Position numbers and translations under genes: made by a program
Notes under the pieces: model-generated
Seen by the model: the letters and a program-made list of their open reading frames with translations, nothing else
What the model was told of the DNA's origin: nothing
The model's database searches: none
From: an uncultured Calditrichaceae bacterium
GTDB lineage: Bacteria; Calditrichota; Calditrichia; RBG-13-44-9; J075
Direction of reading: 5' to 3'
Length of the DNA stretch: 42,669 nucleotides
Assembly (NCBI GenBank): GCA_964416895.1
Contig: CAYQGB010000003.1
Span: 1 to 42,669 of the forward strand
Part shown: piece by piece, positions 1-42,669 of the stretch
Layout of the letters: the number at the start of each line of letters is the position of its first letter
How positions within the stretch are numbered: position 1 is the stretch's first letter

Positions 1-214
1 TCCACAGCCCTTTGAACAGCTCCCGCCTGCCTTCAAACAGCGCCCGGAGGGTGGAAAGCAGCAGCGACTTGCCAAACCGCCGGGGGCGGGAGAGGAAATA
101 GAACATCCCCTCGGTCACCAGCTTGTAGATCAGCGGGGTCTTGTCCACATACACATTGCCCCCGGTAATCAAGGTCTCAAAATCGGAAATGCCGATGGGA
201 AGCCGTTTCTTCAT
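1..214 (-). CDS. AAA-ATPase-like / PD-(D/E)XK-associated family protein, N-terminal fragment (gene continues beyond left edge)
   Basis: Reverse translation from ATG (214-212) gives MKKRLPIGISDFETLITGGNVYVDKTPLIYKLV..FLSRPRRFGKSLLLSTLRALFEG. IGISDF, YVDKT and RPRRFGKS are the typical N-terminus of the predicted AAA-ATPase family. Absent from the ORF track because it is truncated. Confidence 0.7.
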   Translation of the reverse strand, partial: MKKRLPIGISDFETLITGGNVYVDKTPLIYKLVTEGMFYFLSRPRRFGKSLLLSTLRALFEGRRELFKGLW

Positions 215-310
215 ATCACCACCTTTTGCATGCCTGTGGTAAAAATTTGGGCAATCCCCGGGGTAAAAACAAGGCAAAGTTCAAGGAAGGGCAACCGCGG
301 AAACAAACTG

Positions 311-360
311 AAGGTTGTCGGCTGTAGGCTGAGGGCTGTAGGTTGTTAGGTTATGTTATT
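311..360. repeat. 7-nt-periodic repeat tract (CTGTAGG/CTGAGGG/TTGTTAG type)
   Basis: aaggttgtcg gctgtagg ctgaggg ctgtagg ttgttag gttatgt read directly; period 7. Confidence 0.6.
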
Positions 361-406
361 CAAATGTAGGTGGGGAAGGGAGTGACGGATTTGGCCTGTT
401 TGAGAA

Positions 407-439
407 GGACAGAAAGCAGTGAAGCCATGCCTTCCGTCC
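407..439 (-). terminator. possible terminator hairpin after the DUF302-like gene
   Basis: On the minus strand, GGACGGAAGGC-loop-GCTTTCTGTCC (11-bp stem with 2 G-U pairs) is followed by TTCTC. The U-tract is weak. Confidence 0.3.
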
Positions 440-456
440 CCATCTCGTATTGGTGC

Positions 457-1470
457 TTATTCGATGCCCAGGCCGGTCTCGATTTGGTTCTTGATTTCAT
501 CGGCAATGGATCCGGGCATCCCCATGTTCTTCATAAAGGCCCAGTTCCCGGCATCCTGAAAATACATTTTCATCCGATACATGACGTTTACCAGGCGAAC
601 CTTCGTGCCCTCTTCGTCCTGTGCCACCACAACCTCGATGGGATAAGCCGCGGCATGAGCCAATCCGGGGCATTTCAGTTTCTTGCGGGATTTATCGCTA
701 CCGGCTTTCACGATGCTGAAGGATTTGCTGTCCATGGGCGTGCCGGTGGTGCCGAATACCACGGTTTGATATTCCGGGAGTTTCACCTCATAAACCAGAT
801 GCATTCCCCATTTCGCCCCGGTTTGTTGCAGGCCGTTTTTGACCATTTCGGCTACTTCCTGCCAATCTTTTTCCGCAATTACGGCAATATCCTCAACCTT
901 CTTATCAAACGGCCCTCCGGCCATAATTCCCATGGTCTTACCGATGTAGCCTTTTTTCCGCTTTTGCCCGTATGCTTTTTCACTAACAGTACCCTGAACG
1001 GCCCCGGTGATCATGGTGCGAAGCGCCTGCAGATGTTGTTCGGAGAGTTCTTCATAGGCAAAATCGTCCATCAGGATGGTGCGGTTGATGGAATGGGGAT
1101 TGACCACCGATATGTAGATGCCGTTTTCATCTTCAAACAAGTTTACCCGATCCAACACGGCGAACGGGCCGGTCTTGCGATTGGCCTCCATGATCTGTCG
1201 GGCATAGGCGGAATCATATAGCACAAACACCCGTGTGCGGTACGGACAATCTTTGGGAACCCCTCCATCGACTTTGGCAATAACCTGCCACCCGTGAGCC
1301 ACGGCAGCGTCTTCCAATGCTCCGGAAATTTCTTCAAAGGTTCCCTGAGCGGATTCCACCACATACTGATAGACCCGGTATTCCCGTTGTTCCTGCCCGG
1401 CCGACAGAAGGGTAAGGGTACCAAAAATCAGAACCAGGGACAGAATGGTTATGTTACGGATGAATTTCAT
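457..1470 (-). CDS. exported protein with two DUF302-like halves
   Basis: Start moved to MKFIRNITILSLVLIFGTLTLLSA (signal-peptide-like) with GGAGG 8 nt upstream. Both halves follow the DUF302 pattern (e.g. FEEISGALEDAAVAHGWQVIAKVD...VFVLYD...LFEDENGIYISVVNP). The upstream part of the 370-aa ORF crosses a terminator-like hairpin. Confidence 0.6.
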   Translation of the reverse strand: MKFIRNITILSLVLIFGTLTLLSAGQEQREYRVYQYVVESAQGTFEEISGALEDAAVAHGWQVIAKVDGGVPKDCPYRTRVFVLYDSAYARQIMEANRKTGPFAVLDRVNLFEDENGIYISVVNPHSINRTILMDDFAYEELSEQHLQALRTMITGAVQGTVSEKAYGQKRKKGYIGKTMGIMAGGPFDKKVEDIAVIAEKDWQEVAEMVKNGLQQTGAKWGMHLVYEVKLPEYQTVVFGTTGTPMDSKSFSIVKAGSDKSRKKLKCPGLAHAAAYPIEVVVAQDEEGTKVRLVNVMYRMKMYFQDAGNWAFMKNMGMPGSIADEIKNQIETGLGIE

Positions 1471-1517
1471 GATAGTATCCTCCGGTGGGGGTGGGATTGC
1501 AGCGGATAATCCGGTGG

Positions 1518-1569
1518 ATAAAAACATGTCCGATGAGCGAAGGCAGGAGGCGCCTTGCCCATCGGACAT
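1518..1569 (-). terminator. rho-independent terminator candidate after the FadL-like gene
   Basis: On the minus strand, ATGTCCGATG-(24 nt)-CATCGGACAT (10-bp perfect stem) is followed immediately by GTTTTTAT. Confidence 0.5.
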
Positions 1570-1587
1570 GGGTATCAGGAGCGCCCG

Positions 1588-2949
1588 CTACAGGTGAATG
1601 GAAATCCCCAGATCGCCCTCGAACTGGTTCATCTTCAATTCGATTTGCTGCTGACCGGGAGCCTCAAAGCGGTTTTCCCCGGTAACACTGTTCGACAGGG
1701 CATGCATGGCGGCGATGTTCAGGGTAACTTTCGGCCCCAGAGACCTGGACAGCCCCACGGTGATGTGCTGTTCAATGACCCCCGGCGCCAGGATGTTAAA
1801 CAGCACTTCCGATTCGGGAATGGGCTGCCCGCCGGTGGAAAAACCGCCCCGCAGGGTCAGGCCGGGCATGGGGGTTACCTGAACCCCCAGCTTTACCACG
1901 GTCATGTCTTCCCAGCCGAATCCCCAACCGTTATCGCTGCCCAGAGGTTGAAAATTCGGGTTGGGCAAAAAGAAGGTGTTGGGATCGTTGGGATCCGGAT
2001 TGGGATTGGGCACGAAGGCAGGGTTGTTTTCCAGATCCAGAGGATTGCCCACGGACTTGATGTCGCTGTACATAATCTGCTGAACATCCACCGCGATGGT
2101 CAGCGCCGAACTCGCTTTTACGGCAATGCCGGCAGTCCAGTTAGCAGGGACATCGAAGTCGCCCTGTTCGGCAAACAGTCCGGCGTACTCGTCGAATTCG
2201 CTCATGCTGATTTTGGTCTGGTAAGCAGCCCCCACGGAGACCGGGCCGAATTTGCCCATATAGCCCACCCGTGCTCCGAATCCGGTGGAGGTGGAATGCC
2301 CATTGTTGGTCAGCCTGGCAGGATCGGAAGAAAATCCCCCGAAAGCAAACAGCCCTTCCGCCTGAAATCGCTGGAAGGCGAAAATGCCGGTAATGCCCAC
2401 GGCGTGATCGGGGGTAATTTGCCGGGCATACGTTGCGGCCACGAACGCCTGAGACAGATCCACGCCCGTGGGCGGATCAAAAGAAACCCGTGGATCGTCA
2501 AACGTCTTGACCGGATAATCGGTATTCATCCCTCCGTTGCCGTAAATGGCCAGCCCCAGGGAATTACCTCCCGGAAGGCTAACGGTAATGCCCACCGTGG
2601 GGACAATAAACAAGTTGCTCTCGCTTTCCACGGTGCCGGGAGTTAACGGGAACGTGAAGGGAAAACCGGAGGGATTGCCGGTAACGGTGTATTCCCGATT
2701 GGGATTGAACAGGGAGAACCCGATGTCCAGCTGGTTGCCCAGAAAGGCGATGGCGGCCGGATTGGTCGCCGAAGCCAGCGGGCTGAGAGATAAGGCGGCT
2801 CCCGCACCGGCTAACCCCCGATATTGGATGCCATAGCCGTGGCGGAAATAGCCGTTGGTGGCTGTGGCGTTGTCGTTGCCCATCCCCCAGAAAAATGCGA
2901 TGAGCAACAGCAGAAGGATTCGCATGCGGGTATCGAGTTGACCGATCAT
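1588..2949 (-). CDS. outer-membrane transport protein, FadL/TodX (OMPP1) family
   Basis: Signal peptide MRILLLLLIAFFWG, then NGYFRHGYGIQYRGLAGAGAA, the characteristic FadL/TodX N-terminal motif. Gly/aromatic-rich beta-strand pattern throughout. AGGAGG 8 nt upstream of the ATG. Confidence 0.85.
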   Translation of the reverse strand: MIGQLDTRMRILLLLLIAFFWGMGNDNATATNGYFRHGYGIQYRGLAGAGAALSLSPLASATNPAAIAFLGNQLDIGFSLFNPNREYTVTGNPSGFPFTFPLTPGTVESESNLFIVPTVGITVSLPGGNSLGLAIYGNGGMNTDYPVKTFDDPRVSFDPPTGVDLSQAFVAATYARQITPDHAVGITGIFAFQRFQAEGLFAFGGFSSDPARLTNNGHSTSTGFGARVGYMGKFGPVSVGAAYQTKISMSEFDEYAGLFAEQGDFDVPANWTAGIAVKASSALTIAVDVQQIMYSDIKSVGNPLDLENNPAFVPNPNPDPNDPNTFFLPNPNFQPLGSDNGWGFGWEDMTVVKLGVQVTPMPGLTLRGGFSTGGQPIPESEVLFNILAPGVIEQHITVGLSRSLGPKVTLNIAAMHALSNSVTGENRFEAPGQQQIELKMNQFEGDLGISIHL

Positions 2950-3033
2950 TATAAGACCTCCTGAGTTAAGTGAGCGGGAATTGGGTTCCGCGATAGATGC
3001 CGGGCGGAGCCGTTGCGACCCTTCACCCGTGAT

Positions 3034-5121
3034 TCACAGAGCTTCCTCCACCAGCTCGATGATGTCTTTGACCACAATTTTTCCCTCATTGCCGGAAGTT
3101 TTCACGGCATCGGAATACATGGTGTAGTCTTTGGGGCAGGCCACCACGAAGTAATCCACCGCTCCCAGCGCCAGGGCCTCCTTGATGCGCTGCTCGCTGG
3201 GGCGTTCGGTGAGGCCGGAATCATCCATCCAGATGCGCCCGCCGCCGGCGCCGCAGCAGAAAGTATTGGTGCCGCAGCGAGGCATCTCTTTGAAGTTCAC
3301 CCCCAGGGCCCGCAGAATCTTCCGCGGCGCCTCCGTCTCCCGATTGTAGCGCCCCAGATAGCAGGGATCGTGATACGTAACGGTGTAATTCAGTTTTTTG
3401 GAGAAGCTCAGTTTGCCCTCGTCGATAAGGCGGGCCAGCAACCCGGTGTAATGATAGATGGTAAAACTTCCCCCGAATTCAGGATATTCGTTTTTGATGG
3501 TATTGAAGGAATGGGGATCGGTGGTGAAGATTTTGTCGAATTTGGCCTTTTGCAGCACGGCCAGATTGTCCTCCACCAGCATTTCAAACAGCCCTTCTTC
3601 CCCGATGCGTCGCACATCGTTCCCGGCGTTTTTTTCTCCCTCGTAGAGAATGCCGAAATCCACCCCGATGTTATGCATCACCCGGGCCACGGTGCGGGAA
3701 AGCTCCTGAATGCGGGTATCATACGAAGCGTAGTCGCCCACAAACCACAGATACTCGGCCTGCTCCTTGCGCACATCTTTGATCTTGAACTCCAGCCCCT
3801 GGGTCCATTTGCCCCGGGCGCGAGGGGGTTGCCCGAAGGAGTTGCCGTAATCGCCGATGTTCATCAGGGCATCCTGCAGGGAGTCTTCCATGTTGCCCTC
3901 ATCCACCAGCCGCCGCCGCATCTGCACGATGTGGGTGAGATGCTCGATGCCCACCGGACAGTTTTCCACGCAGGCCATGCAGGTGGTGCAGGACCACAGG
4001 GTTTCCGGTTTGATCACGTCTCCGGCGATCTTCACTCCCTCCAGCTTTCCTTCCGGCCATTTGCCGTTGACGGTCTGGCGGAACCATTCCGGGCTGCCGA
4101 TGACCGAGTCGGCGTAGGTGCGCAGATCCAGAATCAGATCCCGGGGGGAGAGGGGAGCGCCGGAAGCCCGCGCCGGGCAGGCGTAATGACACCGCCCGCA
4201 TTTGGTGCAGGCATCCAGATCCAGCAGTTCCTTCCAGGTAAAATCCAGGATGCCTCCGTAGCCCATCCCCTTTTTCATCTCCTCTTCGGAGACTCTGGGA
4301 AGCACCCGGGCGGCGTTATCCTCATGGAACATCAGGTTGGCGAAGTCGATGAGCATGTGCATGGCTTTGGAGTAGGGGATATAGGCGATAAAGGCCAGCA
4401 CGATGATGGCGTGAAACCACCAGGTATAGGCGTGCAGCGTTTCTCCCGTGGAAGCACTGATGGTGGAGGCGATAGCCCACCCCACCGGCGACCACACCTC
4501 AAACGAGGGCATGCCGTCGGCAGCGATGCGAAAGCCTTCGATGAGGAAGCCGGTTACCCCGATGATGAACAGCAGCCACAGGAAAATCCGGTCATCGGTG
4601 ACATAACCGGCGCGGTTGTATTCCTCTGCCTTGCGATCCACCCGGGTGTAATCCAGTTGAGGCGGATGCATGGCGCCCCGGCGAAACATCATCATGGCCA
4701 GGCCGATCAGGAAGAGCACCCCGAAAATGTCCAGGATTACCGAGAACCACAGGTAAAAGGTGCCCTGCAACAGTCGATAGCCGAAGAAAAGCTCCAGGAA
4801 GTCGTGATCGAAGGCCACGATGCAGGTGCCGATGAACAGCACCACAAATCCCCAGAAGATCATCCAGTGGGCCGCGCCGGCGTAGGCGTCCCGTTTGAAC
4901 ACGGTGGCGTTGGTGAGCATGATCCGAAAGGCCTTCAGGAAACGCTGCCCCAAGTGGTTAAATCTCCCTGCGGGGCGGCCTTTGCGGTACTTCTGGATGC
5001 GGCGATAGAAGCCGTGCAGGAATACGCCGATAGCGCTGAAGCCCACCACATAGAAGATGAGCTGCATGAGGAAGGGAAAGTTGCGAAAGACCTCACGAGT
5101 GGGAGTGGTCACATCGGGCAT
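3034..5121 (-). CDS. emo: membrane-bound Fe-S oxidoreductase: NarI/DsrM-like TM domain fused to an HdrC/HdrB(CCG)-like domain; EtfAB:quinone oxidoreductase (Emo)-like
   Basis: Start set at MPDVTTPTREV (ATG 5121-5119, GGAGG upstream). About 5 hydrophobic helices with His residues, then CTKCGRCHYACP and CTTCMACVENCP ferredoxin motifs and CCG-type motifs (FCCGAGGG). Lies directly downstream of etfBA. The longer 845-aa ORF only reads through etfA-tail duplications. Confidence 0.85.
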   Translation of the reverse strand: MPDVTTPTREVFRNFPFLMQLIFYVVGFSAIGVFLHGFYRRIQKYRKGRPAGRFNHLGQRFLKAFRIMLTNATVFKRDAYAGAAHWMIFWGFVVLFIGTCIVAFDHDFLELFFGYRLLQGTFYLWFSVILDIFGVLFLIGLAMMMFRRGAMHPPQLDYTRVDRKAEEYNRAGYVTDDRIFLWLLFIIGVTGFLIEGFRIAADGMPSFEVWSPVGWAIASTISASTGETLHAYTWWFHAIIVLAFIAYIPYSKAMHMLIDFANLMFHEDNAARVLPRVSEEEMKKGMGYGGILDFTWKELLDLDACTKCGRCHYACPARASGAPLSPRDLILDLRTYADSVIGSPEWFRQTVNGKWPEGKLEGVKIAGDVIKPETLWSCTTCMACVENCPVGIEHLTHIVQMRRRLVDEGNMEDSLQDALMNIGDYGNSFGQPPRARGKWTQGLEFKIKDVRKEQAEYLWFVGDYASYDTRIQELSRTVARVMHNIGVDFGILYEGEKNAGNDVRRIGEEGLFEMLVEDNLAVLQKAKFDKIFTTDPHSFNTIKNEYPEFGGSFTIYHYTGLLARLIDEGKLSFSKKLNYTVTYHDPCYLGRYNRETEAPRKILRALGVNFKEMPRCGTNTFCCGAGGGRIWMDDSGLTERPSEQRIKEALALGAVDYFVVACPKDYTMYSDAVKTSGNEGKIVVKDIIELVEEAL

Positions 5122-5168
5122 AGACAATCTCCTCCGTTTGGTTCTAAGGAGCAGGCGTTCCCCCGTAG

Positions 5169-5339
5169 GACAGGCATCTTGCCTGTCATGACTTTTTCGG
5201 TCGGCGCCGGGATCAGGTGTTTTTAAGGACAGGCTGGAAGCCTGTCCTACCTTTTCGATCGGCGCCGGGATCAGTTCGAAGAGATCCACGGTGGTGCCGT
5301 AGTGGGCATCTTCGATGACAGGCTGAAAGCCTGTCCTAC
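5169..5339. repeat. three GACAGGC-N5-GCCTGTC hairpins interleaved with two degenerate copies of the etfA 3' end
   Basis: Hairpins at 5169-5187, 5226-5248 and 5317-5335. Segment 5249-5316 repeats the true etfA end (5343-5413); within it, gccgggatcagNtcgaagagatccacggtggtgccgtagtgggcat differs at one position. 5188-5225 is a shorter, more diverged copy. Confidence 0.85.
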
Positions 5340-6302
5340 CTACTTGAGTTTTTCGGTCAGGGCCGGGATCAGGTCGAAGAGATCCACGGTGGTGCCGTAG
5401 TGGGCATAGTCGAAGATGGGCGCGTTGGGATCGGTGTTCACGGCGATGATCAGTTCCGAATCTTTCATCCCCTCGATGTGTTCCGGCGCCCCGCTGATCC
5501 CCAGGGCCAGATAGAGTTTGGGTTTGACCTTCACCCCGGATTTGCCCACCTGACGGGTTTTGGGCAACCACTTGTTATCCACGATGGGGCGGGAGGCAGA
5601 GACCGCACCGCCCAGCACCTGAGCCAGTTCCTCGGCCATGGGGAGATTCTCTTCGCTTTGAATTCCCCGACCCACGCTGACCAGAATTTCCTGCTGGGTG
5701 ATGTCCACGTCGCCGGCTTCCGGCTCGATCAGTTGCTTGAACTGCACCCGGGGGGAAGCCACGCTTTCCGGGGCGGCGATTTCTTCTACTGCCGGGGAGC
5801 CTTCTTTGCGCCCGGCATCGGCGGGAAAGGAGCCGGCAATTACCGAGATCACGCAGCTATCCCCCTCCACCACCGATTCGGTGTTGATCTTACCCCCGTA
5901 CAGCTGGCTGATGACGGAGAGCCGGCCGTCTTTTACGGCCACATCCACCCCGTAGGAGACCAGAGGCAACTCCAGCGCCGCCGACACCCCCGAGGCCAAA
6001 TCCATGCCCATGGAGGTGTACGGAACCAGCGTCACCGCCGGCTGATTGGCTTTGACCACTTCGGTAAGGGCGGCGCAGTGAGCGTCGGGGTTAAAATTGG
6101 CCAGGTTGGGGTGATCCACGTACAGCACCTTATCCGCCGCGCCCAGTTGACCGGCCAGTTCCTTCACCCCGCTGCCCAGCAGCACGGCTGCCAGTTGACC
6201 GCCCAGGGCATCGGCCAGTTCCCGGCCTTTGCCTAACAATTCAAAGGTCACCTCTTCGATGTTTCCGTTCTGCTGTTCTACAACCACCAGCACGTTGCTC
6301 AT
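5340..6302 (-). CDS. etfA: electron transfer flavoprotein alpha subunit
   Basis: Typical EtfA C-terminal FAD domain (PKLYLALGISGAPEHIEGMKDSELIIAVNTDPNAPIF). 4-nt overlap with etfB. Confidence 0.93.
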   Translation of the reverse strand: MSNVLVVVEQQNGNIEEVTFELLGKGRELADALGGQLAAVLLGSGVKELAGQLGAADKVLYVDHPNLANFNPDAHCAALTEVVKANQPAVTLVPYTSMGMDLASGVSAALELPLVSYGVDVAVKDGRLSVISQLYGGKINTESVVEGDSCVISVIAGSFPADAGRKEGSPAVEEIAAPESVASPRVQFKQLIEPEAGDVDITQQEILVSVGRGIQSEENLPMAEELAQVLGGAVSASRPIVDNKWLPKTRQVGKSGVKVKPKLYLALGISGAPEHIEGMKDSELIIAVNTDPNAPIFDYAHYGTTVDLFDLIPALTEKLK

Positions 6303-7066
6303 TTCTTGATCCCCCTTTCTTTCAGGATGTTCACGATCTTTTCGGCCACTTCTTCGGCGGAGCCTTCCAGCATTTCCGCCCCGGCGCCGGTTTCCGGCTT
6401 GAACATGCGTTCCACGGCGGAGCCGACCGGAACGGCGGCGTCACCGGCGGCGACCTCTTCCAGTTCGGTGCTGCGCATGGCCTGACGCACCCGGCTGACC
6501 GGAGCGTATCGGGGCGTTTGTCGCGCCGCCTGAATGCCCAGCACTGCGGGCAACCGGACCTCGAATTCGGCCATCAGGCCGCCGGCGTACTCCTTCTGCA
6601 CCGTGGCGGCGCCGTCGCTCAGGCTTACGCCGGTCACCACGCTCACGTGGGGCACATCCAGATAGTGCGCTAACAGCACGGCCACCTGACCATCCCGCTC
6701 ATCCACTGCCTGCACCCCGGTGAGGATGAGATCGTATTCCACCGATTGCAGGGCATTGGCGAAGGCTTTGGCGGCCACATGGGCGGGCACCCCGGGGCCG
6801 AAATCGCCGGTGACTTTGATCAACCGGTCGGCACCTTTGGCCGCTGCGGTGTAGAGGGCTTTGTCGATGTCCTCGCTCTCCAGGGCCACGGCGGTGACGG
6901 TAGCGCCGCTCTCCTCCTTCAGCAGAAGGGCCTCTTCCAGAGCGTGATCATCAAACTCGTTGATCTTGTACTTCAGCCAGTCCCGATTGAGATCTTTGCC
7001 GGACTCATCCAGCTCCAGCTCTTCCACCAGATCCGGCACCTGCCGTAATAGAACCACGATATTCAT
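6299..7066 (-). CDS. etfB: electron transfer flavoprotein beta subunit
   Basis: MNIVVLLRQVPDLVEELELD...YKINEFDDHALEEALLLKE is classic EtfB/FixA. Confidence 0.93.
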   Translation of the reverse strand: MNIVVLLRQVPDLVEELELDESGKDLNRDWLKYKINEFDDHALEEALLLKEESGATVTAVALESEDIDKALYTAAAKGADRLIKVTGDFGPGVPAHVAAKAFANALQSVEYDLILTGVQAVDERDGQVAVLLAHYLDVPHVSVVTGVSLSDGAATVQKEYAGGLMAEFEVRLPAVLGIQAARQTPRYAPVSRVRQAMRSTELEEVAAGDAAVPVGSAVERMFKPETGAGAEMLEGSAEEVAEKIVNILKERGIKK

Positions 7067-7144
7067 GGTTTCCGTACCTCCGTATGATTGGTTGTGTTAT
7101 TTGCCAGATGATTCTCTGTCTGGTGATTAAGTCTCCGGGGAGAT

Positions 7145-7262
7145 GCGTATTCGTATTGCGTAATGCGTATTTTGTATTGGATTTCCCATCACGAGTTTCC
7201 CGTTCCATATTCCCAAATCCCCATTCCGCATTCCCCGGTTTTCCGCTACATTTCCCATTCCA
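7145..7262. repeat. 7-nt-periodic repeat tracts (CGTATTG/CGTAATG, then TTCCCNN)
   Basis: gcgtatt cgtattg cgtaatg cgtattt tgtattg followed by atttccc atcacga gtttccc gttccat attccca aatcccc attccgc attcccc. The tract runs into the last codons of the radical SAM gene. Confidence 0.6.
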
Positions 7263-8346
7263 CCATACGCCCGGCCATCGTTCGCCGATGAATTTCCGGT
7301 AGCAGGCGAATCCCCTCTTCAAAATCCACGATGCGGTTGATCAGGTAAAACAGATACATGGTGGTCAGCCAGTTGGTGAATTCCTGCTTGCTTCCCAGAT
7401 GTTTACGCAGGTTGAGCATGACCCAGGAAAAGTGCTCCCAGGTGTCAAAGCAGCTGTCACAATCCCGGTCGATGCCGGTGCAGCAACGCCGGGTGGTGCA
7501 GAAATCGGCGTTGTAGGCCCGGAAGTGGGGATTGTAGGGTTTGCCGTTGGCGATGCGCTCCCGATTGACCGGGTGATCGGCGGTGATGCTGGTGCATACG
7601 TCATATCCCCACCGCTCGTCGTAGAGCCAGCCGGTGGAGACCACTTCGGCGAGGTAGCGGGTCATCAGAATCCGGTCGGGGTAGCGCTCGATCATGCGCT
7701 CGATTTCCTCCCGCACCCGGTCAAAACCCTGCCGGTGATCCAGCTCCCCGCCCATCTGCTCCACATCCCCATAAAAGTTGAACAGCACCCGATTGCCGTT
7801 TTCCACGCACCGGGTAACCACCCGTTCGATCTCGTGGGTGTTGCCGGGGGTGACGGTGTAATACCAGAAAGCGCGGGGATCGTCCCGATAGTTGTTCAGG
7901 GCCCGGGCGAACACATCTACCCGCCCGCTTCCCCGAAGCTGTCGATCGGTTTCATGATCACCCCATACCGAGATGCCGATGGGCATGTTCTCGAACCCTT
8001 CGTAAGGGATACGCCGCAGGCCGTTGGTGGCCACGTTCATACGGAAATTGCGATAGATCTTGTGCAGTCGATCCAGCGCCAGGGTGGGTTCGCCCCCCAC
8101 CACGGTGACGAAATTGGTGCCCCGGGCCTTCTCCCGTTCGATGAAGGCCTCAAAAGCGGCCTCGTCCTTCCCCGGGAGGCGATGGCGATCCATGTTTTCC
8201 GCGAAGTAGTAGCATCCCACGCACCGAAGATTGCATACGTGGGTGAGATCCACGGAAATGGATCGCAACGGCCCCGCCTGCCGAATTTCGGTGTAGAGGC
8301 GGTTTAAAAACGGATCCTGCAGATATGTCCTTAGACTGTTTGCCAT
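7246..8346 (-). CDS. radical SAM protein of unknown function, Cys-rich C-terminal part
   Basis: CNLRCVGCYY (CxxxCxxC) and VVGGEPTL. Additional cluster-like cysteines CTTRRCCTGIDRDCDSC. No resemblance to the two LipS-like proteins outside the core. Confidence 0.85.
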   Translation of the reverse strand: MANSLRTYLQDPFLNRLYTEIRQAGPLRSISVDLTHVCNLRCVGCYYFAENMDRHRLPGKDEAAFEAFIEREKARGTNFVTVVGGEPTLALDRLHKIYRNFRMNVATNGLRRIPYEGFENMPIGISVWGDHETDRQLRGSGRVDVFARALNNYRDDPRAFWYYTVTPGNTHEIERVVTRCVENGNRVLFNFYGDVEQMGGELDHRQGFDRVREEIERMIERYPDRILMTRYLAEVVSTGWLYDERWGYDVCTSITADHPVNRERIANGKPYNPHFRAYNADFCTTRRCCTGIDRDCDSCFDTWEHFSWVMLNLRKHLGSKQEFTNWLTTMYLFYLINRIVDFEEGIRLLPEIHRRTMAGRMVEWEM

Positions 8347-8366
8347 AGTCGGATTCCGGGAAAATT

Positions 8367-8432
8367 GCGTATTGCGTAGTTCGTATTGCGTAGAAAAGGA
8401 TGAACTTACGCAATACGCAATACGAAATACGC
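8367..8432. repeat. long imperfect inverted repeat built from TACGCAA-type heptamers
   Basis: gcgtattgcgtagttcgtattgcgta (8367-8392) pairs with tacgcaatacgcaatacgaaatacgc (8407-8432) at 23 of 26 positions, with a 14-nt loop. Abuts the stop codon of the upstream gene. Confidence 0.85.
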
Positions 8433-9548
8433 CTACTCTCCGATAAACTCCTCTAATTGCAATTGCTCTACAATTTCCTTCTGATCTTCATCGTTGGGCA
8501 CGAAGGGATAATCCCGGTACGGCTCGCTGGGGCGATAGCTGCCGTAAGGGCGGGTGCAACCGGGTTCGCCGTTTTCGCCGGGACACCCGTTGGTCATAAA
8601 CGGCAACCCGGTGCGCACCACCTGCATGACCTGAGACAGGGGCGCTTTCAGGCGGATCAGGTTTCCGGCCTCGTCGAATTCCAGGCGATCCCGGGGCAAA
8701 TCGTAATCTTCCAGCAAACTCTTGACCAGTTGAATCCGCCGCCAGCGGGTAATGTGGGGCTTGGGATGTTCGCCCATCCGGGAATCCGGTTCGGGATTGA
8801 AACAAAACAGGTAAGCGAAGATCTGCCGACTCTTGAGGTAGTAGAACAGGTCAATGAGATCTTTATCGCTTTCCCCCAGACCCACCAGGGTGTGGCAGTT
8901 CACTTTCCAGGGGCCGAAGATTTCCCGGGACCAGTGGATGACGTCCCAGTAGTTCTGCCATTTCAATCCCCCCTGGGGCACATTGGTGCGGCGCTGAACG
9001 AAAACCTCCTCGGTGACCGCATCCAGTCCCACGCCGATCATATCCACCCCCAGCGCTTTGAAGGTCTTCAGCCGGTCGTAATTCAGCGTGGGGGGCGCCA
9101 CCAGGATGGACAGAGGCGTTTTCACTTTTTTCCGAATTCTCTCCGTGATGTCTGCCGTATCCCGATAGGCGTGCCCGTGGGTGACCATGGAGATGCACAG
9201 CCGGGTCAGCCGATCCTGATATTCCGCCATGCGCTCCACCAGCAGATCGGTTTCCACCAGGGGCCAGTCCACCCGGATGAAGGATTTCTCCTCGTATCGC
9301 CCCGGGCGGGTGCGGGCCAGGCCGCAGTAGGCGCAATCGGAAAAGCAGCCCTGCTCGTAGTTCAGCAGGATGTTGATCCCGCCGAACTCGAACCGGCGGG
9401 CGAATCGCCCGGAGATCAACCGCAGGGCGATAGCGCTGGCGCTGCTGATGCGCACATAATCCGGGCTGATTTGAAGCGGCTCCTGAACGCACGGTTCCGC
9501 GAGGGGGATGTTGCCGGAGATGAGTCGGTCAGGGTTTATGCGAGACAT
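8433..9548 (-). CDS. lipS1: radical SAM protein, BioB/LipA-like fold; LipS1-like lipoyl synthase component (which LipS it is remains tentative)
   Basis: CFSDCAYCGLAR radical SAM motif and GLGESDKDL as in the BioB/ThiH/HydE class. Extra Cys pairs near the C-terminus (NGCPGENGEPGC). Flanks the LplA-type ligase, as in sHdr-associated lipoylation loci as I recall them. Confidence 0.7.
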   Translation of the reverse strand: MSRINPDRLISGNIPLAEPCVQEPLQISPDYVRISSASAIALRLISGRFARRFEFGGINILLNYEQGCFSDCAYCGLARTRPGRYEEKSFIRVDWPLVETDLLVERMAEYQDRLTRLCISMVTHGHAYRDTADITERIRKKVKTPLSILVAPPTLNYDRLKTFKALGVDMIGVGLDAVTEEVFVQRRTNVPQGGLKWQNYWDVIHWSREIFGPWKVNCHTLVGLGESDKDLIDLFYYLKSRQIFAYLFCFNPEPDSRMGEHPKPHITRWRRIQLVKSLLEDYDLPRDRLEFDEAGNLIRLKAPLSQVMQVVRTGLPFMTNGCPGENGEPGCTRPYGSYRPSEPYRDYPFVPNDEDQKEIVEQLQLEEFIGE

Positions 9549-9579
9549 AGAACGCTGTTCCTCCTGTGGGATTTACACC

Positions 9580-10719
9580 TCATGCGGTTTGGGATACCTT
9601 CGGGTAGTAACAGGAGCCCCGGTAGGTAAAATGGTGCTCCATACGGGCGCTGCGGGCGGCTTTCCAGATGGCTTCGGCGATGGCCCCGGCAGGAAGGGGA
9701 GCGGCAGCTTGATTCTGAGCCGGAAATGCCTTCAGGGCGTTTTCGACCTCGCTCTCGATGGAGGCTCGATCCAGCGGGCTCCATTTCAGCCGGGATTCGA
9801 TGTGGCGAAAGGCCGCCTCATGGTCCAGGAAATCCCCGGTGATGAGCACGCTTTTGATGGTTTCGCCTTTGAGGGCGATATACACCCGGAGCAGTCCGGC
9901 GGGGGTTTTCTTCAGGCTCATGCCGGTCATATCTGCCTGGGGGGAATTCTGAAACAGCCATTCTTCCCGGCGATATTTCTCCCGGGCCAGTCGCTCGATG
10001 GCCGCGCGTTCTTCGGTAGAGATGGGGGTGGGCTGGAGTGTCATCTGAAAAAGCCGTTCAAAACTCCCGGCGATGCGGGTGCGAATCTCACCCACACTAA
10101 CCTTGCGCCCCAGTTCCCGGGAAACGGTGGTCAGCCGCTGGCGCACGCTGCGGATCATCACCCGATCGGAATATTTTTCCCGGGGAATGTTCAGCACTTT
10201 TAGCATCAGAGGAATATCCAGATCCACCAGCAAACTGGCGTGAAACAGCAGGGCGCCATGGGGATCGTAGTACACCCCCAGCCCGGCGATTTTGCGCCCG
10301 TTTACTTCCAGATCGTTTTTGGGGCGAAAGCGAGCTTCAATGCCCAGTTCCCGCAGGGCCTGAATCAGCGGCCCGGAAAAGCGCCGATAGGCTTCCGCCG
10401 GATGGGCCAGCGCCGGATCCGGCGCGGTGCTCAGGGTCAGGCACACGCCCAGCTGATCTTCCCCCATGAGGATGGCGCCGCCGCCGGTGGGTCGCCGCCC
10501 GATCTGCACCCCCAGTCGCCGACAGTTTTCCAGATGCAACTCCGCTTCCATATTCTGGAATCGCCCCACCAGAGCACAATGGGAACGGTAGGTGTACAGC
10601 CGCAGGGTCGGCTCCGGGCGAGGATGCTGCACCGGATAGTAGCGCATCAGAAATTCGTCGGTTGCCAGCCCGTAGTCGGCGGAGACCTGATCTTCTTCGA
10701 TGTAACGCCAGGGAACCAT
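9580..10719 (-). CDS. lipoate-protein ligase, LplA family, fused catalytic plus accessory domains (sLpl(AB)-like)
   Basis: RRPTGGGAILMGEDQLGVCL and NDLEVNGRKIAGLG (the catalytic Lys motif of BPL/LPL enzymes). At 379 aa it is longer than the catalytic domain alone. Confidence 0.85.
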   Translation of the reverse strand: MVPWRYIEEDQVSADYGLATDEFLMRYYPVQHPRPEPTLRLYTYRSHCALVGRFQNMEAELHLENCRRLGVQIGRRPTGGGAILMGEDQLGVCLTLSTAPDPALAHPAEAYRRFSGPLIQALRELGIEARFRPKNDLEVNGRKIAGLGVYYDPHGALLFHASLLVDLDIPLMLKVLNIPREKYSDRVMIRSVRQRLTTVSRELGRKVSVGEIRTRIAGSFERLFQMTLQPTPISTEERAAIERLAREKYRREEWLFQNSPQADMTGMSLKKTPAGLLRVYIALKGETIKSVLITGDFLDHEAAFRHIESRLKWSPLDRASIESEVENALKAFPAQNQAAAPLPAGAIAEAIWKAARSARMEHHFTYRGSCYYPKVSQTA

Positions 10720-10846
10720 GAGGGTATCAGGTTATATTAGTTGGACATTTTATGAGTTTTGAATTTGTTTCTGAATCAAATGAGTAACATTCCATGAACC
10801 ACGGTTAAGCGCACACATACCCGGTTCAAAGCACCGGGAACGTATG

Positions 10847-10887
10847 GCGTATTTCGCATTGCGTAATGGATCAACTACGCAATACGC
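10847..10887. repeat. TACGCAA-type heptamer inverted repeat
   Basis: gcgtatttcgcattgcgta ... tacgcaatacgc. Confidence 0.6.
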
Positions 10888-10949
10888 ACTTCTCAAACTG
10901 TCACGTGATAGTACACCCTCGATACCCCAATATCCTGATACTCCGCTTC

Positions 10950-11915
10950 CTAATGCCCACAGGAACAGGAACTTTCCGAAAACACCGGTTTCAGTCCTCT
11001 GGCGCGGGCATGGGCCACGATGCCCTCGGCCGGGTAGGCGATGCCGTTCAGACCGTAGTCCACCGCCGCCCGATCCACCGCCAGCTTGTGCTCCCCTAAT
11101 GGTCGGGCGCAGCCCAGCATCAGCAGGGTATCCGGCATCCGGGTGCGGGCTTCGTAAAAAAAGTGCTCGATGTCTTCCAGGGCCGGGGGAGCCACATGCT
11201 GCATGGGCGTGCCCACCAGCGGGGTCAAAATGACCAGCACCAGGGAGTGCACCGGATACCGGCGAATGAGATTCAAGGCTTGATATTCCCCCAGAAATTT
11301 CCCGAAATGCAATCCCAGGATGATGTGCGGGCGCACGCTGTGGCCGTATTGAGTCAGGTAGGCCAGAGAGCGGTCAAAATCCTCCACGGTGAGGTTCAGA
11401 TGATACACTTCCCGGATGGTGCGTTCATCTCCGATGATGTCCAGCATTACCCCATCCACACCGGCTTCTTTCAGACCTGCGGCGGTGGGTTCATCCACTA
11501 CTCCGCAGTGCACCATGATCCGCAGCCCCAGTTCCCGCTTGGCCCGGGCGATGTCCGGAAAGTATTTCTTCAGGGGCACCGCGCCGTTGGGCTGGGAGCC
11601 GCCGCTGATCAACACCCCGGTGGTGCCGTTCTCCGCCAGCCGCCGACACAGGTTGAACAGGCCCTCCCGGGGATTGAGCGCCACCATCGGCTCCAGAATT
11701 TTGGATTTGCAGTGCTCGCACTGAAGGGCGCAGGCGCTTCCGGTAAGGCTGATGGGGCGAAAGGCCTGGGGGGTCTGTTGTCGAAACTCCTCGGTCTGAA
11801 AGTGCTTTAAACCGGGAGCAAAAAAGTAGATCTCGTCGCAGAAGTTGTTTCGACGTACGGCGAAAGCGCGCTTGCGCAAGAAATCGACTTCCGGGGTTAA
11901 GACTTCGCCAACCAT
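10950..11915 (-). CDS. lipS2: radical SAM protein; LipS2-like lipoyl synthase component (assignment tentative)
   Basis: CALQCEHC radical SAM motif. Start moved to MVGEVLTPEV (ATG 11915, GAGGA about 8 nt upstream), giving a 19-nt overlap with lbpA. Second radical SAM flanking the ligase. Confidence 0.7.
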   Translation of the reverse strand: MVGEVLTPEVDFLRKRAFAVRRNNFCDEIYFFAPGLKHFQTEEFRQQTPQAFRPISLTGSACALQCEHCKSKILEPMVALNPREGLFNLCRRLAENGTTGVLISGGSQPNGAVPLKKYFPDIARAKRELGLRIMVHCGVVDEPTAAGLKEAGVDGVMLDIIGDERTIREVYHLNLTVEDFDRSLAYLTQYGHSVRPHIILGLHFGKFLGEYQALNLIRRYPVHSLVLVILTPLVGTPMQHVAPPALEDIEHFFYEARTRMPDTLLMLGCARPLGEHKLAVDRAAVDYGLNGIAYPAEGIVAHARARGLKPVFSESSCSCGH

Positions 11916-12346
11916 CCCCAATCCTCGTATTTCCGGATTTCCGCTTCGTACCATTGCCGCAGGGCCGATTCGCCGGTGAGCAGGAGGGGTTTCTCCTGCT
12001 CGAAGTTGGTCAGCCGCACTTCGATGAGCCAGCCTTCCCCGTAGGGATCGGTGTTGGCCAGCCGGGGATTTTCCAGCACCGCCGGGTTGACCGCTTCGAT
12101 TACTCCGGAAACCGGAGCGTTCAGGGCGCCCACGTGTTTTTCCGCTTCCACGCTGCCGAAGCTCTCGCCCCGCTTCAACGGCTTACCCGCCGATTCCAGT
12201 TGTATCACCACAAAGGCGCCTTTGGTCTCCTGTTCCAGGGGATCGATCCCGATGCGGGCGCGGTCGCCTTCTACCCGGAGCCAGAGATGCTCCCGGGGAT
12301 CGTAATACAAATCGGGATAGATTTCGTACTCGCGGATTTTGAACAT
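11897..12346 (-). CDS. lbpA: GcvH-like lipoate-binding protein (LbpA-type)
   Basis: Start at MFKIREYEIY. GcvH fold signature GSVEAEKHVGALNAPVSGVIEAVN with the lipoyl-Lys position. No gcvT/gcvP nearby. Confidence 0.85.
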   Translation of the reverse strand: MFKIREYEIYPDLYYDPREHLWLRVEGDRARIGIDPLEQETKGAFVVIQLESAGKPLKRGESFGSVEAEKHVGALNAPVSGVIEAVNPAVLENPRLANTDPYGEGWLIEVRLTNFEQEKPLLLTGESALRQWYEAEIRKYEDWGWLAKS

Positions 12347-12402
12347 AGCTCGCCTCATAAGATTGCGATTACCGAACAAATTCGAGAAAAGGGCAGGGGA
12401 GA

Positions 12403-12490
12403 GGAAACCGTTTAAACGGTTTCCGGATGTTTTTTTAAACCGTTTAAACGGTTTAAAATCCTCCCGCGTAAAACCGTTTAAACGGTTTTA
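12403..12490. promoter_or_regulatory. three copies of the perfect palindrome AACCGTTTAAACGGTT
   Basis: ggAAACCGTTTAAACGGTTTcc 12403-12424, ttAAACCGTTTAAACGGTTTaa 12435-12456 and taAAACCGTTTAAACGGTTTta 12469-12490. Centre-to-centre spacing 32 and 34 bp. Lies between shdrB3-like and lbpA. Confidence 0.8.
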
Positions 12491-13753
12491 CACCCCCATC
12501 GCCTCCACCACCAGCTCGATGATGTCCCGCACAATCAATTTGCCTTCATTACCGGTTGACTTTACCGCATCTTCAAACCGGGAAACCTCGTAGGGGCAGC
12601 ACACCGCCAGCACCTCGGCGCCGGTTTCCACCGCCTCCCGCACCCGGCGTTCGGAAAGCCGCTCCGCCACATGGTCGGCCATGAACCCGTCCAGCCACAT
12701 GCCCCCACCGCCACCGCCGCAGCAGTAGCTGTTCTGTTTGCACCGCCCCATCTCGATCAATTCTATCCCCGGAATGGAGGTGAGCATCTTCCGGGGAGCC
12801 TCAAACTCCCCGTGGTGCCGTCCCAGGTAGCAGGGATCGTGGAAAGTCACCCTGTAGCTCAGGGGCTTCTTGAACTCCAGTTGATCCATCAGGGGCGCCA
12901 GGAAGGTGGTATAGTGCACCACGTCGAACTCCCCGCCGTATTTGGGATATTCCTTCTTGAAGGCATTCAGGGCATGGGGATCGGTGACCAGAATCCGGTT
13001 GAACTTATATCGCTTGAGGGTGCGAATATTTTCCTCGGCGAATTCCTCGAACAGCCCCTTTTCTCCCGCCAGGCGCTGGGAGTCGCAAGAGCACTTTTCC
13101 TCCGGGCCGAGAATGCCGAAGTCGATTCCCAGCGCGTTCAGCACCTTTGCCAGCGCCCGACTGGCGTCGATTCCCCGGGGGTGATAGGAGGGATAGCACT
13201 CCACGAACCAGAGGATATCCGCCTGTTTTTTGGTCTTCATCAGGGGAACCGGCACTCCGGCGCCTTTGGCCCAGTCGGCGCGCTTGCGGGGGGATTCTCC
13301 CAGGGGATTGCCGTATTCAAAGGTGTTTTCAAACACCTCCTGAAGTTCGGCGGGAACGTTGCCGTCCAGCACCGCCACCTCCCGCACTGCGGGCATGATC
13401 TGGATCATGTCCACATTTTTTGGGCACACCCGCAGGCAGTTCATGCAGGTGGTGCATTTCCACAAATCCGCATCGTTGAACAGATCGATTCCCGCCTGCA
13501 CGTTGCGGTAAATCTTGCGGGGGCCGTAATCGCCGCCCACAATATCCACCGGGCACACCCCCACACACTGGGCGCACTGGTAACACCAGCCCAGCGACTC
13601 CCCGCCTTCCAGCGCGGTGATCTTATCCATCACCTCGGTTTCGTAATCAAAGATGGGGCGCTGGGTGAACATGCGGTTCCAGTCGCCGGTCAGTTCAATC
13701 CCATCGACAACGACTTTTTCCAGTTCCTGAATTTGGCTCTTATCCACCGGCAT
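12488..13753 (-). CDS. shdrB3: fused HdrC/HdrB-like (HdrD-like) Fe-S protein; sHdrB3-like
   Basis: CYQCAQCVGVCP and CTTCMNCLRVCP, then CCG-domain motifs (DPCYLGRH, YCCGGGGGG). The C-terminus STGNEGKLIVRDIIELVVEA is nearly the same as the Emo C-terminus. Confidence 0.85.
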   Translation of the reverse strand: MPVDKSQIQELEKVVVDGIELTGDWNRMFTQRPIFDYETEVMDKITALEGGESLGWCYQCAQCVGVCPVDIVGGDYGPRKIYRNVQAGIDLFNDADLWKCTTCMNCLRVCPKNVDMIQIMPAVREVAVLDGNVPAELQEVFENTFEYGNPLGESPRKRADWAKGAGVPVPLMKTKKQADILWFVECYPSYHPRGIDASRALAKVLNALGIDFGILGPEEKCSCDSQRLAGEKGLFEEFAEENIRTLKRYKFNRILVTDPHALNAFKKEYPKYGGEFDVVHYTTFLAPLMDQLEFKKPLSYRVTFHDPCYLGRHHGEFEAPRKMLTSIPGIELIEMGRCKQNSYCCGGGGGGMWLDGFMADHVAERLSERRVREAVETGAEVLAVCCPYEVSRFEDAVKSTGNEGKLIVRDIIELVVEAMGV

Positions 13754-14489
13754 GCTGTTGTTCCTCCGTATTGTACACGCCCAGCAGTCGGCGGGAAAAC
13801 TCCGCCAGACCGGGCATTACTTTGTTGAACTCCTGAGTCATGCGCAGGCGCAGCACAGTATACACGTAGATTACATACACGCAGGCCAGAAAGGCGTCCA
13901 CGCCGAAAGACCCCTCACCGATGACCTCGAAACCGGCGGCTTCGCCCACGTGGCGCACGAACGACAGCGCCTCTCCCAGCCGCAAATACGTTGCGCCGAT
14001 GCCTCCCGCCTCCAGATCGTACTCCTCTACCAGCACCAGGGGAAGCGCCCCGGTTTTGTTCCGGGGATCCCATATCCAGCGGGTCCACAGCCAGTGTTGC
14101 TTCGGGTGGGTGAAATGGAGCAGCTCGCTGCCCAGGTCGAAGCGCAGCGTTTCTTCCACGGCGGTGACCTGCCCGCAGAACCGTTCCAGGCGCTGATGAA
14201 CCTCTCCCGACCCGTAAAGCAGGTCGTTCATCCAGGCAACCAGCTGTTCTGCGCCGTGGGTCTCGATCAACCGGCGAGCCTTGCGGCGCACGGAAAAGAT
14301 TTGCCGCAGCAGGGAGTACAGGGCCTTTTCATCTAGATCGGGCAGCCTTTGCGGCGCCAGGGTTTCCTGGAAGTAGCGGCTTTTCACCTCCATGTCCTGA
14401 CAGATGCGGTACAGTTCCGCCACGGAAATCTTGCCCATGGCTTCTTTCATAAATTCCCGGGCGGAATCGATGTCCATAATTTGCGCCAT
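13740..14489 (-). CDS. conserved hypothetical protein in the shdrH position
   Basis: Good coding ORF between shdrA and the fused hdrCB, with a 14-nt overlap downstream. Start set to ATG MAQIMDIDSA because the longer GTG start lies inside a REP hairpin. No recognisable motif. Confidence 0.55.
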   Translation of the reverse strand: MAQIMDIDSAREFMKEAMGKISVAELYRICQDMEVKSRYFQETLAPQRLPDLDEKALYSLLRQIFSVRRKARRLIETHGAEQLVAWMNDLLYGSGEVHQRLERFCGQVTAVEETLRFDLGSELLHFTHPKQHWLWTRWIWDPRNKTGALPLVLVEEYDLEAGGIGATYLRLGEALSFVRHVGEAAGFEVIGEGSFGVDAFLACVYVIYVYTVLRLRMTQEFNKVMPGLAEFSRRLLGVYNTEEQQHAGG

Positions 14490-14558
14490 AGCTACCCGAT
14501 GGTTTTTACTGGCAAATTCTGATGCCTTGAGGCAAAAGGCTGCCCCGGTTAACTTTCC

Positions 14559-14850
14559 GGTCACCTTTCGACAAGCTCAGGGTGACCGATCCGGGTCATG
14601 CTGAGCCTGTCGAAGCATGACCGCTTCGGGTTATCCTTAGCCCGTTTCATAATTGCTTGTAGGGTTTCAAAACACAGCTTTTCCGCCTCCTTCCACCGCT
14701 CCTGCGGTGGAAGGAAGAGAAGGCGCTCCCGCGCCTACCTATTCTTCCACCTAACCCTACAAGAATTACTGAAATAGACCACTTAGCTTGTTGAAGCATG
14801 AGCGCTCCGGGTTATCCGGGGCTGCTGAGCCTGTCGAAGCATGCCCCCCG
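14559..14850. repeat. nested REP/MITE-like palindromic element inside the shdr operon
   Basis: Hairpins GGTCACC-ttcgacaagctca-GGTGACC (14559-14587), GGTCATGC-tgagcctgtcgaa-GCATGACC (14594-14622) and a third at 14817-14848. Outer inverted repeat cttgtagggtt (14655-14665) / aaccctacaag (14752-14762) around the central hairpin ccttccaccgc-tcct-gcggtggaagg. Confidence 0.75.
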
Positions 14851-14914
14851 CTCCTGAAATTCCCTTCGCTTCTCGCCCTGCCCGCCTGGGGTTAGCAGGT
14901 TATCGCCACCCGAC

Positions 14915-15976
14915 TCAGGCCGATACCTCCGCCAGATTGCGCACGGTGCTGATGGCCTTCATGGCCGCCAGCCCGGCGGCGGAGATGCTGTCTTCCAGAT
15001 CGGCCGGCCCGGTGCAGGCCCCGGCGGCAAACACCCCCGGCACCGAGGTGGTAACCGTATCCAGCGGCCCGCCCAGCGTTTCGATAAAATTGTACTTGTT
15101 CTGCTTCAGACCGAAGATTTTGGCCATCTCCCGGGTACCCGCGCTGGGTTCCATGCCCACGGAAAGCACCACTATATCCATGGGAATTTCAAACGGTCGG
15201 CGCATGGTGGTATCTTCCCCCCGCACCAGCAGCTTATCCCCTTTCTTGAGGATTTCCGTGGCAATGCCCTTGATGTAGTTGACGTGATACTTCTCCTGCG
15301 CCGGCCAGTAGATTTCGTTTTCCCAGTAGCCGTACATCCGCATATCGATGTAGAAGATGTACACCTTGCAGTCGGGAAGCTGCTGGCGGATTTCGATGGC
15401 CTCTTTGGAAGCGATCCCGCAGCAGACTTTGGAGCAGTACTCATTCCCGATGCGCCGATCCCGGGACCCCACGCACTGGATGAAGCACACCCGTTCCGGG
15501 GGCTGCCCGTTGGACGGCCGCACCACCCGATGGGCTTTGAGCATCCGCTCGCAATCCACCAGAGTGATCACGTCTTCGTATTCGTAATAGCCGTACTTCT
15601 GGGTTTCTCGACCGGGATCAAAGTGCTGGAACCCGGTGGCGATGATCACCGCTCCCACGTTCACTTTTTCCGACTGTTTGGCGTTCTTGATGGTCACCGT
15701 GAAGTCGCCCACCTGTCCTTCGGCGGCCACCACGGTGGATTGCAGGCGCAACTCCACGTTGGGATTGTTCTCCACCCGGGAAATCATCTCGTTCATGGCC
15801 TCTTCCGCGCTGCGCAGATCCGGGGTCAGGGCGGCGTATTCCGCTTCGTCAGGAGTACCGCCTAAGCGATGGCGCTTTTCTACCAGAATGGCTTTATAGC
15901 CCAGATCGGCAATGCCCCGGGCCGCTTCCAGTCCTGCCGGGCCGCCTCCGATTACCAGAATGTCTTGACTAGGCAT
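14915..15976 (-). CDS. shdrA: sulfur-oxidation-type HdrA-like flavoprotein (short form)
   Basis: ILVIGGGPAGLEAA FAD fold. CFIQCVGSRDRRIGNEYCSKVCC is the HdrA [4Fe-4S] cysteine signature. Only 353 aa, with no inserted ferredoxin domains. Confidence 0.9.
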   Translation of the reverse strand: MPSQDILVIGGGPAGLEAARGIADLGYKAILVEKRHRLGGTPDEAEYAALTPDLRSAEEAMNEMISRVENNPNVELRLQSTVVAAEGQVGDFTVTIKNAKQSEKVNVGAVIIATGFQHFDPGRETQKYGYYEYEDVITLVDCERMLKAHRVVRPSNGQPPERVCFIQCVGSRDRRIGNEYCSKVCCGIASKEAIEIRQQLPDCKVYIFYIDMRMYGYWENEIYWPAQEKYHVNYIKGIATEILKKGDKLLVRGEDTTMRRPFEIPMDIVVLSVGMEPSAGTREMAKIFGLKQNKYNFIETLGGPLDTVTTSVPGVFAAGACTGPADLEDSISAAGLAAMKAISTVRNLAEVSA

Positions 15977-17168
15977 CTGCGTCCTCCCAGGTTAAGTATT
16001 CCTTTTCACCCTTCTTGATCTTCTCTACCGCGTCCTCAAATTCCTGCCATTTCTGCTTCCAGTCGATTCCTAACTTCTCGAAGAACGGTTTGTTATCCGT
16101 GTTGTGCCAGTGCAGTTGCAGCACCTTGTAGGGATGGGCGCCCATGGCCAGCGCCGCCATTTGCGAATCGGACATTACCGGAACCCCGACGTTCTTCCCG
16201 TGGGCCCGCCCGGCAAACTGACTCTGATCCAGCGTGGTAACGCAGCCGGTATCGTGGGTTACCACGATGTCCGGGTTGGCTTCGTTTTTCATCACTTCGA
16301 TTTTGCGCTGCACGGCAAAGGAGCGGGAGAAATCCCGGGACACCAGGATGTGCCGGAATCCAAAGCCGCAGCAGTCATACCAGGTGGAATAATCCGCCAC
16401 ATTCACCCCCAGCGCTTTCAGGGTACCGGTAACGATGGCCGACCGCTGTGCTCCGTAGATTTCTTCATCGTAGATGGCGTCCTCTTCCACCAACTTGTGA
16501 TAGTGACAGGCCGGGTGCACCGTGGCGGTGATGTGGCTCATGTCGATTTCCTGCCGGTCGGCGATGCGGTCCCGGATGGCATACACCCACTCGCTGTAGT
16601 GCACGATCTCTTCCGGCATAACCAGCTTTTTGCCCAGCCGCTCCATGATCTCCCGCACCTGGCGGCGCAGATCGTGATGGTGCAGCAGTTCATGGCGTAC
16701 CTCTTTGTAATGTCCGAAGCTGGTGCCGCAATGGATGATGGGAAAGTAGCCGGTTTCGTAGGCGGCGCCGAAGTTACGGGCAGCCACCGCCGCCTGGGCC
16801 GCGGCGTTGGAAGTGGCCGAGGCGTAATAATTCCAGGCAGTGCAGGAGGTCTGATCCCGGGGGTCGATATAATCGAAGCCCAGTTTCCGGTTGATCCAGA
16901 AAATCGAGGTGGAATATCCCGGAATGTGCCCGCACTGGCCGCAGCTTTTATGGTGCCAGGTGTGTTCCAGGGGAATCTTCTTTTTGCGCCCGTACTTGGT
17001 GGTTACCTCCACATACGGTTCGGGCACCCGCTGAACAATCAGTTCCCCCTCCTTTTCCAGTTGAAACAGAATATCGTGAAAATCCTCCGTGGGAGCCTCT
17101 TCCGGCGTGGTCTTGAATCCCGGAGTCTTCCCGGCTTTGATGACTTCTTCAACGGGGATATGGCTCAT
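15969..17168 (-). CDS. shdrB1: HdrB-like CCG-domain protein
   Basis: CCG-type motif WYDCCGFGF plus further conserved Cys. 8-nt overlap with shdrA. Sits between hdrC-like and hdrA-like. Confidence 0.85.
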   Translation of the reverse strand: MSHIPVEEVIKAGKTPGFKTTPEEAPTEDFHDILFQLEKEGELIVQRVPEPYVEVTTKYGRKKKIPLEHTWHHKSCGQCGHIPGYSTSIFWINRKLGFDYIDPRDQTSCTAWNYYASATSNAAAQAAVAARNFGAAYETGYFPIIHCGTSFGHYKEVRHELLHHHDLRRQVREIMERLGKKLVMPEEIVHYSEWVYAIRDRIADRQEIDMSHITATVHPACHYHKLVEEDAIYDEEIYGAQRSAIVTGTLKALGVNVADYSTWYDCCGFGFRHILVSRDFSRSFAVQRKIEVMKNEANPDIVVTHDTGCVTTLDQSQFAGRAHGKNVGVPVMSDSQMAALAMGAHPYKVLQLHWHNTDNKPFFEKLGIDWKQKWQEFEDAVEKIKKGEKEYLTWEDADA

Positions 17169-17213
17169 GGCTTACCCTCGCAATTTATATGATTGAATGG
17201 TTTCCTTTTGGGA

Positions 17214-17957
17214 TCAATCAAACGTGACATCGTCGTACCCGGCTTCCTCCAGGCGCTCTTCCATCACGTCTTGCAGGATCATAAACAGCCCCTCATCCAC
17301 CTCTTTGATCATGTCCATCACCCCGGTCATGTGCCAGATGAGGTACAGCTCGATCATGGTTTTCTCATCCACGTCCCAGCCGATTTCGGTGGTGTGCAGG
17401 GTTTCCGGGGGCAGCGCCCGACGCCAGAGCTCTAAGTTCTCGGAGATCTCATGCACGTGGGTACCCCAGTCGGGGAAGGCATCCGGTTGGAGCATATCCG
17501 GGGAAACCTGGGTTCCGGTGGACATGATTTTGTAGATGATCCGGCCGTAGCCTTCCAGAGCCTCCCGGGCGGTTTGCAGACCGTTTTTCACCGCCACTTC
17601 CCGCAGCAGGGTGATCAGCCCGCCCGGCGAATTCCCCCGGGGGCAGCGGTCACAGGAGAAGCACTGGGAACAATCCCAGATGCTGTCGTTCATCAGGGTG
17701 TACACCAGTTCCACGTCTTCCCGGGCGCAGGCCTGGGCGATCACCCGGGGACTGAAATCGTAGAAGCGCGCCGACGGGCAGGCGGCCACGCACACGCCGC
17801 ACTCATAACATCCGTAGAGCACGTCTTTATAGCGAATATCGGCCTTGACTTCTTCAAACAGCCGCTTTTTCTCCTCGTACGGCACCTCGGCATAGCGATC
17901 CTGAGATAGATCCAGCGGATACGTATTCAAAGCATGAGAATCCTGCCAGGCGGCCAT
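17214..17957 (-). CDS. shdrC1: HdrC-like 2x[4Fe-4S] protein
   Basis: CYECGVCVAACP and CSQCFSCDRCP. Confidence 0.85.
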   Translation of the reverse strand: MAAWQDSHALNTYPLDLSQDRYAEVPYEEKKRLFEEVKADIRYKDVLYGCYECGVCVAACPSARFYDFSPRVIAQACAREDVELVYTLMNDSIWDCSQCFSCDRCPRGNSPGGLITLLREVAVKNGLQTAREALEGYGRIIYKIMSTGTQVSPDMLQPDAFPDWGTHVHEISENLELWRRALPPETLHTTEIGWDVDEKTMIELYLIWHMTGVMDMIKEVDEGLFMILQDVMEERLEEAGYDDVTFD

Positions 17958-17982
17958 GGGGTATCTCCTTTTCCATTAAACG

Positions 17983-18453
17983 TTAGTCTTCGAAGCCTTC
18001 CAGATGCTCGCAGGCTTTGATGTCTTCTTTTTCGATCTTTTCCCGATAAGCCTGCACCGCATCATCGCCGGTGTGTAGCTCTTTCAGCTCTTCATCCAGA
18101 TTGGAGGGTTTGAGTTTGACAATCCAGCCTTTTTTGTACGGGCTGCGATTGAGCAGTTGGGGATCGGAGGCGAGCGCCTCGTTGACTTCCACAATTTCCC
18201 CGGAGATGGGGGTTTTGACCGGCCCCACCCACTTGCTGCTCTCCACCGTTCCGATGGGTTTTCCTTTGGCCCGTGTGGTGCCCACTTTTTTCACCCGGGC
18301 GTGCAGAATCGGCCCGGCCAGATTTTGAGCCACGTCGGTCATTCCCACGGTCACCGTGCCGTCATCGTTGGGCTGCGCCCAGGTGTGATCATCCACCGCA
18401 TAGTACAACTGTTTCAGGATCACACACCCTCGAATTTCTTCACGATCTGCCAT
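17983..18453 (-). CDS. lbpA: GcvH-like lipoate-binding protein (LbpA-type), second copy
   Basis: ATG at 18453 with GAGGAA upstream. GTVESSKWVGPVKTPISGEIVEVN carries the lipoyl-Lys motif. First gene of the shdrC1B1A unit. Confidence 0.85.
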   Translation of the reverse strand: MADREEIRGCVILKQLYYAVDDHTWAQPNDDGTVTVGMTDVAQNLAGPILHARVKKVGTTRAKGKPIGTVESSKWVGPVKTPISGEIVEVNEALASDPQLLNRSPYKKGWIVKLKPSNLDEELKELHTGDDAVQAYREKIEKEDIKACEHLEGFED

Positions 18454-18528
18454 GTCAACGTTCCTCACCGTTTAGAGTCCTTCCGGGGATTGCAGGGTAA
18501 GGGGAATATTGTGCGACAGGCGAAGCAC

Positions 18529-18572
18529 CGTATTGCGTAATGCGTATTTCGTGAGGACATTACGCAATACGC
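18529..18572. repeat. TACGCAA-type heptamer inverted repeat
   Basis: cgtattgcgtaatgcgtatttcg ... tacgcaatacgc. The following acgctattcc is shared with the copy at 32746-32765. Confidence 0.7.
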
Positions 18573-18641
18573 TATTCCCGATTTTTCTTATCTCCACGTA
18601 TGTAATCGCGCACCCCAATACCCCTTAATATCCTGATTCCC

Positions 18642-19022
18642 TTAAAAATACATCACATGATCCGCATTCAACGCCAGATCGATGATGCTGGTGGCGCCCA
18701 GAATTTCCACTCCCTCGATCAAATCCTCTTTGGTCATGTTCCACAAATCCATGCTCTGCTGGCACACCCGCAGTTTGACCCCGGCTTCCAGAGCCTGATC
18801 CAGCAAGGTCTTCAGGGTGACATCGCTGGTGGGATCCAGTTGCACTTTTTCCGCCTCGCCTTTTTTCAACTGATTGGTGCCGTTCATGGTGAACCATACC
18901 ATCACATCCATCTCCATGGCTGCGGCGGCCATGGCGTAAAAAATCGGCGAGTACGTGCGGGTGGGGGTATCCACCCCGTGGGTTTGAATCACCAGAATCT
19001 TTTTGCCTTCCAGATCTTCCAC
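18642..19022 (-). CDS. DsrE/DsrF-like family sulfur-relay protein (126 aa)
   Basis: KILVIQTHGVDTPTRTYSPIFYAMAAAAM...VCQQSMD...GATSIIDL follows the DsrE/YchN pattern. GTG start with GGAGG 7 nt upstream. Confidence 0.75.
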   Translation of the reverse strand: MEDLEGKKILVIQTHGVDTPTRTYSPIFYAMAAAAMEMDVMVWFTMNGTNQLKKGEAEKVQLDPTSDVTLKTLLDQALEAGVKLRVCQQSMDLWNMTKEDLIEGVEILGATSIIDLALNADHVMYF

Positions 19023-19100
19023 TGCTTACCTCCGATTTTTGAATAGTGATGTAAATTGGCGCTTTTCGTTGGTCTAAAAAGTTTCCAGGTCTTTTGCCAT

Positions 19101-19294
19101 CGTGCGTGATGCGTGATTATTTGCCTTCATTCGGTGTGTCCTAGGCTTACGAAAAACAGCCAAAACCCGATGACTTCCGCTTTATCTCTTGATACGTGAT
19201 ACGTGATTGTTTTTTACATATATGATTATTTTTTCACGCATTACGCATCACGTTTCACGCATCACGCATTACCATTACGCATCACGTTTCACGC
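19101..19294. repeat. CACGCAT/CACGTTT heptamer arrays in inverted orientation around an AT-rich core
   Basis: cgtgcgtgatgcgtgat (19101-), gatacgtgatacgtgat (19191-), AT core tgttttttacatatatgattatttttt, then tcacgcattacgcatcacgtttcacgcatcacgcattaccattacgcatcacgtttcacgc (19234-19294). Confidence 0.8.
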
Positions 19295-19635
19295 TTTTCG
19301 GTTTCTGCTTCGGGTAAATCATCTTCCAAAGAAATAGTGCAGGGTTTGAAGGGATCGGCCAGCACGATCAGGTGCTGCCGTTCCCAATCCCATTCCTCCT
19401 CCAGTTCCATCATGTGCTCGTGCAGATCCTCTTTCCGGGGGCTGTGGCGGATCAGCCGCAGCTTTACCGGGGTCTGGTTTGCGTTGACCTCCAGAACTTC
19501 CAACAGCAGCCATTCCCCGGCTTTTTCCTGATAAATCCGGGCAATGTCCGGCAATGTGAGAATTTTGTCTTCCCATTCACTCACGGCTTTCCCATCAGCT
19601 CTGGGCAATTTTTTCTGACAGAGTGGCAATGGCAT
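19282..19635 (-). CDS. small hypothetical protein (alternative GTG start at 19584)
   Basis: ORF directly after the second ligase gene. The ATG start overlaps that gene by 41 nt, whereas the GTG at 19584 lies 11 nt after its stop. Acidic, no motif. Its last codons lie in the heptamer repeat. Confidence 0.45.
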   Translation of the reverse strand: MPLPLCQKKLPRADGKAVSEWEDKILTLPDIARIYQEKAGEWLLLEVLEVNANQTPVKLRLIRHSPRKEDLHEHMMELEEEWDWERQHLIVLADPFKPCTISLEDDLPEAETEKRET

Positions 19636-20674
19636 CTACCCAATCCGGAATGGTGACTCCGGGCGTTTGAATGCCTTCCTCCAGATAAAACTTTTGAATC
19701 CGACGCAACAGGGTGGAGCGGTTAGCCTTTACCCCCCGGAGGGTCTCTTCCAATTGCCGAATTTTCTCCTGGGGATAAAAGGTAAAATCTCCGGAAATAA
19801 GGATGTCGTCAATATGGTGGTCTCGCAGGCGCAGGGTAATGCGGATCAGGCCCCCGGGGGTTTTGACCTGAGTTTCCCCCACCCATACACCGCCGTGAAT
19901 TTTGACCGCCGGTCGGGCGTATCCCCCTTTGGAGAACAACCACTCCTCTGTGGCAAACTTCCGTTCGGTGTCGGCAATGGCCTGTTCTTCGGCCCCGGTC
20001 AGCTCTCCCACTTCCACCCGTTCGCCGAAAATCTTCTCGCATTCTTCCACATACAGCCGGATGACTTCTTCCCGTTGTGGAAGCGTGTTCAGTTCCTTCT
20101 TCATGGTGGTCATGTAATCCCGAAGGCCGGAATACACTTTGTCGCGAAACTTCTCATCCGGCACCCGCAGGATTCTGGCCATCAGATCGATGTTGAAGTC
20201 GAACATGAAATTGCCCACCAGCACCTCGGCCTGACCGATTCGGGCGGCGCCCAGACCGGCAATTTTACGCCCGGCCACCTGGATGTCGTTGATGGGGCGG
20301 AAGTAAGCCTCGATCCCCAGCCGCTTGTAGGTCTGAATAATGGGGAGGGCATGGAGGCGGAACCGTTCATCCACCCGCATGGGCAGTGAGGAAGGCGAAA
20401 ACACCCACTGGGTAAACAGTTGATCCTGATCCAGATATACCGCTCCCCCGCCGACTTCCCGGCGAACGATGGGCAAATCATGGGCCCGGCAAAACTCCAC
20501 ATCCACCTCTTTGGTGACCTCCTGGTGAAATCCAATGCAGATGTACGGAGCCGAGGGGGTAACCAGCAGGATGGTGTTGGGGCTTTGAGAATGAAAGGCC
20601 CGCGCCACGCCGTGATATACCGCCTGGGAACGTAGCGGCGGCACCGTGCCCATGTGGATCAGGCGAATGGCCAT
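19595..20674 (-). CDS. second LplA-family lipoate-protein ligase paralog
   Basis: VRREVGGGAVYLDQDQL and NDIQVAGRKIAGLGAARIG match the same motifs as the 9580-10719 protein. Confidence 0.85.
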   Translation of the reverse strand: MAIRLIHMGTVPPLRSQAVYHGVARAFHSQSPNTILLVTPSAPYICIGFHQEVTKEVDVEFCRAHDLPIVRREVGGGAVYLDQDQLFTQWVFSPSSLPMRVDERFRLHALPIIQTYKRLGIEAYFRPINDIQVAGRKIAGLGAARIGQAEVLVGNFMFDFNIDLMARILRVPDEKFRDKVYSGLRDYMTTMKKELNTLPQREEVIRLYVEECEKIFGERVEVGELTGAEEQAIADTERKFATEEWLFSKGGYARPAVKIHGGVWVGETQVKTPGGLIRITLRLRDHHIDDILISGDFTFYPQEKIRQLEETLRGVKANRSTLLRRIQKFYLEEGIQTPGVTIPDWVDAIATLSEKIAQS

Positions 20675-20714
20675 CTTTTCTGCTCCGTGCCCTCTTCCTT
20701 CAATTTTGTTCAGG

Positions 20715-20749
20715 CAAAAAAAGCCCTCCTGCCCCCTCCGTGGGAGGGG
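20715..20749 (-). terminator. weak terminator-like hairpin between the dsrE-like gene and ligase 2
   Basis: CCCCTCC-gtg-GGAGGGG (20733-20749). On the minus strand a T7 run follows, but only after 10 intervening nt. Confidence 0.25.
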
Positions 20750-20871
20750 TTTTCCCGGATAAGACCCCGGGGAAAATCTCCTCAGATGGTCGGCGTCGTT
20801 ACGACGCGTTCAGGATTGAAAACCGATGGATTCGCAATTCGGCAACCTTCTCTCCACCAGGAGATGGGCAT

Positions 20872-21402
20872 CTATATAAACAGCGACACATCTGCATCGG
20901 CGGCGTATTCCAGGAAGGTGGCCGCTCCGCCGATTTCACAGCCGTCTACAAAATCCTCTTTCTTGAAGCCGAATACATCCATGGTCATCTGGCAGCCGAT
21001 GAGACGCACGTCCTCCATTTCCAGACACATCTCCCGCAGTTCTTCGATGGTGGCCACCCCCTTCTTCTGGAAGGTCTTTTTCATCAGGCTGGTGGCCACG
21101 GATTCAAATCCGGGGAGATTGCTCATCAGCAGATTGGGGATGGGGAGGCTGACTTTCTGTAACGCTTCCGGGCCGAAAGGCAGCTTCATGGGCATGGCCG
21201 GATTTCCCACCGGAGAAACGGCGGCATCCAGTTTCTTTTTCAGTAAGGGAAGCCCATAAAAGGTGAAGAAAATGGCCACTTCCCAGCCCATGGCCCCGGC
21301 AGCAGTGGCGAGGATAAAGGGCGGGTACGCCCAGTCCAGGGTGCCCTTTGAGGAGATAAGCGCCAGACGACGCTTTCCGTTTTTCCCATTGTTCTGTGCC
21401 AT
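20872..21402 (-). CDS. DsrE/DsrF-like (peroxiredoxin-like annotation class) sulfur-relay protein, 176 aa, DsrE3-like
   Basis: LALISSKGTLDWAYPPFILATAAGAMGWEVAIFFTFYG ... IGCQMTMD ... GGAATFLE. This long DsrE-type protein is usually found next to tusA. Confidence 0.8.
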   Translation of the reverse strand: MAQNNGKNGKRRLALISSKGTLDWAYPPFILATAAGAMGWEVAIFFTFYGLPLLKKKLDAAVSPVGNPAMPMKLPFGPEALQKVSLPIPNLLMSNLPGFESVATSLMKKTFQKKGVATIEELREMCLEMEDVRLIGCQMTMDVFGFKKEDFVDGCEIGGAATFLEYAADADVSLFI

Positions 21403-21427
21403 GCGGTGATCTCCTTATGTATGGCGG

Positions 21428-21667
21428 TTAATGGGTTTTTTTGATATGGAACCGATACTTCCCCTCTTCCTCCTGCGCCAGCAGCAGCTCATGCCCTGTC
21501 TGTCGTGCCCACGCCTCCATATCAGGAATCGAACCCGGATCGGTGGCGATCATCTCCAGCACCTGCCCCACTTCCAATTCCTTCATGGCCTTGTTGGTCT
21601 TGACCACCGGCATGGGGCAGAGCAAACCGGAGCAATCCAGGGTCTGATCGACGGTGTAATCGGCCAT
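21428..21667 (-). CDS. tusA: TusA-family sulfur carrier
   Basis: LDCSGLLCPMPVVKTNKAMKEL contains the canonical CPxP active-site motif. Confidence 0.92.
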   Translation of the reverse strand: MADYTVDQTLDCSGLLCPMPVVKTNKAMKELEVGQVLEMIATDPGSIPDMEAWARQTGHELLLAQEEEGKYRFHIKKTH

Positions 21668-21683
21668 ACGATGCCTCCTGAGC

Positions 21684-21914
21684 TTATTTTTGGATGAAGA
21701 AACGGGTAAAATCTTCCCGTGCGTAGATGTCCAGCAGTTTGTATCCGGTCAGCCGACTCCAGGCGGCAATATCCAGATGGGCCGCGGGATCGTCGGAGAG
21801 CAGTTCCAGCACCTCACCTTTCCGAAGGGGCGCCAGGGCCGCCGGCAATTTCAAAATGGAAACAAATACATCCATTCCACGACAATCCAGGCATTTGCTT
21901 ACCACGATGGTCAT
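21684..21914 (-). CDS. TusA-like protein lacking the CPxP active-site cysteine
   Basis: LDCRGMDVFVSILKLPAAL aligns to LDCSGLLCPMPVVKTNKAM of the neighbour. The active-site Cys-Pro is replaced by Val-Phe. The rest of the fold pattern (EVLELLSDDPAAHLDIAAW) is kept. Confidence 0.75.
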   Translation of the reverse strand: MTIVVSKCLDCRGMDVFVSILKLPAALAPLRKGEVLELLSDDPAAHLDIAAWSRLTGYKLLDIYAREDFTRFFIQK

Positions 21915-21948
21915 TCACAAAATCCTTTCTCATCGGATGGTGATGTAG

Positions 21949-21964
21949 CGCAAAAGGCATACCA
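21949..21964 (-). promoter_or_regulatory. sigma-54 (-24/-12) promoter candidate for the tusA-like/tusA/dsrE operon
   Basis: The minus strand reads TGGTATG-CCTT-TTGCG against consensus TGGCACG-N4-TTGCW, with correct GG/GC spacing. The -12 element lies about 35 nt upstream of the ATG at 21914, with a GAAAGGA RBS in between. Two sigma-54 activators are encoded in the window. Confidence 0.55.
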
Positions 21965-22155
21965 AAAGGGAGCAAAGGAAGGAGCAAATGAGAAATTTTA
22001 TCCGCCCCCGTGGTTCCGGTGTGTATGCGCTTGGCCGTGCTAACGGAATGTTGACCCTATCCTCAATGTTTGCAAAAACCTTTTGTTCCCATCCCGAAGC
22101 GTTGGGACCAGAAACGAGCGGTGAATGAAGTGGGGGAGATTATCCAATACCTTTC

Positions 22156-22340
22156 GTAACTATTCAGGTACCCACAGAGAAGGTGCTTAGAGGCAATACC
22201 GAAGGGCTTTTCTGCGATTTCTCCCTCACCCCCGGCCCCTCCCCGGCGGGAGAGGGGAGTTTTATTCCGCCGGAGCGGAATGAGGGGAAAATGACAAGAC
22301 AAAAAACAGGCAGCACTCTGGAAAAGACCTGAATAGTTAC
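22156..22340. mobile_element. MITE-like element with 14-bp terminal inverted repeats
   Basis: gtaactattcaggt (22156-22169) and acctgaatagttac (22327-22340) are perfect reverse complements. The interior holds hairpins CCCCTC-cccggcggg-GAGGGG and ATTCCGC-cgga-GCGGAAT. No coding capacity. Confidence 0.5.
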
Positions 22341-22420
22341 TACCGTTTATGGTGGTTTTGCTTCAGGTGATTCTATGGCATTCTTGCCATATCTCCGGAA
22401 TCAATACCATAATTCCCCAC

Positions 22421-22756
22421 CTACCCAAAAGCAATGGAAGCGGTGGATTGATAAGTTCCTCCCTGGTTGTCCCGAAAGATCATTTTCAGCGGGGCCTGTT
22501 TGGTGGCTTTCAAATAGAAGCTGAACAGAGGATTCTGGCTGACGCCGGCCCCGATTTCAAAGTGGGCGATCTTGTCCTCGCCGTAGTATACTTCTACATC
22601 TTCGATGTAATGTGCCGGAATGCGTTCCCCGGTGCGGCGATTCTTTCGCCTTCCCGTTTCCATGGGGTGGATGATGATGCACTTCACTTCCACAAGGTCA
22701 TTGGGATGAATCGACCGGGGAAGTTTGATCTTGCTTTTGCCGATTTTAATGCCCAT
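22421..22756 (-). CDS. soxZ: SoxZ sulfur-compound-binding protein
   Basis: VEVKCIIIHPMETGRRKNRRTGERIPAHYIEDVEVYYG...SQNPLFSF is the SoxZ pattern. Immediately follows soxY. Confidence 0.88.
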   Translation of the reverse strand: MGIKIGKSKIKLPRSIHPNDLVEVKCIIIHPMETGRRKNRRTGERIPAHYIEDVEVYYGEDKIAHFEIGAGVSQNPLFSFYLKATKQAPLKMIFRDNQGGTYQSTASIAFG

Positions 22757-22827
22757 AGCCCAACCTTTCTATTTTGCAGGATTTTTACCGTACTTTGTCC
22801 CACAGTATCCCATATATGGCCGGTTTA

Positions 22828-23307
22828 TCATCCGCATCCACTCAGGGTTACCCGCACCGAACGCTGCCCGTGGAACAGTTCTCCGGTGTTGGTTTCGGCG
22901 ATGGCGTGCACCGGACTGGTTTCGGCCATCTTGATCCGGGTGCTGATGTAGGCCTTACCGTTGGCCGGGGTGAGGTGAAACTTTCCGATCAGCGGAACGG
23001 GGTTCTTCTGAGAAAGGATGTAAATGGTCTGGATGTATTGATCCGCCTCCATGGGAAAATCCACTTCCACGGCCACGGGAACGGTGGCGCCGTTTTCGGC
23101 CAATTCCGGAGCGGAGACGCTCACCCGTTCGCGCTGCATGGCCCGGTCTCCGAACAACCGCTGCATGGCCGCCTCGAAGCTTTCCTCGATGTAATGGCTT
23201 TCCCGGGAAGGGGATTGCTGCGCTTTCAGCCCGGAAGGGAAAAACATTATGCCCAGCCCGATCTTTCCCAGAAATATGACAAATTCCCGACGGGACAACC
23301 ACTTCAT
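22828..23307 (-). CDS. soxY: SoxY sulfur carrier protein
   Basis: Tat-like SRREF signal, AENGATVPVAV and a C-terminal ...VTLSGCG (swinging-arm Cys). Confidence 0.88.
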   Translation of the reverse strand: MKWLSRREFVIFLGKIGLGIMFFPSGLKAQQSPSRESHYIEESFEAAMQRLFGDRAMQRERVSVSAPELAENGATVPVAVEVDFPMEADQYIQTIYILSQKNPVPLIGKFHLTPANGKAYISTRIKMAETSPVHAIAETNTGELFHGQRSVRVTLSGCG

Positions 23308-23341
23308 GCTGCTGCTCCTTAACTCGTGTTTCGGTGAATGG

Positions 23342-24076
23342 TTACAGGTCCAGTATCGCCTGGGAATACTCCTCCATGGGAACTACCACCGTGGTTCCGG
23401 TAACCGGGGCCCGGGCGGCCTGAGTATCCCCAAACTGTTTTCGCAGTTCTTTGCGAAACTCTTTGAAAAAGCGGTGGAACAGTTCCGGCCCCAGCACTCC
23501 CACCGCCCACAGGGTATCGTCTCCCCGATGTTCCAGAACGATGGCCGCCAGGGGCTGTTGGGCTTCCCCGGCAAGGTTTTTGGCCCCCACCGCCGGATCG
23601 TACACCGAGTTATGGGCTGCACACACGATAACCCCGCCTCGTGAAAAAGCGGTGGTGTTGCCGGAACGGGGCACATACCGGAGAAAGCTGACATCCTTCC
23701 GAATGTAGGAGAGTTGATGGGCGCAGATGCCCGAATAAGCCACCACCGTGCCCTCCTTGCCGGCGCCGTTTCGCCAGAGATACTCCTCCCCATCTTCGGA
23801 GCGCAGCCGTACCTCCCCCACCGCCGGTTCCGGTAAATTGATCAGGATGCAGGGAGTGGAAATATAGGGATAGTTGAACACGTAATTCTGCTCTTTCTTC
23901 AGTTTTCCGGCGCGAATGGGATTGCCCTGCGCATCTACCAGTTGCACGATCTCATACGGATGAAACATGGGGCCTTCCCCCACCGGGGTATACAGCACCT
24001 TCCGAACACAGGAAGGGCTGATCGCCACCGCCGTTAATCCGGCGCCAACCAGCTTGAGGAAATTCCGTCGGTTCAT
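23342..24076 (-). CDS. Tat-exported Rieske-type [2Fe-2S] protein
   Basis: MNRRNFLKLVGAG Tat signal. CAH ... CAAHNSVYD resembles the Rieske boxes CxH and CxxHGSxFD, without the disulfide cysteines and with a longer spacer than classic Rieske proteins. Confidence 0.7.
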   Translation of the reverse strand: MNRRNFLKLVGAGLTAVAISPSCVRKVLYTPVGEGPMFHPYEIVQLVDAQGNPIRAGKLKKEQNYVFNYPYISTPCILINLPEPAVGEVRLRSEDGEEYLWRNGAGKEGTVVAYSGICAHQLSYIRKDVSFLRYVPRSGNTTAFSRGGVIVCAAHNSVYDPAVGAKNLAGEAQQPLAAIVLEHRGDDTLWAVGVLGPELFHRFFKEFRKELRKQFGDTQAARAPVTGTTVVVPMEEYSQAILDL

Positions 24077-24182
24077 AGGCGCATACTCGTTTCCGGTTTA
24101 TCTTTATTCCCCATACAAAAAAGGAGGTGTGGAAAGGACTGCCCCTCCCCACACCTCTGGTCCAGCCCATCCAGGCCCAACC

Positions 24183-25532
24183 TCAGGTCAGCATGTCCCG
24201 ATACAGCCCTTTGGCCCATTCCAGCAATGCCTGACCGGCCTGAGTGCCCTTGTCCGTGTCCCAGAGTTCCATGGTGCTGGCGTTGGCGAACTGGAATTGC
24301 CCCTTTTCTTTGTTGTAGGCGTATCCGGCCTGCACTTTAATCGCCCGCAGCGGCTCTCCGGCAACCGCTGAATAGCATATCGTGGTGGGCGATTCCCAAG
24401 GGGTTTCCTTCCCGGCGATGCGGTTGGCGATCACTTTGGCCACGAACTTGCCTTCCGAGTTGGCCGTGTTGCCGCTCTTGCTGAAGGCCATGGGGCGGGC
24501 ATCTCCGGCGATAAAGACGTGCTCATCGTCCACCGCCTGATAGGTGAACACGTCGATGTTGGCCTCGCCTTTGTTGATCCCGTCTTTAGCCAGCCCCACC
24601 TGCTCCACCAGTTTGGCGCCTCGCACCCGGGGATAGATGGCCGCATCGGCAAATTGGATCTGGTCGCCCAGTTCCGTTTCCACCACTTTCTTATCCAGAT
24701 CGATCTTGACGATGGGGCTGCTGGGATAGTATTCCACGTAATCCTTGTACAGCTCATCAAACGCCGAGTGGAAGCCGTCTTTCTTGATGGTGATGTCCGG
24801 GTTTTCATCCAGCAGAACCACCTTTCCGGGAATCCCTTCCCGCTTGAAATAGTCGGCGATCATGCAGGTGCGCTCATACGGCGCCGGCAGACAGCGGTAG
24901 TTCCCGCCGGGGCAGGTGAGCAGGAAGATCCCTTTCTCGAAGGCTTCCACCTTTTCCTTCAGGTAAAGGTGTTCCCCCATGGGAATAAATCCACCGGGAT
25001 ATTCCTGACGCAGGCGGGCCTCGGTTTCGGTGTCATCGCCCACCAGGCGGGAATAGTCATAGTCGATCCCCGGCGCCAGCACCAGATAGTCGTAGTTCAC
25101 CGTCCCTTCGGTGGTGTGCACGATCCGTTTGGCCCGATCCACATCCACCACCCAGGCGTTGAGATAGTAGTACTTGTTGTTCACCGCCGGGCGATGGAAG
25201 CTGTGCATCAGAAAATCCAGGTTCAGCAACCCGGAAACCCACAGATTGCTCACCGGGCTGGACATAAATCCGGAGCGCTTGTCAATCAGAACCACGTCGA
25301 TGCCGGCGTTGTACTTCTTGAGATACTTGGCGATGGTCAGCCCGGACCACCCCGCACCGACAATGACCACCCGGGGGCCGTTGGGTTTGGGAATCGGCGC
25401 CGCCGTGGCGGGGATCAAATTCAGATATTTGCCCGACAGTCCGGTGGCTGCCTGCCCTCGACCCCAGCTCAATAGCGCACCCAGCCCTCCCACTCCGGTG
25501 AGCTTCAGAAAATCCCGTCGCTTGAGGCTCAT
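24183..25532 (-). CDS. Tat-exported FAD-dependent sulfide dehydrogenase flavoprotein-like (FccB/SoxF-like)
   Basis: MSLKRRDFLKLTG Tat signal. VVIVGAGWSGLTIAKYLK dinucleotide fold. Length and overall pattern match the flavocytochrome c sulfide dehydrogenase flavoprotein family. Confidence 0.8.
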   Translation of the reverse strand: MSLKRRDFLKLTGVGGLGALLSWGRGQAATGLSGKYLNLIPATAAPIPKPNGPRVVIVGAGWSGLTIAKYLKKYNAGIDVVLIDKRSGFMSSPVSNLWVSGLLNLDFLMHSFHRPAVNNKYYYLNAWVVDVDRAKRIVHTTEGTVNYDYLVLAPGIDYDYSRLVGDDTETEARLRQEYPGGFIPMGEHLYLKEKVEAFEKGIFLLTCPGGNYRCLPAPYERTCMIADYFKREGIPGKVVLLDENPDITIKKDGFHSAFDELYKDYVEYYPSSPIVKIDLDKKVVETELGDQIQFADAAIYPRVRGAKLVEQVGLAKDGINKGEANIDVFTYQAVDDEHVFIAGDARPMAFSKSGNTANSEGKFVAKVIANRIAGKETPWESPTTICYSAVAGEPLRAIKVQAGYAYNKEKGQFQFANASTMELWDTDKGTQAGQALLEWAKGLYRDMLT

Positions 25533-25615
25533 AACGTACCTCCATCGGTTAAATGTGAAACGGCGTAACAGTTGAAAAACCCCTCTCCGCTTCCTGGCCT
25601 GATCCTGTAAGGTGA

Positions 25616-26809
25616 TTACATCAGGGTAAAGATGCGTTTAACCTCATTCCAGGTGATGAGCAGACTGAACAGCCCTAAGCCTCCCAGAGTGATCAGCAGG
25701 GCGGCCTTCCAGCCGACCAGGTCGGGGAAAAACACCGGCTCGCCCAGCTTTGCCATCAACTCGTTTTGCATCAGCCAGTGATTGAACAGCGCTCCCACCA
25801 CGGCAAAGGCCAGCAGCGCCACCCCCAACCGGAGGTGCCCTTCGCCCAATCGCCACAGGGAACCGGAAGCGCACCCGCCGGTCAAAGACATGCCGAACCC
25901 GAAGATTACCCCTCCCAGGAGGCCTCCCATCCAGAAGGTGCCCCGAACCCCGTCCAGCAGACGATCCTCCAGCGTTTCGATGGAAGCCCACTTGATCACC
26001 GAAAACCCGATCACCCCGATCATCAATCCCAGGATGACCCCCCGGGTCATGCTGCCTTCGCCGGTGAGAAAGGGTTCCCGGAAGGCCTTCACAAAGCAGA
26101 ACCGGGAGCGTTGATTGACCAGGCCCAGGAAAACCCCGAACAGCAGAAAGACCCCCGCTTTGGGATAATGTAGCCGGTCGTACAAAAAGCTAAGCCCCAG
26201 AGCGAGCAGCGCCAGAATCCCCCCGACGACCGGCTGCCAGCTACGGGGAGAGGAGGGATTGCCCGCCGGGGCGGCTGCCGGAGAAGCGCCGATCCAGCGC
26301 AAAGGCAGATGTTCGGTCTCCCACAGCAGGTAGCGGATTCCCAGGTAGGCGCCCACCGCCAGGCCTCCCATCATGGCCACCCCGCCCAGGGAGAGGGCGC
26401 TGACGGCGCTGAAAAATCCCCCGATGTTGCAGCCCAGAGAAAGATTGGCGCCGATGCCCATAAAAGCGCCTCCCACCACCGCTTTGAACATCTCCCAGGG
26501 AGGCGAGGAACGAAAACCGAACTGCCGGGAAAATAAGGCGGCAATCGCGGCGCCCAGAACCAGGCTCAGGTTCAGAATCGAATTGGGATAGAGCAGCAGG
26601 GGAAAGATGTCCCGCTCCTCCCCGTAAAATCCCACCCAATTCAGTAGATGTTGCCCCCAGTTCAACACCCCTAAAAAAGTTGTCCAGGGTTCCGCATAAG
26701 CGAACAGGAGCACGTTGGTCATGCCCAGGAGCAAACCACCGATCCAGGGCGCCCAGGGATTATTCCCAAAAACTTTCGCATACCGGTCGGAGAACACTTG
26801 ACGAAGCAT
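25616..26809 (-). CDS. yeeE: YeeE/YedE family sulfur-compound (thiosulfate) transporter
   Basis: Polytopic membrane protein with two repeated halves, each carrying the GGCxxG-type motif (LSLGCNIGG, LTGGCASGS). Confidence 0.85.
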   Translation of the reverse strand: MLRQVFSDRYAKVFGNNPWAPWIGGLLLGMTNVLLFAYAEPWTTFLGVLNWGQHLLNWVGFYGEERDIFPLLLYPNSILNLSLVLGAAIAALFSRQFGFRSSPPWEMFKAVVGGAFMGIGANLSLGCNIGGFFSAVSALSLGGVAMMGGLAVGAYLGIRYLLWETEHLPLRWIGASPAAAPAGNPSSPRSWQPVVGGILALLALGLSFLYDRLHYPKAGVFLLFGVFLGLVNQRSRFCFVKAFREPFLTGEGSMTRGVILGLMIGVIGFSVIKWASIETLEDRLLDGVRGTFWMGGLLGGVIFGFGMSLTGGCASGSLWRLGEGHLRLGVALLAFAVVGALFNHWLMQNELMAKLGEPVFFPDLVGWKAALLITLGGLGLFSLLITWNEVKRIFTLM

Positions 26810-27050
26810 GGAGATACATCCTCAACTTAACGGTGCGCGCAGTCTCGGACGGGAAAGCCTAAGCAGATAAGGGTATCGCTAAAAAAATGGGTTTATGGAC
26901 ACGAGGATAAACGGATTGTACGGTCGAGAACACCGCAGGCCTCTCCTTGTTGAAGAAAGAATCTTTTCCAAAAATCATACCAGTTAGGGGCTATTGTGGA
27001 AAGGGCCTCTCCTTCAGGCCGCGTATAAGCGCAAATTTTAGCCGTTTTGC

Positions 27051-27240
27051 CGGTATAGGTGGTCTCCTTTTTGAGTGTTGTTGCTCGGGAATTGAGAGCA
27101 TTGCTTTGTCATACTGAGCCTGTCGAAGTATGACAAAAACCGCTAAATAGTTGTCACCCTTCGACAAGCTCAGGGTGACACAAGACAGCTAAAACATGAG
27201 CAACACTCCTCAAGGAAACTACCGCCGGTATATTGGCGGG
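27051..27240. mobile_element. REP/MITE-like nested palindromic element, same hairpin family as 14559-14850
   Basis: GTCATAC-tgagcctgtcgaa-GTATGAC (27107-27137) and GTCACCC-ttcgacaagctca-GGGTGAC (27151-27183). Imperfect outer inverted repeat ggtctcctttttgagtgttgttgctc / gagcaacactcctcaaggaaactacc. Confidence 0.6.
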
Positions 27241-27259
27241 TAAAAACGTTGAAGAGGAA

Positions 27260-27309
27260 CTGTGCCGTTTGGCACAGTTGTGAGGGTGGAGTTGTGCCAA
27301 ACGGCACAG
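27260..27309. repeat. pair of reverse-complementary 18-bp hairpin sites after the regulator gene
   Basis: ctgtgccgtttggcacag and tgtgccaaacggcacag. Each is self-complementary (stem CTGTGCC/GGCACAG). Confidence 0.6.
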
Positions 27310-27319
27310 CAGGGGAAGG

Positions 27320-28672
27320 TTACAGGAGATGAAACTTCTTCATCCGGGTGCGCAACTGCTTGCGAGAAATGCCCAGCAGTTCCGCGGCTTTGCTCTGGTT
27401 CCAGTTGGTTTTTTCCAGAGCTTTCAGGATGGCGGTTCGTTCCAGGGTGGGGAGGTGGAGGGTTTCCGGTTCGGAGGTGGGGGCAGGGGAGGGGGCCTCG
27501 GCCAGCTTTTGCAAATTGGCGGGGAGGTTATCCACCACGATGGTGTTGTATCGGCTCATTACCACGGCGCGCTCCACGGTGTTGCGTAACTCCCGCACAT
27601 TGCCCGGCCAGTGGTAGCGCAGCAGCAGTTCCTCCACCGCCCGGTCAAATCCATGAAGGGATTTCTGATTTTCCCGGGCGAATTTCTGAAGAAAGTGATG
27701 GGCCAGAGGCAAAATGTCTTCCGGGCGTTCCCGCAGGGGGGGCAACTGAATGGAGATGACGTTGAGCCGGTAGTACAGGTCTTCCCGAAAAGTGCCCTGT
27801 TGCACGGCCTGTTCCAGATGCTTGTTGGTGGCGGCGATTAACCGGCACTTCACCGAGACCGGGCGATTGCCGCCGATGCGGAAGAACGAGCGCTCCTGCA
27901 GCACTCGCAGCAGTTTGACCTGGAGCAGTTTGGGCAATTCCCCGATTTCATCCAGAAACAGGGTGCCCTCCTGAGCCAGCTCCAGCTTGCCGATGGAGGT
28001 CTGATAAGCGCCGGTATAAGCCCCTTTCTCGTGGCCGAACAGCTCGTTTTCCATCAGTTCGTGGGGAATGGCTCCACAGTCCAGAGGAATGAACGGCGCT
28101 TCCCGCCGGGGGGAAAACTGGTGGATGGCCCGGGCGATCAGTTCTTTGCCCGTGCCGGATTCGCCGGAGATGAGCACCGTGGACGAGGCCTGGCTGACCA
28201 GCCGAACCATCTCCATAACCCGGCGCATGGCCTCACTTCGGGCGATGATCCCCGCCGTCCGGGCAGCCTGTTGCCAGGAATCCACCGGCTCGGTTTCCGC
28301 CTCTCCCTGCGCCCGTTGCAGGGTGTGCTCGATGATCATCACCACCTCGTCGTGATCCAGAGGCTTGGTCAGATAGTTGGTGGCCCCGGCGCGCATGGCC
28401 TCCACCGCATGTTCGATGTTGCCGTAGGCGGTGATCATCAGAATGGGAATAACCGGATTCACCGCCCGAATTTTTTTCAACAGGGTCAGCCCGTCGGTGC
28501 CTTTGAGCCTGTAATCGGTGATGATCAGGTCGATGTGCAGCTCGCGGGTAAAGTACGTCCAGGCCTCTTCGGCGCTCTGGGCGGTGAGCACCTGAAAGCC
28601 GTGATGGCTCAGGTTGGCCTTCATCACTTTGAGGATATTTTTCTCGTCATCTACGATGAGGATGGTGCACAT
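27320..28672 (-). CDS. sigma-54-dependent response regulator (REC-AAA+-Fis HTH, NtrC family)
   Basis: REC domain (ILIVDDE...), Walker [15 protein letters not shown] variant of the GAFTGA loop, and C-terminal [19 protein letters not shown]. Confidence 0.93.
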
Positions 28673-30177
28673 GGCTCAGGCCTCGATTGGAGCCGATGTT
28701 CGGTTTTGAGTGCATTGTCCGGAGCTACCGGGAGGGAAAAGGCCACCCGGGTGCCCTCTCCGGGATGGCTGGTTATGGTAATTTTGCCATGATGCCGCTG
28801 CACGATCTTCTGGGCCACCGCCAGCCCCAGGCCGGTACCCCCGGGTTTATCGGTATAAAAGGGCTTGAAGGCTTTTTCCACCTGTTCCGGGGACATGCCC
28901 ACGCCGTTATCGGCCACCTCGATGATCACCTGCGCACCCTCCTGCCGGGCGGAAATGGTGATTTGCCCTTCCCCGGAAACCGCATCCACGGCATTGAGCA
29001 GCAAATTCAACAGCACCTGATTGATCTGAGGGGGATCGGCCAGCACCTGCACGCCTTCGGGGAGGTTCAACGACAGGCGTATTCCCTTTTCCGCCAGATC
29101 CGGCTTCAACAGCTCCACCGATTTGCAGATCAGGGGTTGTAGCTCGCAGGGGGTCAGTTGCACCTCGATCGGTCGGGCGTATTCCAGCAAGCTGGTAACC
29201 ATGTTGTTGAGATTGGTCACGGAGTCTTCGATGACCCCGGTATATTCCGCTACCAGAGCGTTTTTCACCGTCTTGCGCAGATAGCCGGTAGCTCCCCGGA
29301 TGGAATATAAGGCGTTGCGGATTTCGTGGGCAACCTTCATGGCCACTTCCCCCAGGGCGGCCATGGTGTGCATCATCTGTTTTTCCTCGGTCAGCTGTTC
29401 CAGTTCCCGGAGGTAATTCCGCAAACTGTGGGCCATGCGGCGGAATCCCTGGTGCAACTGTTCAATTTCATCGGCAGGGTTTGAAGTTCCGGCAAACGCC
29501 GGTTCCCCATCCGGTTGTACTTCTTCTTCTAACTGCTGCAATTCGTTGCGGAGATGCTGGATGGGGCGGGTCAGGCGATTGGCCACCAGAATCGCTCCGG
29601 CCACCCCGATGACGAACACAATGGCAAACAGCAGAAGCAATTTTTGCCCCACATGGAACATGTTGGCGCGAATATTCTCGGCGACTTTTTCCCGGTCAAA
29701 TTCCACCCGCAGCAGCCCCAGCAATTCGCCTTGTATTTCCAGCGGCGCCAGATAAACGCCTTCTTCCAGGAGGAAAATTCGAGGGAGGGAATCCCGGGCG
29801 GCCCGGGGGAGAAGCGGGGTTTCCTGAGCCAGTTCCTGATCAATTTCCCCCAGGCGCTCGATGGCGGAGGAAGCAATCACCCGGAAGTGTGGATCATACA
29901 CTTCGATGGAGGCGATGGAGTGCCCCACCAGGCTGTGAATGCGGTTCATCAGATACTGCAGATCCTGCACCAGCAGCGGTTCCAGGAAATCATCCCGCAG
30001 GGAGCCGGTGGTCTCCCGCTGGGTGGCGCGTATCTGATGCAGAAAATCATTGCGGTTGGCAGAAAGCACCACCGCCGAAACGGTAATGAAGATGACCGTG
30101 ATCAACAGAATGATGGACACCAGCAGCTTGGTGCGGATGGAAAAGGAATGATGAAATGTGTCGATCCAGCGTCGCAT
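28651..30177 (-). CDS. membrane sensor histidine kinase (periplasmic domain-HAMP-HisKA-HATPase)
   Basis: H-box AHEIRNALYSIRG, N-box LLNLLLNAVDA, G-boxes DNGVGM and GTGLGLAV. Two TM segments. Confidence 0.9.
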   Translation of the reverse strand: MRRWIDTFHHSFSIRTKLLVSIILLITVIFITVSAVVLSANRNDFLHQIRATQRETTGSLRDDFLEPLLVQDLQYLMNRIHSLVGHSIASIEVYDPHFRVIASSAIERLGEIDQELAQETPLLPRAARDSLPRIFLLEEGVYLAPLEIQGELLGLLRVEFDREKVAENIRANMFHVGQKLLLLFAIVFVIGVAGAILVANRLTRPIQHLRNELQQLEEEVQPDGEPAFAGTSNPADEIEQLHQGFRRMAHSLRNYLRELEQLTEEKQMMHTMAALGEVAMKVAHEIRNALYSIRGATGYLRKTVKNALVAEYTGVIEDSVTNLNNMVTSLLEYARPIEVQLTPCELQPLICKSVELLKPDLAEKGIRLSLNLPEGVQVLADPPQINQVLLNLLLNAVDAVSGEGQITISARQEGAQVIIEVADNGVGMSPEQVEKAFKPFYTDKPGGTGLGLAVAQKIVQRHHGKITITSHPGEGTRVAFSLPVAPDNALKTEHRLQSRPEPCAPSSS

Positions 30178-30254
30178 GGGTATATGCTTACCGGGAGTAG
30201 ATACGGGAATTTTTGAACCGGATCAAAATTCTTCTCGATAAAATGCTATCTTGA

Positions 30255-30571
30255 GTGATGCGTGATGCGTGATGCCCCGCCACGGCGGGGTGAAAAAACA
30301 ATCGTATATACATAAAAAATATCACGTTTCACGCATCACGTTTCACGAGGCAAAACCGACATTACCAGAGGTTCCGCTTTTCTCAAAACGCGACTAAACA
30401 TCCACCGTAATTACGCTTCACGCATCACGTTTCACGAGGTAAAACCAACATCACCAGAGGTTGCGCTCTCCTCAAAACACGACTAAACATCCACCGTAAT
30501 TACGTTTCACGCATCACGTTTCACGAGGCAAAACCAGCATCACCAGAGGTTCCGCTTTCCTCAAAACACGA
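30255..30571. repeat. heptamer inverted arm plus 2.8 tandem copies of an 89-bp repeat
   Basis: gtgatgcgtgatgcgtgatgc (30255-30275), hairpin CCCCGCC-ac-GGCGGGG and an AT core. The unit acgtttcacgcatcacgtttcacgagg...ccaccgtaatt starts at 30324, 30413 and 30502 (period 89, about 8 mismatches per unit). The last copy supplies the final codons and stop of the upstream gene. Confidence 0.85.
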
Positions 30572-32084
30572 CCATGGAGACGCGGGAATGTACCACCACA
30601 TACCAGGGTTCTGCCTCCGGGCTGCGGGCCAGGATGCGAATTTGGGTGGTATCCACATCGTTTTCCAGTAATTTTAACACGCCGGCGCTTATCGCCCCGG
30701 CATCCACCTCCCCGCTGTATACCAGAAGCAACACCCGCTCGTGGGTGCCGGCTTCTTCCACCTGTAGTTCGTCCCACCGAACCCCCCGGGCCTGCATCAG
30801 GGGTCGTTGGGACCGATAGCCGCTGATCGACCACCGGGAAACCACCGCAACGCGGCGGCCACGCAAATCGCTCAGGTCGGAGATCGGCCCATCGGCGCGG
30901 GTGATCCATACGCCCCGGCGATTCGGAAATGGCGGTTGAGAGGCCGGTAGTACAAAGCGCTGCCGATACGGCGTTTCCCCTACGGCGTTCCACAGGGAGG
31001 CCGGGACCACCGCGATGTCGAACTTCCCCGCCCGAAGCTGCTCCAGGTAAGCCTCCGGAGATTCCGCGATTATCGGGAACAGCGGCATTGTCATCCGGCG
31101 GCTCCATCGGCGAAGCAGAGGATCGAACTGGCGAAGCAGGGCCGCGGGGGTGAAAAACGGGGGCAGCCCCACCCGCAAACCGGAGGCGGCTTCCGGCAGG
31201 GCCTCCTCGCCGGAGATCCCGCTGCGCAGCAACAGGCGCACGGTGTGGTAATCGCTGTCCTGCACCGCCACAAATCCATCGATGCTCTCCCCCAGAGGCT
31301 TCAGAATATCCCGATGGCGAAGGGTGTCCAGTTCCAGGAAGGCCTGTCGCAGGCGGAGGCGCATTTCCGGGGCAAGGTGGGCATGCACCGCGATGAGGTT
31401 GTTGGGAATGGGAAAGGATTCCCGGATCATCCGCAGGCCCCGGGAGAGATAGGCCCGGGCGGCCCGACGGGAGACGGCGGTGGCGTCATACAGCCGGGCC
31501 AGCACCGCATACAGAGCGCTCTCGTCGCTGCCCAGGCGGGCGACTTCCAGGAAGTCCCCCGGCAGAAAACCGGCGGATTGCAGCATCACCCGGGGCACCA
31601 GCCCGGAGGCGGCGCACTGATATTTCCCGTAAGCAAAGGTATGTTCCTTCAAATCCGCCAGCACCTGCATCGGGCTGTTCTCCCGCACGACCACCACGCT
31701 GGTGGTGGTGGTTTCCCCTTCCCGGCGAAGGGTTACCAGCGGCTCCACCGGGAATCTTGCCCGCAACCGGCAGTACAGCACCGGGCAGAGGAAGGCCACA
31801 TCCACCTGCCCCTGCTCGAACTTACGGCTTATCTCTTCCATGCTCCGGGGGATGGACAGCTTCAGGGCCGCGCCGGTGGAGTGTTCCAGATACCGCTTGA
31901 GGGGCAGGAAACGGCCGTACAGGGTTCGGGGAGATTCGATGGGAAGCAGGAGCACCTGCAGGGTGTCCCGGGCCGTCATCAGACCGGTGAGGCACAGGAG
32001 CATTACCGGGAACAGCCGACTGAAGCGGCTCCTTCCCGGTGGAGAATCTTTGCCCGGGGGATGTTGGCGGTGTTGCCGGATCAT
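30561..32084 (-). CDS. tandem PhnD-like (phosphonate-type) periplasmic substrate-binding protein
   Basis: Two repeats of the PhnD-like SBP pattern (e.g. LLLPIESPRTLYGRFLPLKRYLE...DVAFLCP and, in the second half, RAGKFDIAVVPA). N-terminal hydrophobic anchor. Directly upstream of the kinase gene. Confidence 0.7.
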   Translation of the reverse strand: MIRQHRQHPPGKDSPPGRSRFSRLFPVMLLCLTGLMTARDTLQVLLLPIESPRTLYGRFLPLKRYLEHSTGAALKLSIPRSMEEISRKFEQGQVDVAFLCPVLYCRLRARFPVEPLVTLRREGETTTTSVVVVRENSPMQVLADLKEHTFAYGKYQCAASGLVPRVMLQSAGFLPGDFLEVARLGSDESALYAVLARLYDATAVSRRAARAYLSRGLRMIRESFPIPNNLIAVHAHLAPEMRLRLRQAFLELDTLRHRDILKPLGESIDGFVAVQDSDYHTVRLLLRSGISGEEALPEAASGLRVGLPPFFTPAALLRQFDPLLRRWSRRMTMPLFPIIAESPEAYLEQLRAGKFDIAVVPASLWNAVGETPYRQRFVLPASQPPFPNRRGVWITRADGPISDLSDLRGRRVAVVSRWSISGYRSQRPLMQARGVRWDELQVEEAGTHERVLLLVYSGEVDAGAISAGVLKLLENDVDTTQIRILARSPEAEPWYVVVHSRVSMVVF

Positions 32085-32097
32085 GGCTGCTTCCGTA

Positions 32098-32598
32098 TCA
32101 TTCCACCGAATGCATGGTGCCGAACATCAGGGTAAAATGTCCCGGATAGCTGCAAATATAAGGATAGTCACCCGGGGGCGGGGCGATAAATTCCACCTGA
32201 GTTTTCTCGCCCGGTTTGGCCAGGGGAGTGTGGTAAAGCACTTCCTCCATATCCGGAATGTAGCCTCGCTCTGCGCCGGCCTTGATGGCCGCCAGCCCCA
32301 CCTGATGAATGTCCGCCCCGATTTGCAGAATCACCACGTTGTGGATCATGGCTGCATTGGTGGCGATGTTGTCCATGATCAGGCGCACCTTCTGCCCGGC
32401 TTTTACGGTAAACTCGGTGACGGCGTATTTCATCATGTTCCCTTCCGGGCGGATGATGATCTCCTGCACCGCTTCGGAGGCTGCCTTATCGCCCGGCGGA
32501 TCGGTATCCTCCGCCGAGGATCCCTCCTGCGCCCCCAGGAACAGCCCCCATCCCATACCCAGCACCAGCAGCAATACCTTCACAGCGTGAAACGACAT
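32098..32598 (-). CDS. exported type-1 copper (cupredoxin, azurin/plastocyanin-like) protein
   Basis: Signal peptide. Ligand pattern HNVV ... YICSYPGHFTLMFG (His, Cys, His, Met). Confidence 0.8.
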   Translation of the reverse strand: MSFHAVKVLLLVLGMGWGLFLGAQEGSSAEDTDPPGDKAASEAVQEIIIRPEGNMMKYAVTEFTVKAGQKVRLIMDNIATNAAMIHNVVILQIGADIHQVGLAAIKAGAERGYIPDMEEVLYHTPLAKPGEKTQVEFIAPPPGDYPYICSYPGHFTLMFGTMHSVE

Positions 32599-32686
32599 CA
32601 GTATCTCCTCCAGTGTTAATCCACTGTAATGATGTTTATTAAGAACGTTCTCAGAAGAATTCTGAAGCCGAGGCTCGAGTTGGCTG

Positions 32687-32758
32687 TTGCGTATTGCGTA
32701 TCCTGTCGGTGGAAGATTCGATCTTTCAATTTCAGAACGGCTTTATTACGCAATACGC
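32687..32758. repeat. TACGCAA-type heptamer inverted repeat with a 45-nt loop
   Basis: ttgcgtattgcgta (32687-32700) and ttacgcaatacgc (32746-32758). Confidence 0.7.
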
Positions 32759-33462
32759 TATTCCACCGGCCACTCAATGGGATCCAGAGCAAACGTGCCG
32801 TGGGAAAGCACGATTTTCCCTCCGGCGACTTTTTCCATCAATTGCAAGTAGTCTGCCAGTTCGTTCAGTTCCACCCCGTTCAGTCGGGCCAGGGTTTCCA
32901 CATCATCCATGCGGCCGGCTACACGCTGTACCACCCGGCTGATCACGTAGCATTGCCGGGAAAAGTTGGCGTTGGCTTCGGCGATGTATCCGATGATGTC
33001 CGGGTAAAGCACCACAAAGCGGGTGAATCGGCGGTTGATGTTGGGTAGCAGTTGATTGCGCATGGTGTATCGGCGAATCCCCCGGTCGAACTTGAGCACG
33101 CTGTGCAGGTCGCCGTCGATGTATTCGCCGTGCAGGTAGGCGATGTCTTCCCGGCGGGGCACCGGCTCCCAGCCGAACTCCAGGGCCGATCCCAGAAACA
33201 CAAATCGGGCTTCCTCAGGGGAGAAATTCGGCAACGCATTGGTCAGAAGCGTTTGGGGGATTTCGGCGATGATCCGGTAGGCCCATCGTTCCCGATCATC
33301 CCGGAGCGCGGCCCTTTCGGCGGTGAACCGGGGGTGAAGCTCCGGCCAGCGCACAAAAAGCTCTCCTGCATCGGTGGGCAATTCCTTGCTCAGGCGGCGA
33401 AGCACCTCCCCCGACTCCGTACCCGGAGGAAAGAAAAGCATCTTTTGAATGGCGATGCACAT
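32758..33462 (-). CDS. hypothetical protein (234 aa)
   Basis: Long ORF with coding-like composition, last gene of the wHTH/Zn-finger unit. No motif recognised. Start uncertain (M1 or M8). Confidence 0.55.
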   Translation of the reverse strand: MCIAIQKMLFFPPGTESGEVLRRLSKELPTDAGELFVRWPELHPRFTAERAALRDDRERWAYRIIAEIPQTLLTNALPNFSPEEARFVFLGSALEFGWEPVPRREDIAYLHGEYIDGDLHSVLKFDRGIRRYTMRNQLLPNINRRFTRFVVLYPDIIGYIAEANANFSRQCYVISRVVQRVAGRMDDVETLARLNGVELNELADYLQLMEKVAGGKIVLSHGTFALDPIEWPVE

Positions 33463-33614
33463 TGTGGCTCAGGATGGTATTGTGGTCTACGGCAAAGACG
33501 TTTTCTTCAGGGTTGTTTTTGACCCCTCCGGCCCTCCGCTTCCCCATTTCTCCATTTCGGTGGAACTGGTCATGGCATTTTGATACACCACGGATGTTGC
33601 GGGACAGCCCATCG

Positions 33615-33890
33615 TTAAGGGTGGGTAACCTCGGGATGCTCCGTCTCCAGGTGATACAGGAACAGGTCGAACACCACCAGGCGAATTTCGCGCACATACT
33701 CCTGCAGGGCGGCGGGGGCTTTTTTCAGGGGTTTCATCCAGGATTCTCCACACACCGGGCAGGTGATTTCATAGCTCATTTTCCCGGTGACTTTGTGCAC
33801 AAACACCCGCACCTCTTGGGCATGTTTTTCCATCAGGTGGGCGTGCAAATCCATGCGGTGGCCGGTGTATGAACAGTAGGGACATTTCAT
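33615..33890 (-). CDS. small protein with two C2H2-like zinc-finger motifs
   Basis: CPYC-x11-H-x4-H (HLMEKH) and CPVC...H-x4-H (HLETEH). ATGA start/stop overlap with the upstream wHTH gene. Confidence 0.6.
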   Translation of the reverse strand: MKCPYCSYTGHRMDLHAHLMEKHAQEVRVFVHKVTGKMSYEITCPVCGESWMKPLKKAPAALQEYVREIRLVVFDLFLYHLETEHPEVTHP

Positions 33891-34390
33891 GTCTGATTCC
33901 CGGAGTTAGAGAGAATTTGGGGCAATTCCCGTTCAAGGGTTTGGGCCAACCAATCCTGAGCCTCCCGGATCACCTCTACCAGAACCCGGCCGGCCCGGGT
34001 GAGGCAGTATGCTCCGCTTTCCGTTTCCGCCGCTACAAAGCCGCACTGCAACAACAGGCGAATGCGCTCTTCTACTATCAGGGGGCTGAGATGAACCTGC
34101 TCCGCCAGTTGAGTGGTAGTGGCGGAAGACCCCTGTAAGGCCTCGATCAGCCGGAAGTTGGCCGGTTCCAGGGCCTGGGTCAATGTGAGCAGAAGGAACT
34201 CCCGGGCCATTTCCTCCGGTCCGGTGATTCCCGGAACCGGTACGCCTTCATCTACCTGTGCATCCGGGGGCGGCTCTCCGACACCCGCATGCACGAAGGA
34301 ATCGTATAGTAGCAAAGATTTTGCCAGAAATCGAATTCGTTCCCAGACCGCCTGCGCCAGCGCTTCCGGGAGGGTGAGTTCCCCGGGCAT
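33887..34390 (-). CDS. putative winged-helix transcriptional regulator (ArsR/MarR-like core)
   Basis: FRLIEALQGSSATTTQLAEQVHLSPLIVEERIRLLLQCGFV follows the wHTH pattern. The N-terminal extension is unassigned. Confidence 0.55.
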   Translation of the reverse strand: MPGELTLPEALAQAVWERIRFLAKSLLLYDSFVHAGVGEPPPDAQVDEGVPVPGITGPEEMAREFLLLTLTQALEPANFRLIEALQGSSATTTQLAEQVHLSPLIVEERIRLLLQCGFVAAETESGAYCLTRAGRVLVEVIREAQDWLAQTLERELPQILSNSGNQT

Positions 34391-34440
34391 AGAAGTGTTC
34401 CTTATTCAATCACGGTTCATATGCATGGCTAATATGCCTT

Positions 34441-34468
34441 CGTGAAACGTAATGCGTGAAACGTGATA
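34441..34468. repeat. CGTGAAA/CGTAATG heptamer tract
   Basis: cgtgaaa cgtaatg cgtgaaa cgtgata. Confidence 0.6.
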
Positions 34469-34482
34469 ACTTAGAGTTGATG

Positions 34483-35886
34483 CTACTTAAACTCCCACTT
34501 GCTCAATCCGTACCGCTTCATCTTCTCGTAGAAGTTTTTGTAGTGCATTCCGGCTTTTTCCGCCGCCTGAGAGATGTTCCCATCGCACTTCTGCAGCAGC
34601 CGGGCGATGTACTCCTTCTCGAATTTGCTGATCAACTCTTCCTTGTGGGCCTTGAGGGGGATGTTTTCATTCACGAAGTAGCGGAAAGCGGTTTCGGCTT
34701 TCGGCTGGATGCACGCTCCGATGGTTTGGGCAGTGATCACCTCCCCTTTTTCCATGATCACCGCCCGCTCCATGACATTTTCCAGTTCCCGCACGTTGCC
34801 GGGCCAGTCATAGCTCATCAGTTTTGCCAGGGCTTCCGGAGCCAGTTCCCGCACGGTTTTGTTGAACTTGCCGGCGTATTTTTCCAGGAAGTGTTGCGCC
34901 AGCAGGGGCACATCGTCCAGGCGCTCCCGAAGCGGAGGTAACTGGATGGGAATCACGTTAAGCCGGTAGAACAGATCGTCCCGGAACTCTCCGGCGGCCA
35001 CCGCTTTTTCCAGATCCCGATTGGTGGCGGAGATAATCCGCACATCCACCCGGATGGTCTTGTTGCCCCCCACCCGCTCAAATTCTTTTTCCTGCAACAC
35101 CCGCAGCAGCTTGGCCTGGGTGGTCAGGGGGATATCGCCCACCTCGTCGAAGAAGATCGTGCCCCCATCGGCCTGCTCAAACCGCCCGATGCGGGTGCGG
35201 ATGGCGCCGGTAAAAGCCCCCTTCTCGTGGCCGAACAGTTCGCTTTCCAGCAGCGTTTCCGACAGGGCAGCGCAATTGACCCGCACAAATGCAGCCTGTT
35301 TGCGGGGGCTGTTGAAGTGCACCGCCCGGGCGATCAGTTCCTTGCCCGTGCCGGTCTCGCCCCGAATCAGCACCGTGGCGTCGGTTTCGGCAACTTCGGC
35401 GATAAGATCGAAGATCGCCTGCATCTTCTCGTTTTTGCCGATGATCTGGTCAAAACTGTACCGGGAAGTGACCTCCCGCCGCAGGCGTTTTACCTCCTTT
35501 TTCAGCTGTTGCTGTTCCACCGCATGATCTACCACCGTCAGGAGTTCCTCGTAATTCAGGGGCTTGGTGAGGTAGTTTATGGCGCCCAGTTGCATCGCCC
35601 GTACGGCGTCCTCGATGCTTCCGTGGGCGGTGATCACGATGACGGGGATGTCGATCTCCTGCCGTTTTAGCTCCGTTAGCATCTCGATCCCGTTCATCTC
35701 CGGCATCAGGTAATCCACCACCAGCACATCCACGTCTTCCCGCCGGAGGATGTCCAGGGCCGGGGAAGCGCTCTCGCTGGTGAACACCCGATACCCCTCC
35801 CGCTTCAAGTTGGCCTGCATGACGGTTAAGATGGCCGGTTCGTCATCAACCACCAGTATGGTACCGCGCTTTTTCATGGACTTCAT
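34483..35886 (-). CDS. sigma-54-dependent response regulator (NtrC family)
   Basis: REC (ILVVDDEPAI), Walker A GETGTGKE, canonical GAFTGA, and C-terminal HTH GNISQAAEKAGMH. Confidence 0.93.
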   Translation of the reverse strand: MKSMKKRGTILVVDDEPAILTVMQANLKREGYRVFTSESASPALDILRREDVDVLVVDYLMPEMNGIEMLTELKRQEIDIPVIVITAHGSIEDAVRAMQLGAINYLTKPLNYEELLTVVDHAVEQQQLKKEVKRLRREVTSRYSFDQIIGKNEKMQAIFDLIAEVAETDATVLIRGETGTGKELIARAVHFNSPRKQAAFVRVNCAALSETLLESELFGHEKGAFTGAIRTRIGRFEQADGGTIFFDEVGDIPLTTQAKLLRVLQEKEFERVGGNKTIRVDVRIISATNRDLEKAVAAGEFRDDLFYRLNVIPIQLPPLRERLDDVPLLAQHFLEKYAGKFNKTVRELAPEALAKLMSYDWPGNVRELENVMERAVIMEKGEVITAQTIGACIQPKAETAFRYFVNENIPLKAHKEELISKFEKEYIARLLQKCDGNISQAAEKAGMHYKNFYEKMKRYGLSKWEFK

Positions 35887-37369
35887 GCCTTAACGGTAAT
35901 GAGATTCGAATTTCGGTTCCCTCTCCCGGGTAGCTACGAATATCGATCTTGCCCTGATGATAATCCACAATTTTTTTCACAATGGCCAGCCCCAATCCGG
36001 TGCCCCGGGCTTTGGTGGTGAAGAAGGGATTGAAGATCTTATCGACGATGCCGGTATCAATTCCCTGGCCGTTGTCCCGCACCACCATCACCAGCTGCTC
36101 TTCCCGAAATCCATTGCCGGGGGATTTGCGGTAGCTTTCGATGTGCAACTGCCCTTCCTCTTCCAGGGCGTCAATGGCGTTGGAAATCAGATTCACCAGC
36201 ACCTGCTCCATCTGGTATTCGTCGATCAGCACCGGGGGAAGGTGAGGCTCCAGTCGGGTATTGACCTGAATGCGCTTTGCCGACAGCCGGGGATGGAGCA
36301 GTTGCAGGCAGTGTTCCACCACTTTGTTCAAAGAAGCCGGGTGATGCGCCGGGGGCACCGGGCGGGAGAATTCTAACAGCACCGACGTCAGGTGGTTCAT
36401 CCGATCCACCTGCTCCTCGATCAATTCCAGATAGCTGTGCAAATCTTTCCGGGTGATCTCCCGGGAAAGGTAGTGGGTGGCTCCCCGGATGGCATTCAGG
36501 GGATTGCGCACCTCGTGAGCCACTTTGGCGGCCATCTCCCCGATCTCCGCCAGCCGCCGGGAACGATCCAGACGGGCCTGCATGTTCACCGCCTCGGTAA
36601 CGTCTTTGACATACTCGATGATCTGCACGATTTGCCCCGATTCATCATACAGGGGAAAATCGTTGATCTCCAGGATACGCTCTTCCCCCAATTCTCCCAG
36701 CTTTTTGGTACAATAGGAGCTGGCGTGGATGCCTTTATCAAAGGTAATATCCGCCCGGCAAAAGCTGCATCGCTGGAGGGTGCCGTTGCACATTTCATAG
36801 CAGTGCTTGCCCATCACTTCCGCCAGGGAACGCCCCATAAACTGCTCGATCACCGGATTGGCTCCCACAATGCGAAAATCTCGATCCAGAATCATAATCC
36901 CGTCGGAGATGCCGTTGAAGATCGCTTCCAGACGACTCTTGCTTTTGAACAGCTCCTGAGAGGCCTGCTCCGCCTCTTCTTTGGCCCGGGTCAATGCTTG
37001 GATGGTTTGCTTTAAATGCCCCACCATGTGGTCGAAACCTTCAAACAGCCGATCCAGCTCGTCGCTCCACCGGCGGTCGGGCTTTCGGGTGAAAGAAACA
37101 TCCAGATTGCCCTGTTTGACCTGATGAATTTTTTCCGTCAGGAGAATAACCGGCTGAATCATAAATCGGGAGATCAACAGCGTACCGGCAATGCCCACCA
37201 CGATGTAAATCCCCCCGATGGCGACAAGATACCAGGGAGAATATCCCCCGTGGGCGGTAATCAGATAATGGAGGGCCATACTGCCGAGCAGGGTGGTAAA
37301 AACAATAGTTGCAATGGTGATAAGAATAAACTTATACTTGAGGCCGATCTTTCTCAAGGATCCATTCAT
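35846..37369 (-). CDS. sensor histidine kinase (TM-HAMP-PAS-HisKA-HATPase) with a Cys-rich PAS domain
   Basis: Start at MNGSLRKIGLKYKF (GGAAGG RBS). The PAS region carries HCYEMCNGTLQRCSFC. H-box AHEVRNPLNAIRG, G-boxes DNGQGI and GTGLGLAI. Confidence 0.9.
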   Translation of the reverse strand: MNGSLRKIGLKYKFILITIATIVFTTLLGSMALHYLITAHGGYSPWYLVAIGGIYIVVGIAGTLLISRFMIQPVILLTEKIHQVKQGNLDVSFTRKPDRRWSDELDRLFEGFDHMVGHLKQTIQALTRAKEEAEQASQELFKSKSRLEAIFNGISDGIMILDRDFRIVGANPVIEQFMGRSLAEVMGKHCYEMCNGTLQRCSFCRADITFDKGIHASSYCTKKLGELGEERILEINDFPLYDESGQIVQIIEYVKDVTEAVNMQARLDRSRRLAEIGEMAAKVAHEVRNPLNAIRGATHYLSREITRKDLHSYLELIEEQVDRMNHLTSVLLEFSRPVPPAHHPASLNKVVEHCLQLLHPRLSAKRIQVNTRLEPHLPPVLIDEYQMEQVLVNLISNAIDALEEEGQLHIESYRKSPGNGFREEQLVMVVRDNGQGIDTGIVDKIFNPFFTTKARGTGLGLAIVKKIVDYHQGKIDIRSYPGEGTEIRISLPLRHEVHEKARYHTGG

Positions 37370-37556
37370 GGCAATCCTTCCCCGGTGTGGTATTATCCAG
37401 AACACCTTGTAAAAATACGCAAATCTGATGCCGATCACATTACTTAAGTTACGGTATGTTGGCTTATTTTCAAAATCTCTTGGGGAATGTATTCCGGAGA
37501 GTTTGTACTCAGGTGCGGCAAGGAACAAAACGGTTTTGAGGATTTTAGCAGACTTT

Positions 37557-37628
37557 GCGTGAAACGTGATACGTGAAACGTGAGCGGTTTTCCGATCACG
37601 TTTCACGCATCACGTTTCACGTTTCACG
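37557..37628. repeat. long heptamer-based inverted repeat in the divergent intergenic region
   Basis: gcgtgaaacgtgatacgtgaaacgtga (37557-37583), 12-nt loop, tcacgtttcacgcatcacgtttcacgtttcacg (37596-37628). Confidence 0.85.
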
Positions 37629-37668
37629 AGAAGGAGCAAAAGCTCAAAGACTTTAGCCGCCTTCTCAA

Positions 37669-40600
37669 ATGTTAACTGAAAGAGCGATGAAGGACTTGCC
37701 TTCCACACATTGCGGGCATTACCAGATTCTGGAGCGCATCGGCCAGGGCGGGATGGGAGTGCTGTATAAAGCCCGGGATGTGCGCCTGGGGCGTCTGGTG
37801 GTGCTGAAATTCCTTCCCCATGGGCTGGAACAGGACGAGAAAGCCCGGCAGCGTTTTCTTCAGGAAGCCCGGGCGGCCTCGGCGCTGGATCACCCCAACA
37901 TCTGCGTGATCCATGAGATCGACGAAACCGATGAGGGGCAACTGTACATCGCCATGGCCTATTATACCGGGCAAACCCTTAAGGAGCGCCTGGAGCAGCA
38001 ACCGCTTTCCGTCCCCGAAGCCGTGGAGATTGCCCGGCAGATTTGCGCCGGCCTGGAGGAAGCCCACCGCCATGGGGTGATTCATCGGGATATTAAACCG
38101 GCCAACATCATGCTCACCGCTTCCGGGCTGGTCAAAATTGTGGATTTTGGTCTGGCGCGGGTGGAGGGAACCCGAATCACCGAATCGCACACCACCCTGG
38201 GCACCCTGGCCTACATGGCCCCGGAGCAACTGCGGGGGGAGGAGGTCGGCCCGGCGGCGGACATCTGGGCGTTGGGGGTGGTGCTGTACGAGATGATCAC
38301 CGGGCGCTTACCCTTCTCCCAGACCACTCGCCCCGCCCTGACCTATGCCATCCTCAATCAGTCGCCGTTGCCCCCGGAGGAGTTTTGCCCCGAGGTGCCT
38401 TCCTCGTTGAGTCGTTTGGTACTTCAATGCCTGCATAAGTCCCCGGAACTGCGCCCGGCCACCGCCGGGGAGATTGCCCGACAACTGGAAGCCCTTTGGG
38501 CCTCCCCGGTACCGGAAGCTTCCCTTTCCCCGGAGCCGCCACCGCCGCCGGTGCGGGAACGGGAGCAGCGACAGGCCACGATTCTGGCAGTGGAAATCTG
38601 CGCCCGGCCGGCAGAGGAGGGCCCGGAAGCCGAGGAGACGGCAGAGCAGGTTGCCGATGCCCTGGAAGTTCTCCGGAATATCGTGGCGCGCCACGGGGGG
38701 CAGGTGTTTCAGGTGGGCGGAAATACCCTCAGCGCCATCTTCGGCCTTCCCGTCGCTGCCGAGGGTACCGTGGGAAAAGCGCTTCGGGCGGCCACAGAAA
38801 TGCGCCGGGCGTTTGCTTCCGGAAGGGTTTCCCCGGCCTCTGAAATGGCGCTGAACTGCCGCATTGGCCTGGATACCGGACGGGTGGTGGTGGAGCGGGA
38901 AGGCGGGGATCCTCCCCAATTCCGGGAGGTGCTGGGCAATCCGGTCGTCCGGGCTACCCACCTGATGAACGCCGCCCCTGCGGGCGGTATCTTCCTGAGT
39001 GCGGCGGTGGAAAAGCCGGCCCGGCGAAAATATCGCTGCCGACCGGAAAAAACCGTGCCGGTGGCGGGTCTGGCCCGGGGCATTCGGGCGTTTGCCCTGG
39101 AGGAGGCATTACCGGAACCGGCGGCGGCAACCTCGGCGCCGATGGCCCCGCCGCTAATCGGTCGGGAGCGGGAGCGGGAAACCCTGCTGCTGCATCTGCT
39201 CAAAGTCACCCACGGGGAGGGGAGCATCGTGGCGGTAACCGGGGAGGCCGGCATCGGCAAATCCCGCCTGGTGGCCGAGGTGAAGCGCTCTTCCCATGCC
39301 GGAGGAGTGATGTTGCTGGAAGGGCAGGCCATGTCTCAGGGGCGGAACTGGAGTTATCACCTGTTTGTGGATCTCTTTCAGCGCTGGGCGGGCATCGCCA
39401 ATCCCGATGACCGGGGGCAGCAGTGGAGCAAGCTGCGAGGACTGCTGGAACGGGTGTATCCGGAACGGGCCGAGGAGGTGCTTCCCTTTCTGGGGCGGCT
39501 GTTGCAGGTGGAGTTGCCGCCGGAGGCCTCGGAGCGCATCCGGGGCATTGAGGGGGCGGCTCTGGAGCGGCTGATGGTGAAGCATCTCCGAAAACTGTTC
39601 GGGCATTGCGCTGTACGGAAGCCGCTGGTCATGGTGCTGGAAGATTTGCAATGGGCCGATAACAGTTCCCTGGAATTGCTGGAGGGGCTGTTTCGTCTGG
39701 TGGAGTTCCATCCCATCCTGTTCATTCTGGTGCTGCGGTCCGGTGTTTCTGCCCGTGCCCATCAGGTGCTGGAGACGCTGAAGCAGCAGTATTCCGGGGA
39801 GTATCGGGGAGCTTTTTTCCGGGAGATTCCCCTCGCGCCTCTGGAACCGTCCCAGTGCGAGCGTCTGATCCGGCATCTGGTGGAACCGGGCGAGATGGAA
39901 TCGGGAATCCGCCGGGCGATTGTGGCCCGCACCGGGGGCAATCCCCTGTTCATCGAAGAGGTGATCCGCTCCCTGATGGATCCCCCCGTCGGAGAAGCGC
40001 TCCCCGATTTGCCTCAGGAACCGCTGAGCATTCCGAATACGATTCAGGAGATGTTGCTGGCCCGGGTGGATCGGCTGGATGACGCCGCCCGACGGGTGCT
40101 GAAAACGGCGGCGGTGATGGGGCAGCAGTTTCTCTATCGGGTGTTGCGAGAGGTTGTCGGAGAGGCGGCGGATGAGGCGGTGCTGAACCGCCTGGTGGAA
40201 TGGCAGCTTCTGGAAACAGAGGAGGTGGGAGGGGAGCGACGGTACCGATTTCGCCATGCCCTGGTGCAGGAGGCGGTGTATCAGTCCATCCTCCCCGGTC
40301 GGCGGCGGGAATTGCACCGCCAGGTGGCCCGGGCGGTTGGAAAATGCCTGCGGGAGGATGTGCCCGAATATTATGGGATGCTGGCCTATCATTACACCCG
40401 CGCCGGGGATGCGGAAAACGCCGAAGCCTGTTTGATTCAGGCCGGGGAGCAGGCGCTGAAGGCGGCGGCTTCTCACGAAGCCCTGCGGTATTCTCAGGAG
40501 GCCCTGCGCATCTATCGGCGGCGATTCGGAAAATCCGCCGATCGGGAAAAGATTCTCCTGTTAGAGCGGAACATCGCTCTGGCCTTCTACTACCGGGGGC

Positions 40601-41967
40601 GTTTCCCGGAGGCAGTGGCCCATTTCGACGAAGTGCTGAAAGAATACGGGATCAAGCCCATGCGCCGCACCCCGATGAACGCAGTCCGATTTGTGAGCTA
40701 CCTGATCCGCACGGTGGTGTATCTGCTGTCGCCGATCCATGCGGCAGGGCGGCGGCCATCTCCCCGGGAGGTCGAGGCAGTGGAATTACAATACAAGCGC
40801 CTGGAAGCCCTCTCTCAGGCAGACCCCATCCGATTTCTGATGGAGGCCATGCGCCTGTTTGTGATGGCCAGGCGATGGAACTGGGAGGAAATTCCCGGCG
40901 GAGCGGGATATTTTGCCGGGGGCAGCGTGCTGTTCTCCGTGTCGGGCATCTCCCTCCAATTGAGTCACCGTTTTCTGGAATTGGCCCGTTCCCGATGGAA
41001 GCCCGGAGATGTGAAATCCCGGATGATGTTCAGCACCTTCGAGAAGATCTATCAGTTTTTGATGGGGCGCTGGGATGAAGGGCAGGAGATTGACGAGGCG
41101 CTGGTGGAAGAGGGGCTGCGCCGGGGAGAGGTATTTATGGTGTTGCTGTATCTGTTGTTCTGCTTCCGGATGGCCGTGGATCAGGGGGTATTCTCCCGGG
41201 GAGAGGAGATGTTAGCCCGCATTCAGGCCTTCAGCGAGGAGTATGACTACGAACTGGGGCGGGTATCGGTTATGCTGGCAAGGCTCTATTTACAGACCGG
41301 CCGGGGAGAATATCGGGAAATTCTGGCGCAGGTGAACCAGACGCTGGAGATGGCGGAGCGTTCCGGTATTACCCTGTTTCAACTGCCTTTGCTGGGAATG
41401 AAGACGGAGGCGGCCACGGCATTGCGGGAGTGGGCCACGGCGGAAACCACCCTGGCCGAGGCCGCCCGCCTGATTCCCCACTCCGGGCTGATCGGCAATC
41501 ACCGGGCATTCTACTATACCGCCCGATTTGGCTATTACCTCACCCGATGGGAAACCGTTCTCGGTCAGGGGAGTGCCGGCGACCCCGGAGAGCGGGAAGC
41601 CCTCCGCAAAAAGGCGCATCGCTGTGGCCGTCAGGCGCTGCGTTCTTCTCGCACCCTGCTTCAGGCGAAGCTGATTAACCTGAAGCGAATGGGTACCCTG
41701 TTCTGGCTGGAGGGGAAACCCCGGCGGGCGGGGAATTGTTGGCTTCGGGCGCTGCGTCTGGCCCGGCGGGTGGGGGCGCGCCCGGTGGAAGCACGCCTGT
41801 GTCGGGAAATCGGCGCCCGGCTGCTGGAGCCAAAAGCGCCGGTGCGGGACATCGGTGGGGACAACGCCGAAGTGTATTTGCAGCAGGCTGTTCAATTGTT
41901 TGAAGAACTCCATCTCCACCGGGAACGGGAGGAGGTGGAGCGGCTGCTGGAGCAGGTGCATGGGTGA
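37669..41967 (+). CDS. multidomain Ser/Thr protein kinase - class III cyclase-homology (degenerate) - P-loop NTPase (AAA_16-like) - helical/TPR-like repeats
   Basis: Kinase: GQGGMGVLYKA, HRDIKPANIM, DFGLAR, APE. Cyclase-like: ATILAVEICA...GGQVFQVGGNTLSAIFGLP...RIGLDTGRVVV. P-loop GEAGIGKSRL and Walker B VLEDLQWAD. Alternative start ATG at 37687. Confidence 0.9.
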   Translation: MLTERAMKDLPSTHCGHYQILERIGQGGMGVLYKARDVRLGRLVVLKFLPHGLEQDEKARQRFLQEARAASALDHPNICVIHEIDETDEGQLYIAMAYYTGQTLKERLEQQPLSVPEAVEIARQICAGLEEAHRHGVIHRDIKPANIMLTASGLVKIVDFGLARVEGTRITESHTTLGTLAYMAPEQLRGEEVGPAADIWALGVVLYEMITGRLPFSQTTRPALTYAILNQSPLPPEEFCPEVPSSLSRLVLQCLHKSPELRPATAGEIARQLEALWASPVPEASLSPEPPPPPVREREQRQATILAVEICARPAEEGPEAEETAEQVADALEVLRNIVARHGGQVFQVGGNTLSAIFGLPVAAEGTVGKALRAATEMRRAFASGRVSPASEMALNCRIGLDTGRVVVEREGGDPPQFREVLGNPVVRATHLMNAAPAGGIFLSAAVEKPARRKYRCRPEKTVPVAGLARGIRAFALEEALPEPAAATSAPMAPPLIGRERERETLLLHLLKVTHGEGSIVAVTGEAGIGKSRLVAEVKRSSHAGGVMLLEGQAMSQGRNWSYHLFVDLFQRWAGIANPDDRGQQWSKLRGLLERVYPERAEEVLPFLGRLLQVELPPEASERIRGIEGAALERLMVKHLRKLFGHCAVRKPLVMVLEDLQWADNSSLELLEGLFRLVEFHPILFILVLRSGVSARAHQVLETLKQQYSGEYRGAFFREIPLAPLEPSQCERLIRHLVEPGEMESGIRRAIVARTGGNPLFIEEVIRSLMDPPVGEALPDLPQEPLSIPNTIQEMLLARVDRLDDAARRVLKTAAVMGQQFLYRVLREVVGEAADEAVLNRLVEWQLLETEEVGGERRYRFRHALVQEAVYQSILPGRRRELHRQVARAVGKCLREDVPEYYGMLAYHYTRAGDAENAEACLIQAGEQALKAAASHEALRYSQEALRIYRRRFGKSADREKILLLERNIALAFYYRGRFPEAVAHFDEVLKEYGIKPMRRTPMNAVRFVSYLIRTVVYLLSPIHAAGRRPSPREVEAVELQYKRLEALSQADPIRFLMEAMRLFVMARRWNWEEIPGGAGYFAGGSVLFSVSGISLQLSHRFLELARSRWKPGDVKSRMMFSTFEKIYQFLMGRWDEGQEIDEALVEEGLRRGEVFMVLLYLLFCFRMAVDQGVFSRGEEMLARIQAFSEEYDYELGRVSVMLARLYLQTGRGEYREILAQVNQTLEMAERSGITLFQLPLLGMKTEAATALREWATAETTLAEAARLIPHSGLIGNHRAFYYTARFGYYLTRWETVLGQGSAGDPGEREALRKKAHRCGRQALRSSRTLLQAKLINLKRMGTLFWLEGKPRRAGNCWLRALRLARRVGARPVEARLCREIGARLLEPKAPVRDIGGDNAEVYLQQAVQLFEELHLHREREEVERLLEQVHG

Positions 41968-41983
41968 GGTATTCCCAATTAAA

Positions 41984-42011
41984 GAGTAAAGACGAAAGAT
42001 GAAAGATTAAA
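41984..42011. repeat. GANNAAA heptamer tract
   Basis: gagtaaa gacgaaa gatgaaa gattaaa. Confidence 0.55.
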
Positions 42012-42116
42012 TGACAGGGCGGTTATCAAAAAGCGGATTTTCCGTCTGAAAGCGTATATTCTCTTGTTTGTGAGGGTGAGATTTCCCAAATTATCAGAAA
42101 ATCAGGAGGTTCCGGT

Positions 42117-42398
42117 ATGGATTATCGCAAAATCATTACCATTGAGCCGGGAAAACGAGGGGGAAAGCGCTATCAATTCGTTATCTGCATTGATAACTCC
42201 AATTATCCGGCTTCTCTGGAGCTTTTTAAGGTGTATCGAATGTTACCGGATGAAGATGCCGAAAAAGACGGGGATTTGCGGATCATTGACGAATCCGGGG
42301 AGGATTATCTTTATCCGGCAGACCTGTTTGTGATCATCGACTTACCGGAGGCGGTAACCCGACGAATGATAGCACAGGACGCCCCTGCCGCTTCTTAG
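42117..42398 (+). CDS. small conserved hypothetical protein
   Basis: AGGAGG 7 nt upstream of the ATG. An acidic core (RIIDESGEDYLYPADLF) that I believe recurs in small uncharacterised proteins. Followed by the weak hairpin CCGGT-tctt-ACCGG plus a T-rich tail. Confidence 0.5.
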   Translation: MDYRKIITIEPGKRGGKRYQFVICIDNSNYPASLELFKVYRMLPDEDAEKDGDLRIIDESGEDYLYPADLFVIIDLPEAVTRRMIAQDAPAAS

Positions 42399-42592
42399 TT
42401 TGCCGGTTCTTACCGGTGGGTTTTCTATCTCCCCGGCATCCTCCGGCGAGCGAGAATCTGATGATACAGGAAACTATAACGTAGAAATTTACCCGGCAGA
42501 GAAACGCAAGAATTGTATCCTCATCGAGTATATTTCTCCCATCCCTGTTACACGATCTTTCACTATCCCGCCGTTATTCTGGAGGAAAAAGC

Positions 42593-42669
42593 GTGGATCC
42601 GTCTATCACCAACCTGGAAGAACAACTTCGAGATCTGCAACATCTGACCCACATTTTGCAAAACATCTG
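42593..42669 (+). CDS. possible 5' end of a gene running off the right edge
   Basis: GTG at 42593 with GGAGG 7 nt upstream. Open to the end of the window (DPSITNLEEQLRDLQHLTHILQNI). Confidence 0.3.
   Translation, partial: MDPSITNLEEQLRDLQHLTHILQNI

Follow-up and report, generated by a model that had tools for sequence, protein, structure and literature searches.

A complete type II sHdr-LbpA gene cluster adjoins a predicted periplasmic FccB-Rieske-SoxYZ unit in a Calditrichota bacterium

We examined a window of 42,669 nucleotides (the whole stretch of DNA that was analysed) from an uncultured Calditrichota bacterium. On balance, we favour the reading that its sulfur genes make up two adjacent transcription units serving one sulfur-oxidising lifestyle: unit 1 (26809 to 22421) would be a periplasmic module, and unit 2 (21914 to 3034, perhaps reaching 457) would encode a complete type II sHdr-LbpA system. 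All 25 genes listed by an earlier note on this DNA were recovered as minus-strand open reading frames, 25 out of 25 agreeing in order, strand and coordinates, and the Pfam and NCBIfam profile searches found the expected domains in each. The overlapping stops and starts reported there were also real, namely for shdrB1/shdrA (8 nt), shdrH/shdrB3 (14 nt), etfB/etfA (4 nt) and lbpA2/lipS1 (about 54–58 nt, an overlap seen in relatives as well).

Organisation and flanks of the two units

The earlier note had described a single supercluster, but the genes yeeE, fccB-like, Rieske, soxY and soxZ are a unit apart from the shdr locus. A spacer of 506 bp between soxZ and the tusA-like gene contains a repeat element as well as a separate promoter; an open reading frame in it (22063-22302) was rejected as a gene, having no family and sitting on a REP-like repeat. 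The promoter is of the sigma-54 -24/-12 type (TGGTATGCCTTTTGC, 21950..21964, minus strand), lies 35 nt upstream of the tusA-like start and would drive transcription of unit 2. In 12 related loci, its motif, TGG[TA]A[CT]-N5-TTGC, is conserved at a distance of 30–160 nt before the first tusA-like gene. The shared direction of the genes is nothing special to the sulfur cluster, because every one of the 35 genes between 457 and 37606 has the same, minus-strand orientation.

Linkage of all the modules did not extend to related genomes. In the comparison set of 80 related shdr loci, yeeE-fccB-Rieske-soxYZ stood beside shdr in none (0/80), and soxYZ and the Rieske gene were absent from all 80; conversely, shdr genes and yeeE were absent from all of the 84 Rieske loci. 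The combination, which the earlier note could not match, was thus seen only in this window among the loci compared.

Upstream of yeeE, the putative promoter has GG rather than GC in its -12 element, and two perfect palindromes (TGTGCC-N4-GGCACA, 27261..27308), located just past the response-regulator stop, are candidate enhancer-binding sites. The genes at 27320..32598 (minus strand) encode a cupredoxin, a double PhnD-like binding protein, a histidine kinase and a sigma-54 response regulator; a sigma-54 regulator is found immediately upstream of shdr in 7 relatives, and the neighbouring two-component system may co-regulate the two units. On the other side, a FadL-family outer-membrane channel (1588-2949, Pfam Toluene_X) and a secreted protein with no family match (457-1569) both have counterparts of 55–64% identity within one other shdr cluster (L005), and are possibly an accessory pair of the cluster.

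The predicted periplasmic unit

The first gene of unit 1, yeeE (25616..26809), encodes a YeeE/YedE-family membrane transporter (Pfam Sulf_transp, 1.2e-47) that is SoxT-like by context. It keeps the three channel cysteines in comparison with TsuA (6LEO), and falls under the NCBIfam TsuA and YedE cut-offs. Homologues with 50–59% identity stand first in sox clusters. The FccB-like flavoprotein (24183..25532) combines a TAT signal with FCSD_central and FCSD-flav_bind domains; its top solved relative was 1FCD_A (3.7e-38), and it keeps the redox cysteines Cys161 and Cys337, while the FAD-linking Cys42 is replaced by Ser. The next gene (23342..24076) encodes an AioB-type Rieske [2Fe-2S] protein with a TAT signal, C118-x-H ... 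C152-x-x-H ligands and a C-terminal helical extension. Its Pfam match was weak, and the Rieske fold was confirmed on its AlphaFold model (pLDDT 91.3), which matched AioB in Foldseek with TM 0.75–0.80. SoxY (22828..23307; Pfam SoxY, 2.4e-37) has a TAT-like signal and its carrier Cys within a C-terminal SGCG, and SoxZ follows (22421..22756; Pfam SoxZ, 6.8e-27); both pass the corresponding NCBIfam cut-offs (SoxY_true, 134.7 vs 125; SoxZ_true, 97.7 vs 76). SoxXA, SoxB and SoxCD were not found within the window.

In the pathway that we propose, the exported FccB-like flavoprotein and its Rieske partner would oxidise sulfide or polysulfide, SoxYZ would carry the sulfane sulfur so produced, and the Sox-associated YeeE-type channel would bring the sulfur into the cytoplasm for unit 2. 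The Rieske partner had been put among the unmatched parts of the locus; the FccB-Rieske pair is, on the contrary, a widespread module in Campylobacterota, although a little studied one. It recurs as an independent module, at times together with SoxYZ, in Sulfurimonas and related sulfur oxidisers: the Rieske gene adjoins the fccB-like gene in 36 of the 37 loci that extend far enough to either side, and soxYZ lies inside the module in seven loci.

It is possible, though we consider it less likely, that a chance genome rearrangement made the two units neighbours and that each acts on its own, with the sulfur for sHdr arriving by another route. The FccB-like/Rieske/SoxYZ proteins would then be a self-contained periplasmic sulfide dehydrogenase that passes its electrons by a cupredoxin or cytochrome to the respiratory chain, and YeeE would take in thiosulfate or sulfur for other purposes. 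This would agree with the FccB-Rieske module standing alone amid housekeeping genes in other genomes and lying beside shdr nowhere else (0/84 Rieske loci), with the small CxxCH cytochrome that the Campylobacterota module has of its own, with the long spacer and separate promoter between the units, and with the cupredoxin gene close by (32098-32598). However, SoxYZ is a carrier and not an end point, and the SoxB or SoxCD that would discharge it are absent from the window; YeeE proteins of this subfamily go with sox clusters, and a homologue also occurs within type II shdr clusters in two further lineages (L070 and L076); and the module is not a recent arrival, because its GC3 is the same as that of its neighbours.

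The type II shdr locus

Judged by its sequence, the stretch of about 19 kb from tusA-like to emo (21914-3034) is a textbook, complete type II shdr locus of an already described kind. As the earlier note had proposed, its content (shdrC1B1AH, a fused shdrB3, etfAB, emo and an own ligase with LipS1/LipS2) corresponds to the published definition of type II (PMC11094781, PMC10332631). The order tusA, dsrE2, ligase, small ORF, dsrE3A, lbpA, shdrC1B1AH-B3, lbpA, lipS1, slpl, lipS2, rSAM, etfBA, emo was the same for every gene in MAGs of Calditrichota and KSB1, and Bacteroidota and Planctomycetota have it with minor modifications. The order of the core cluster is kept in dozens of loci spread over at least six phyla, a conservation far beyond chance. 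The third radical SAM enzyme, the second ligase and the Cys-less TusA, which had also been put down as extras, occupy the same positions in Calditrichota, KSB1 and Planctomycetota loci; since the order of unit 2 recurs in related MAGs with these parts included, they are, like the small ORF, clade-conserved and not unique.

The unit starts with a TusA paralogue (21684..21914; Pfam TusA, 1.2e-12) without the active-site Cys-Pro, a motif that is absent from all of its orthologues (10/10), followed by a TusA sulfur carrier with the active Cys (LLCPMP; 21428..21667; 7.3e-27), present in 59 out of 80 related loci. DsrE2 (20872..21402) passes its NCBIfam cut-off (214.6 vs 210). The first lipoate-protein ligase, of LplA/LplB type (19595..20674; LplA-B_cat and Lip_prot_lig_C domains), is at the same position in 50/80 loci. 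The small acidic protein (19282..19635) matched no Pfam or NCBIfam family; its core, including a conserved C-terminal Cys, was found in 26 loci, and because this core has about 85 aa, the true start is probably near 19584. The DsrE3A-type sulfurtransferase (18642..19022; Pfam DsrE) had as its sole PDB match the DsrE3A of S. solfataricus (3MC3, 6.6e-22), with the Cys conserved. TusA, DsrE2 and DsrE3A would deliver sulfane sulfur to an sHdrC1-B1-A-H-B3 complex that has lipoylated LbpA as its partner.

LbpA1 (17983..18468; Pfam GCV_H), a lipoate-binding protein of GcvH fold, lies immediately upstream of shdrC1 in 66/80 loci. sHdrC1 (17214..17957; Fer4 dicluster domain) and sHdrB1 (15969..17168; CCG domain) had HdrC and HdrB as top NCBIfam matches, respectively. 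sHdrA (14915..15976) was of the sHdr type, as the earlier note had supposed, and not a methanogen HdrA: its best solved relative was the Hyphomicrobium sHdrA (6TJR, full-length, 2.5e-91), whereas methanogen HdrA aligned in two pieces at about 1e-63. sHdrH (13740..14564, probably starting at MAQIMD near 14489) had no family match in the profile searches and was named by its position between A and B3, which it holds in 77/80 loci. sHdrB3 (12488..13753), present in 76/80, is an HdrC-like/HdrB-like fusion with Fer4 and two CCG stretches in one open reading frame, and shares 40% identity with the soluble part of EMO.

LbpA2 (11897..12379; Pfam GCV_H) is followed by LipS1 (10950..11954; in 49/80 loci), just below its NCBIfam cut-off (225.5 vs 230), by the second ligase, of sLpl(AB) type in Pfam and NCBIfam (9580..10719), and by LipS2 (8433..9548), for which LipS2 was by far the best match, with 189.5 against a cut-off of 270. 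The third radical SAM enzyme (7246..8346) has a CX3CX2C motif, a Cys-rich C-terminus and weak SPASM-type matches; it belongs to a small family (51 representatives at E<=1e-30), and in 10 of the 11 loci having it, it comes right after LipS2. With its two ligases, LipS1, LipS2 and this accessory enzyme, the locus would make its own lipoyl cofactor. EtfB (6299..7066) and EtfA (5340..6302), assigned by profile search and present as etfBA in 53/80 loci, would pass the electrons to a membrane EMO and from there to menaquinone. The EMO-type membrane Fe-S oxidoreductase (3034..5121; in 42/80 loci) has a QmoC/NarI-like membrane domain, two [4Fe-4S] motifs and CCG domains; an emo frame of 845 aa was rejected as too long, the real start being MPDVTT.

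EtfAB and EMO were first described in syntrophs, in acyl-CoA respiration. A general electron-transfer or bifurcating complex (Flox/Hdr-like, Qmo-like or acyl-CoA/Etf/EMO respiratory), with glycine-cleavage H proteins in the place of LbpA, is nevertheless highly improbable: GcvH proteins are the top PDB matches of both LbpAs and LbpA1 scores above the broad GcvH subfamily cut-off of NCBIfam (133.3 vs 117), but both proteins fail the gcvH equivalog cut-off (94.1 vs 115.85 for LbpA1; LbpA2 is under both), sHdrA has 353 aa and neither the ferredoxin domain nor the MvhD-binding domain, profile searches found no gcvT, gcvP or acyl-CoA dehydrogenase gene in the cluster, TusA, DsrE2 and DsrE3A are fixed cluster members, and the lbpA genes lie among those for dedicated ligases and LipS1/LipS2.

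Relation to known sulfur-oxidising systems

Type II clusters (shdrC1B1AH-B3-etfAB-emo) are described from Sulfobacillus, Chloroflexota, Actinobacteriota and others (PMC11094781), in a text that does not mention Calditrichota. Our locus agrees with them in core genes and gene order. As in those clusters, a fused sHdrB3 replaces C2B2, etfAB and emo belong to the cluster, TusA is accompanied by a DsrE3A-type transferase, and LbpA comes with a ligase, LipS1 and LipS2 of its own. It differs in having two ligases, two LbpAs, the Cys-less TusA paralogue, the conserved small ORF, a third radical SAM in the place of LipT, a sigma-54 regulator context and not an ArsR-type repressor, and the SoxYZ/FccB/Rieske/YeeE unit next door.

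In Hyphomicrobium denitrificans, a truncated Sox system (SoxXA, SoxB, SoxYZ) feeds SoxT1A, TusA, DsrE3C and a type I sHdr-LbpA system (PMC11582611). The genes of the window predict a pathway of the same logic, in which SoxYZ would bind sulfane sulfur in the periplasm, a YeeE-family protein with three channel cysteines would import it, TusA and DsrE proteins would relay it and sHdr-LbpA would oxidise it, but here the sHdr system is of type II, and an FccB-like/Rieske pair lies beside SoxYZ where SoxXA and SoxB are absent from the window. The YeeE protein of the window has 397 aa, and SoxT transporters were reported to be completely absent from type II sHdr genomes (PMC11582611).

The FccB-like protein resembles flavocytochrome c sulfide dehydrogenase (FccAB; 1FCD) in TAT export, flavoprotein fold and redox-active cysteines, but its partner is an AioB-type Rieske protein and not a dihaem cytochrome c, the covalent FAD-binding Cys is lost, and its gene is linked to SoxYZ. 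An FccB-like sulfide dehydrogenase gene, a Rieske gene and sox genes side by side were noted in 2012 in the dhsU1-Rieske-dhsU2-soxXYZAB cluster of a Sulfurihydrogenibium-like 'large sausage-shaped bacterium' (PMC3504083). Unlike our unit, the 2012 cluster includes a flavocytochrome gene, a pair of dehydrogenase genes and full soxXYZAB, and its DhsU1 retains the Cys that binds FAD; the authors reported no link to shdr or yeeE and did not study the Rieske protein. Like the arsenite oxidase small subunit AioB, our Rieske protein has a TAT signal on a Rieske fold and likely passes electrons to a soluble periplasmic carrier; it differs in its flavoprotein partner, in place of a molybdopterin subunit, in an additional helical region, of about 50 aa, at the C-terminus, and in sharing only about 23% identity with AioB.

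We infer every catalytic step of the proposed pathway from gene sequences, and the route of import, capture, relay, oxidation and electron exit that the earlier note had outlined appears reasonable and plausible. By analogy, a hand-off from SoxYZ through YeeE and TusA to sHdr is plausible, with the SoxYZ, SoxT1A, TusA and sHdr route of Hyphomicrobium as a precedent (PMC11582611). What is unusual here is that genes predicted to capture and import sulfur from outside the cytoplasm adjoin a known type II sHdr cluster.

Composition of the type II sHdr core

We compared the cluster with 80 related loci anchored on sHdrA (66-91% identity), each taken with up to 10 kb of flank per side as the contig permitted, and mapped the proteins of the window onto them by tblastn. 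Many of these loci are incomplete, and the gene counts over the 80 sHdrA loci are lower bounds. By the published definition (PMC11094781), a type II system combines shdrC1B1AH, a fused shdrB3 and etfAB in a single cluster, in most cases joined by emo, and we detected every one of these genes in the window. The type II assignment of the earlier note therefore holds, with the full defining gene set present and an sHdrA of the sulfur-oxidiser type. In particular, the 353-aa sHdrA aligned over its full length with 6TJR, the structure of Hyphomicrobium sHdrA (2.5e-91, residues 5-349), while methanogen HdrA matched at about 1e-63 and in two pieces, which settles its sHdrA-type identity as previously proposed.

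Immediately upstream of shdrA are shdrC1 and shdrB1, which encode a Fer4 dicluster and a CCG protein, with HdrC and HdrB as best NCBIfam matches; they were present in at least 73 and at least 79 of the 80 loci, respectively. The shdrH gene, between shdrA and shdrB3, was assigned from its position and conservation (at least 77 of 80 loci, at 40-58% identity), and its product matched no family model in Pfam or NCBIfam. In the 421-aa shdrB3 ORF (12488-13753), residues 57-114 make up a Fer4 dicluster, and two CCG stretches are also present. The ETF beta and alpha subunits and a 695-aa membrane Fe-S/CCG protein (emo, 3034-5121) are encoded within the same syntenic cluster. We also observed close paralogy between sHdrB3 and the soluble part of EMO, whose sequences are 40% identical over 396 aa (E 1e-100); DNA stretches of 74-81% identity remain between the two genes. 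Regarding the DsrE proteins, for the 126-aa protein the PDB offered one relative only, 3MC3, which is a DsrE3A structure, and the 176-aa protein scored above the NCBIfam DsrE2 cut-off, consistent with the TusA and DsrE3A that mainly accompany type II systems (PMC11094781). The core is thus a further member of the known, bioinformatically defined type II sHdr system.

To our knowledge, type II sHdr is known almost solely through gene-cluster comparisons. All the genes listed by the earlier note between 3034 and 26809 were recovered with the expected domains (Pfam and NCBIfam). We made two corrections: ORF 22063-22302 was rejected as a gene (no family match, sitting on a repeat), and the emo start is at 5121 and not at 5571. 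The last ~72 nt of etfA (5350-5421) are repeated in the etfA-emo spacer at 5252-5323 (88% identity) and partly at 5189-5218; because of this repeat, the emo ORF seems to reach 5571, encoding an EtfA-like C-terminal peptide in another frame. Ribosome-binding sites of the GGAGG type precede most genes in 3034-26809. The reported single-strand arrangement is real, on the minus strand throughout, but it is not peculiar to the cluster: all 35 substantial genes between 457 and 37606 are on the minus strand, so co-directionality alone carries little weight. The sole large plus-strand gene (37669-41967) encodes a 1432-aa Ser/Thr protein kinase with a cyclase-like domain, an AAA/STAND ATPase and TPR repeats, and is divergent from the second PAS kinase/sigma-54 regulator pair. 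The G+C content is 52-65% over 42.7 kb, and Rfam and tRNA scans of the window gave no matches. An uncultured Calditrichota bacterium is the source, its sHdrA being identical to a MAG protein listed at NCBI under 'Calditrichaeota bacterium'.

Gene order, lipoyl assembly and accessory genes

The reference order is tusA-like, tusA, dsrE2, ligase 1 (19595-20674), a small ORF (19282-19635), dsrE3A, lbpA1 (17983-18468), shdrC1, shdrB1, shdrA, shdrH, shdrB3, lbpA2 (11897-12379), lipS1, ligase 2 (9580-10719), lipS2, a third radical SAM gene (rSAM3, 7246-8346), etfB, etfA and, where present, emo. Three Calditrichota loci (L019, L055 and L002) follow it gene for gene, within reach of their contigs and flanks, and a KSB1 locus (L009) is nearly identical, with no match for the tusA-like gene. 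Most Bacteroidota loci keep the same order without the TusA paralogue and rSAM3, and in the Planctomycetota loci the lipoate block is relocated upstream. Among the 80 loci, shdrB3 was found in at least 76, shdrH in at least 77, etfBA in at least 53 and emo in at least 42. The lipoyl-related genes were also widespread (lbpA1 in at least 66 loci, lbpA2 in at least 55, lipS1 in at least 49, lipS2 in at least 42, ligase 1 in at least 50 and ligase 2 in at least 46), followed by the small ORF (at least 26), rSAM3 (at least 11) and the TusA paralogue (at least 10).

Both GcvH-like proteins have the GCV_H fold and the lipoyl lysine. They scored 94.1 and 86.1 against the cut-off of 115.85 of the NCBIfam gcvH equivalog, with LbpA1 above the broader subfamily model, and PDB searches with both returned GcvH entries only. 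Their identity rests on synteny, as each adjoins a ligase and LipS1/LipS2 and the cluster has no gcvT or gcvP genes; this context supports their assignment as putative LbpA proteins. LipS1 scored 225.5, just short of its cut-off of 230, and LipS2 scored 189.5, below its cut-off of 270; each was the best match by far, and the lipoate-protein ligase genes carry the ligase domains. LipT, the usual companion of LipS1/S2 (PMC10332631), was not found in the cluster of the window. A LipT concealed in the relatives that have no rSAM3 was rejected, with no gap above 700 nt after LipS2 in any locus.

The second ligase, rSAM3 and the Cys-less TusA, which had been noted as extra parts matching no characterised locus, are real but not unmatched: they recur in related loci and are therefore lineage features of this type II clade. 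The Cys-Pro active site is missing from all orthologues of the TusA paralogue, and ~85 aa of the small ORF, one conserved Cys included, form a core shared among the loci that have it. In 10 of its 11 loci rSAM3 comes directly after LipS2. Its family is small (51 representatives at E<=1e-30 among 1.84 billion), and its sole solved relative is SkfB, a marginal match (E 0.0013). The closest family representative, P0351, is a 724-aa fusion whose N-terminal half resembles, from its sequence, a docking domain and a thioesterase (alpha/beta hydrolase GWSMGG motif), and hints at an acyl-thioester substrate. We rejected P0351 as a LipS2-rSAM3 fusion, its N-terminal half being thioesterase-like and not LipS2. 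The LipS2-tied rSAM3, the TusA paralogue without the catalytic Cys and the small Cys-containing protein are the conserved accessory genes of the cluster.

After emo, the stretch 457-2949 encodes two further proteins: an outer-membrane channel of the FadL family and a 370-aa secreted protein, the latter with no family match. Homologues of both (55-64% identity) sit inside the shdr cluster of another locus, L005. The two genes may be accessory, and the cluster may extend beyond 3034. Published lipY is a putative fatty acid transporter (PMC10332631).

Promoters, regulators and repeats

We found a sigma-54-type -24/-12 element, TGGTATGCCTTTTGC (21950-21964, minus strand), 35 nt upstream of the tusA-like start. 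Twelve related loci carry TGG[TA]A[CT]-N5-TTGC ahead of their first tusA-like gene, at a distance of 30-160 nt, and in 7 relatives a sigma-54 response regulator is encoded immediately upstream. This comparative evidence supports a predicted sigma-54 control of the unit running from the tusA-like gene to emo (21914 to 3034), and the position of the conserved promoter indicates that the transcription unit begins with the tusA-like gene. The strict consensus TGGCAC-N5-TTGCW, with up to 2 mismatches, gave matches no commoner than chance; the real motif, TGGTAT/TGGAAC-N5-TTGC, was recognised by reading the spacer and comparing relatives. When 2500-22400 was scanned for sigma-70 promoters and for terminators, the matches did not exceed the number expected from shuffled sequence, which left no usable result. 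The conserved upstream promoter, together with the two-component regulators adjoining the cluster in several relatives, suggests a possible mode of regulation.

At 27261-27308, a perfect 16-nt palindrome, TGTGCC-N4-GGCACA, occurs in two copies 32 nt apart, just past a sigma-54 response-regulator gene and ~290 nt upstream of a -24/-12-like site (26968-26982) preceding yeeE; the two copies look like putative enhancer-binding sites. The same palindrome was absent upstream of tusA in the window and in all relatives, so an enhancer site common to both units is not supported. The stretch 30561-32598 comprises a cupredoxin (azurin-like) gene and, after 13 nt, a gene for a 507-aa protein with two PhnD-like binding domains, followed by a kinase and a regulator. 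Speculatively, the binding protein is a candidate sulfur-oxyanion sensor.

Several repeat families were observed. Short heptamer-based repeats (CACGTTT/CACGCAT) are present in several intergenic regions (19234-19300, 30308-30587, 34440-34470 and 37553-37633), including three tandem copies of an 89-nt repeat (30321-30587) between the binding-protein and histidine kinase genes and an inverted heptamer-repeat pair upstream of the second kinase. Hairpin-forming repeats, ATTGCGTA...TACGCAAT, at 8375-8421, 10858-10892, 18508-18575 and 32729-32778, occupy sites that include the lipS2/rSAM3 gap, the lipS1/ligase gap and the region upstream of lbpA1, and may act in RNA stabilisation or in attenuation. 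REP-like hairpins (GTCACCCTGAGCTTGTCGAAGGGTGAC and GTCATGCTTCGACAGGCTCAGCATGAC) at 14565-14914 widen the shdrA-shdrH spacer to ~350-425 nt, compared with ~35-90 nt in relatives (~215 nt in L007), and the same elements are found upstream of yeeE at 27100-27200. In relatives, the shdrC1-shdrB1 gap carries similar insertions (935 nt in L019, ~700 nt in L002).

The FccB-like/Rieske/SoxYZ/YeeE unit and a proposed route of sulfur entry

The single supercluster proposed in the earlier note resolves into two units, with yeeE, fccB-like, Rieske, soxY and soxZ (26809 to 22421, minus strand) separated from the tusA-like gene by a 506-bp spacer that contains a REP-like repeat and the promoter. Linkage of the first unit to shdr does not extend to relatives: soxY, soxZ and the Rieske gene were each found in 0 of the 80 shdr loci, where a distant FccB/SQR-like gene (31% identity) occurred once, and neither shdr genes nor yeeE were found in any of 84 loci anchored on Rieske. 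We regard the identification of the two units as highly probable.

The Rieske protein carries the CxH...CxxH ligands, and its predicted structure (pLDDT 91.3) matches the arsenite oxidase small subunit AioB at TM 0.75-0.80. Its closest relatives, at most 55% identical, come from Sulfurimonas, Sulfuricurvum, Nitrosophilus and Sulfuriferula. When we counted the FccB-Rieske pairing in the 84 Rieske-anchored loci, 37 had room on both sides, and in 36 of those 37 an fccB-like gene adjoins the Rieske gene. In 7 loci soxYZ is inside the module, in either order. In the four module loci with annotated flanks, the neighbours are unrelated (transposases, lpxB, clpA-type and others). In two loci, L082 of Sulfurimonas hydrogeniphila (8759-9181) and the metagenomic L094 (8740-9150), the module ends with a secreted protein of ~136-140 aa with a C-terminal CxxCH motif, which is probably the cytochrome c acceptor of the module. 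The window has no homologue of it and no cytochrome c gene among its scanned ORFs; the cupredoxin gene 5 kb upstream of the module is, speculatively, a candidate electron acceptor of the Rieske protein.

In alignment with 1FCD, the FccB-like protein keeps the equivalents of the redox Cys161/Cys337 and has Ser at the position of the FAD-linking Cys42. Compared with FCSD, the cytochrome c partner FccA is replaced in the neighbouring gene position by the Rieske protein. SoxY and SoxZ scored above the curated NCBIfam cut-offs, and SoxY ends in ...SGCG. No SoxA, SoxB (5'-nucleotidase/metallophosphatase) or cytochrome c domains were detected by Pfam and NCBIfam in the 35 minus-strand genes and two plus-strand ORFs of the window, which thus shares the SoxYZ carrier with the Sox multienzyme system but not SoxXA and SoxB. 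YeeE has the Sulf_transp fold and the three channel cysteines of TsuA, and it falls outside the TsuA (thiosulfate uptake) equivalog, with scores of 94 and 70.8 where the cut-offs are 400 and 645. Homologues with 50-59% identity stand at the head of sox clusters, a context that points to a Sox-linked importer.

Directly observed are the set of parts, the way in which they are conserved, the motif of the promoter and the fact that the modules are independent of each other; the route that follows is an inference. The periplasmic FccB-like/Rieske pair would oxidise sulfide or polysulfide and pass electrons to a soluble carrier, and the resulting sulfur would end on SoxY. YeeE would bring the SoxY-borne sulfur in, TusA, DsrE2 and DsrE3A would hand it on to sHdr-LbpA, and electrons would exit through EtfAB and EMO to quinone. 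This route would mirror the SoxYZ to SoxT1A to TusA to sHdr scheme of Hyphomicrobium (PMC11582611). SoxT transporters are stated to be absent from genomes with type II sHdr (PMC11582611), which makes it noteworthy that a type II cluster here has a YeeE of the Sox type as its neighbour.

According to the main rival explanation, the two units are adjacent by accident and the periplasmic module functions on its own; in its favour, the units neighbour each other only here and the second has a separate promoter. That reading leaves SoxYZ without SoxB or SoxCD in the window for its discharge, and YeeE genes do occur within two other type II clusters: in L070 and L076 (Rokubacteria/Methylomirabilota), a YeeE homologue with 43-45% identity lies between shdrB3 and etfB, so YeeE-family transporters are not foreign to type II loci. 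Functional coupling of both units seems to us about as probable as its opposite. A recent horizontal arrival of the sox/fccB/yeeE unit was rejected, its GC and GC3 being equal to those of its neighbours.

We consider it possible, though unlikely, that the FccB-like/Rieske pair is an undescribed periplasmic sulfide dehydrogenase, with Rieske in place of the cytochrome, that loads SoxYZ directly, replaces SoxXA and SoxB in this Calditrichota bacterium, and feeds a route from SoxYZ through YeeE and TusA to type II sHdr. Our literature searches found no description or functional study of an FccB-Rieske-SoxYZ enzyme; the sole precedent is a 2012 note of the FccB-Rieske-sox gene order in a Sulfurihydrogenibium-like metagenome, made once and without functional work (PMC3504083). 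New here are the side-by-side placement of both units, the sigma-54 promoter, the record of how widely the FccB-Rieske(-SoxYZ) module is distributed, and the conserved accessory genes.

Sulfur oxidisers of vents and sediments, Sulfurimonas among them, commonly carry the FccB-like/Rieske pair, a neglected enzyme pair whose characterisation could extend the list of sulfide-oxidising systems used for reading metagenomes. If the sulfide dehydrogenase proposal is true, the organism would have a complete sulfide-to-sulfite pathway without need of SQR or SoxXAB. The locus bears on how sulfur is delivered to type II sHdr and how the system is regulated, and, with SoxYZ and a Sox-type YeeE channel beside a type II cluster, it suggests a testable route of sulfur entry.

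Follow-up and report, generated by a model that had tools for sequence, protein, structure and literature searches.

A probable sLpl(AB)-LipS1/LipS2 lipoate assembly operon in the type II sHdr cluster of a Calditrichota-like bacterium

Analysis of a 42,669-nucleotide stretch of DNA (the window) indicates that the interval considered here is very probably a lipoate assembly operon of the sLpl(AB)-LipS1/LipS2 type, residing in a type II sHdr cluster of a Calditrichota-like bacterium (Table 1). Experiments in Thioalkalivibrio and Hyphomicrobium have established the pathway and its part in LbpA maturation (Tanabe 2023, PMC10332631; Cao 2018, PMC6067878); the enzyme set has already been described, and this is an ordinary example save for a third radical SAM gene and a cysteine-free carrier. 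Lipoate assembly in an sHdr context had been claimed in an earlier note on this DNA, and the gene set supports it: the GcvH-like carrier, two radical SAM genes and LplA-type ligase named there are all found on the minus strand, flanked by shdrB3 on one side and etfBA-emo on the other. Family assignments conform to the published definition of the type II sulfur-oxidation cluster, shdrC1B1AHB3 plus etfAB(-emo) (PMC11094781), and on this basis the cluster is textbook type II. Across genomes and metagenomes, over 60 related loci repeat the co-directional order carrier-lipS1-lpl-lipS2. The gene matches are long ORFs with strong profile scores, not chance. Among the window's ORFs of 150 aa or more, none matched LipA or LipB, as had been noted earlier, nor LipT; the lack of lipT or another obvious reductant gene in cis within the window counts against our interpretation.

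Table 1. Features of the window, with assignments by homology
Feature	Position	Strand	Size	Basis or remark
emo-like membrane HdrD	3034-5121 (5121 = probable start)	minus		context block 3034-7066
etfA	5340-6302	minus		context block 3034-7066
etfB	6299-7066	minus		context block 3034-7066
Third, unnamed radical SAM protein (rSAM3)	7246-8346	minus	366 aa	generic Radical_SAM matches only
LipS2, radical SAM half of lipoyl synthase	8433-9548	minus	371 aa	NCBIfam LipS2; BLASTP to TK2248
First ligase, lipoate/octanoate:protein ligase, fused LplA+LplB	9580-10719	minus	379 aa	Pfam LplA-B_cat 7e-40, Lip_prot_lig_C 1e-5
LipS1, radical SAM half of lipoyl synthase	10950-11915	minus	321 aa	NCBIfam LipS1; BLASTP to TK2109
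Adjacent carrier, GcvH-like lipoyl carrier	11897-12346	minus	149 aa	Pfam GCV_H 4e-28
Type II sHdr core	12488-17957	minus		profile assignments; cluster definition PMC11094781
shdrB3	12488-13753	minus		HdrC + CCG fusion
shdrH-like	13740-14564	minus		sHdr core
shdrA	14915-15976	minus		sHdr core
shdrB1	15969-17168	minus		sHdr core
shdrC1	17214-17957	minus		sHdr core
Second carrier, canonical LbpA	17983-18468	minus	161 aa	Pfam GCV_H 4e-39; cysteine signature
Second ligase, LplA+LplB paralogue	19595-20674	minus	359 aa	Pfam LplA-B_cat 9e-37, Lip_prot_lig_C 4e-8

Both radical SAM proteins bordering the ligase carry the motifs claimed for them, namely CALQCEHC (11709-11732) in the protein read from the ATG at 11915, for which the longest ORF begins at 11954 (10950-11954; 334 aa), and CFSDCAYC (9324-9347; CFSDCAYCG in the note) in the other. 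Their tentative labels, however, have to be swapped, the CALQCEHC protein being LipS1 as judged by BLASTP to TK2109 of Thermococcus kodakarensis (40% identity over 255 aa, E 1e-58, vs. 1.5e-8 to TK2248) and the CFSDCAYC protein being LipS2 (32% identity over 331 aa to TK2248, E 1.7e-44, vs. 0.07 to TK2109). Auxiliary ligands of LipS1 are recognizable in PHII, GCARP and the C-terminal CSC, while LipS2 displays RLC at residue 118, CH...VGLGESD (the BioB-like GLGESD seen previously) and CPGENGEPGC. In the alignment, the ligand columns C27, C31, C34, H159, C230 and C277 of LipS1 and C39, C43, C46, C85, H178, C276 and C279 of LipS2 are conserved, and all residues defined as essential by mutagenesis in Thermococcus (PMC9585515) are kept in the window LipS1/LipS2 and in two orthologues. 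By homology, LipS1 would add sulfur at C6 and LipS2 at C8. Speaking against this assignment, both proteins score below their NCBIfam equivalog cut-offs (NF053742, 225.5 vs. 230 bits for LipS1; NF053743, 189.5 vs. 270 for LipS2, with the next family at 50 bits). That they are instead enzymes of BioB, HydE, ThiH or PylB type with no connection to lipoate has a negligible probability, as similarity to such families is confined to weak tails (bioB model, 29.1 and 23.2 bits; HmdB, 31; PylB, 15.6) and to a match with one biotin synthase chain (E 5e-4). Such an identity is effectively refuted, since the LipS models lead by 140-200 bits, both proteins directly resemble the characterised TK2109 or TK2248, LipS-specific auxiliary ligands are retained, and the genes are syntenic with those for a lipoate ligase and lipoyl carriers.

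The operon begins with the adjacent carrier, the stop of which overlaps the lipS1 start by 19 nt and which bears a predicted lipoyl-lysine at K70 (codon 12137-12139) in the motif SVEAEKH. The earlier note had called both carriers LbpA, a name defined by a conserved pair of N- and C-terminal cysteines (Cao 2018, PMC6067878). This holds for the second carrier, located directly upstream of shdrC1, with its N-terminal (RGC) and C-terminal (KAC) cysteines, a pair kept in 51 of 53 orthologues, and a predicted lipoyl-lysine at K79 in VESSKWV. The name seems doubtful for the adjacent carrier because this protein contains no cysteine at all; among its 60 orthologues, 47 are also cysteine-free and none has the terminal pair. 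Such a cysteine-free carrier is unusual and also weighs against our main explanation, since the direct client of the synthase may therefore not be a classical LbpA.

The first ligase has the GGGA (from residue 79, 10474-10485) and GRKIAG (from residue 141, 10282-10299) motifs noted previously and scores 175 bits against TIGR00545. From its fused domains we regard it as sLpl(AB)-like. Its best PDB matches are ligases of Gram-positive bacteria, followed by the Thermoplasma enzyme and next by E. coli LplA; this ranking is not decisive for membership in the published sLpl(AB) clade, which weighs against our main explanation. The second ligase, which did not figure in the earlier account, is 31% identical to the first (BLASTP), retains GRKIAG (20255-20272) and is close to the second carrier. 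In an NJ tree combined with synteny, the first ligase falls into clade A, which always adjoins lipS1/lipS2, and the second into clade B, found beside dsrE/lbpA/shdrC1. Given a second full-length ligase of a separate clade near the canonical LbpA, the view that one enzyme set lipoylates both carriers is probably too simple.

The analysis establishes what the genes are, how they are arranged and that their ligand residues are conserved; the substrates, the order of sulfur insertion, the ligase-carrier pairing and the electron source are inferred. By homology to characterised enzymes, the first ligase would activate free octanoate or lipoate with ATP and transfer the acyl group onto K70 of the adjacent carrier, while the second ligase, in a putative division of labour, most likely loads the canonical LbpA. 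On both loaded carriers, LipS2 would then abstract hydrogen from C8 by means of a 5'-deoxyadenosyl radical and insert sulfur derived from its own auxiliary [4Fe-4S] cluster, followed by the same chemistry of LipS1 at C6 to complete the lipoyl group, with the holo-carrier(s) presumably serving the sHdr complex.

One may ask if the cysteine-free carrier is rather a scaffold on which the first ligase and LipS1/LipS2 build lipoate, to be moved to the canonical LbpA by the second Lpl, akin to GcvH/LipL of Bacillus subtilis. This scenario has precedent (PMC6067878 and PMC10332631) and would fit with the synthase operon always opening with a cysteine-free carrier and with each cluster having carriers of two distinct types and Lpl paralogues from two or three clades. 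We consider it unlikely, given that the pairing of paralogue and carrier varies across loci and that the second Lpl retains both an LplB-like C-terminal domain for adenylation (Lip_prot_lig_C 4e-8; NCBIfam LplB 54 bits) and the GRKIAG lysine motif, so that it looks like a true ligase rather than a LipL-type amidotransferase. It is similarly improbable that the operon constitutes the organism's only lipoate pathway, acting also on GcvH and 2-oxoacid dehydrogenase E2 with its sHdr position being incidental. Only 42% of bacteria with LipS1/S2 have sHdr (PMC10332631), and this reading would accommodate the GcvH-like, cysteine-free character of the adjacent carrier as well as the absence of lipA and lipB matches within the window; but dozens of loci from different phyla have the operon embedded between shdrB3 and etfB, the adjacent carrier is below both NCBIfam GcvH cut-offs (100.2 vs. 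117; 86.1 vs. 115.85) with neither gcvT nor gcvP among the neighbours, and those sLpl(AB) ligases that have been characterised leave lipoyl domains other than LbpA unmodified.

In common with the sLpl(AB)-LipS1/LipS2 systems of Thioalkalivibrio sp. K90mix and Hyphomicrobium denitrificans (PMC6067878; PMC10332631), the operon has three enzyme families beside a GcvH-like carrier in an shdr cluster, a ligase with fused LplA and LplB domains and no involvement of lipA or lipB. It differs in its type II host cluster (shdrB3-etfAB-emo), the experiments having been done on type I, and by: 1) the gene order; 2) the absence of lipT, lipX and lipY; 3) the lack of the cysteine pair in the adjacent carrier; 4) the second ligase paralogue; and 5) the extra radical SAM gene after lipS2. 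With the T. kodakarensis pair and its Lpl-N/Lpl-C (Neti 2022, PMC9585515), it shares the CX3CX2C motifs, all mutagenesis-defined auxiliary-cluster ligands and, presumably, the C8-then-C6 order. In contrast to that bipartite ligase, the ligase here is bacterial and fused, LipS1 ends in CxC rather than CC, in LipS2 the last two ligand cysteines (C276 and C279 columns) are set apart by an insert of 6 residues and the N-terminus is extended by ~28 residues, and the client is an sHdr-linked carrier. The canonical LipB/LipM-LipA and LplA pathways of E. coli and B. subtilis, including the GcvH-LipL relay, lead to the same end product, a lipoyl-lysine on a GcvH-fold or lipoyl domain, via a ligase of the same superfamily (PF03099) and radical SAM sulfur insertion from a sacrificial cluster. 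Unlike LipA, however, the synthase here is split into two BioB-related proteins without the Cx4Cx5C or RSSY motif of LipA, and no ACP-dependent transferase was found in the window; a relay role of the cysteine-free carrier as in GcvH-LipL could only be hypothesized.

The interval of the earlier note begins at 7246 and takes in the third radical SAM gene, which was left undescribed there. Located on the same strand 86 nt downstream of lipS2, this gene encodes a protein with CNLRCVGC (8212-8235) and, towards its C-terminus, the Cys-rich sequence RRCCTGIDRDCDSC (7450-7491). It has 785 unnamed homologues, 65-82% identical across phyla, and at 60-82% identity is better conserved than its neighbours; six of its nine invariant cysteines lie beyond the SAM motif and suggest the presence of auxiliary cluster(s). 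Its nearest solved relatives are the SPASM/twitch peptide-modifying enzymes SkfB (6EFN) and CteB (5WGG), with which it has in common an alignable N-terminal radical SAM core (profile E 3e-8 and 2e-5) and a Cys-rich C-terminal region. Unlike in SkfB and CteB, the match ends around residue 190, no SPASM or twitch model matches, a precursor peptide gene is not evident, and the gene is accompanied in genomes by lipoate genes or, in a sister clade, by PKS/NRPS genes.

We surmise that this protein is a candidate accessory of the lipoate module, and possibly, if tentatively, a working part of lipoate or carrier maturation in some type II sHdr organisms, where it might for instance modify the carrier-bound acyl chain, or the carrier protein itself, by an additional radical reaction. 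Besides its position, conservation and invariant cysteines, this proposal is favoured by the surroundings of its close orthologues in GTDB species genomes, 23 of 51 loci having co-directional lipS/lpl/shdr genes within 10 kb and rSAM3 immediately behind lipS2, a short Lpl paralogue or emo, and by four loci (L020, L021, L031 and L042) that show the order carrier-lpl-lipS1-lipS2-rSAM3, their fetched flanks being free of sHdr genes. Every lipS-linked copy falls into one clade of 32 in the NJ tree, as compared to 0/20 linked copies outside, but bootstrap support for this clade is only 94/200. Also arguing against such a role, rSAM3 is not required in the characterised Thioalkalivibrio, Hyphomicrobium and Thermococcus systems, the quality of its structure model is mediocre (pLDDT of 68), and searches with Foldseek and against PDB profiles got no further than the radical SAM core, so generic matches. 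In metagenomes, rSAM3 is present in only 3 of 80 LipS2-centred type II loci, with etfB directly following lipS2 in 51, and close homologues occur alone in Anaerolineae or within PKS/NRPS clusters in Nostoc, Sphingomonas and Bradyrhizobium.

The interval 7246-12346 holds five genes on the minus strand, transcribed in the order carrier, LipS1, ligase 1, LipS2 and a third radical SAM protein that we term rSAM3, with strong Pfam and NCBIfam matches and verified motif coordinates. The carrier, the ligase and two of the radical SAM genes were all found as the earlier note had described them; its four genes were not the full tally, since rSAM3, at the downstream end (7246-8346), had been left undescribed. 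Type II sHdr clusters have been defined as shdrC1B1AHB3-etfAB-emo (PMC11094781), and the five genes are embedded in such a cluster, comprising shdrC1B1AHB3 and etfAB in one syntenic group, with emo, which usually follows, also present here. Among the window ORFs of at least 150 aa, there was no match to LipA, LipB, LipM or a LipT-like flavoprotein, nor any canonical lipA (Cx4Cx5C, RSSY) or lipB/lipM gene, and the absence of lipA and lipB reported in the earlier note was thus borne out for these ORFs.

Features of the lipoate assembly module and its surroundings, in order of transcription on the minus strand
Feature	Position	Strand	Description
YeeE-type transporter, FccB-like flavoprotein, TAT/Rieske-like protein, soxY, soxZ	22421-26809	-	just upstream of the sHdr genes; YeeE/YedE sulfur transporter, FccB-like sulfide dehydrogenase flavoprotein, TAT-signal protein with weak Rieske match, SoxY, SoxZ
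DsrE2/E3-like			beyond the second carrier
Ligase 2	19595-20674	-	second LplA + LplB paralogue
117-aa ORF	19282-19635	-	no family match; 41-nt overlap with the end of ligase 2
DsrE protein			farther upstream of the interval
Second GcvH-like carrier	17983-18468	-	VESSKWV, lysine K79, GCV_H 4e-39
shdrC1, shdrB1, shdrA			upstream of the interval
shdrH-like	13740-14564	-	274 aa
shdrB3			HdrC + CCG fusion
GcvH-like carrier	11897-12346	-	149 aa, SVEAEKH, lysine K70, GCV_H 4e-28
Radical SAM CALQCEHC (LipS1)	10950-11915	-	321 aa; longest ORF 334 aa from 11954
Ligase 1	9580-10719	-	379 aa; LplA catalytic + LplB-type C-terminal domains; GGGA; GRKIAG
Radical SAM CFSDCAYC (LipS2)	8433-9548	-	371 aa; VGLGESD
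Third radical SAM (rSAM3)	7246-8346	-	366 aa; CNLRCVGC; cysteine-rich C-terminus
etfB, etfA			downstream of the interval
emo (longest ORF)	3034-5571	-	membrane HdrD-like; 845 aa from GTG at 5571, overlapping etfA by ~230 nt

An Rfam scan of the entire window returned no RNA family, and a promoter/terminator scan of 6900-12700 gave sites no more numerous than in shuffled sequence. The operon is tight except for a 230-nt gap (10720-10949) between lipS1 and ligase 1, which carries a single weak promoter-like site (10775-10747) and no Rfam match; a gap at this position recurs in some orthologous loci (e.g. 175 nt in locus L005). The protein in the shdrH position had no Pfam or NCBIfam match and is kept in all related clusters. 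The real start of emo is probably the ATG at 5121 (695 aa), because its orthologues measure 692-696 aa.

The two radical SAM proteins flanking ligase 1 are LipS1 and LipS2, with the labels of the earlier note reversed; the reversal is based on NCBIfam models, direct comparison with the Thermococcus kodakarensis enzymes TK2109 (LipS1) and TK2248 (LipS2), and ligand conservation. The CALQCEHC protein scored 225.5 bits with the LipS1 model NF053742, 4.5 below the cut-off of 230, and the CFSDCAYC protein scored 189.5 bits with the LipS2 model NF053743 vs. a cut-off of 270, which is an annotation threshold and no biochemical criterion; for the latter protein, the LipS2 model leads the next-best family by 139 bits. 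Compared with the reference sequences that the Neti et al. 2022 supplement provides, the CALQCEHC protein was 40% identical to TK2109 over 255 aa (E 1e-58, vs. 1.5e-8 with TK2248), and the CFSDCAYC protein 32% identical to TK2248 over 331 aa (E 1.7e-44, vs. 0.07 with TK2109). As judged by sequence, the CFSDCAYC protein is a divergent bacterial branch of LipS2. A BioB, HydE or ThiH identity, the outcome that the earlier note had set against its own reading, is ruled out for both proteins by the LipS-model scores and the TK2109/TK2248 comparisons, with bioB reaching only 23.2 bits for LipS1 and 29.1 bits for LipS2.

The LipS1 and LipS2 families have no solved structure; cluster ligands have been assigned by mutagenesis as C27, C31, C34, H159, C230 and C276/C277 in LipS1 and C39, C43, C46, C85, H178, C276 and C279 in LipS2 (PMC9585515). 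The window proteins and two orthologues retain these positions, bar small variations. In LipS1, the CX3CX2C motif CALQCEHC aligned to C27, C31 and C34 of TK2109 and the auxiliary ligand columns H159, C230 and C277 were invariant across four aligned sequences, with the window protein having Ser at the C276 position and a second Cys two residues on (SCSC), i.e. a C-terminal CxC vs. CC. In LipS2, all seven ligand columns (CX3CX2C plus C85, H178, C276 and C279) were invariant in the alignment with TK2248, and the last ligand pair is spaced Cx7C vs. CxxC, owing to a six-residue insert.

The module belongs to the sLpl(AB)-LipS1/LipS2 pathway family, and the lipoate-assembly reading of the earlier note holds in substance. 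For this family, ligase activity has been shown in Thioalkalivibrio, as has LbpA modification by a lipS1-slpl(AB)-lipT-lipS2 helper plasmid, and deletion of slpl(AB) in Hyphomicrobium abolished LbpA modification (PMC10332631; PMC6067878); the order of thiolation, C8 then C6, was demonstrated in Thermococcus (PMC9585515). The analysis establishes which genes are present, that their cluster ligands are conserved and how they are arranged; from homology to the published systems we infer a chemistry in which the ligase would load the carrier lysine with octanoate or lipoate, LipS2 would thiolate C8 of the carrier-bound acyl chain, and LipS1 would then thiolate C6. Compared with the studied type I examples, the window differs in several respects: 1) the host cluster is of type II and the gene order is different; 2) lipT, lipX and lipY are absent; 3) there is a cysteine-free carrier, an extra ligase paralogue and an extra radical SAM gene. 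The missing lipT is not unusual, because LipT is encoded by just 53% of the bacteria that have LipS1/S2 and is lacking from 47% (PMC10332631).

LbpA is defined by its lipoyl-lysine together with a conserved N-terminal and a conserved C-terminal cysteine, neither of which occurs in GcvH (Cao 2018, PMC6067878). Both carriers in the window match GCV_H and lie in or adjoining the shdr cluster, but only the one at 17983-18468 possesses the cysteine pair (RGC... and ...KAC); the synthase-adjacent one has zero cysteines in the whole protein. A census of related loci (~110 sequences in total, redundant ones kept) followed the same division: cysteines were lacking in 47 of 60 synthase-adjacent carriers and in none of 53 sHdrC1-adjacent ones, with the N- and C-terminal pair found in 0/60 and 51/53, respectively. 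The LbpA label that the earlier note gave to both carriers is therefore sound for the sHdrC1-adjacent protein and doubtful for the other. The cysteine-free carrier also scored under both GcvH cut-offs (NCBIfam) and has no glycine-cleavage genes as neighbors. This protein seems to represent a separate type of lipoyl carrier, belonging to type II clusters, and may be a redox partner of sHdrB3/ETF or else an assembly scaffold.

Both ligases contain fused LplA catalytic and LplB accessory domains together with the lipoyl-AMP-binding lysine motif (in ligase 1, LplA-B_cat 7e-40, Lip_prot_lig_C 1e-5 and GRKIAG). Ligase 2, 31% identical to ligase 1, precedes dsrE and the canonical LbpA. Ranking by PDB matches, an indecisive guide to ligase placement, put Gram-positive ligases ahead of Thermoplasma LplA and then E. 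coli LplA. When 34 Lpl proteins encoded in such clusters were placed in an NJ tree, they separated into three clades: clade A, which includes ligase 1, adjoins the cysteine-free carrier and lipS genes; clade B, which includes ligase 2, adjoins dsrE, canonical LbpA and shdrC1; and clade C, missing from the window, comprises shorter proteins with no detectable LplB domain, encoded elsewhere between lipS2 and rSAM3. Two Lpl genes are also present in most metagenomic type II clusters. The simplest reading is that two ligase/carrier pairs are served by one LipS1/LipS2 synthase. A Bacillus-like relay, with ligase 2 passing on lipoyl groups, is possible but less likely, since ligase 2 retains the adenylation-associated domain, with its lysine motif and LplB-like region intact. 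As for clade C, a protein of ~335 aa at L007:9030-10037, the sole copy scanned, gave no LplB match, and equivalent short Lpl genes lie between lipS2 and rSAM3 in L014, L017, L027, L028, L042, L051 and L058 from several phyla; this short paralogue may act as a transferase of the LipM or LipL kind.

The rSAM3 protein matched only generic radical SAM models in Pfam and NCBIfam, with no SPASM/twitch model among them. It has 785 homologues in an unnamed family, the best 120 of the 785 being 65-82% identical and drawn from several phyla. Of its nine invariant cysteines, three belong to the SAM motif; the others are C180, C251, C288, C289, C296 and C299. PDB searches by sequence and by profile recovered the core only (SkfB 3e-8, CteB 2e-5), and Foldseek with the AlphaFold2 model (pLDDT 68, <50 in the cysteine regions and C-terminal region) against the PDB retrieved nothing beyond generic radical SAM barrels (TYW1, PylB, viperin, HydE), so that neither approach pointed to a specific function.

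Scanning a single genome for each GTDB species yielded 445 rSAM3 relatives. Among 51 close orthologue loci, 23 had rSAM3 no more than 10 kb from lipS, lpl or shdr genes and always co-directional with them, positioned directly after lipS2 (as in the window), following a clade C Lpl or emo, or ahead of dsrE; in four loci the arrangement was carrier-lpl-lipS1-lipS2-rSAM3, and the fetched flank contained no sHdr gene. All lipS-linked copies fell within one NJ clade of 32, albeit with a bootstrap of only 94/200 (47%). When metagenomic type II loci were centered on LipS2 (n=80), rSAM3 was found in 3 and lipS2 was directly followed by etfB in 51; rSAM3 is therefore an accessory gene in some lineages and not part of the core. 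Other close homologues are solitary in Anaerolineae, and unlinked loci had no conserved neighbors except lineage-specific PKS/NRPS or kinase genes. Homologues with 50-63% identity reside within PKS/NRPS clusters of Nostoc (L026, L030, L032, L040), Sphingomonas (L052) and Bradyrhizobium (L053), at ~10001-11070 in each; as judged from ORF sequences, those of Nostoc adjoin an HMG-CoA-synthase-like gene and two enoyl-CoA-hydratase-like genes. The PKS/NRPS setting hints at chemistry on carrier-tethered acyl chains.

We have ruled out that rSAM3 replaces LipT, as type II clusters devoid of rSAM3 likewise have no LipT-like ORF in cis, and the 47% of LipS1/S2 bacteria that do without LipT (PMC10332631) argue further against it. 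Participation of rSAM3 in carrier or lipoate maturation is conceivable, and we advance it only tentatively. Rather unlikely, in our estimation, is a broader scheme in which lipoate assembly in some type II sHdr lineages is a five- to six-gene system with a dedicated rSAM3 and a non-classical carrier, vs. the three enzymes published. Such a system would extend to Calditrichota, KSB1, Bacteroidota, Planctomycetota, Marinimicrobia and some Acidobacteriota, and would comprise the cysteine-free GcvH-like carrier, LipS1, LipS2, two or three specialized Lpl paralogues and rSAM3, with rSAM3 carrying out a radical step whose target is either the carrier or the acyl chain bound to it; the PKS/NRPS sister clade of Nostoc, Sphingomonas and Bradyrhizobium would then perform related chemistry on carrier-tethered acyl chains.

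As described in the earlier note, the module adds a Calditrichota-like metagenome genome to the known instances of a pathway that was discovered in 2018 and proven in 2022-2023, and its value lies in correct annotation, since the label that such genes usually receive is "biotin synthase" or "radical SAM protein". The Dahl group has already catalogued type II clusters together with their lipoate genes (PMC10332631; PMC11094781). The larger interest may come from features of type II clusters, whose biochemistry is largely untested: 1) a carrier encoded with the synthase genes but devoid of the cysteines thought central to LbpA function; 2) two or more ligase paralogues in each cluster; 3) a radical SAM gene that has no name, is highly conserved and is linked to the lipS operon across many phyla. 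The literature searched, to which the Kumpel 2024 type II review did not belong, makes no mention of rSAM3, the cysteine-free carrier or the extra ligase paralogue in shdr clusters, and we see a modest chance that these extra features constitute a new variant of the pathway. If the functional differences are real, the current model of how lipoate is made and used in sHdr-based sulfur oxidation would have to accommodate a further carrier role and a further radical step.

Elsewhere in the window, the annotated ORFs of 150 aa or more included no soxAXB genes. The intervals 27320-30177 (-), 34483-37606 (-) and 37669-41967 (+) encode two sigma-54-dependent two-component systems along with a Ser/Thr kinase-AAA16-TPR protein of 1432 aa; a similar giant kinase adjoins the orphan rSAM3 homologue in Anaerolineales loci L003, L004, L012, L015 and L033, which may be a coincidence. 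The nearest relatives carry the labels Calditrichaeota or Calditrichaceae, and assembly GCA_003695965.1 contains an identical 5.7-kb stretch.

Follow-up and report, generated by a model that had tools for sequence, protein, structure and literature searches.

What are the short tandem arrays of seven-nucleotide units that occupy so many spacers between the genes of this bacterium, and do the hairpins that many of them can form serve a function? The stretch of DNA analysed here (42,669 nucleotides, referred to as the window; G+C content of 57%) is derived from a hot-spring MAG labelled Calditrichota; it is 99.7% identical to contigs of GCA_003695965.1, and the 90% clusters to which the window proteins belong bear the same label. 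The presence of an outer-membrane FadL-type gene and of sigma-54 activators is consistent with this placement, and the judgement of an initial annotation that the gene content is not that of a cyanobacterium was borne out, the contig belonging to a Calditrichota MAG. The minus strand encodes nearly all genes, which extend over 457-37606. Pfam assignments revealed a sulfur-oxidation cluster of the sHdr-LbpA type, whose products comprise proteins resembling HdrA/B/C, two lipoate-binding proteins of the GcvH-like type, three radical-SAM proteins and two lipoate-protein ligases, together with EtfAB, DsrE/DsrE2, TusA, SoxZ, a flavoprotein of the FCSD/SQR-like type and a sulfur transporter. The plus strand furthermore encodes a large Ser/Thr kinase, and two pairs of a kinase and an NtrC-type regulator are present.

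The period of seven was first of all shown to be real. A periodicity scan of our own identified 13 period-7 tracts in the window, compared with 0.4 in mononucleotide shuffles, while periods 4, 5, 8 and 10-13 yielded 0-1 tracts each. With a stricter scan, for which dinucleotide-preserving shuffles served as the control, five period-7 tracts were retained versus 0.15. Tandem Repeats Finder (TRF) reported 20 rows of period 7 and two of period 14, in agreement with the periodicity scan. All strong tracts lie outside the Pfam-supported gene map and are thus intergenic; they span positions 313 to 42011, across unrelated gene clusters, and represent at least five unit families within 42.7 kb. The individual arrays are as follows (dG in kcal/mol, z relative to shuffled controls).

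313-346, single-arm GGCTGTA-type array of ~5 units, its distance downstream from the stop of gene 457-1569 (minus strand) being ~110 nt; no folding above shuffles (z -0.5)
7143-7180, single-arm array of the TACGCAA family, ~5 units, GCGTATT-type on the plus strand (TRF and periodicity scan)
7181-7262, degenerate ATTCCCC array, which is GGGGAAT on the sense (minus) strand (TRF and periodicity scan); it adjoins the stop of the radical-SAM gene 7246-8346, with a slight overlap
8364-8432, paired TACGCAA array with a 5' arm at 8364-8392 (TTGCGTA), a 14-nt loop and a 3' arm at 8407-8432 (TACGCAA); directly past the stop at 8433-8435, with 17 nt left before the next start at 8346; dG -32.2, z -5.6
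10841-10890, paired TACGCAA array, left arm of ~4 units and right arm of 2; dG -17.5, z -2.5
10923-10944, degenerate remnant of the GGGGTAT/GGATATT family, just past the stop at 10950
18529-18572, paired TACGCAA/TACGCAT array between dsrE and lbpA; dG -26.7, z -4.7
18612-18639, degenerate remnant of the GGGGTAT/GGATATT family, just past the dsrE stop at 18642
19099-19300, cluster of the CACGCAT/CACGTTT family between hyp117 and dsrE, with arrays at 19099-19117, 19190-19207 and 19234-19300
30252-30348, paired array with a GTGATGC x3 arm at 30252-30275 and a ATCACGTTTCACGCATCACG arm at 30320-30348, enclosing a small GC hairpin at 30277-30292; dG -41, z -5.5
30321-30587, 89-bp tandem repeat of 2.8-3 copies (TRF, period 89, 91% matches), each unit being a 24-nt heptamer array plus 65 nt; the final copy enters the 3' end of a PhnD-like gene
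32683-32757, paired TACGCAA array whose arms (32683-32701 and 32740-32757) flank a 38-nt loop, adjoining the stop at 32758; dG -26, z -3.6
34440-34480, single-arm CGTGAAA/CGTAATG array, 2 nt past the stop of an NtrC-type regulator gene at 34483; no local fold predicted
37558-37628, paired CGTGAAA/TCACGTT array with 30-nt arms of 93% complementarity, between the divergent histidine kinase (minus) and Ser/Thr kinase (plus) genes; dG -50.8, z -9.1
41978-42011, plus strand, single-arm AAAGATG-type array, 10 nt past the stop of the plus-strand Ser/Thr kinase gene

The initial annotation had described a TACGCAA-type heptamer family at five loci (7145-7180, 8367-8432, 10847-10887, 18529-18572 and 32687-32758), whose coordinates were reproduced here, and had pointed to further 7-nt tracts of other units, which are likewise real and were recovered by the periodicity scan and TRF at 313-346, 7203-7234 and 41978-42011. 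It overlooked a second, equally prominent family (CACGTTT/CACGCAT/GTGATGC), found at 19099-19117, 19190-19207, 19234-19300, 30252-30275, 30320-30526, 34440-34480 and 37558-37628. Its placement of the hairpins at most operon boundaries proved to be overstated: by our own count, arrays occur in ~11 of the ~22 intergenic regions of at least 60 nt in the window, several of these inside apparent operons and one between divergent genes. The motifs at 10923-10944 and 18612-18639, which had been taken to differ by exactly one 7-nt unit, differ by 2 nt when aligned and by 6 nt according to the coordinates originally assigned to them, and represent related, decayed remnants of a single family.

Nine of ten window arrays adjoin a stop codon, most of them beginning 0-10 nt past it and leaving 17-120 nt before the next start, an arrangement compatible in equal measure with growth into unconstrained DNA and with a role in the 3'-UTR. 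Nearly all long spacers of the window contain some hairpin-forming repeat. A separate REP-like 27-mer was also observed in the window, at 14595, 14819 and 27108.

Fold predictions separated the two types of array. The seven two-arm arrays were predicted to fold well below shuffled controls (dG of -17 to -51 kcal/mol, z of -2.5 to -9.1) and to be still folded at 60-75 C, while single-arm arrays in the window folded no better than shuffles. For the copy at 8367-8432, the previously noted 23 of 26 pairs were recovered, its arms (8367-8392 and 8407-8432) being 26 nt long and 88% complementary. The more general description of the arrays as usually consisting of two inverted arms is accurate for the seven paired loci of the window and fails at 7145-7180, where a single arm is present. 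Where an inverted pair is transcribed, a long, heat-stable stem-loop would necessarily be part of the polycistronic RNA.

The arms were furthermore shown to follow a strict order. Adjacent arrays of the same family are inverted in 28 cases and direct in two. Among 41 inverted pairs, the G-rich arm is located 5' in 35 of the 37 informative ones and the C-rich arm in two (p = 1e-8); the window pairs conform in seven of seven cases, and families other than TACGCAA obey the rule as well (14 versus 2). As the paired structure is symmetric, this polarity is independent of the strand considered. The order of variant units is not mirrored between arms (642 matches, compared with 636 in unit-shuffled arms), which indicates that the arms evolve independently, as slippage predicts, whereas pairing survives because both arms are periodic. 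One idea is that the G-first polarity may arise because a C-rich arm that attracts Rho is selected against when it is exposed ahead of the transcription of its partner; another is that the template switch giving rise to the inverted copy may be biased with respect to strand.

The initial annotation was to be refuted if the repeats were assembly artefacts or confined to this locus, and neither is the case. Four independent contigs reproduced the arrays that they span without gaps and at 99.7-100% identity (MAG GCA_003695965.1; Logan contigs L001, L002, L218 and L219), by which an assembly artefact is ruled out. When contigs of three metagenomes were aligned to the window, depth at the arrays was 5-38 times that of their flanks, rising from about 25 to 515 at 8310-8450 and reaching 1016 at 19243-19283 versus 27 in the flanks; 75 metagenome contigs aligned on a 1.2 kb portion of the window. 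The same arms, joined to different loops and flanks, are found on dozens of contigs, several of which have the depth of this genome, and the arrays are therefore multi-copy in the source metagenome and not limited to one gene cluster.

A comparison with relatives had been recommended in the initial annotation as a check on turnover, and arrays were indeed shown to change between strains, either in 7- or 14-nt steps or by replacement of the whole spacer. The strain comparison covers three loci. In a strain (X3) that is 97.2% identical to the window across etfA and etfB, the hairpin at 10841-10890 is shorter by 14 nt in its left arm (at 10844) and by 7 nt in its right arm (at 10876), and two transitions are present in the left arm of 18529-18572. 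The X3 spacer upstream of etfB, which in the window holds the 7181-7262 array, is unalignable and contains a GGGATAT/ATATCCC inverted pair instead, and the segment corresponding to 19034-19320 is replaced by 177 unrelated nucleotides. At ~97% coding identity, array-bearing spacers are thus swapped whole for other heptamer arrays or for unrelated sequence. The closest relative found among the metagenome contigs (L123) is syntenic with 81% LipS identity and contains different repeats in the orthologous spacers, namely purine-rich heptamer arrays directly past two stop codons and, behind lipS, a 27-nt hairpin repeated six times in tandem; at this distance it is too remote for fine turnover, for which strain-level contigs obtained via cluster members worked better. 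An AAGATCA/AAGATTA array after a stop codon of this relative resembles the window array at 41978-42011. The short-read contigs of the population often end within arrays; consequences of the arrays are that short-read assemblies of these MAGs break and that intergenic regions cannot be aligned between close strains.

To assess the distribution of the arrays, one genome per GTDB species was scanned for exact matches to TACGCAATACGCAATACG, yielding at least 119 loci versus a chance expectation of ~17 under the assumption of uniform base composition. According to record titles, the matches listed comprise at least 69 loci in Chloroflexota (Anaerolineae, Caldilineaceae, Ardenticatenaceae, Thermoflexales and others), at least 22 in Planctomycetota, at least seven in Kiritimatiellota or Lentisphaerota, at least seven in Bacteroidota, Rhodothermota or Balneolota, at least three in Atribacterota and at least 11 in others. 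The listed loci contain 328 period-7 tracts, compared with 16-77 for periods 5, 6, 8 and 9, a count that is biased by the loci having been selected for a heptamer. Within them, co-occurring arrays reuse few units, CACGTTT being the commonest unrelated family and CAGT-type units being enriched, and a vocabulary of TACGCAA, CACGTTT/CACGCAT, GGGTATT and CAGT-type units recurs in Calditrichota, Chloroflexota and Planctomycetota. One Anaerolineae MAG even contains a 26-mer identical to that of the window. Heptamer arrays are abundant beyond the hosts classically known for them: they are so in Calditrichota and, judged from this one pattern scan, on a massive scale in Chloroflexota and Planctomycetota. 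The sHdr loci of other organisms contained 22 period-7 tracts in 717 kb, or 0.03 per kb versus 0.30 in the window, and this ten-fold lower density indicates that the trait is lineage-specific rather than locus-specific.

Our preferred reading, to which we assign a probability of roughly 0.55, is that the arrays are heptanucleotide microsatellites of the STRR/long-SSR class, which are driven by slippage and whose hairpins are a by-product. In this respect the earlier proposal of an STRR-like repeat system in a non-cyanobacterium is supported, the heptamer arrays residing in a Calditrichota MAG. Replication slippage and recombination would create, expand, contract and replace arrays in unconstrained intergenic DNA of a host lineage that may be prone to 7-nt slippage, and array growth would halt where it meets a constraint, be it the stop codon on the upstream side or the region that controls the following gene. 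The hairpin would exert at most a mild, non-specific REP-like effect (pausing or 3'-end protection) and would represent neither a dedicated terminator nor a dedicated operator. Slippage is the probable generator, and function at any single locus is probably weak or absent. Neither the strict polarity (35/37) nor the use of the same small unit vocabulary across phyla is explained by slippage that is purely neutral, and the stop codons adjoined by nine of ten window arrays are also to be expected of a 3'-UTR function, which counts against a reading by slippage only.

Such a function is invoked by a first alternative, in which the paired arrays are selected, REP/BIME-like RNA elements that block 3'-to-5' exonucleases or slow the polymerase and thereby set expression within operons such as sHdr-LbpA. 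The position of the window arrays shortly past stops and ahead of the next start, the predicted thermal stability of their hairpins and the presence of a hairpin-forming repeat in nearly every long spacer all agree with this idea, as does the spacer after lipS of the closest relative, where a hairpin-forming repeat of different sequence is variable yet structured. Both X3 substitutions in the 18529-18572 stem, moreover, would maintain G-U pairing in the sense RNA, although with n = 2 this is not significant. Gene calls in other genomes were heuristic, being based on GC by codon position, with arrays masked; a first context pass with unmasked arrays had been confounded by ORFs running through arrays. 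The 193 elements assigned in this way were found in 135 tandem, 36 divergent and 22 convergent contexts, where the corresponding shares of intergenic length are 63%, 22% and 15%; context thus tracks intergenic length, the arrays were no nearer to stops than to starts, and no 3'-end preference was found in the 119 listed loci of other genomes. For 21 pairs with a defined direction of transcription, no sense-strand advantage in fold energy was detected (sense better in 8, antisense in 13), and unpaired arrays displayed a weak strand bias (77 versus 53, p = 0.04). The variant units are unmirrored between arms, several arrays are single-armed and unstructured, and one strong hairpin (37558-37628) occupies the promoter region between divergent genes. 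Scanning the window together with four related loci for Rfam families and tRNAs returned zero matches. Selection for an RNA element of this type appears rather unlikely.

A second alternative regards the arrays as cooperative sites for a protein that reads 7-bp units, following the omega-repressor model, or for a nucleoid-associated protein. The omega repressor of pSM19035 is a ribbon-helix-helix dimer that polymerises on contiguous WATCACW heptads in an orientation-sensitive manner, and CACGCAT units contain a putative counterpart of the ATCAC core of these heptads. A reader acting as a dimer or oligomer would impose a strict orientation such as that of the pairs, and a restricted unit vocabulary common to several phyla would suit such a reader. 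The orientation seen here, however, counts as diverging under the convention used for omega and would be poorly bound by it. Five or more unrelated unit families in 42.7 kb would require several readers, one spacer swaps families between ~97% identical strains, the genes flanking arrays in other genomes are functionally unrelated, and no candidate protein was identified. A heptamer-binding partner has been speculated upon in a Nostoc study, which did not identify it (bioRxiv 10.1101/2022.06.06.494920). Overall, we deem a heptad-reading protein of this kind unlikely. The vocabulary and polarity could more generally mark dedicated, horizontally spread machinery rather than passive slippage, which might be a protein that reads heptads or else an enzyme adding or copying units of 7 nt; this is equally doubtful, and if true, the arrays would constitute a genome-wide functional system, for instance in nucleoid or transcript organisation.

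Mobility of the elements, in the manner of MITEs or REPINs spread by a transposase such as RAYT, was considered as a third alternative. It would account for the multi-copy status, for the same arms beside many different metagenome flanks and for the breaking of contigs at arrays, and it is compatible with modules of ~200 nt, each with a heptamer hairpin, on several contigs of an Anaerolineae MAG and with few copies on viral contigs (seven matches per pattern). The copies, however, share no fixed length, loop or termini, the strain comparisons revealed neither target-site duplications nor clean empty sites, length changes in 7-nt steps, and the window proteins scanned against Pfam gave no transposase-family match, all of which renders such mobility very improbable.

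The leading idea of the initial annotation, that the hairpins are intrinsic terminators marking operon ends, can draw on stable stems past stop codons and on the AAUUUUCC that follows the 8364-8432 hairpin. The tails of the other heptamer hairpins are, however, not U-rich, and window scans for canonical promoters and terminators showed no enrichment and did not pick up the heptamer hairpins. A canonical terminator with a 15-bp stem and a T6 tail is used at 24157-24124. Hairpins also occur within likely operons, where they separate the lipS genes in this genome and paaA from paaB in a Chloroflexota locus (L104); one is placed between divergent genes, and convergent spacers show no excess. Combined with the lack of 3'-end bias, of sense-strand bias and of mirrored arms, these observations leave a terminator or operon-boundary role with very little credibility.

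Finally, it is scarcely conceivable that the conserved CACGTTTCACGCATCACGTTTCACG 26-mer is an enhancer site of the two NtrC-type sigma-54 activators of the window. In its favour are the positions of copies at least 92% alike, which were found upstream of either kinase-regulator operon (30320-30526; 37558-37628), past the second regulator gene (34440) and upstream of dsrE (19234). The idea is opposed by the same arrays beside unrelated genes in Anaerolineae, by their ~38-fold over-representation in the metagenome, by sigma-54 promoter matches that are not enriched in the window and by a best promoter candidate (21964-21949, upstream of tusA) devoid of heptamers, and an enhancer role of the CACG family was accordingly rejected. 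A perfect 14-nt inverted repeat was observed further upstream of this promoter candidate.

To place the heptanucleotide microsatellites proposed here among known systems, they were compared with several repeat classes. STRRs are tandem heptanucleotides that are non-coding and present in many dispersed copies, with several unit families per genome, the classic units being CCCCAGT, TTGGTCA and CAACAGT; they were reportedly described in heterocystous cyanobacteria by Mazel et al. in 1990. The window arrays resemble them in being non-coding, dispersed, multi-family tandem heptamers, yet occur in a different taxon, outside heterocystous hosts, and with main units (TACGCAA and CACGTTT/CACGCAT) other than the three classic ones, and their paired inverted layout is dominant. 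STRR1 is resembled only by the degenerate GGGGAAT/GGGGTAT arrays of the window. To our knowledge, no function or origin has been accepted for heptanucleotide repeats, which have been known since 1990 as STRR.

REPs, as found in Enterobacteria and Pseudomonas, are fixed palindromes of 20-40 nt with conserved sequence that are mobilised by RAYT transposases. The window arrays are like REP, BIME and REPIN elements in that they lie outside genes, form hairpins and are multi-copy, being frequently located between cistrons or 3' of genes and at times arranged as inverted doublets, but differ from REPs and REPINs in that arm length, unit variants and loops vary at every locus and that fixed ends are lacking. 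With the omega operators they share contiguous 7-bp units in direct or inverted sets; whereas pSM19035 has few plasmid sites and a known reader, dozens of sites, many families and rapid turnover are seen here.

The closest layout is that of Xanthomonas. The GGGAATC repeats of this genus and the GGGGA(T/C)T repeats of Nostoc are intergenic tandem heptamers with ~180 sites per genome (Rehm et al. 2015, PMC4692102). In Xanthomonas, 70-75 of the GGGAATC sites are convergent pairs able to form stem-loops; the length of the heptamer arrays of both genera varies among related strains, most are transcribed, from either strand, and 83% of the Xcc repeats are kept in Xac (PMC4692102). The window pairs have the G-rich-arm-first polarity of the GGGAATC pairs, and the GGGGAAT array at 7181-7262 is similar to the Nostoc unit. 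Unlike in these two genera, the main units of the window (TACGCAA and CACGTTT/CACGCAT) lack a G-tract and are unable to form G-quadruplexes, the host, a member of the Calditrichota, is thermophilic and several families are found together; turnover is also faster than in Xanthomonas, whole spacers being replaced at ~97% identity.

Among the LSSRs, with units of 5-11 nt (Mrazek, Guo and Shah 2007), heptanucleotides are the commonest class in prokaryotes, as summarised in PMC4679880 and PMC4692102. According to the summary in PMC4679880, they are phylogenetically scattered and intergenic, polymerase slippage has been proposed as their origin, and the ten richest genomes comprise four of Burkholderia, two of Cyanobacteria, three of Actinobacteria and a single one of Xanthomonas. 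The window arrays have the properties of this class: units are arranged head to tail beyond chance, copy number changes by whole units between strains, and units whose length is not a multiple of three lie outside coding sequence. In comparison with the survey as summarised there, arm polarity and a shared vocabulary are described here, and the hosts are outside its ten richest genomes. The TAACTGA repeats of marine Beggiatoaceae, Cyanobacteria and Bacteroidetes are intergenic with no evident transfer mechanism (MacGregor 2015, PMC4679880) and are arranged in 169 direct sets and one inverted set, just upstream of start codons (PMC4679880). Here, too, a given heptamer is found in distant phyla, and in the listed loci TACGCAA arrays are accompanied by arrays of the ACTGATT type, which differs from TAACTGA by one mismatch; unlike the TAACTGA sets, inverted pairs are common and the arrays adjoin stop codons. 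The Caldithrix abyssi genome paper describes an 18-nt palindrome, and in its passages that mention 'repeats' or 'intergenic' no heptamer arrays were found.

The paired polar layout was therefore already known, though only for the one G-tract family of Xanthomonas, while the host phylum, the unit families and the generalisation of the polarity rule across families and phyla are new here. The shared units and the G-first polarity represent testable regularities that any model of origin or function of such repeats must explain.

Repeats involving gene ends were observed at two places in the window:
30321-30587, tandem repeat of an 89-bp unit in approximately three copies, 83-90% alike
5165-5421, duplication of the etfA 3' end, downstream of the etfA stop codon

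Each 89-bp unit was found to consist of a 24-nt heptamer array (tandem 7-nt repeats) and a further 65 nt. Because the 3' end of a PhnD-like binding-protein gene overlaps with the final copy, the repeat seems to have originated by duplication of this gene end together with the heptamer array downstream of it. At etfA, two copies of the 3' end (5252-5323 vs 5350-5421) are 88% alike and a partial third copy is located at 5189-5218, while inverted arms (5165-5189 and 5315-5339), positioned 3' of the stop codon, flank the first two copies.

Heptamer hairpins were also identified within a module of ~200 nt in an Anaerolineae MAG, where it occurs in tandem copies and across several contigs:
L094, 2380-2960
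L031, 1-800
L007, 1-400

The conserved part of this module includes CTATTTTCAAAGCAG, and the heptamer hairpin differs from module to module. In L038 (2560-2575), which comes from an unrelated MAG of the Chloroflexota, the motif TATTTTCAAAGCAG likewise lies 3' of a nested hairpin of heptamers. Scanned against Rfam, the three Anaerolineae loci produced no match at the curated (gathering) thresholds.

Positions 457-26809 were observed to encode a complete sulfur-oxidation gene set of the sHdr-LbpA type in a member of the Calditrichota. This set encompasses two lbpA genes, three radical-SAM (lipS-like) genes and two sLpl(AB) genes, etfAB with an HdrD-like partner, as well as dsrE/dsrE2, two tusA genes, soxZ, an FCSD-like gene and a sulfur transporter gene.

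The following candidate transcription signals and regulatory genes were recorded:
21949-21964, minus strand, sigma-54 promoter candidate TGGTATGCCTTTTGCG, a good match
22156-22169 and 22327-22340, perfect 14-nt inverted repeat GTAACTATTCAGGT / ACCTGAATAGTTAC
32843-32858, minus strand, second strong sigma-54 promoter match TGGCAGACTACTTGCA
27320-30177 and 34483-37606, pair of paralogous operons, with genes for a histidine kinase and an NtrC-type sigma-54 activator in each
24124-24157, minus strand, canonical intrinsic terminator (15-bp stem, 4-nt loop, CTTTTTT tail)

The first promoter candidate precedes the first tusA-like ORF by ~35 nt, and the inverted repeat, 200-370 nt farther upstream, may be bound by the NtrC-type activators whose genes lie nearby. 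These regulator genes share DNA stretches of 71-82% identity. The terminator, located 26 nt past the stop codon of an FCSD/SQR-like gene, is the sole clear canonical intrinsic terminator in the window.

Spacers were furthermore shown to carry other hairpin repeats:
12405-12495, small palindrome AAACCGTTTAAACGGTTT in three tandem copies, spaced 32-34 nt
14595-14621, 14819-14845 and 27108-27134, dispersed REP-like 27-mer GTCATGCTGAGCCTGTCGAAGCATGAC with a 7-bp stem

The palindromes, positioned between an hdrC/B-like gene and lbpA, are a spacer-filling hairpin repeat of a kind distinct from the heptamer arrays. In the syntenic metagenome contig L123, the nearest relative found, the spacer 3' of lipS (9875-10045) carries a 27-nt unit, containing the hairpin GTCAAAACTYGTTTTGAC, in six tandem copies, at the position corresponding to that of a TACGCAA hairpin in the window. 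The three copies of the dispersed 27-mer, 85-93% alike and distributed over two spacers, resemble REP, the extragenic hairpin-forming repeats of Enterobacteria and Pseudomonas.

Follow-up and report, generated by a model that had tools for sequence, protein, structure and literature searches.

The locus and its genes

The window, that is, the whole 42,669-nucleotide stretch of DNA analysed here, carries on its minus strand the gene order lbpA-shdrC1-shdrB1-shdrA-(422-bp spacer)-shdrH-shdrB3, followed by lipoate-assembly genes, etfB, etfA and emo. In composition and order the locus fits the published definition, shdrC1B1AHB3 and etfAB within one syntenic cluster (PMC11094781), and is thus a type II sHdr cluster (shdrC1B1AHB3-etfAB-emo), here in a Calditrichota MAG. 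The cluster has already been described, an electron route through EtfAB and Emo to menaquinone has already been proposed, and the present copy is an ordinary one. The gene order recurs in 80 genomes from many phyla, and the B1 found here is 66-86% identical to that of the 80 type II loci, Sulfobacillus and Alicyclobacillus among them. The genes and their order are also those of 'hdr gene cluster II' of Sulfobacillus, a type II sHdr-LbpA cluster with which lbpA, dsrE3, a lipoate ligase and lipS1/lipS2 are associated, as they are here. We found no experimental work in the literature on any type II sHdr system or on the source organism.

Domain matches and coordinates confirmed the order lbpA-C1-B1-A-(REP)-H-B3 that a sequence-only reading of the locus had proposed. 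A dsrE3-type sulfurtransferase gene (18642..19022; Pfam DsrE, 3.1e-21) lies directly upstream of lbpA, in the same position as in the relatives. The lbpA gene (17983..18453) encodes a lipoate-binding, GcvH-like protein of 156 aa (Pfam GCV_H, E 4.3e-39). Note that its start was taken as the ATG at 18453, the reading frame reaching back to a GTG at 18468; the orthologs in five other Calditrichota loci (L001-L005) also have 156 aa. The product of shdrC1 (17214..17957) is HdrC-like, with two [4Fe-4S] motifs (Pfam Fer4_8 and Fer4_17; NCBIfam HdrC models at 3e-24, below cutoff), and is 94% identical to its L001 ortholog. The closest relatives have an extra gene between C1 and B1, which is absent here. 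The HdrB-like subunit sHdrB1, proposed in the literature to be catalytic, is encoded at 15969..17168 (Pfam CCG; NCBIfam HdrB 3e-36, the best among the HdrB models), and its gene overlaps shdrA by 8 nt.

The flavoprotein encoded by shdrA (14915..15976) is the short, 353-aa form of the FAD/[4Fe-4S] HdrA-like family, as had been noted earlier, but the cluster motif then given as CxxC reads CFIQCVGSRD, i.e. CxxxCxGSRD. In a phmmer comparison the protein matched the 349-aa Hyphomicrobium sHdrA (6TJR; E 2.5e-91) and its CVGSRD...CSKVCC motif aligned; of the two cysteines in CxxxCxGSRD, only the second is conserved in 6TJR. The conserved shdrH product (13740..14492; about 250 aa, 248 aa in the L001-L005 orthologs) had no match in Pfam and NCBIfam searches and shares 25% identity with type I sHdrH (E 3e-10). 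Its gene overlaps by 14 nt with shdrB3 (12488..13753), which encodes a 421-aa protein with two CxxCxxCxxxCP motifs and CCG-domain matches.

The lipoate-assembly block (7246..12379) lies between shdrB3 and etfB, with an order identical to that in L001 and L004: lbpA2 (11897-12379), lipS1 (10950-11954; NCBIfam LipS1 225.5 bits, slightly under the 230-bit cutoff), the slpl lipoate-protein ligase gene (9580-10719), lipS2 (8433-9548; NCBIfam LipS2 189.5 bits, under the 270-bit cutoff) and a radical SAM gene (7246-8346), the block giving weak radical SAM/SPASM matches in NCBIfam. Lipoate-assembly genes occupy this place in L001-L005 and in many Bacteroidota loci, whereas in most Chloroflexota, Actinomycetota and Bacillota type II loci etfB directly follows B3. 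Both etfB (6299..7066; Pfam ETF 2.9e-25; top PDB match the Methylophilus ETF beta subunit, 1.7e-40) and etfA (5340..6302; Pfam ETF and ETF_alpha) have PDB matches compatible with either a bifurcating or a non-bifurcating ETF.

The structured repeat between shdrA and shdrH

At 422 bp (14493-14914), the spacer between these two genes exceeds the median of 18.5 bp in 78 other type II loci, and as RNA it folds far more strongly than shuffled sequence (z -6.6). A structured repeat is inserted here, a difference from the described cluster; its structured part of about 310 bp (14555..14865) fits the roughly 290 bp first estimated. Three parts make it up: at 14555-14626 a 72-nt hairpin combining a type B with a type A unit, at 14640-14780 a palindrome of 141 nt, and at 14782-14860 a pair of degenerate type B units. 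As occurs in REP/BIME elements, imperfect palindromic units (about 29 nt) stand in both orientations as a mosaic within an intra-operon intergenic spacer, and the element occurs more than once in the window; the likeness meant here is one of layout. The repeat differs from these elements in that its 20-mer core, GTCACCCTGAGCTTGTCGAA, turns up again in unrelated viral contigs, and two unrelated plasmids of other phyla carry matches to parts of the spacer, all in unrelated contexts.

Could the repeat be functional, as a terminator, attenuator or processing site separating lbpA-C1-B1-A from H-B3 and the genes beyond, or as a small RNA? We consider this unlikely, though less so than the other alternatives. 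The hairpins are very stable as RNA (dG -45.2 and -68.6 kcal/mol, each with z -7.5), the hairpin pair has a second copy in another intergenic region (27105-27195), and the shdrA-shdrH junction bears inserts in 7 of the 78 other loci, in other lineages too. However, close relatives (B3 85-89% identical) do not have the repeat, their spacers measuring 29 bp and 143 bp; thus the system does not need it. In addition, the spacer revealed neither a U-tract terminator nor a sigma-70-like promoter, an Rfam search of the repeat matched no family, and recurrence in viral contigs and plasmids is typical of dispersed REP-like elements. The repeat is made of REP-like hairpins inserted in this lineage specifically and does not belong to the system; any effect would go no further than mRNA stability or read-through.

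Emo, and the domain make-up of sHdrB3

Read from the ATG at 5121, 7 nt upstream of which lies a GGAGGAG ribosome-binding site, Emo has 695 aa; it has five hydrophobic segments. Its residues 1-290 (4252..5121) form a five-helix, NarI-like cytochrome b domain, recognised by hydropathy and by His85, His237 and His255; residues 291-695 (3034..4251) carry two cubane [4Fe-4S] motifs, a linker and a non-cubane-cluster (NCB) domain (phmmer E 1.7e-84 to 9OJN). All these features, as well as a His-capped proximal non-cubane cluster and an adjoining etfBA pair, are shared with the EMO/EtfD family, to which the Syntrophus aciditrophicus ETF:(methyl)menaquinone oxidoreductase (SaEMO) and Mycobacterium smegmatis EtfD (PDB 9OJN) belong. 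The membrane domain, which also matched the NCBIfam model for the membrane part of QmoC (1.4e-12), aligns to EtfD residues 45-332, with His85/His255 at the EtfD haem ligands His78/His241; the three histidines correspond to SaEMO His87, His233 and His251. The domain had been called NarI-like and of dihaem type. The first part stands; the second goes beyond what sequence alone can give, because MsEMO keeps the distal histidine and yet has only one haem, so the haem number of Emo can only be inferred. The NCB domain is predicted to hold a proximal non-cubane cluster only (Cys587, Cys622, Cys623, Cys662, His537 and Asp665, the latter at the position of EtfD Cys712), and all four distal-cluster cysteines are missing, as has been described for FadF and DgcB.

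The paralogy of sHdrB3 with the soluble part of Emo is genuine. The two share 40% identity over 396 residues (BLASTP, E 1e-100), well past their common Cys motifs, which bears out the earlier proposal of two related HdrD-like modules in one locus; the C-terminal 20-mers on which that proposal had drawn have 14 of 20 residues in common. One module is soluble, as had been claimed (maximum 19-residue hydropathy of B3, 1.15), and the other is fused to the five-helix domain. In each of the 43 other type II loci having both genes, the two proteins match at E 1e-69 or better, and the B3 and Emo families each form their own bipartition (200/200 and 195/200 bootstraps, respectively). B3 is not a member of the GlpC or LutB families (NCBIfam scores of 68.9 and 22.8 bits, for cutoffs of 278 and 444.8, respectively). 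We also considered B3 as a LutA relative, and rejected it as Foldseek puts EtfD well ahead of LutA.

In the literature, B3 is described as 'a fusion of sHdrC2 and sHdrB2' with a single non-cubane cluster (PMC11094781). Indeed, it stands where the type I clusters have sHdrC2 and sHdrB2, after shdrH, and shares with type I sHdrC2 an N-terminal extension and a ferredoxin domain (31% identity, E 2e-26); it lacks the sHdrC2 C-terminal region of about 100 residues. B3 residues 1-56 (13586..13753) match type I sHdrC2 only, Emo having its membrane domain there; the BLASTP alignment begins at residue 7-8, and the extension alone matched sHdrC2 in hhalign with a probability of 98.9% (E 1.1e-17). The ferredoxin segment (13364..13585; motifs spanning Cys57-Pro68 and Cys100-Pro111, with Cys57/60/63/67 and Cys100/103/106/110) is about equally near sHdrC2 (1.3e-13) and the Emo ferredoxin domain (1.6e-16). 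Its short inter-motif spacing resembles that of sHdrC2, and the domain is probably of the sHdrC2 type.

The rest of the protein, residues 131-421 (12488..13363), is a linker and NCB domain of the EMO/EtfD type (hhalign E 2e-104 against Emo). This half shares 49% of its residues with the Emo NCB domain (BLASTP, E 3e-84) and has no BLASTP match to type I sHdrB2, which is of the canonical HdrB type and has both CCG motifs complete. In support of this, the NCB profile of B3 matched Emo at 1.7e-96 over 241 columns, against a partial match to sHdrB2 at 5.8e-6 over 132 columns, and HdrB and SdhE models match sHdrB2 whereas no HdrB model matches B3. Note that the type I proteins represent one lineage of type I loci (B1 82-96% identical to P0121). 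The AF2 model of B3, of moderate confidence (pLDDT 76, low at residues 1-35 and near the CCG loop), had EtfD (9OJN) as its top Foldseek match (E 2e-22, TM 0.77), well ahead of HdrB (E 5e-9, TM 0.45). Thus, B3 has the fold and NCB domain of EMO/EtfD, with an sHdrC2-type extension instead of the membrane domain, and its sequence suggests a mosaic rather than sHdrC2 and sHdrB2 simply fused. Since the ferredoxin core is about equally close to both, 'mosaic' refers to a similarity pattern and not to a placed crossover or recombination event. What is new here is that the cluster-binding domain of B3 is shared with Emo and not with sHdrB2, an incremental evolutionary refinement. sHdrB3 was reportedly named in a review by Kumpel et al. 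in 2024, where the link to Emo may already stand.

Cluster ligands and the proposed electron path

Of the non-cubane clusters, B3 like Emo is predicted to keep the proximal one alone. Mapped onto M. smegmatis EtfD, its predicted ligands in B3 are Cys308, Cys344, Cys345, Cys386, His260 and Glu389. These columns are conserved among 76 B3 sequences, as are those of Emo among 44. The His cap is invariant in both families (76/76 and 44/44), the fifth-cysteine position is Glu in every B3 and Asp in every Emo, and the Cys-Pro-x-Cys pair of the distal cluster is missing from all of these proteins. In the solved structures, the proximal cluster of MsEtfD is fully coordinated through His583 and thereby non-catalytic, SaEMO His534 occupies the CoM site, and ETF docks onto the NCB domain. 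From the His cap, the carboxylate and the missing pair we infer that B3 is an electron transferrer and not a disulfide reductase.

B3 might instead work as fused sHdrC2 and sHdrB2, reducing a disulfide (e.g. lipoamide) within the complex, with EtfAB/Emo as an add-on or parallel route. Its sHdrC2-like N-half, its place in the cluster and its published description would suit such a role, as would the two or three cysteines that about half of the B3 sequences, including this one, retain at distal-cluster positions, because of which a second metal site is possible. We regard it as improbable, however, as the C-half resembles Emo and not sHdrB2, and B3 has the invariant histidine that in EMO fills the HDR substrate site and in EtfD makes the cluster non-catalytic.

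We therefore favour, at a probability of roughly 0.7, a type II sHdr-LbpA core in which B3, most likely an electron-transfer module, would pass electrons to EtfAB, Emo and menaquinone. DsrE and TusA proteins presumably hand sulfane sulfur to lipoylated LbpA, and the sHdr complex (C1, B1, A, H and B3) would oxidise the LbpA-bound sulfur. Electrons would leave through B3, be shuttled to Emo by EtfAB, a soluble flavoprotein, and be used by the membrane enzyme to reduce menaquinone. The relay from sHdr to the quinone pool through Etf, one of two options in the sequence-only reading, agrees with the published type II proposal (PMC11094781); this interpretation was right but not new. The other option, direct contact between B3 and Emo (as a paralog heterodimer or with the sHdr complex docked on Emo) and an EtfAB that serves another donor such as acyl-CoA dehydrogenases, is suggested by the paralogy and by the EMO/EtfD-ETF pairs of beta-oxidation, but is the least probable, as the etfB and etfA genes separate shdrB3 from emo or adjoin them in 43/43 emo-bearing loci of many phyla, which argues for a dedicated ETF, in the solved complex it is ETF and no other FeS protein that docks on the NCB domain of EMO, and the operon showed no gene for an acyl-CoA dehydrogenase.

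In the favoured path, the sHdrC2-type part would anchor B3 in the sHdr complex, and B3 may also dock ETF, through a surface that mirrors the one on which Emo accepts it. The presumed electron donor would then be a sulfur-oxidising complex, in contrast to the acyl-CoA dehydrogenases that supply EMO/EtfD.

A type II sHdr cluster in Calditrichota

All genes of the cluster lie on the minus strand, and the gene assignments in the window were backed by Pfam and NCBIfam. A DsrE2-like gene (20872-21402) is followed by a lipoate-protein ligase gene (19595-20674), a 117-aa ORF, dsrE3 (18642-19022), lbpA (17983-18453), shdrC1 (17214-17957), shdrB1 (15969-17168) and shdrA (14915-15976). After a 422-bp spacer come shdrH (13740-14492), which is homologous to type I sHdrH, and shdrB3 (12488-13753), encoding the 421-aa fused protein. 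Between shdrB3 and etfB (6299-7066) are found lbpA2, lipS1, a second ligase gene, lipS2 and a radical SAM gene; etfA (5340-6302) is next, and emo (3034-5121) stands directly after it. We saw no gene for a LipT-like flavoprotein in the operon. The radical SAM protein (7246-8346, 366 aa), encoded between lipS2 and etfB, has weak SPASM/maturase-like matches and no curated-family match, and it is kept in relatives at 389-395 aa.

Type II sHdr systems, about which little is known (PMC11094781), are defined by shdrC1B1AHB3 and etfAB in one syntenic cluster (PMC11094781), usually with emo next to it (PMC11094781, PMC11582611). Such a cluster was originally noticed in Sulfobacillus as 'hdr gene cluster II' (PMC4378227). 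In the window, shdrC1, shdrB1, shdrA, shdrH, shdrB3 and etfAB lie on one strand and within 12 kb of one another, which identifies the locus as type II; by analogy, its predicted role is the oxidation of sulfane sulfur. In support of this assignment, the best 80 of more than 570 sHdrB1 relatives, recovered when one genome per species was scanned, are all type II, are 66-86% identical to the query and show a constant gene order. Their hosts are Calditrichota, KSB1, Bacteroidota, Planctomycetota, Chloroflexota, Actinomycetota, Bacillota (Sulfobacillus, Alicyclobacillus), Marinisomatota, Rokubacteria, Methylomirabilota, Deltaproteobacteria and one archaeon. The window comes from a Calditrichota MAG, and its cluster extends a sulfur-oxidation system that was already known and widespread by one more lineage. 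The nearest named homologs of the fused protein carry the label Calditrichaeota.

sHdrA (353 aa) is a short HdrA, with the expected length (about 350 aa), an FAD-binding fold and a single CxGxRD...CSxxCC motif, and without the additional ferredoxin domains found in methanogen HdrA. Its entire length aligns with the Hyphomicrobium sHdrA crystal structure 6TJR (E 2.5e-91), and methanogen HdrA (~650 aa) can be aligned to residues 102-351 only. The sequence-only reading had given the start of the sHdrA cluster motif as CxxC, and the actual motif is CxxxCxGSRD; its coordinates, protein lengths and other motifs were correct. The PDB matches of EtfA and EtfB are a mixture of bifurcating and non-bifurcating ETFs.

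A few kb upstream of the shdr cluster are genes for SoxY (22828-23307), an FCSD-like flavoprotein (24183-25532) and a YeeE/YedE-family 'Sulf_transp' protein (25616-26809). According to a 2024 paper, genomes with type II sHdr lack SoxT (YeeE-like) transporters; the YeeE/YedE-family protein of the window may be a SoxT or a member of another YeeE subfamily. On the plus strand, an ORF of 1432 aa (37669-41967) sits where G+C is raised (0.61-0.66) and the GC skew is positive.

Domain make-up of sHdrB3 and its relationship to Emo

The 695-aa membrane protein Emo matches the cryo-EM structure of Mycobacterium smegmatis EtfD (9OJN) with an E value of 1.7e-84 (phmmer). It has a NarI-like domain of five hydrophobic helices; here His85 and His255 stand at the positions of the haem ligands His78 and His241 of EtfD, and both are unchanged throughout 44 orthologs. 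According to the EtfD ligand map, the proximal non-cubane cluster is retained (Cys587, Cys622, Cys623, Cys662 and His537), with Asp665 replacing EtfD Cys712 and the other ligands of this cluster conserved. None of the four cysteines of the distal cluster (FeS4/D1) is present in Emo, their positions being occupied by Asp463, Asn498, Asp535 and Ser538; as occurs in Emo, the distal-cluster cysteines have been reported missing in FadF and DgcB. Emo belongs to the EMO/EtfD family, with a NarI-like domain that has the histidine ligands of the proximal haem b, two cubane clusters and a non-cubane-cluster (NCB) domain with a His-capped proximal cluster.

Over 396 residues, sHdrB3 shares 40% identity with residues 305-695 of Emo (E 1e-100), and the two HdrD-like modules are therefore related beyond their Cys motifs, as had been proposed from the sequence alone. 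Moreover, the pair is 34-43% identical (E <=1e-69) in each of the 43 further type II loci from which both genes were captured. In unrooted neighbour-joining (NJ) trees of the cluster-binding domain, the B3 bipartition was recovered in 200 of 200 bootstraps and the Emo bipartition in 195 of 200; the analysis was limited to unrooted bipartitions since the tree rooted on an sHdrB2 outgroup proved unstable, because distances saturate. The paralogy is real, general and ancient. Its presence in every locus with both genes captured and the separate bipartitions therefore place the duplication before the spread of the cluster, and a recent local duplication is ruled out by the age and generality of the paralogy.

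In the literature, sHdrB3 is called 'a fusion of sHdrC2 and sHdrB2' (PMC11094781). When compared with type I clusters of a single lineage, obtained from metagenomes via the sequence P0121, residues 1-170 matched sHdrC2 with 31% identity (E 1e-24, the alignment starting at residue 7-8), and the ferredoxin domain of Emo with 26% (E 1e-15). The first 56 residues alone matched the sHdrC2 profile (E 1.1e-17). The profile comparison of the ferredoxin core, residues 57-130, was ambiguous (1.3e-13 for sHdrC2, 1.6e-16 for Emo). Residues 171-421 were 49% identical to the Emo NCB domain (E 3e-84) and gave no BLASTP hit to type I sHdrB2; in profile-profile alignment (hhalign), residues 175-421 matched Emo at 1.7e-96 over 241 columns and sHdrB2 at 5.8e-6 over 132 columns.

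Type I sHdrB2 matches the HdrB and SdhE family models (151.7 bits for HdrB), and sHdrB3 matched neither family, with no HdrB model hit at E<0.001. The C-terminal half of sHdrB3 does not contain the two complete CCG motifs (C...CCG...CxxC) of the HdrB/sHdrB2 family: 'TDPHA' and 'CCPYE' stand where HdrB has its two CxxC motifs. A Foldseek search of the PDB with the AF2 model of sHdrB3 (pLDDT 76) returned EtfD 9OJN as the best match by far (E 2e-22, whole-protein TM 0.77), followed by LutA (E 9e-11, TM 0.47), with HdrB at E 5e-9. Sequence and modelled fold consequently agree in placing residues 131-421 nearer to EMO/EtfD than to HdrB-type proteins, and sHdrB3 looks like a mosaic of an sHdrC2-type N-terminus and an EMO-type linker and cluster domain.

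The GlpC and LutA/LutB families were the alternatives set in advance for the fused protein, and it falls outside both. In addition to the modest LutA fold match, it scored 68.9 and 41.5 bits against GlpC cutoffs of 278 and 279.9, and 22.8 bits against the LutB cutoff of 444.8. The TfrB score was likewise far under its cutoff.

Cluster ligands and a possible ETF route to menaquinone

sHdrB3, a fused HdrC/HdrB-like protein, contains two cubane motifs and a single complete CCG-type site (Cys308, Cys344, Cys345, Cys386). The second CCG-type site is without its Cys-Pro-x-Cys pair, so that sHdrB3 is predicted to bind only one non-cubane cluster. This distal-site pair is missing throughout the 76 B3 and 44 Emo sequences, and some distal-site cysteines are retained in about half of the B3 sequences (Cys186, Cys221 and Cys223 in the window). 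The histidine matching EtfD His583 and His534 of the Syntrophus aciditrophicus EMO (SaEMO) is invariant in both sets. Where the proximal cluster would have its fifth cysteine, 76/76 B3 sequences have Glu and 44/44 Emo sequences have Asp.

In EtfD, His583 finishes the coordination of the cluster and renders it non-catalytic; in SaEMO, His534 sits in the site where heterodisulfide reductase binds CoM. Moreover, ETF docks on the NCB domain of SaEMO through EtfB, with its FAD 12-13 A from the clusters. From the histidine cap and carboxylate signature, read against these structures, we infer for sHdrB3 a role in electron transfer, not in disulfide reduction. By the same analogy, sHdrB3 may be the ETF-reducing face of the sHdr complex, and ETF may then hand its electrons to the paralogous domain of Emo.

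A more speculative reading, to which we give a probability of roughly 40%, concerns the origin of the system: type II sHdr would have originated when an EMO-type, non-catalytic, ETF-docking NCB domain was grafted onto sHdrC2, ousting the disulfide-reducing sHdrB2, and its output would be an ETF shuttle from sHdrB3 to Emo and menaquinone. In the type I model, the disulfide acceptor is lipoamide, feeding NAD+. If the proposed origin is true, this exchange would have given cytoplasmic sulfur oxidation a new output in place of a disulfide acceptor, and ETF would move between two paralogous docking domains, with sHdrB3 as donor and Emo as acceptor, to end at menaquinone. The ETF/Emo route could become directly testable with templates from the recently solved EtfD and from the EMO and EMO-ETF structures of a 2026 preprint. 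It matters for how much energy many uncultured Chloroflexota, Actinomycetota, Bacteroidota and Calditrichota gain from sulfur oxidation.

Emo His237 is the counterpart of SaEMO His233, a ligand of the distal twin-haem, and this histidine occurs in 22 of the 44 sHdr-linked Emo sequences. The M. smegmatis EMO (MsEMO) retains the distal-haem histidine, yet has no distal haem; on sequence, Emo is therefore no more than a candidate for a 'dihaem' or tri-haem state. Type II systems may vary in their haem complement, and hence possibly in how they couple to the proton gradient.

Overall, what the sequence-only reading had observed was confirmed. Its interpretation is supported and had largely been published before, its relay hypothesis being therefore already the published one. 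What is new here is incremental: for sHdrB3, an EMO-type origin of the cluster domain, together with the ligand signature of that domain, and an N-terminus of the sHdrC2 type.

The repeat at the shdrA-shdrH junction

The structured repeat noticed between shdrA and shdrH is real. The spacer (14493-14914) measures 422 bp, compared to a median of 18.5 bp in 78 type II loci and to at most 63 bp in type I loci. It contains a pair of degenerate type B units (14782-14860), a palindrome of 141 nt (14640-14780; dG -68.6, z -7.5) and a 72-nt hairpin composed of a type B and a type A unit (14555-14626; dG -45.2, z -7.5). In relatives with 89% and 85% identical sHdrB3 the spacers are 29 and 143 bp long and the repeat is missing; a search of 2.35 Mb from further shdr loci did not find its core motif. 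A second A/B hairpin pair, with the unit order reversed, is present in the window at 27105-27195 (dG -41 kcal/mol, z -6.5), intergenic between a YeeE/YedE-like gene and a gene for a sigma-54-dependent response regulator (27320-28672).

The type A 20-mer GTCACCCTGAGCTTGTCGAA was found exactly in 14 stretches of 12 viral contigs (IMG/VR, L166-L179) in unrelated contexts, at times in tandem and at times paired with the inverted TTCGACAGGCTC, and in blastn short parts of the spacer matched Comamonas and Hymenobacter plasmids (NZ_CP054841.1, CP014769.1). The repeat is therefore one member of a short-hairpin family with a wide, scattered distribution, and its motif is probably a common source of spurious ORFs. 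We found no paper on this family, and nothing relevant in the literature on the peptide read-throughs of the repeat. Rfam returned nothing credible, either for the whole window at gathering thresholds or for the spacer at E<=1, and a consensus scan of the spacer gave no convincing site, U-tract terminator or sigma-70-like promoter. Any regulatory effect of the repeat is putative.

Seven of the 78 other loci also carry 234-523 bp at this junction. The ORFs among these inserts were recognised by eye from the spacer sequences, and their family names are provisional. Four-helix-bundle ORFs resembling 23S rRNA intervening sequences, flanked by simple inverted repeats, occur in L008 (8641-9161) and L031 (12334-12856), with a decayed remnant of such a cassette in L029 (12319-12552). 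A small DUF2892-like membrane ORF is present in L034 (12285-12634) and L042 (12293-12655), and L056 and L057 have palindromes of other kinds. Insertions seem to recur at this junction, which we count among the incremental new content. The most plausible view of the repeat is that of a REP-like insertion, specific to this lineage, at a site that tolerates inserts.

A second variable junction lies between shdrC1 and shdrB1. The window gap is only 45 bp (17169-17213), and spacers reach 819 bp in other loci. Among the closest relatives, an additional gene is found here, a 114-aa C1-like fragment in L001 (6081-6437) and a 211-aa nitroreductase gene in L004 (4953-5588). Finally, a separate repeat family, consisting of arrays of ACGCATT/ACGCATC-like heptamers, is inverted on both sides of dsrE3 (18529-18571, 19103-19117 and 19232-19294), with a perfect 14-nt hairpin at 18529-18571; similar arrays of the GCGTAAT type fill the shdrA-shdrH spacer of L056.

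Follow-up and report, generated by a model that had tools for sequence, protein, structure and literature searches.

The analysed window, 42.7 kb of a 44.2-kb contig that is itself one contig of the genome, comes from a hot-spring bacterium of the Calditrichota and holds, at 22421-26809 and entirely on the minus strand, a block of five genes in the order yeeE, FCSD-type flavoprotein, Rieske protein, soxY and soxZ (Table 1). These coordinates and this order, with yeeE leading, bear out an earlier note made on the same DNA. TusA, DsrE and sHdr-LbpA genes follow soxZ, in line with the cytoplasmic sulfur route proposed in that note, and the sHdr cluster matches the type II gene order shdrC1B1AHB3-etfAB-emo (PMC11094781).

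Table 1. Features of the window, from upstream to downstream of the five-gene block
Feature	Position	Strand	Basis and remarks
Azurin-like cupredoxin, secreted, 166 aa	32098..32598	-	PF00127 E=1.5e-12; TIGR02695 azurin E=8e-14, below cut-off
Double Phosphonate-bd periplasmic binding protein	30561-32084	-	Pfam; upstream regulatory gene group (27320..32084)
Histidine kinase	28651-30177	-	Pfam; upstream regulatory gene group
Sigma-54-dependent response regulator	27320-28672	-	Pfam; upstream regulatory gene group
Long nested imperfect palindrome	27020..27235	unspecified	In 510-bp region upstream of yeeE
YedE/YeeE-family membrane permease, 397 aa	25616..26809	-	PF04143 E=1e-47; first gene of block
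FCSD-family flavoprotein, 449 aa, Tat-exported	24183..25532	-	PF21706, PF09242; "non-canonical FccB", subtype A
15-bp GC-rich hairpin, then U-run	24124..24157	-	Terminator scan; between flavoprotein and Rieske genes
Rieske-type [2Fe-2S] protein (putative cluster), 244 aa, Tat-exported	23342..24076	-	Starts MNRRNFLKL; ligands C118, H120, C152, H155
SoxY, 159 aa	22828..23307	-	Tat motif SRREFV; TIGR04488 134.7 bits (cut-off 125)
SoxZ, 111 aa, SoxY partner	22421..22756	-	PF08770 E=7e-27; TIGR04490 97.7 bits (cut-off 76)
TusA-family, without CPxP cysteine	21684-21914	-	PF01206 E=1e-12
TusA-family, canonical, CPMP	21428-21667	-	PF01206 E=7e-27
DsrE2-type sulfurtransferase, 176 aa	20872..21402	-	NF047629 214.6 bits (cut-off 210); PF13686 E=6e-48
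Type II sHdr-LbpA cluster, whole	3034..20674	-	Pfam and NCBIfam scans; rows below
LplA	19595-20674	-
DsrE	18642-19022	-
LbpA	17983-18468	-
sHdrC1	17214-17957	-
sHdrB1	15969-17168	-
sHdrA	14915-15976	-
Hypothetical protein (sHdrH position)	13740-14564	-
sHdrB3 (Fer4+CCG fusion)	12488-13753	-
LbpA, second	11897-12379	-
Radical SAM (three genes)	10950-11954, 8433-9548, 7246-8346	-
LplA, second	9580-10719	-
EtfB	6299-7066	-
EtfA	5340-6302	-
Emo-like FeS/CCG protein, 845 aa	3034-5571	-

The flavoprotein exceeds the cut-offs of PF21706 (82.5 bits) and PF09242 (27.2 bits), carries the Tat motif SLKRRDFLKL and aligns with PDB 1FCD_A over 358 residues (E=4e-38; about 1e-7 for SQRs), in line with its first description as a Tat-signal FAD protein of the FccB/SoxF type. 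It shares with FccAB (Allochromatium vinosum, PDB 1FCD; Thioalkalivibrio, 5N1T) the protein family, the periplasmic Tat export, the FAD Rossmann fold and the redox-active pair Cys161/Cys337, here C214/C386 and invariant in 20 homologs. By contrast, the FAD-linking Cys42 is replaced by a serine (Ser92), no haem subunit is encoded in the window, the conserved partner is a Rieske protein, and the genes are tied to SoxYZ. An LxGC lipobox-like motif follows the Tat motif in many Campylobacterota homologs; the window flavoprotein has neither lipobox nor membrane anchor.

The Rieske-like boxes, long spacer and lack of disulfide cysteines remarked earlier in the 244-aa protein are all present: the boxes read C118-A-H120 and C152-A-A-H155, a 31-residue spacer separates H120 from C152, and the two disulfide positions are both free of cysteine. 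Scores remain below cut-off for Pfam Rieske (18.9 against 20.3 bits) and for the NCBIfam SoxL2 (8e-20) and AioB (4e-12; 46 against 96 bits) models, while PDB 1JM1 aligns across both boxes (E=9e-7). The protein does model as a Rieske fold (AF2, pLDDT 87.6, pTM 0.82), and its best Foldseek matches are AioB structures (TM 0.82-0.83, rmsd 1.7-2.2 Å). Judged by this model, it is a genuine Rieske-fold protein, with ligands aligned to those of solved Rieske proteins and predicted to bind a [2Fe-2S] cluster. AioB is likewise a Tat-exported soluble Rieske protein, passing electrons to azurin or cytochrome c; the window protein differs by a longer spacer and by about 45 conserved, helical residues appended C-terminally to the AioB-like core, and the window lacks the AioA molybdoenzyme. 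The AioB of NT-26 presumably also lacks the disulfide, an assumption drawn partly from the title of PDB 8R3A (F108C-G123C mutant).

Next to this pair, SoxY, noted earlier for its SGCG end, and SoxZ score above their family cut-offs, and the carrier Cys158 lies within SGCG, SoxY aligning with PDB 4UWQ_B (E=7e-18) through the terminal GCG. The permease is colinear with the NCBIfam YedE/FdhT model, with a score below its cut-off, and resembles TsuA (PDB 6LEO, E=3e-14), its three cysteines (RSRFCF, GGCASG, LGCNIGG) aligning with the Cys22, Cys91 and Cys293 motifs. Since permease homologs with 50-59% identity head SoxB/X/Y/Z/A clusters, the FCSD-Rieske pair here holds the position of SoxAXB. Pfam scans of all large ORFs of the window detected no SoxA, SoxX, SoxB or SoxCD, as the earlier note had stated, and the share of the contig covered by the window excludes that the operon continues on this contig into soxAXB or fccA just beyond the window; SoxAXB may be encoded elsewhere in the genome. 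The block had also been described as devoid of haem motifs: scanned in all six frames, the complete window shows a single CxxCH, inside the 4Fe-4S ferredoxin domain of the cytoplasmic Emo-like protein, so that the window encodes no c-type cytochrome. The five-gene block itself encodes no terminal electron acceptor. The upstream cupredoxin, with its signal peptide and C-x4-H-x3-M copper motif, is a candidate periplasmic acceptor, although its link to the block is speculative.

A 106-bp gap separates the flavoprotein and Rieske genes, and the RNA of this spacer is predicted to fold strongly (-43.6 kcal/mol, z=-3.2) and includes a hairpin resembling an intrinsic terminator or attenuator; a further 506 bp lie between soxZ and the tusA/dsrE/sHdr genes. 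Co-transcription is consequently only putative, and the term operon is used with this reserve. Upstream of yeeE, the palindrome comprises inverted repeats I1, I2, I4, I5, I6 and I8 (RNA fold -82.7 kcal/mol, z=-7.4) and may serve as a binding site region for a regulator or as a structured leader, or else represent a small palindromic element. In the same region, a sigma-70-like site (26974-27002) was at chance level and no sigma-54 promoter match beyond chance was detected.

The co-occurrence of FCSD flavoproteins with adjacent Tat-Rieske genes, suggested earlier as a check, was assessed on 90 distinct loci with Rieske homologs. An FCSD gene lies no more than 3 kb from each of the 75 homologs with an intact Cys-His-Cys-His set, in either relative order, whereas the 15 loci without a nearby FCSD all carry Asp or Glu for the last His (C-H-C-D/E). 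Pairwise distances of the two proteins are correlated (Mantel r=0.61, reached by 0/2000 permutations; 0.83 within subtypes). On these sequence comparisons, flavoprotein and Rieske protein form a conserved module under strict genetic coupling. Of the 23 loci of subtype A, to which the window flavoprotein belongs, 12 have SoxYZ within the module, against 0/52 of subtype B, leaving 63/75 modules without SoxYZ nearby. The closest relatives keep the order FCSD-Rieske-SoxY-SoxZ and a proteobacterial-type contig has SoxY-SoxZ-FCSD-Rieske; the association of FCSD with SoxYZ, initially noted in the window only, recurs in three lineages. No YeeE gene was found within 6 kb in any of the 90 loci. Some modules adjoin genes for FadL/TodX- or DcaP-type outer-membrane channels, which also occur at the far end of the window cluster; the outer-membrane proteins of different loci share no sequence similarity. 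A purely fortuitous arrangement of five functionally unrelated neighbours, to which the hairpin between two of them could point, has a very small probability given the comparative data, with synteny recurring in Campylobacterota, Betaproteobacteria-like contigs and the window's lineage, and a ligand set that tracks FCSD adjacency.

Relatives usually carry, beside the Rieske gene, a gene for a small secreted class II cytochrome c-like protein with a CTSCH end; at least 39 related loci do so. The earlier idea of a Rieske protein replacing the cytochrome is therefore oversimplified, and the Rieske protein is more likely an intermediate carrier than a plain replacement. It is probably an electron relay, judging from these neighbourhoods, with only the terminal carrier missing from the window. 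Direct electron transfer to quinone by an SQR-like flavoprotein, the Rieske protein having a different or regulatory role, was left possible by Molari et al. (PMC10066037) and would suit the membrane placement implied by the lipobox-like motif of Campylobacterota homologs; it is nonetheless quite improbable, given the unanchored window protein, its far closer similarity to FccB than to SQRs, the strict tie between intact Rieske ligands and FCSD, and the frequent adjacent cytochrome gene.

The same two-gene module, a "non-canonical FccB" with an AioB-like Rieske protein, is known from Sulfurimonas, Sulfurovum, Aquifex and Arcobacter (PMC10066037), and the window proteins are 40-65% identical to its Campylobacterota members. 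Molari et al. 2023 (PMC10066037, Supplementary Note 2) proposed, without experiments, the Rieske protein as electron carrier of FccB, with no mention in that note of SoxYZ, the small cytochrome, a transporter or sHdr; the window version belongs to another phylum and lacks the small cytochrome. Source data of PMC10066037 show strong transcription of the non-canonical fccB in Sulfurimonas pluma. In the Sulfurihydrogenibium-like "large sausage-shaped bacterium" (LSSB), another hot-spring organism, FCSD-type, Rieske and sox genes are also clustered (cytochrome/dhsU1/Rieske/dhsU2/soxXYZAB), but with an additional cytochrome gene and a full soxXYZAB (PMC3504083). Produced recombinantly, DhsU1 proved to be a flavoprotein dehydrogenase specific for sulfide, that study having left aside the Rieske protein and DhsU2 (PMC3504083); the ortholog of the window flavoprotein may be either DhsU1 or DhsU2.

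Combining these lines of evidence, we propose, with a probability of roughly 0.55, that the FCSD flavoprotein and the AioB-like Rieske protein together form a periplasmic two-subunit dehydrogenase for sulfide (or sulfane sulfur), encoded in the block along with its own SoxYZ and YedE-type importer and placed ahead of type II sHdr-LbpA. A SoxF-like accessory function, in which the pair would reactivate SoxYZ or trim the adduct on its carrier cysteine, with SoxAX and SoxB encoded elsewhere in the genome, appears rather unlikely. SoxF of Paracoccus pantotrophus is, like the window protein, a SoxYZ-associated periplasmic FCSD-type flavoprotein with no tightly bound cytochrome, but it occurs with a complete sox cluster, beside the cytochrome SoxE and without a Rieske partner. 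Its gene reportedly lies within that cluster, which counts for such a function. The adjacency of the LSSB dhsU genes to soxXYZAB (PMC3504083), the separate sox clusters usual in module-bearing Campylobacterota (PMC10066037) and the coverage of a single contig of this genome would also fit. However, the pair takes the place that SoxB/X/A have in clusters headed by homologous transporters, the many modules without SoxYZ better suit a self-sufficient dehydrogenase, and the LSSB enzyme shows ordinary sulfide:cytochrome c activity (PMC3504083, where SoxF is itself cited as a monomeric sulfide dehydrogenase).

We consider it distinctly unlikely that the substrate is SoxY-bound polysulfide, dissolved polysulfide or S8 instead of free sulfide, or that sulfide is reductively released from the SoxY persulfide for import. 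The restriction of SoxYZ to subtype A suggests subtype-specific chemistry, and the outer-membrane channel genes would also fit such substrates, but these channels are dissimilar between loci, the active-site cysteine pair is that of sulfide-oxidising FccB, and elemental sulfur, thiosulfate and sulfite were not substrates of the characterised relative (PMC3504083).

Under the two-subunit dehydrogenase reading, sulfide would be oxidised at the Cys214/Cys386-FAD site in an FccB-like manner, and two electrons would leave singly through the Rieske cluster to a soluble periplasmic carrier, probably the co-encoded class II-like cytochrome c in Campylobacterota, and possibly an azurin-like cupredoxin or an unlinked cytochrome in the window organism. 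The zero-valent sulfur would be caught as a persulfide on SoxY Cys158, making SoxAX and SoxB dispensable, then pass through the three-cysteine channel of the permease to TusA/DsrE and sHdr-LbpA, yielding sulfite, with electrons directed by EtfAB-Emo to quinone. As most modules lack SoxYZ and none has YeeE nearby, the hand-over to SoxY and the import step rest on the window arrangement and indirect synteny. A precedent exists in Hyphomicrobium denitrificans, where SoxYZ, a three-cysteine YeeE/YedE permease, TusA/DsrE and sHdr-LbpA are also encoded together and the YeeE-like SoxT1A imports SoxYZ-bound sulfane sulfur for sHdr oxidation (PMC11582611). There, however, SoxXAB load SoxYZ from thiosulfate and sHdr is of type I, whereas the window combines type II sHdr, a permease of YedE-like architecture and FCSD-Rieske in place of SoxXAB; in the survey of Li et al. 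2024, SoxT is absent from type II sHdr genomes (PMC11582611).

The FCSD-Rieske pairing had already been noted (Tamazawa 2012, PMC3504083; Molari 2023, PMC10066037 Supplementary Note 2); what appears to be novel is its link to SoxYZ without SoxAXB, to a YedE-type importer and to type II sHdr, in a Calditrichota genome. The block suggests a route from sulfide to sulfite in this bacterium, built around a pair of proteins that is widespread and had no prior characterisation.

Five consecutive open reading frames compose the sulfur block on the minus strand, and they match what the earlier note had read from the sequence, namely a leading YeeE-type permease followed by an FccB-like flavoprotein from the FCSD (flavocytochrome c sulfide dehydrogenase) family, a Rieske-like protein, soxY with its SGCG end and soxZ. 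Its statement that the operon lacks any CxxCH motif agrees with our six-frame scan, which detected a single CxxCH in the window, where it belongs to a 4Fe-4S ferredoxin motif in an 845-aa Fe-S protein of the cytoplasm; no c-type cytochrome is thus encoded anywhere in the window, and an FccA-type c cytochrome subunit beside the flavoprotein is absent from its six frames. Domain scans of the large open reading frames of the 42.7-kb window likewise bore out the lack of SoxA, SoxX, SoxB and SoxCD. Because the window covers 42.7 kb of a 44.2-kb contig, soxAXB/CD genes cannot lie just outside it in the same operon, and the earlier concern that soxAXB or fccA might do so falls away. From the Sox thiosulfate-oxidising system, the window holds SoxZ and a SoxY with a C-terminal carrier cysteine, whose terminal GCG aligns with that of the solved SoxY 4UWQ_B. 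The window sequence occurs in hot-spring metagenome runs; no RNA run containing it was found.

Features of the window, and of related loci (L-numbers) where indicated, with their positions and main characteristics
Feature	Position	Strand	Size	Characteristics
Sulfur block	22421–26809	−		five consecutive ORFs
YeeE/YedE-family permease	25616–26809	−	397 aa	PF04143, E = 1e-47
FCSD-type flavoprotein		−	449 aa	twin-arginine signal SLKRRDFLKL; central and flavin-binding domains of FCSD both exceed Pfam cut-offs
Rieske protein		−	244 aa	twin-arginine signal MNRRNFLKL
SoxY		−		C-terminal SGCG; TIGR04488, 134.7 bits (cut-off 125)
SoxZ		−		TIGR04490, 97.7 bits (cut-off 76)
Hairpin in flavoprotein–Rieske spacer (106 bp)	24124–24157	−		15-bp GC-rich hairpin then UUUUUU; fold −43.6 kcal/mol, z = −3.2
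Nested imperfect palindrome upstream of yeeE	27020–27235			RNA fold −82.7 kcal/mol, z = −7.4; central 30-nt inverted repeat, each arm itself palindromic: TGTCACCCT-N11-AGGGTGACA and TTTGTCATACT-N11-AGTATGACAAA
Perfect inverted repeat	27260–27309		17 nt	CTGTGCCGTTTGGCACA / TGTGCCAAACGGCACAG; immediately past the sigma-54 response regulator's stop codon
Genes directly upstream of the sulfur block	27320–32598	−		azurin-like cupredoxin, 507-aa double Phosphonate-bd protein, histidine kinase, sigma-54 response regulator
Second kinase/sigma-54 regulator pair	34483–37606			
Multidomain protein	37669–41967	+	1432 aa	Ser/Thr kinase, adenylate/guanylate cyclase-like, AAA_16, TPR
TusA-family protein	21684–21914	−		VFVS at the CPxP position; two N-terminal Cys (KCLDCRG)
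Complete type II sHdr-LbpA cluster	3034–20674	−		two LbpA, two LplA-type ligases, three radical SAM proteins, EtfAB, Emo-like protein
Outer-membrane channel, edge of sulfur cluster	1588–2949	−		FadL/TodX type
Outer-membrane channel, L005	7027–8223			directly upstream of flavoprotein
Outer-membrane channel, L089	6364–7533			directly upstream of flavoprotein
QCTSCHxRxR protein, L001	10759–11181			
QCTSCHxRxR protein, L089	10742–11140			
QCTSCHxRxR protein, L090	13009–13401			
QCTSCHxRxR protein, L092	4022–4426			

On its domain content, the flavoprotein is a member of the FCSD/FccB family (PF07992, E = 4e-11; PF21706, 82.5 bits for a cut-off of 27; PF09242, 27.2 bits for a cut-off of 26), and it matched the Allochromatium FCSD flavoprotein subunit 1FCD_A across 358 residues (E = 4e-38), upholding its first identification as a Tat-signal FAD protein of the FccB type. 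C214 and C386 correspond to the redox-active pair Cys161/Cys337 that flanks the flavin in FccB, and are invariant in 20 aligned homologs. The position of FccB Cys42, the covalent FAD link (8-alpha-S-cysteinyl), is occupied by Ser92 in the window flavoprotein and by Ser in its 82% identical relative, and elsewhere in the family mostly by Cys, with Gly in Sulfuricurvum. Compared with FccAB, the window flavoprotein therefore keeps the same Cys pair but has neither the FAD-linking Cys nor an adjacent FccA. Direct reduction of quinone by the flavoprotein is a lesser rival to a dehydrogenase acting through the Rieske protein: sulfide:quinone reductases match it only at ~1e-7, far more weakly than the FCSD subunit, and an FCSD gene lies near the Rieske gene at most loci surveyed. 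In many Campylobacterota flavoproteins of the class to which the window's belongs (subtype A; e.g. P0113, P0116 and P0117 in the alignment A3), a lipobox-like L-x-G-C stands right behind the Tat motif, which suggests that they are Tat-exported lipoproteins; this Cys is absent from the window flavoprotein and from its 82% relative.

The 244-aa protein is a divergent member of the Rieske family. Its Pfam score (PF00355, 18.9 bits) falls below the gathering threshold of 20.3, several of its homologs carry a precomputed PF00355 match, and three lines besides Pfam agree on a predicted Rieske fold. NCBIfam models for the archaeal Rieske protein SoxL2 (8e-20) and for AioB (4e-12) both match it below their family cut-offs. 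A phmmer search against the PDB retrieved Sulfolobus Rieske protein II (1JM1, E = 9e-7), with whose cluster-binding boxes those noticed earlier align, C118-A-H120 with CVH and C152-A-A-H155-N-S-V-Y with CPCHGSIY. With 67 homologs as input, AlphaFold2 gave a confident model (mean pLDDT 87.6, pTM 0.82, >93 outside the signal peptide), and every one of its top 50 Foldseek matches in the PDB was a Rieske protein or domain, with AioB best (TM 0.82–0.83, rmsd 1.7–2.2 Å) and 1JM1 next, which dispels the earlier concern that the protein might not model as a Rieske fold. Many Rieske proteins form a disulfide between two positions that are here Ser and Ala, in line with the missing disulfide Cys first reported, and that are never Cys across the family; a conserved helical extension of ~45 residues lies C-terminal to the Rieske core. 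The protein is a putative [2Fe-2S] cluster binder. Although AioB is its closest structural neighbour, assignment as the arsenite oxidase small subunit was rejected, as the score against the AioB model TIGR02694 (46.3 bits) is below the cut-off of 95.65 and no gene for the molybdoenzyme partner AioA occurs in the window.

Relatives of this Rieske protein number at least 586 in GTDB species representatives, most of them from Campylobacterota (Sulfurimonas, Sulfuricurvum, Sulfurovum and others) and some from Betaproteobacteria, Sulfuriferula among them; the GTDB scan returned no Rieske homolog above 52% identity. A tblastn survey defined 90 distinct loci, and the co-occurrence search proposed in the earlier note yielded an FCSD gene within 3 kb of the Rieske gene, in either gene order, in 75 of them, all 75 of these Rieske homologs keeping the Cys-His-Cys-His ligand set. 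The associated FCSDs fall into subtype A (n = 23, 49–65% identical to the window's) and subtype B (n = 52, 29–35% identical). The 15 loci without FCSD are all from Beta- or Gammaproteobacteria, and there the last His is replaced by Asp or Glu and a Cys-Cys doublet is added. Pairwise distances of flavoproteins and Rieske proteins are correlated (Mantel r = 0.61, reached by 0 of 2000 permutations; r = 0.83 within each subtype), which fits co-inheritance as a unit, with shared species history contributing to the correlation. Comparative genomics thus strongly supports a redox pairing of the two proteins. In the sister subfamily without FCSD (L074–L088), box II opens with the Cys-Cys doublet and the aligned proteins P0101–P0110 end in Cys; at the two loci examined, a gene for an Mrp/ApbC-type Fe-S assembly ATPase lies two genes downstream, with a sigma-54 activator nearby.

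Among the papers searched for FccB/FCSD with Rieske proteins, or for Rieske proteins with SoxYZ, only two precedents emerged. Tamazawa et al. (2012) described a cytochrome-like/dhsU1/Rieske/dhsU2/soxXYZAB cluster in a Sulfurihydrogenibium-like hot-spring bacterium, and recombinant DhsU1 was a monomeric flavoprotein oxidising sulfide with horse cytochrome c (Km 16.5 µM; PMC3504083). Molari et al. (2023, Supplementary Note 2) reported in Sulfurimonas, Sulfurovum, Aquifex and Arcobacter a non-canonical fccB without fccA, always adjacent to an AioB-like Rieske gene hypothesised to encode an electron carrier; in their source data the putative FccB reached 3,602 TPM and Sqr 7 (PMC10066037). The literature searched did not connect the module with SoxYZ lacking SoxAXB, with a small cytochrome, with a YedE-type permease or with type II sHdr.

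A small secreted protein of 130–140 aa ending in QCTSCHxRxR adjoins the Rieske gene in at least 39 of the 75 FCSD-linked loci, across both subtypes and in most Campylobacterota modules (four examples are tabulated, with ~35 other loci). Its C-terminal haem site resembles that of the cytochrome c' family (PF01322) weakly, with scores below threshold. The Rieske protein probably hands electrons to it as a class II cytochrome c, and the electron path in these loci would likely lead from the flavin through the Rieske protein to the small cytochrome c. The earlier proposal of a Rieske protein instead of a cytochrome therefore stands only in part: comparative genomics supports the Rieske protein as the conserved FCSD partner, but plain replacement of the cytochrome is too simple a picture where this probable small cytochrome also adjoins the Rieske gene. 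The window itself encodes no homolog of the QCTSCHxRxR protein. It does encode an azurin-like cupredoxin with a signal peptide, ~5 kb upstream of the block; AioB-type Rieske proteins reduce azurin or cytochrome c, which makes this cupredoxin a candidate acceptor, although only a lead.

The best-supported reading is that the block encodes a putative periplasmic flavoprotein:Rieske sulfide (or sulfane) dehydrogenase. Homology and one characterised relative speak for sulfide as its substrate; carrier-bound or polymeric sulfur would be a lesser rival, with the sulfur carrier SoxYZ encoded next to the enzyme on its side and the sulfide oxidation by DhsU1 on the other. Of the subtype-A loci, 12 of 23 carry SoxY and SoxZ genes within the module, in several arrangements, against 0 of 52 for subtype B, so that the association is both recurrent and specific to subtype A. 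The closest flavoprotein relatives (61–65% identity) share the order FCSD-Rieske-SoxY-SoxZ, followed by the small cytochrome, Sulfuricurvum has FCSD-SoxY-SoxZ-Rieske-cytochrome, a contig with Tct transporters has SoxY-SoxZ-FCSD-Rieske with no other sulfur-related gene nearby, and the module-linked SoxY proteins end in GGCG or SGCG like 4UWQ_B. The main rival, in which the flavoprotein–Rieske pair would act like SoxF, as an accessory to a Sox system whose genes lie elsewhere, has in its favour these SoxYZ genes and the soxXYZAB genes clustered with dhsU1; it has to accommodate the 52 subtype-B modules without SoxYZ.

Returning to the dehydrogenase reading, the permease offers a possible route for its product. 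NCBIfam scores far below cut-offs (YedE/FdhT, 125 for 350; TsuA, 94 for 400) place it in neither of these named equivalogs, and its three pore Cys align with the TsuA Cys22, Cys91 and Cys293 motifs. It is colinear with the YedE/FdhT model, its two homologous halves standing in reverse order relative to TsuA (permease 222–346 with TsuA 6–129; permease 81–143 with TsuA 246–309), which is the order expected from a fusion of pmpA-like and pmpB-like genes. A YeeE gene within 6 kb was found in 0 of the 90 surveyed loci, making its presence in the module unique to the window, and JGI metagenome contigs scanned with the flavoprotein gave no closer relative with the yeeE/sHdr arrangement. Permease homologs of 50–59% identity head canonical sox clusters (YeeE-SoxB-SoxX-SoxY-SoxZ-SoxA-DUF302 and YeeE-beta-propeller-SoxY-SoxB-SoxZ-cytochrome-DUF302), so this permease clade is habitually tied to SoxYZ, and in the window FCSD-Rieske holds the place that SoxB/X/A occupy in those clusters.

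Behind soxZ, a gap of 506 bp leads into the tusA/dsrE/sHdr genes, which comprise a TusA-like protein without the CPxP cysteine, a canonical TusA, a DsrE2-type protein and a lipoate-protein ligase, then a second DsrE, LbpA, sHdrC1, sHdrB1, sHdrA, a hypothetical protein and a fused Fer4-CCG protein (sHdrB3), and finally a second LbpA, three radical SAM proteins, a second ligase, EtfBA and the 845-aa Fe-S/CCG protein. Domain content and order, from which the sHdr subunits were named in place of the authors' own HMMs, match shdrC1B1AHB3-etfAB-emo, the architecture that the Dahl group defined as type II (PMC11094781). In Hyphomicrobium, as work from that group showed, the YeeE-like SoxT1A imports SoxYZ-bound sulfane sulfur for oxidation by sHdr-LbpA; they also reported SoxT transporters as absent from type II sHdr genomes (PMC11582611); the window differs in placing a YeeE/YedE permease beside type II sHdr. 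In this reading, the dedicated SoxYZ would capture the sulfur product of the dehydrogenase, and the YedE-type permease would bring it in to TusA/DsrE, from which it would pass to type II sHdr-LbpA. We infer SoxY loading and import from synteny. A bolder version, which we hold to be on the unlikely side, would make FCSD-Rieske a sulfide:SoxY "persulfide synthase" charging SoxYZ from sulfide without SoxAX or SoxB; with the YedE-type importer and type II sHdr, this would form a complete pathway, not described before, that starts from sulfide in the periplasm, yields sulfite in the cytoplasm and needs no SQR, sulfur globules or Sox cytochromes.

The hairpin in the flavoprotein–Rieske spacer, the only signal to stand out from sigma-70 and terminator scans otherwise at or near chance, looks like an intrinsic terminator or attenuator within the presumed operon, where it could fix how much Rieske subunit is made relative to flavoprotein; with such a hairpin and U-run between the two genes, a single five-gene transcript is only presumed. 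The sigma-54 pattern TGGCAC-N5-TTGCW matched the window 22 times vs 20.8 expected, with none in 26810–27319 upstream of yeeE, leaving a link to the adjacent sigma-54 regulator unsupported. The palindromic region may serve as a binding region for a regulator or as a structured leader, or may be a small palindromic element, and received the only two matches of the Rfam search, both sub-threshold. The cupredoxin, binding protein and two-component genes beyond it may form a sensor system for a sulfur oxyanion. G+C is raised around the 1432-aa protein gene on the opposite strand (0.61–0.65 vs ~0.57 elsewhere). Outer-membrane channel genes also accompany other loci, of FadL/TodX type in Sulfuriferula and DcaP type in Sulfuricurvum; the channels of the window, L005 and L089 share no sequence similarity. 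Homologs of the window's FadL-like protein, cupredoxin and binding protein were undetectable in 105 related loci, and a conserved outer-membrane channel or cupredoxin partner was consequently dropped.

The core enzyme pair is a variant of flavocytochrome c sulfide dehydrogenase that is widespread and had been noticed before, yet is uncharacterised. Among its carriers are Sulfurimonas, Sulfurovum and Sulfuricurvum, abundant in marine and subsurface settings, with high transcription in at least one, and genome surveys score them merely as "fccB present, fccA absent". The window arrangement is a new variant that ties this module to SoxYZ, an importer and sHdr, and is useful because it proposes a complete, testable sulfide-to-sulfite route. 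Neither sHdr nor sulfur oxidation in Calditrichota is mentioned in two hot-spring surveys that include MAGs of this phylum (PMC6759342, PMC12501874), and the gene content of the window, probably of Calditrichota origin, points to dissimilatory sulfur oxidation in hot-spring members of this phylum. By virtue of these ties, the module supplies concrete candidates for two questions of the sHdr literature, namely how SoxYZ-bound or periplasmic sulfur enters the cytoplasm and which importer serves type II sHdr organisms, where SoxT was reported absent (PMC11582611). If the proposed pathway is true, type II sHdr organisms would gain, in the YedE-type permease, their first assigned sulfur importer.
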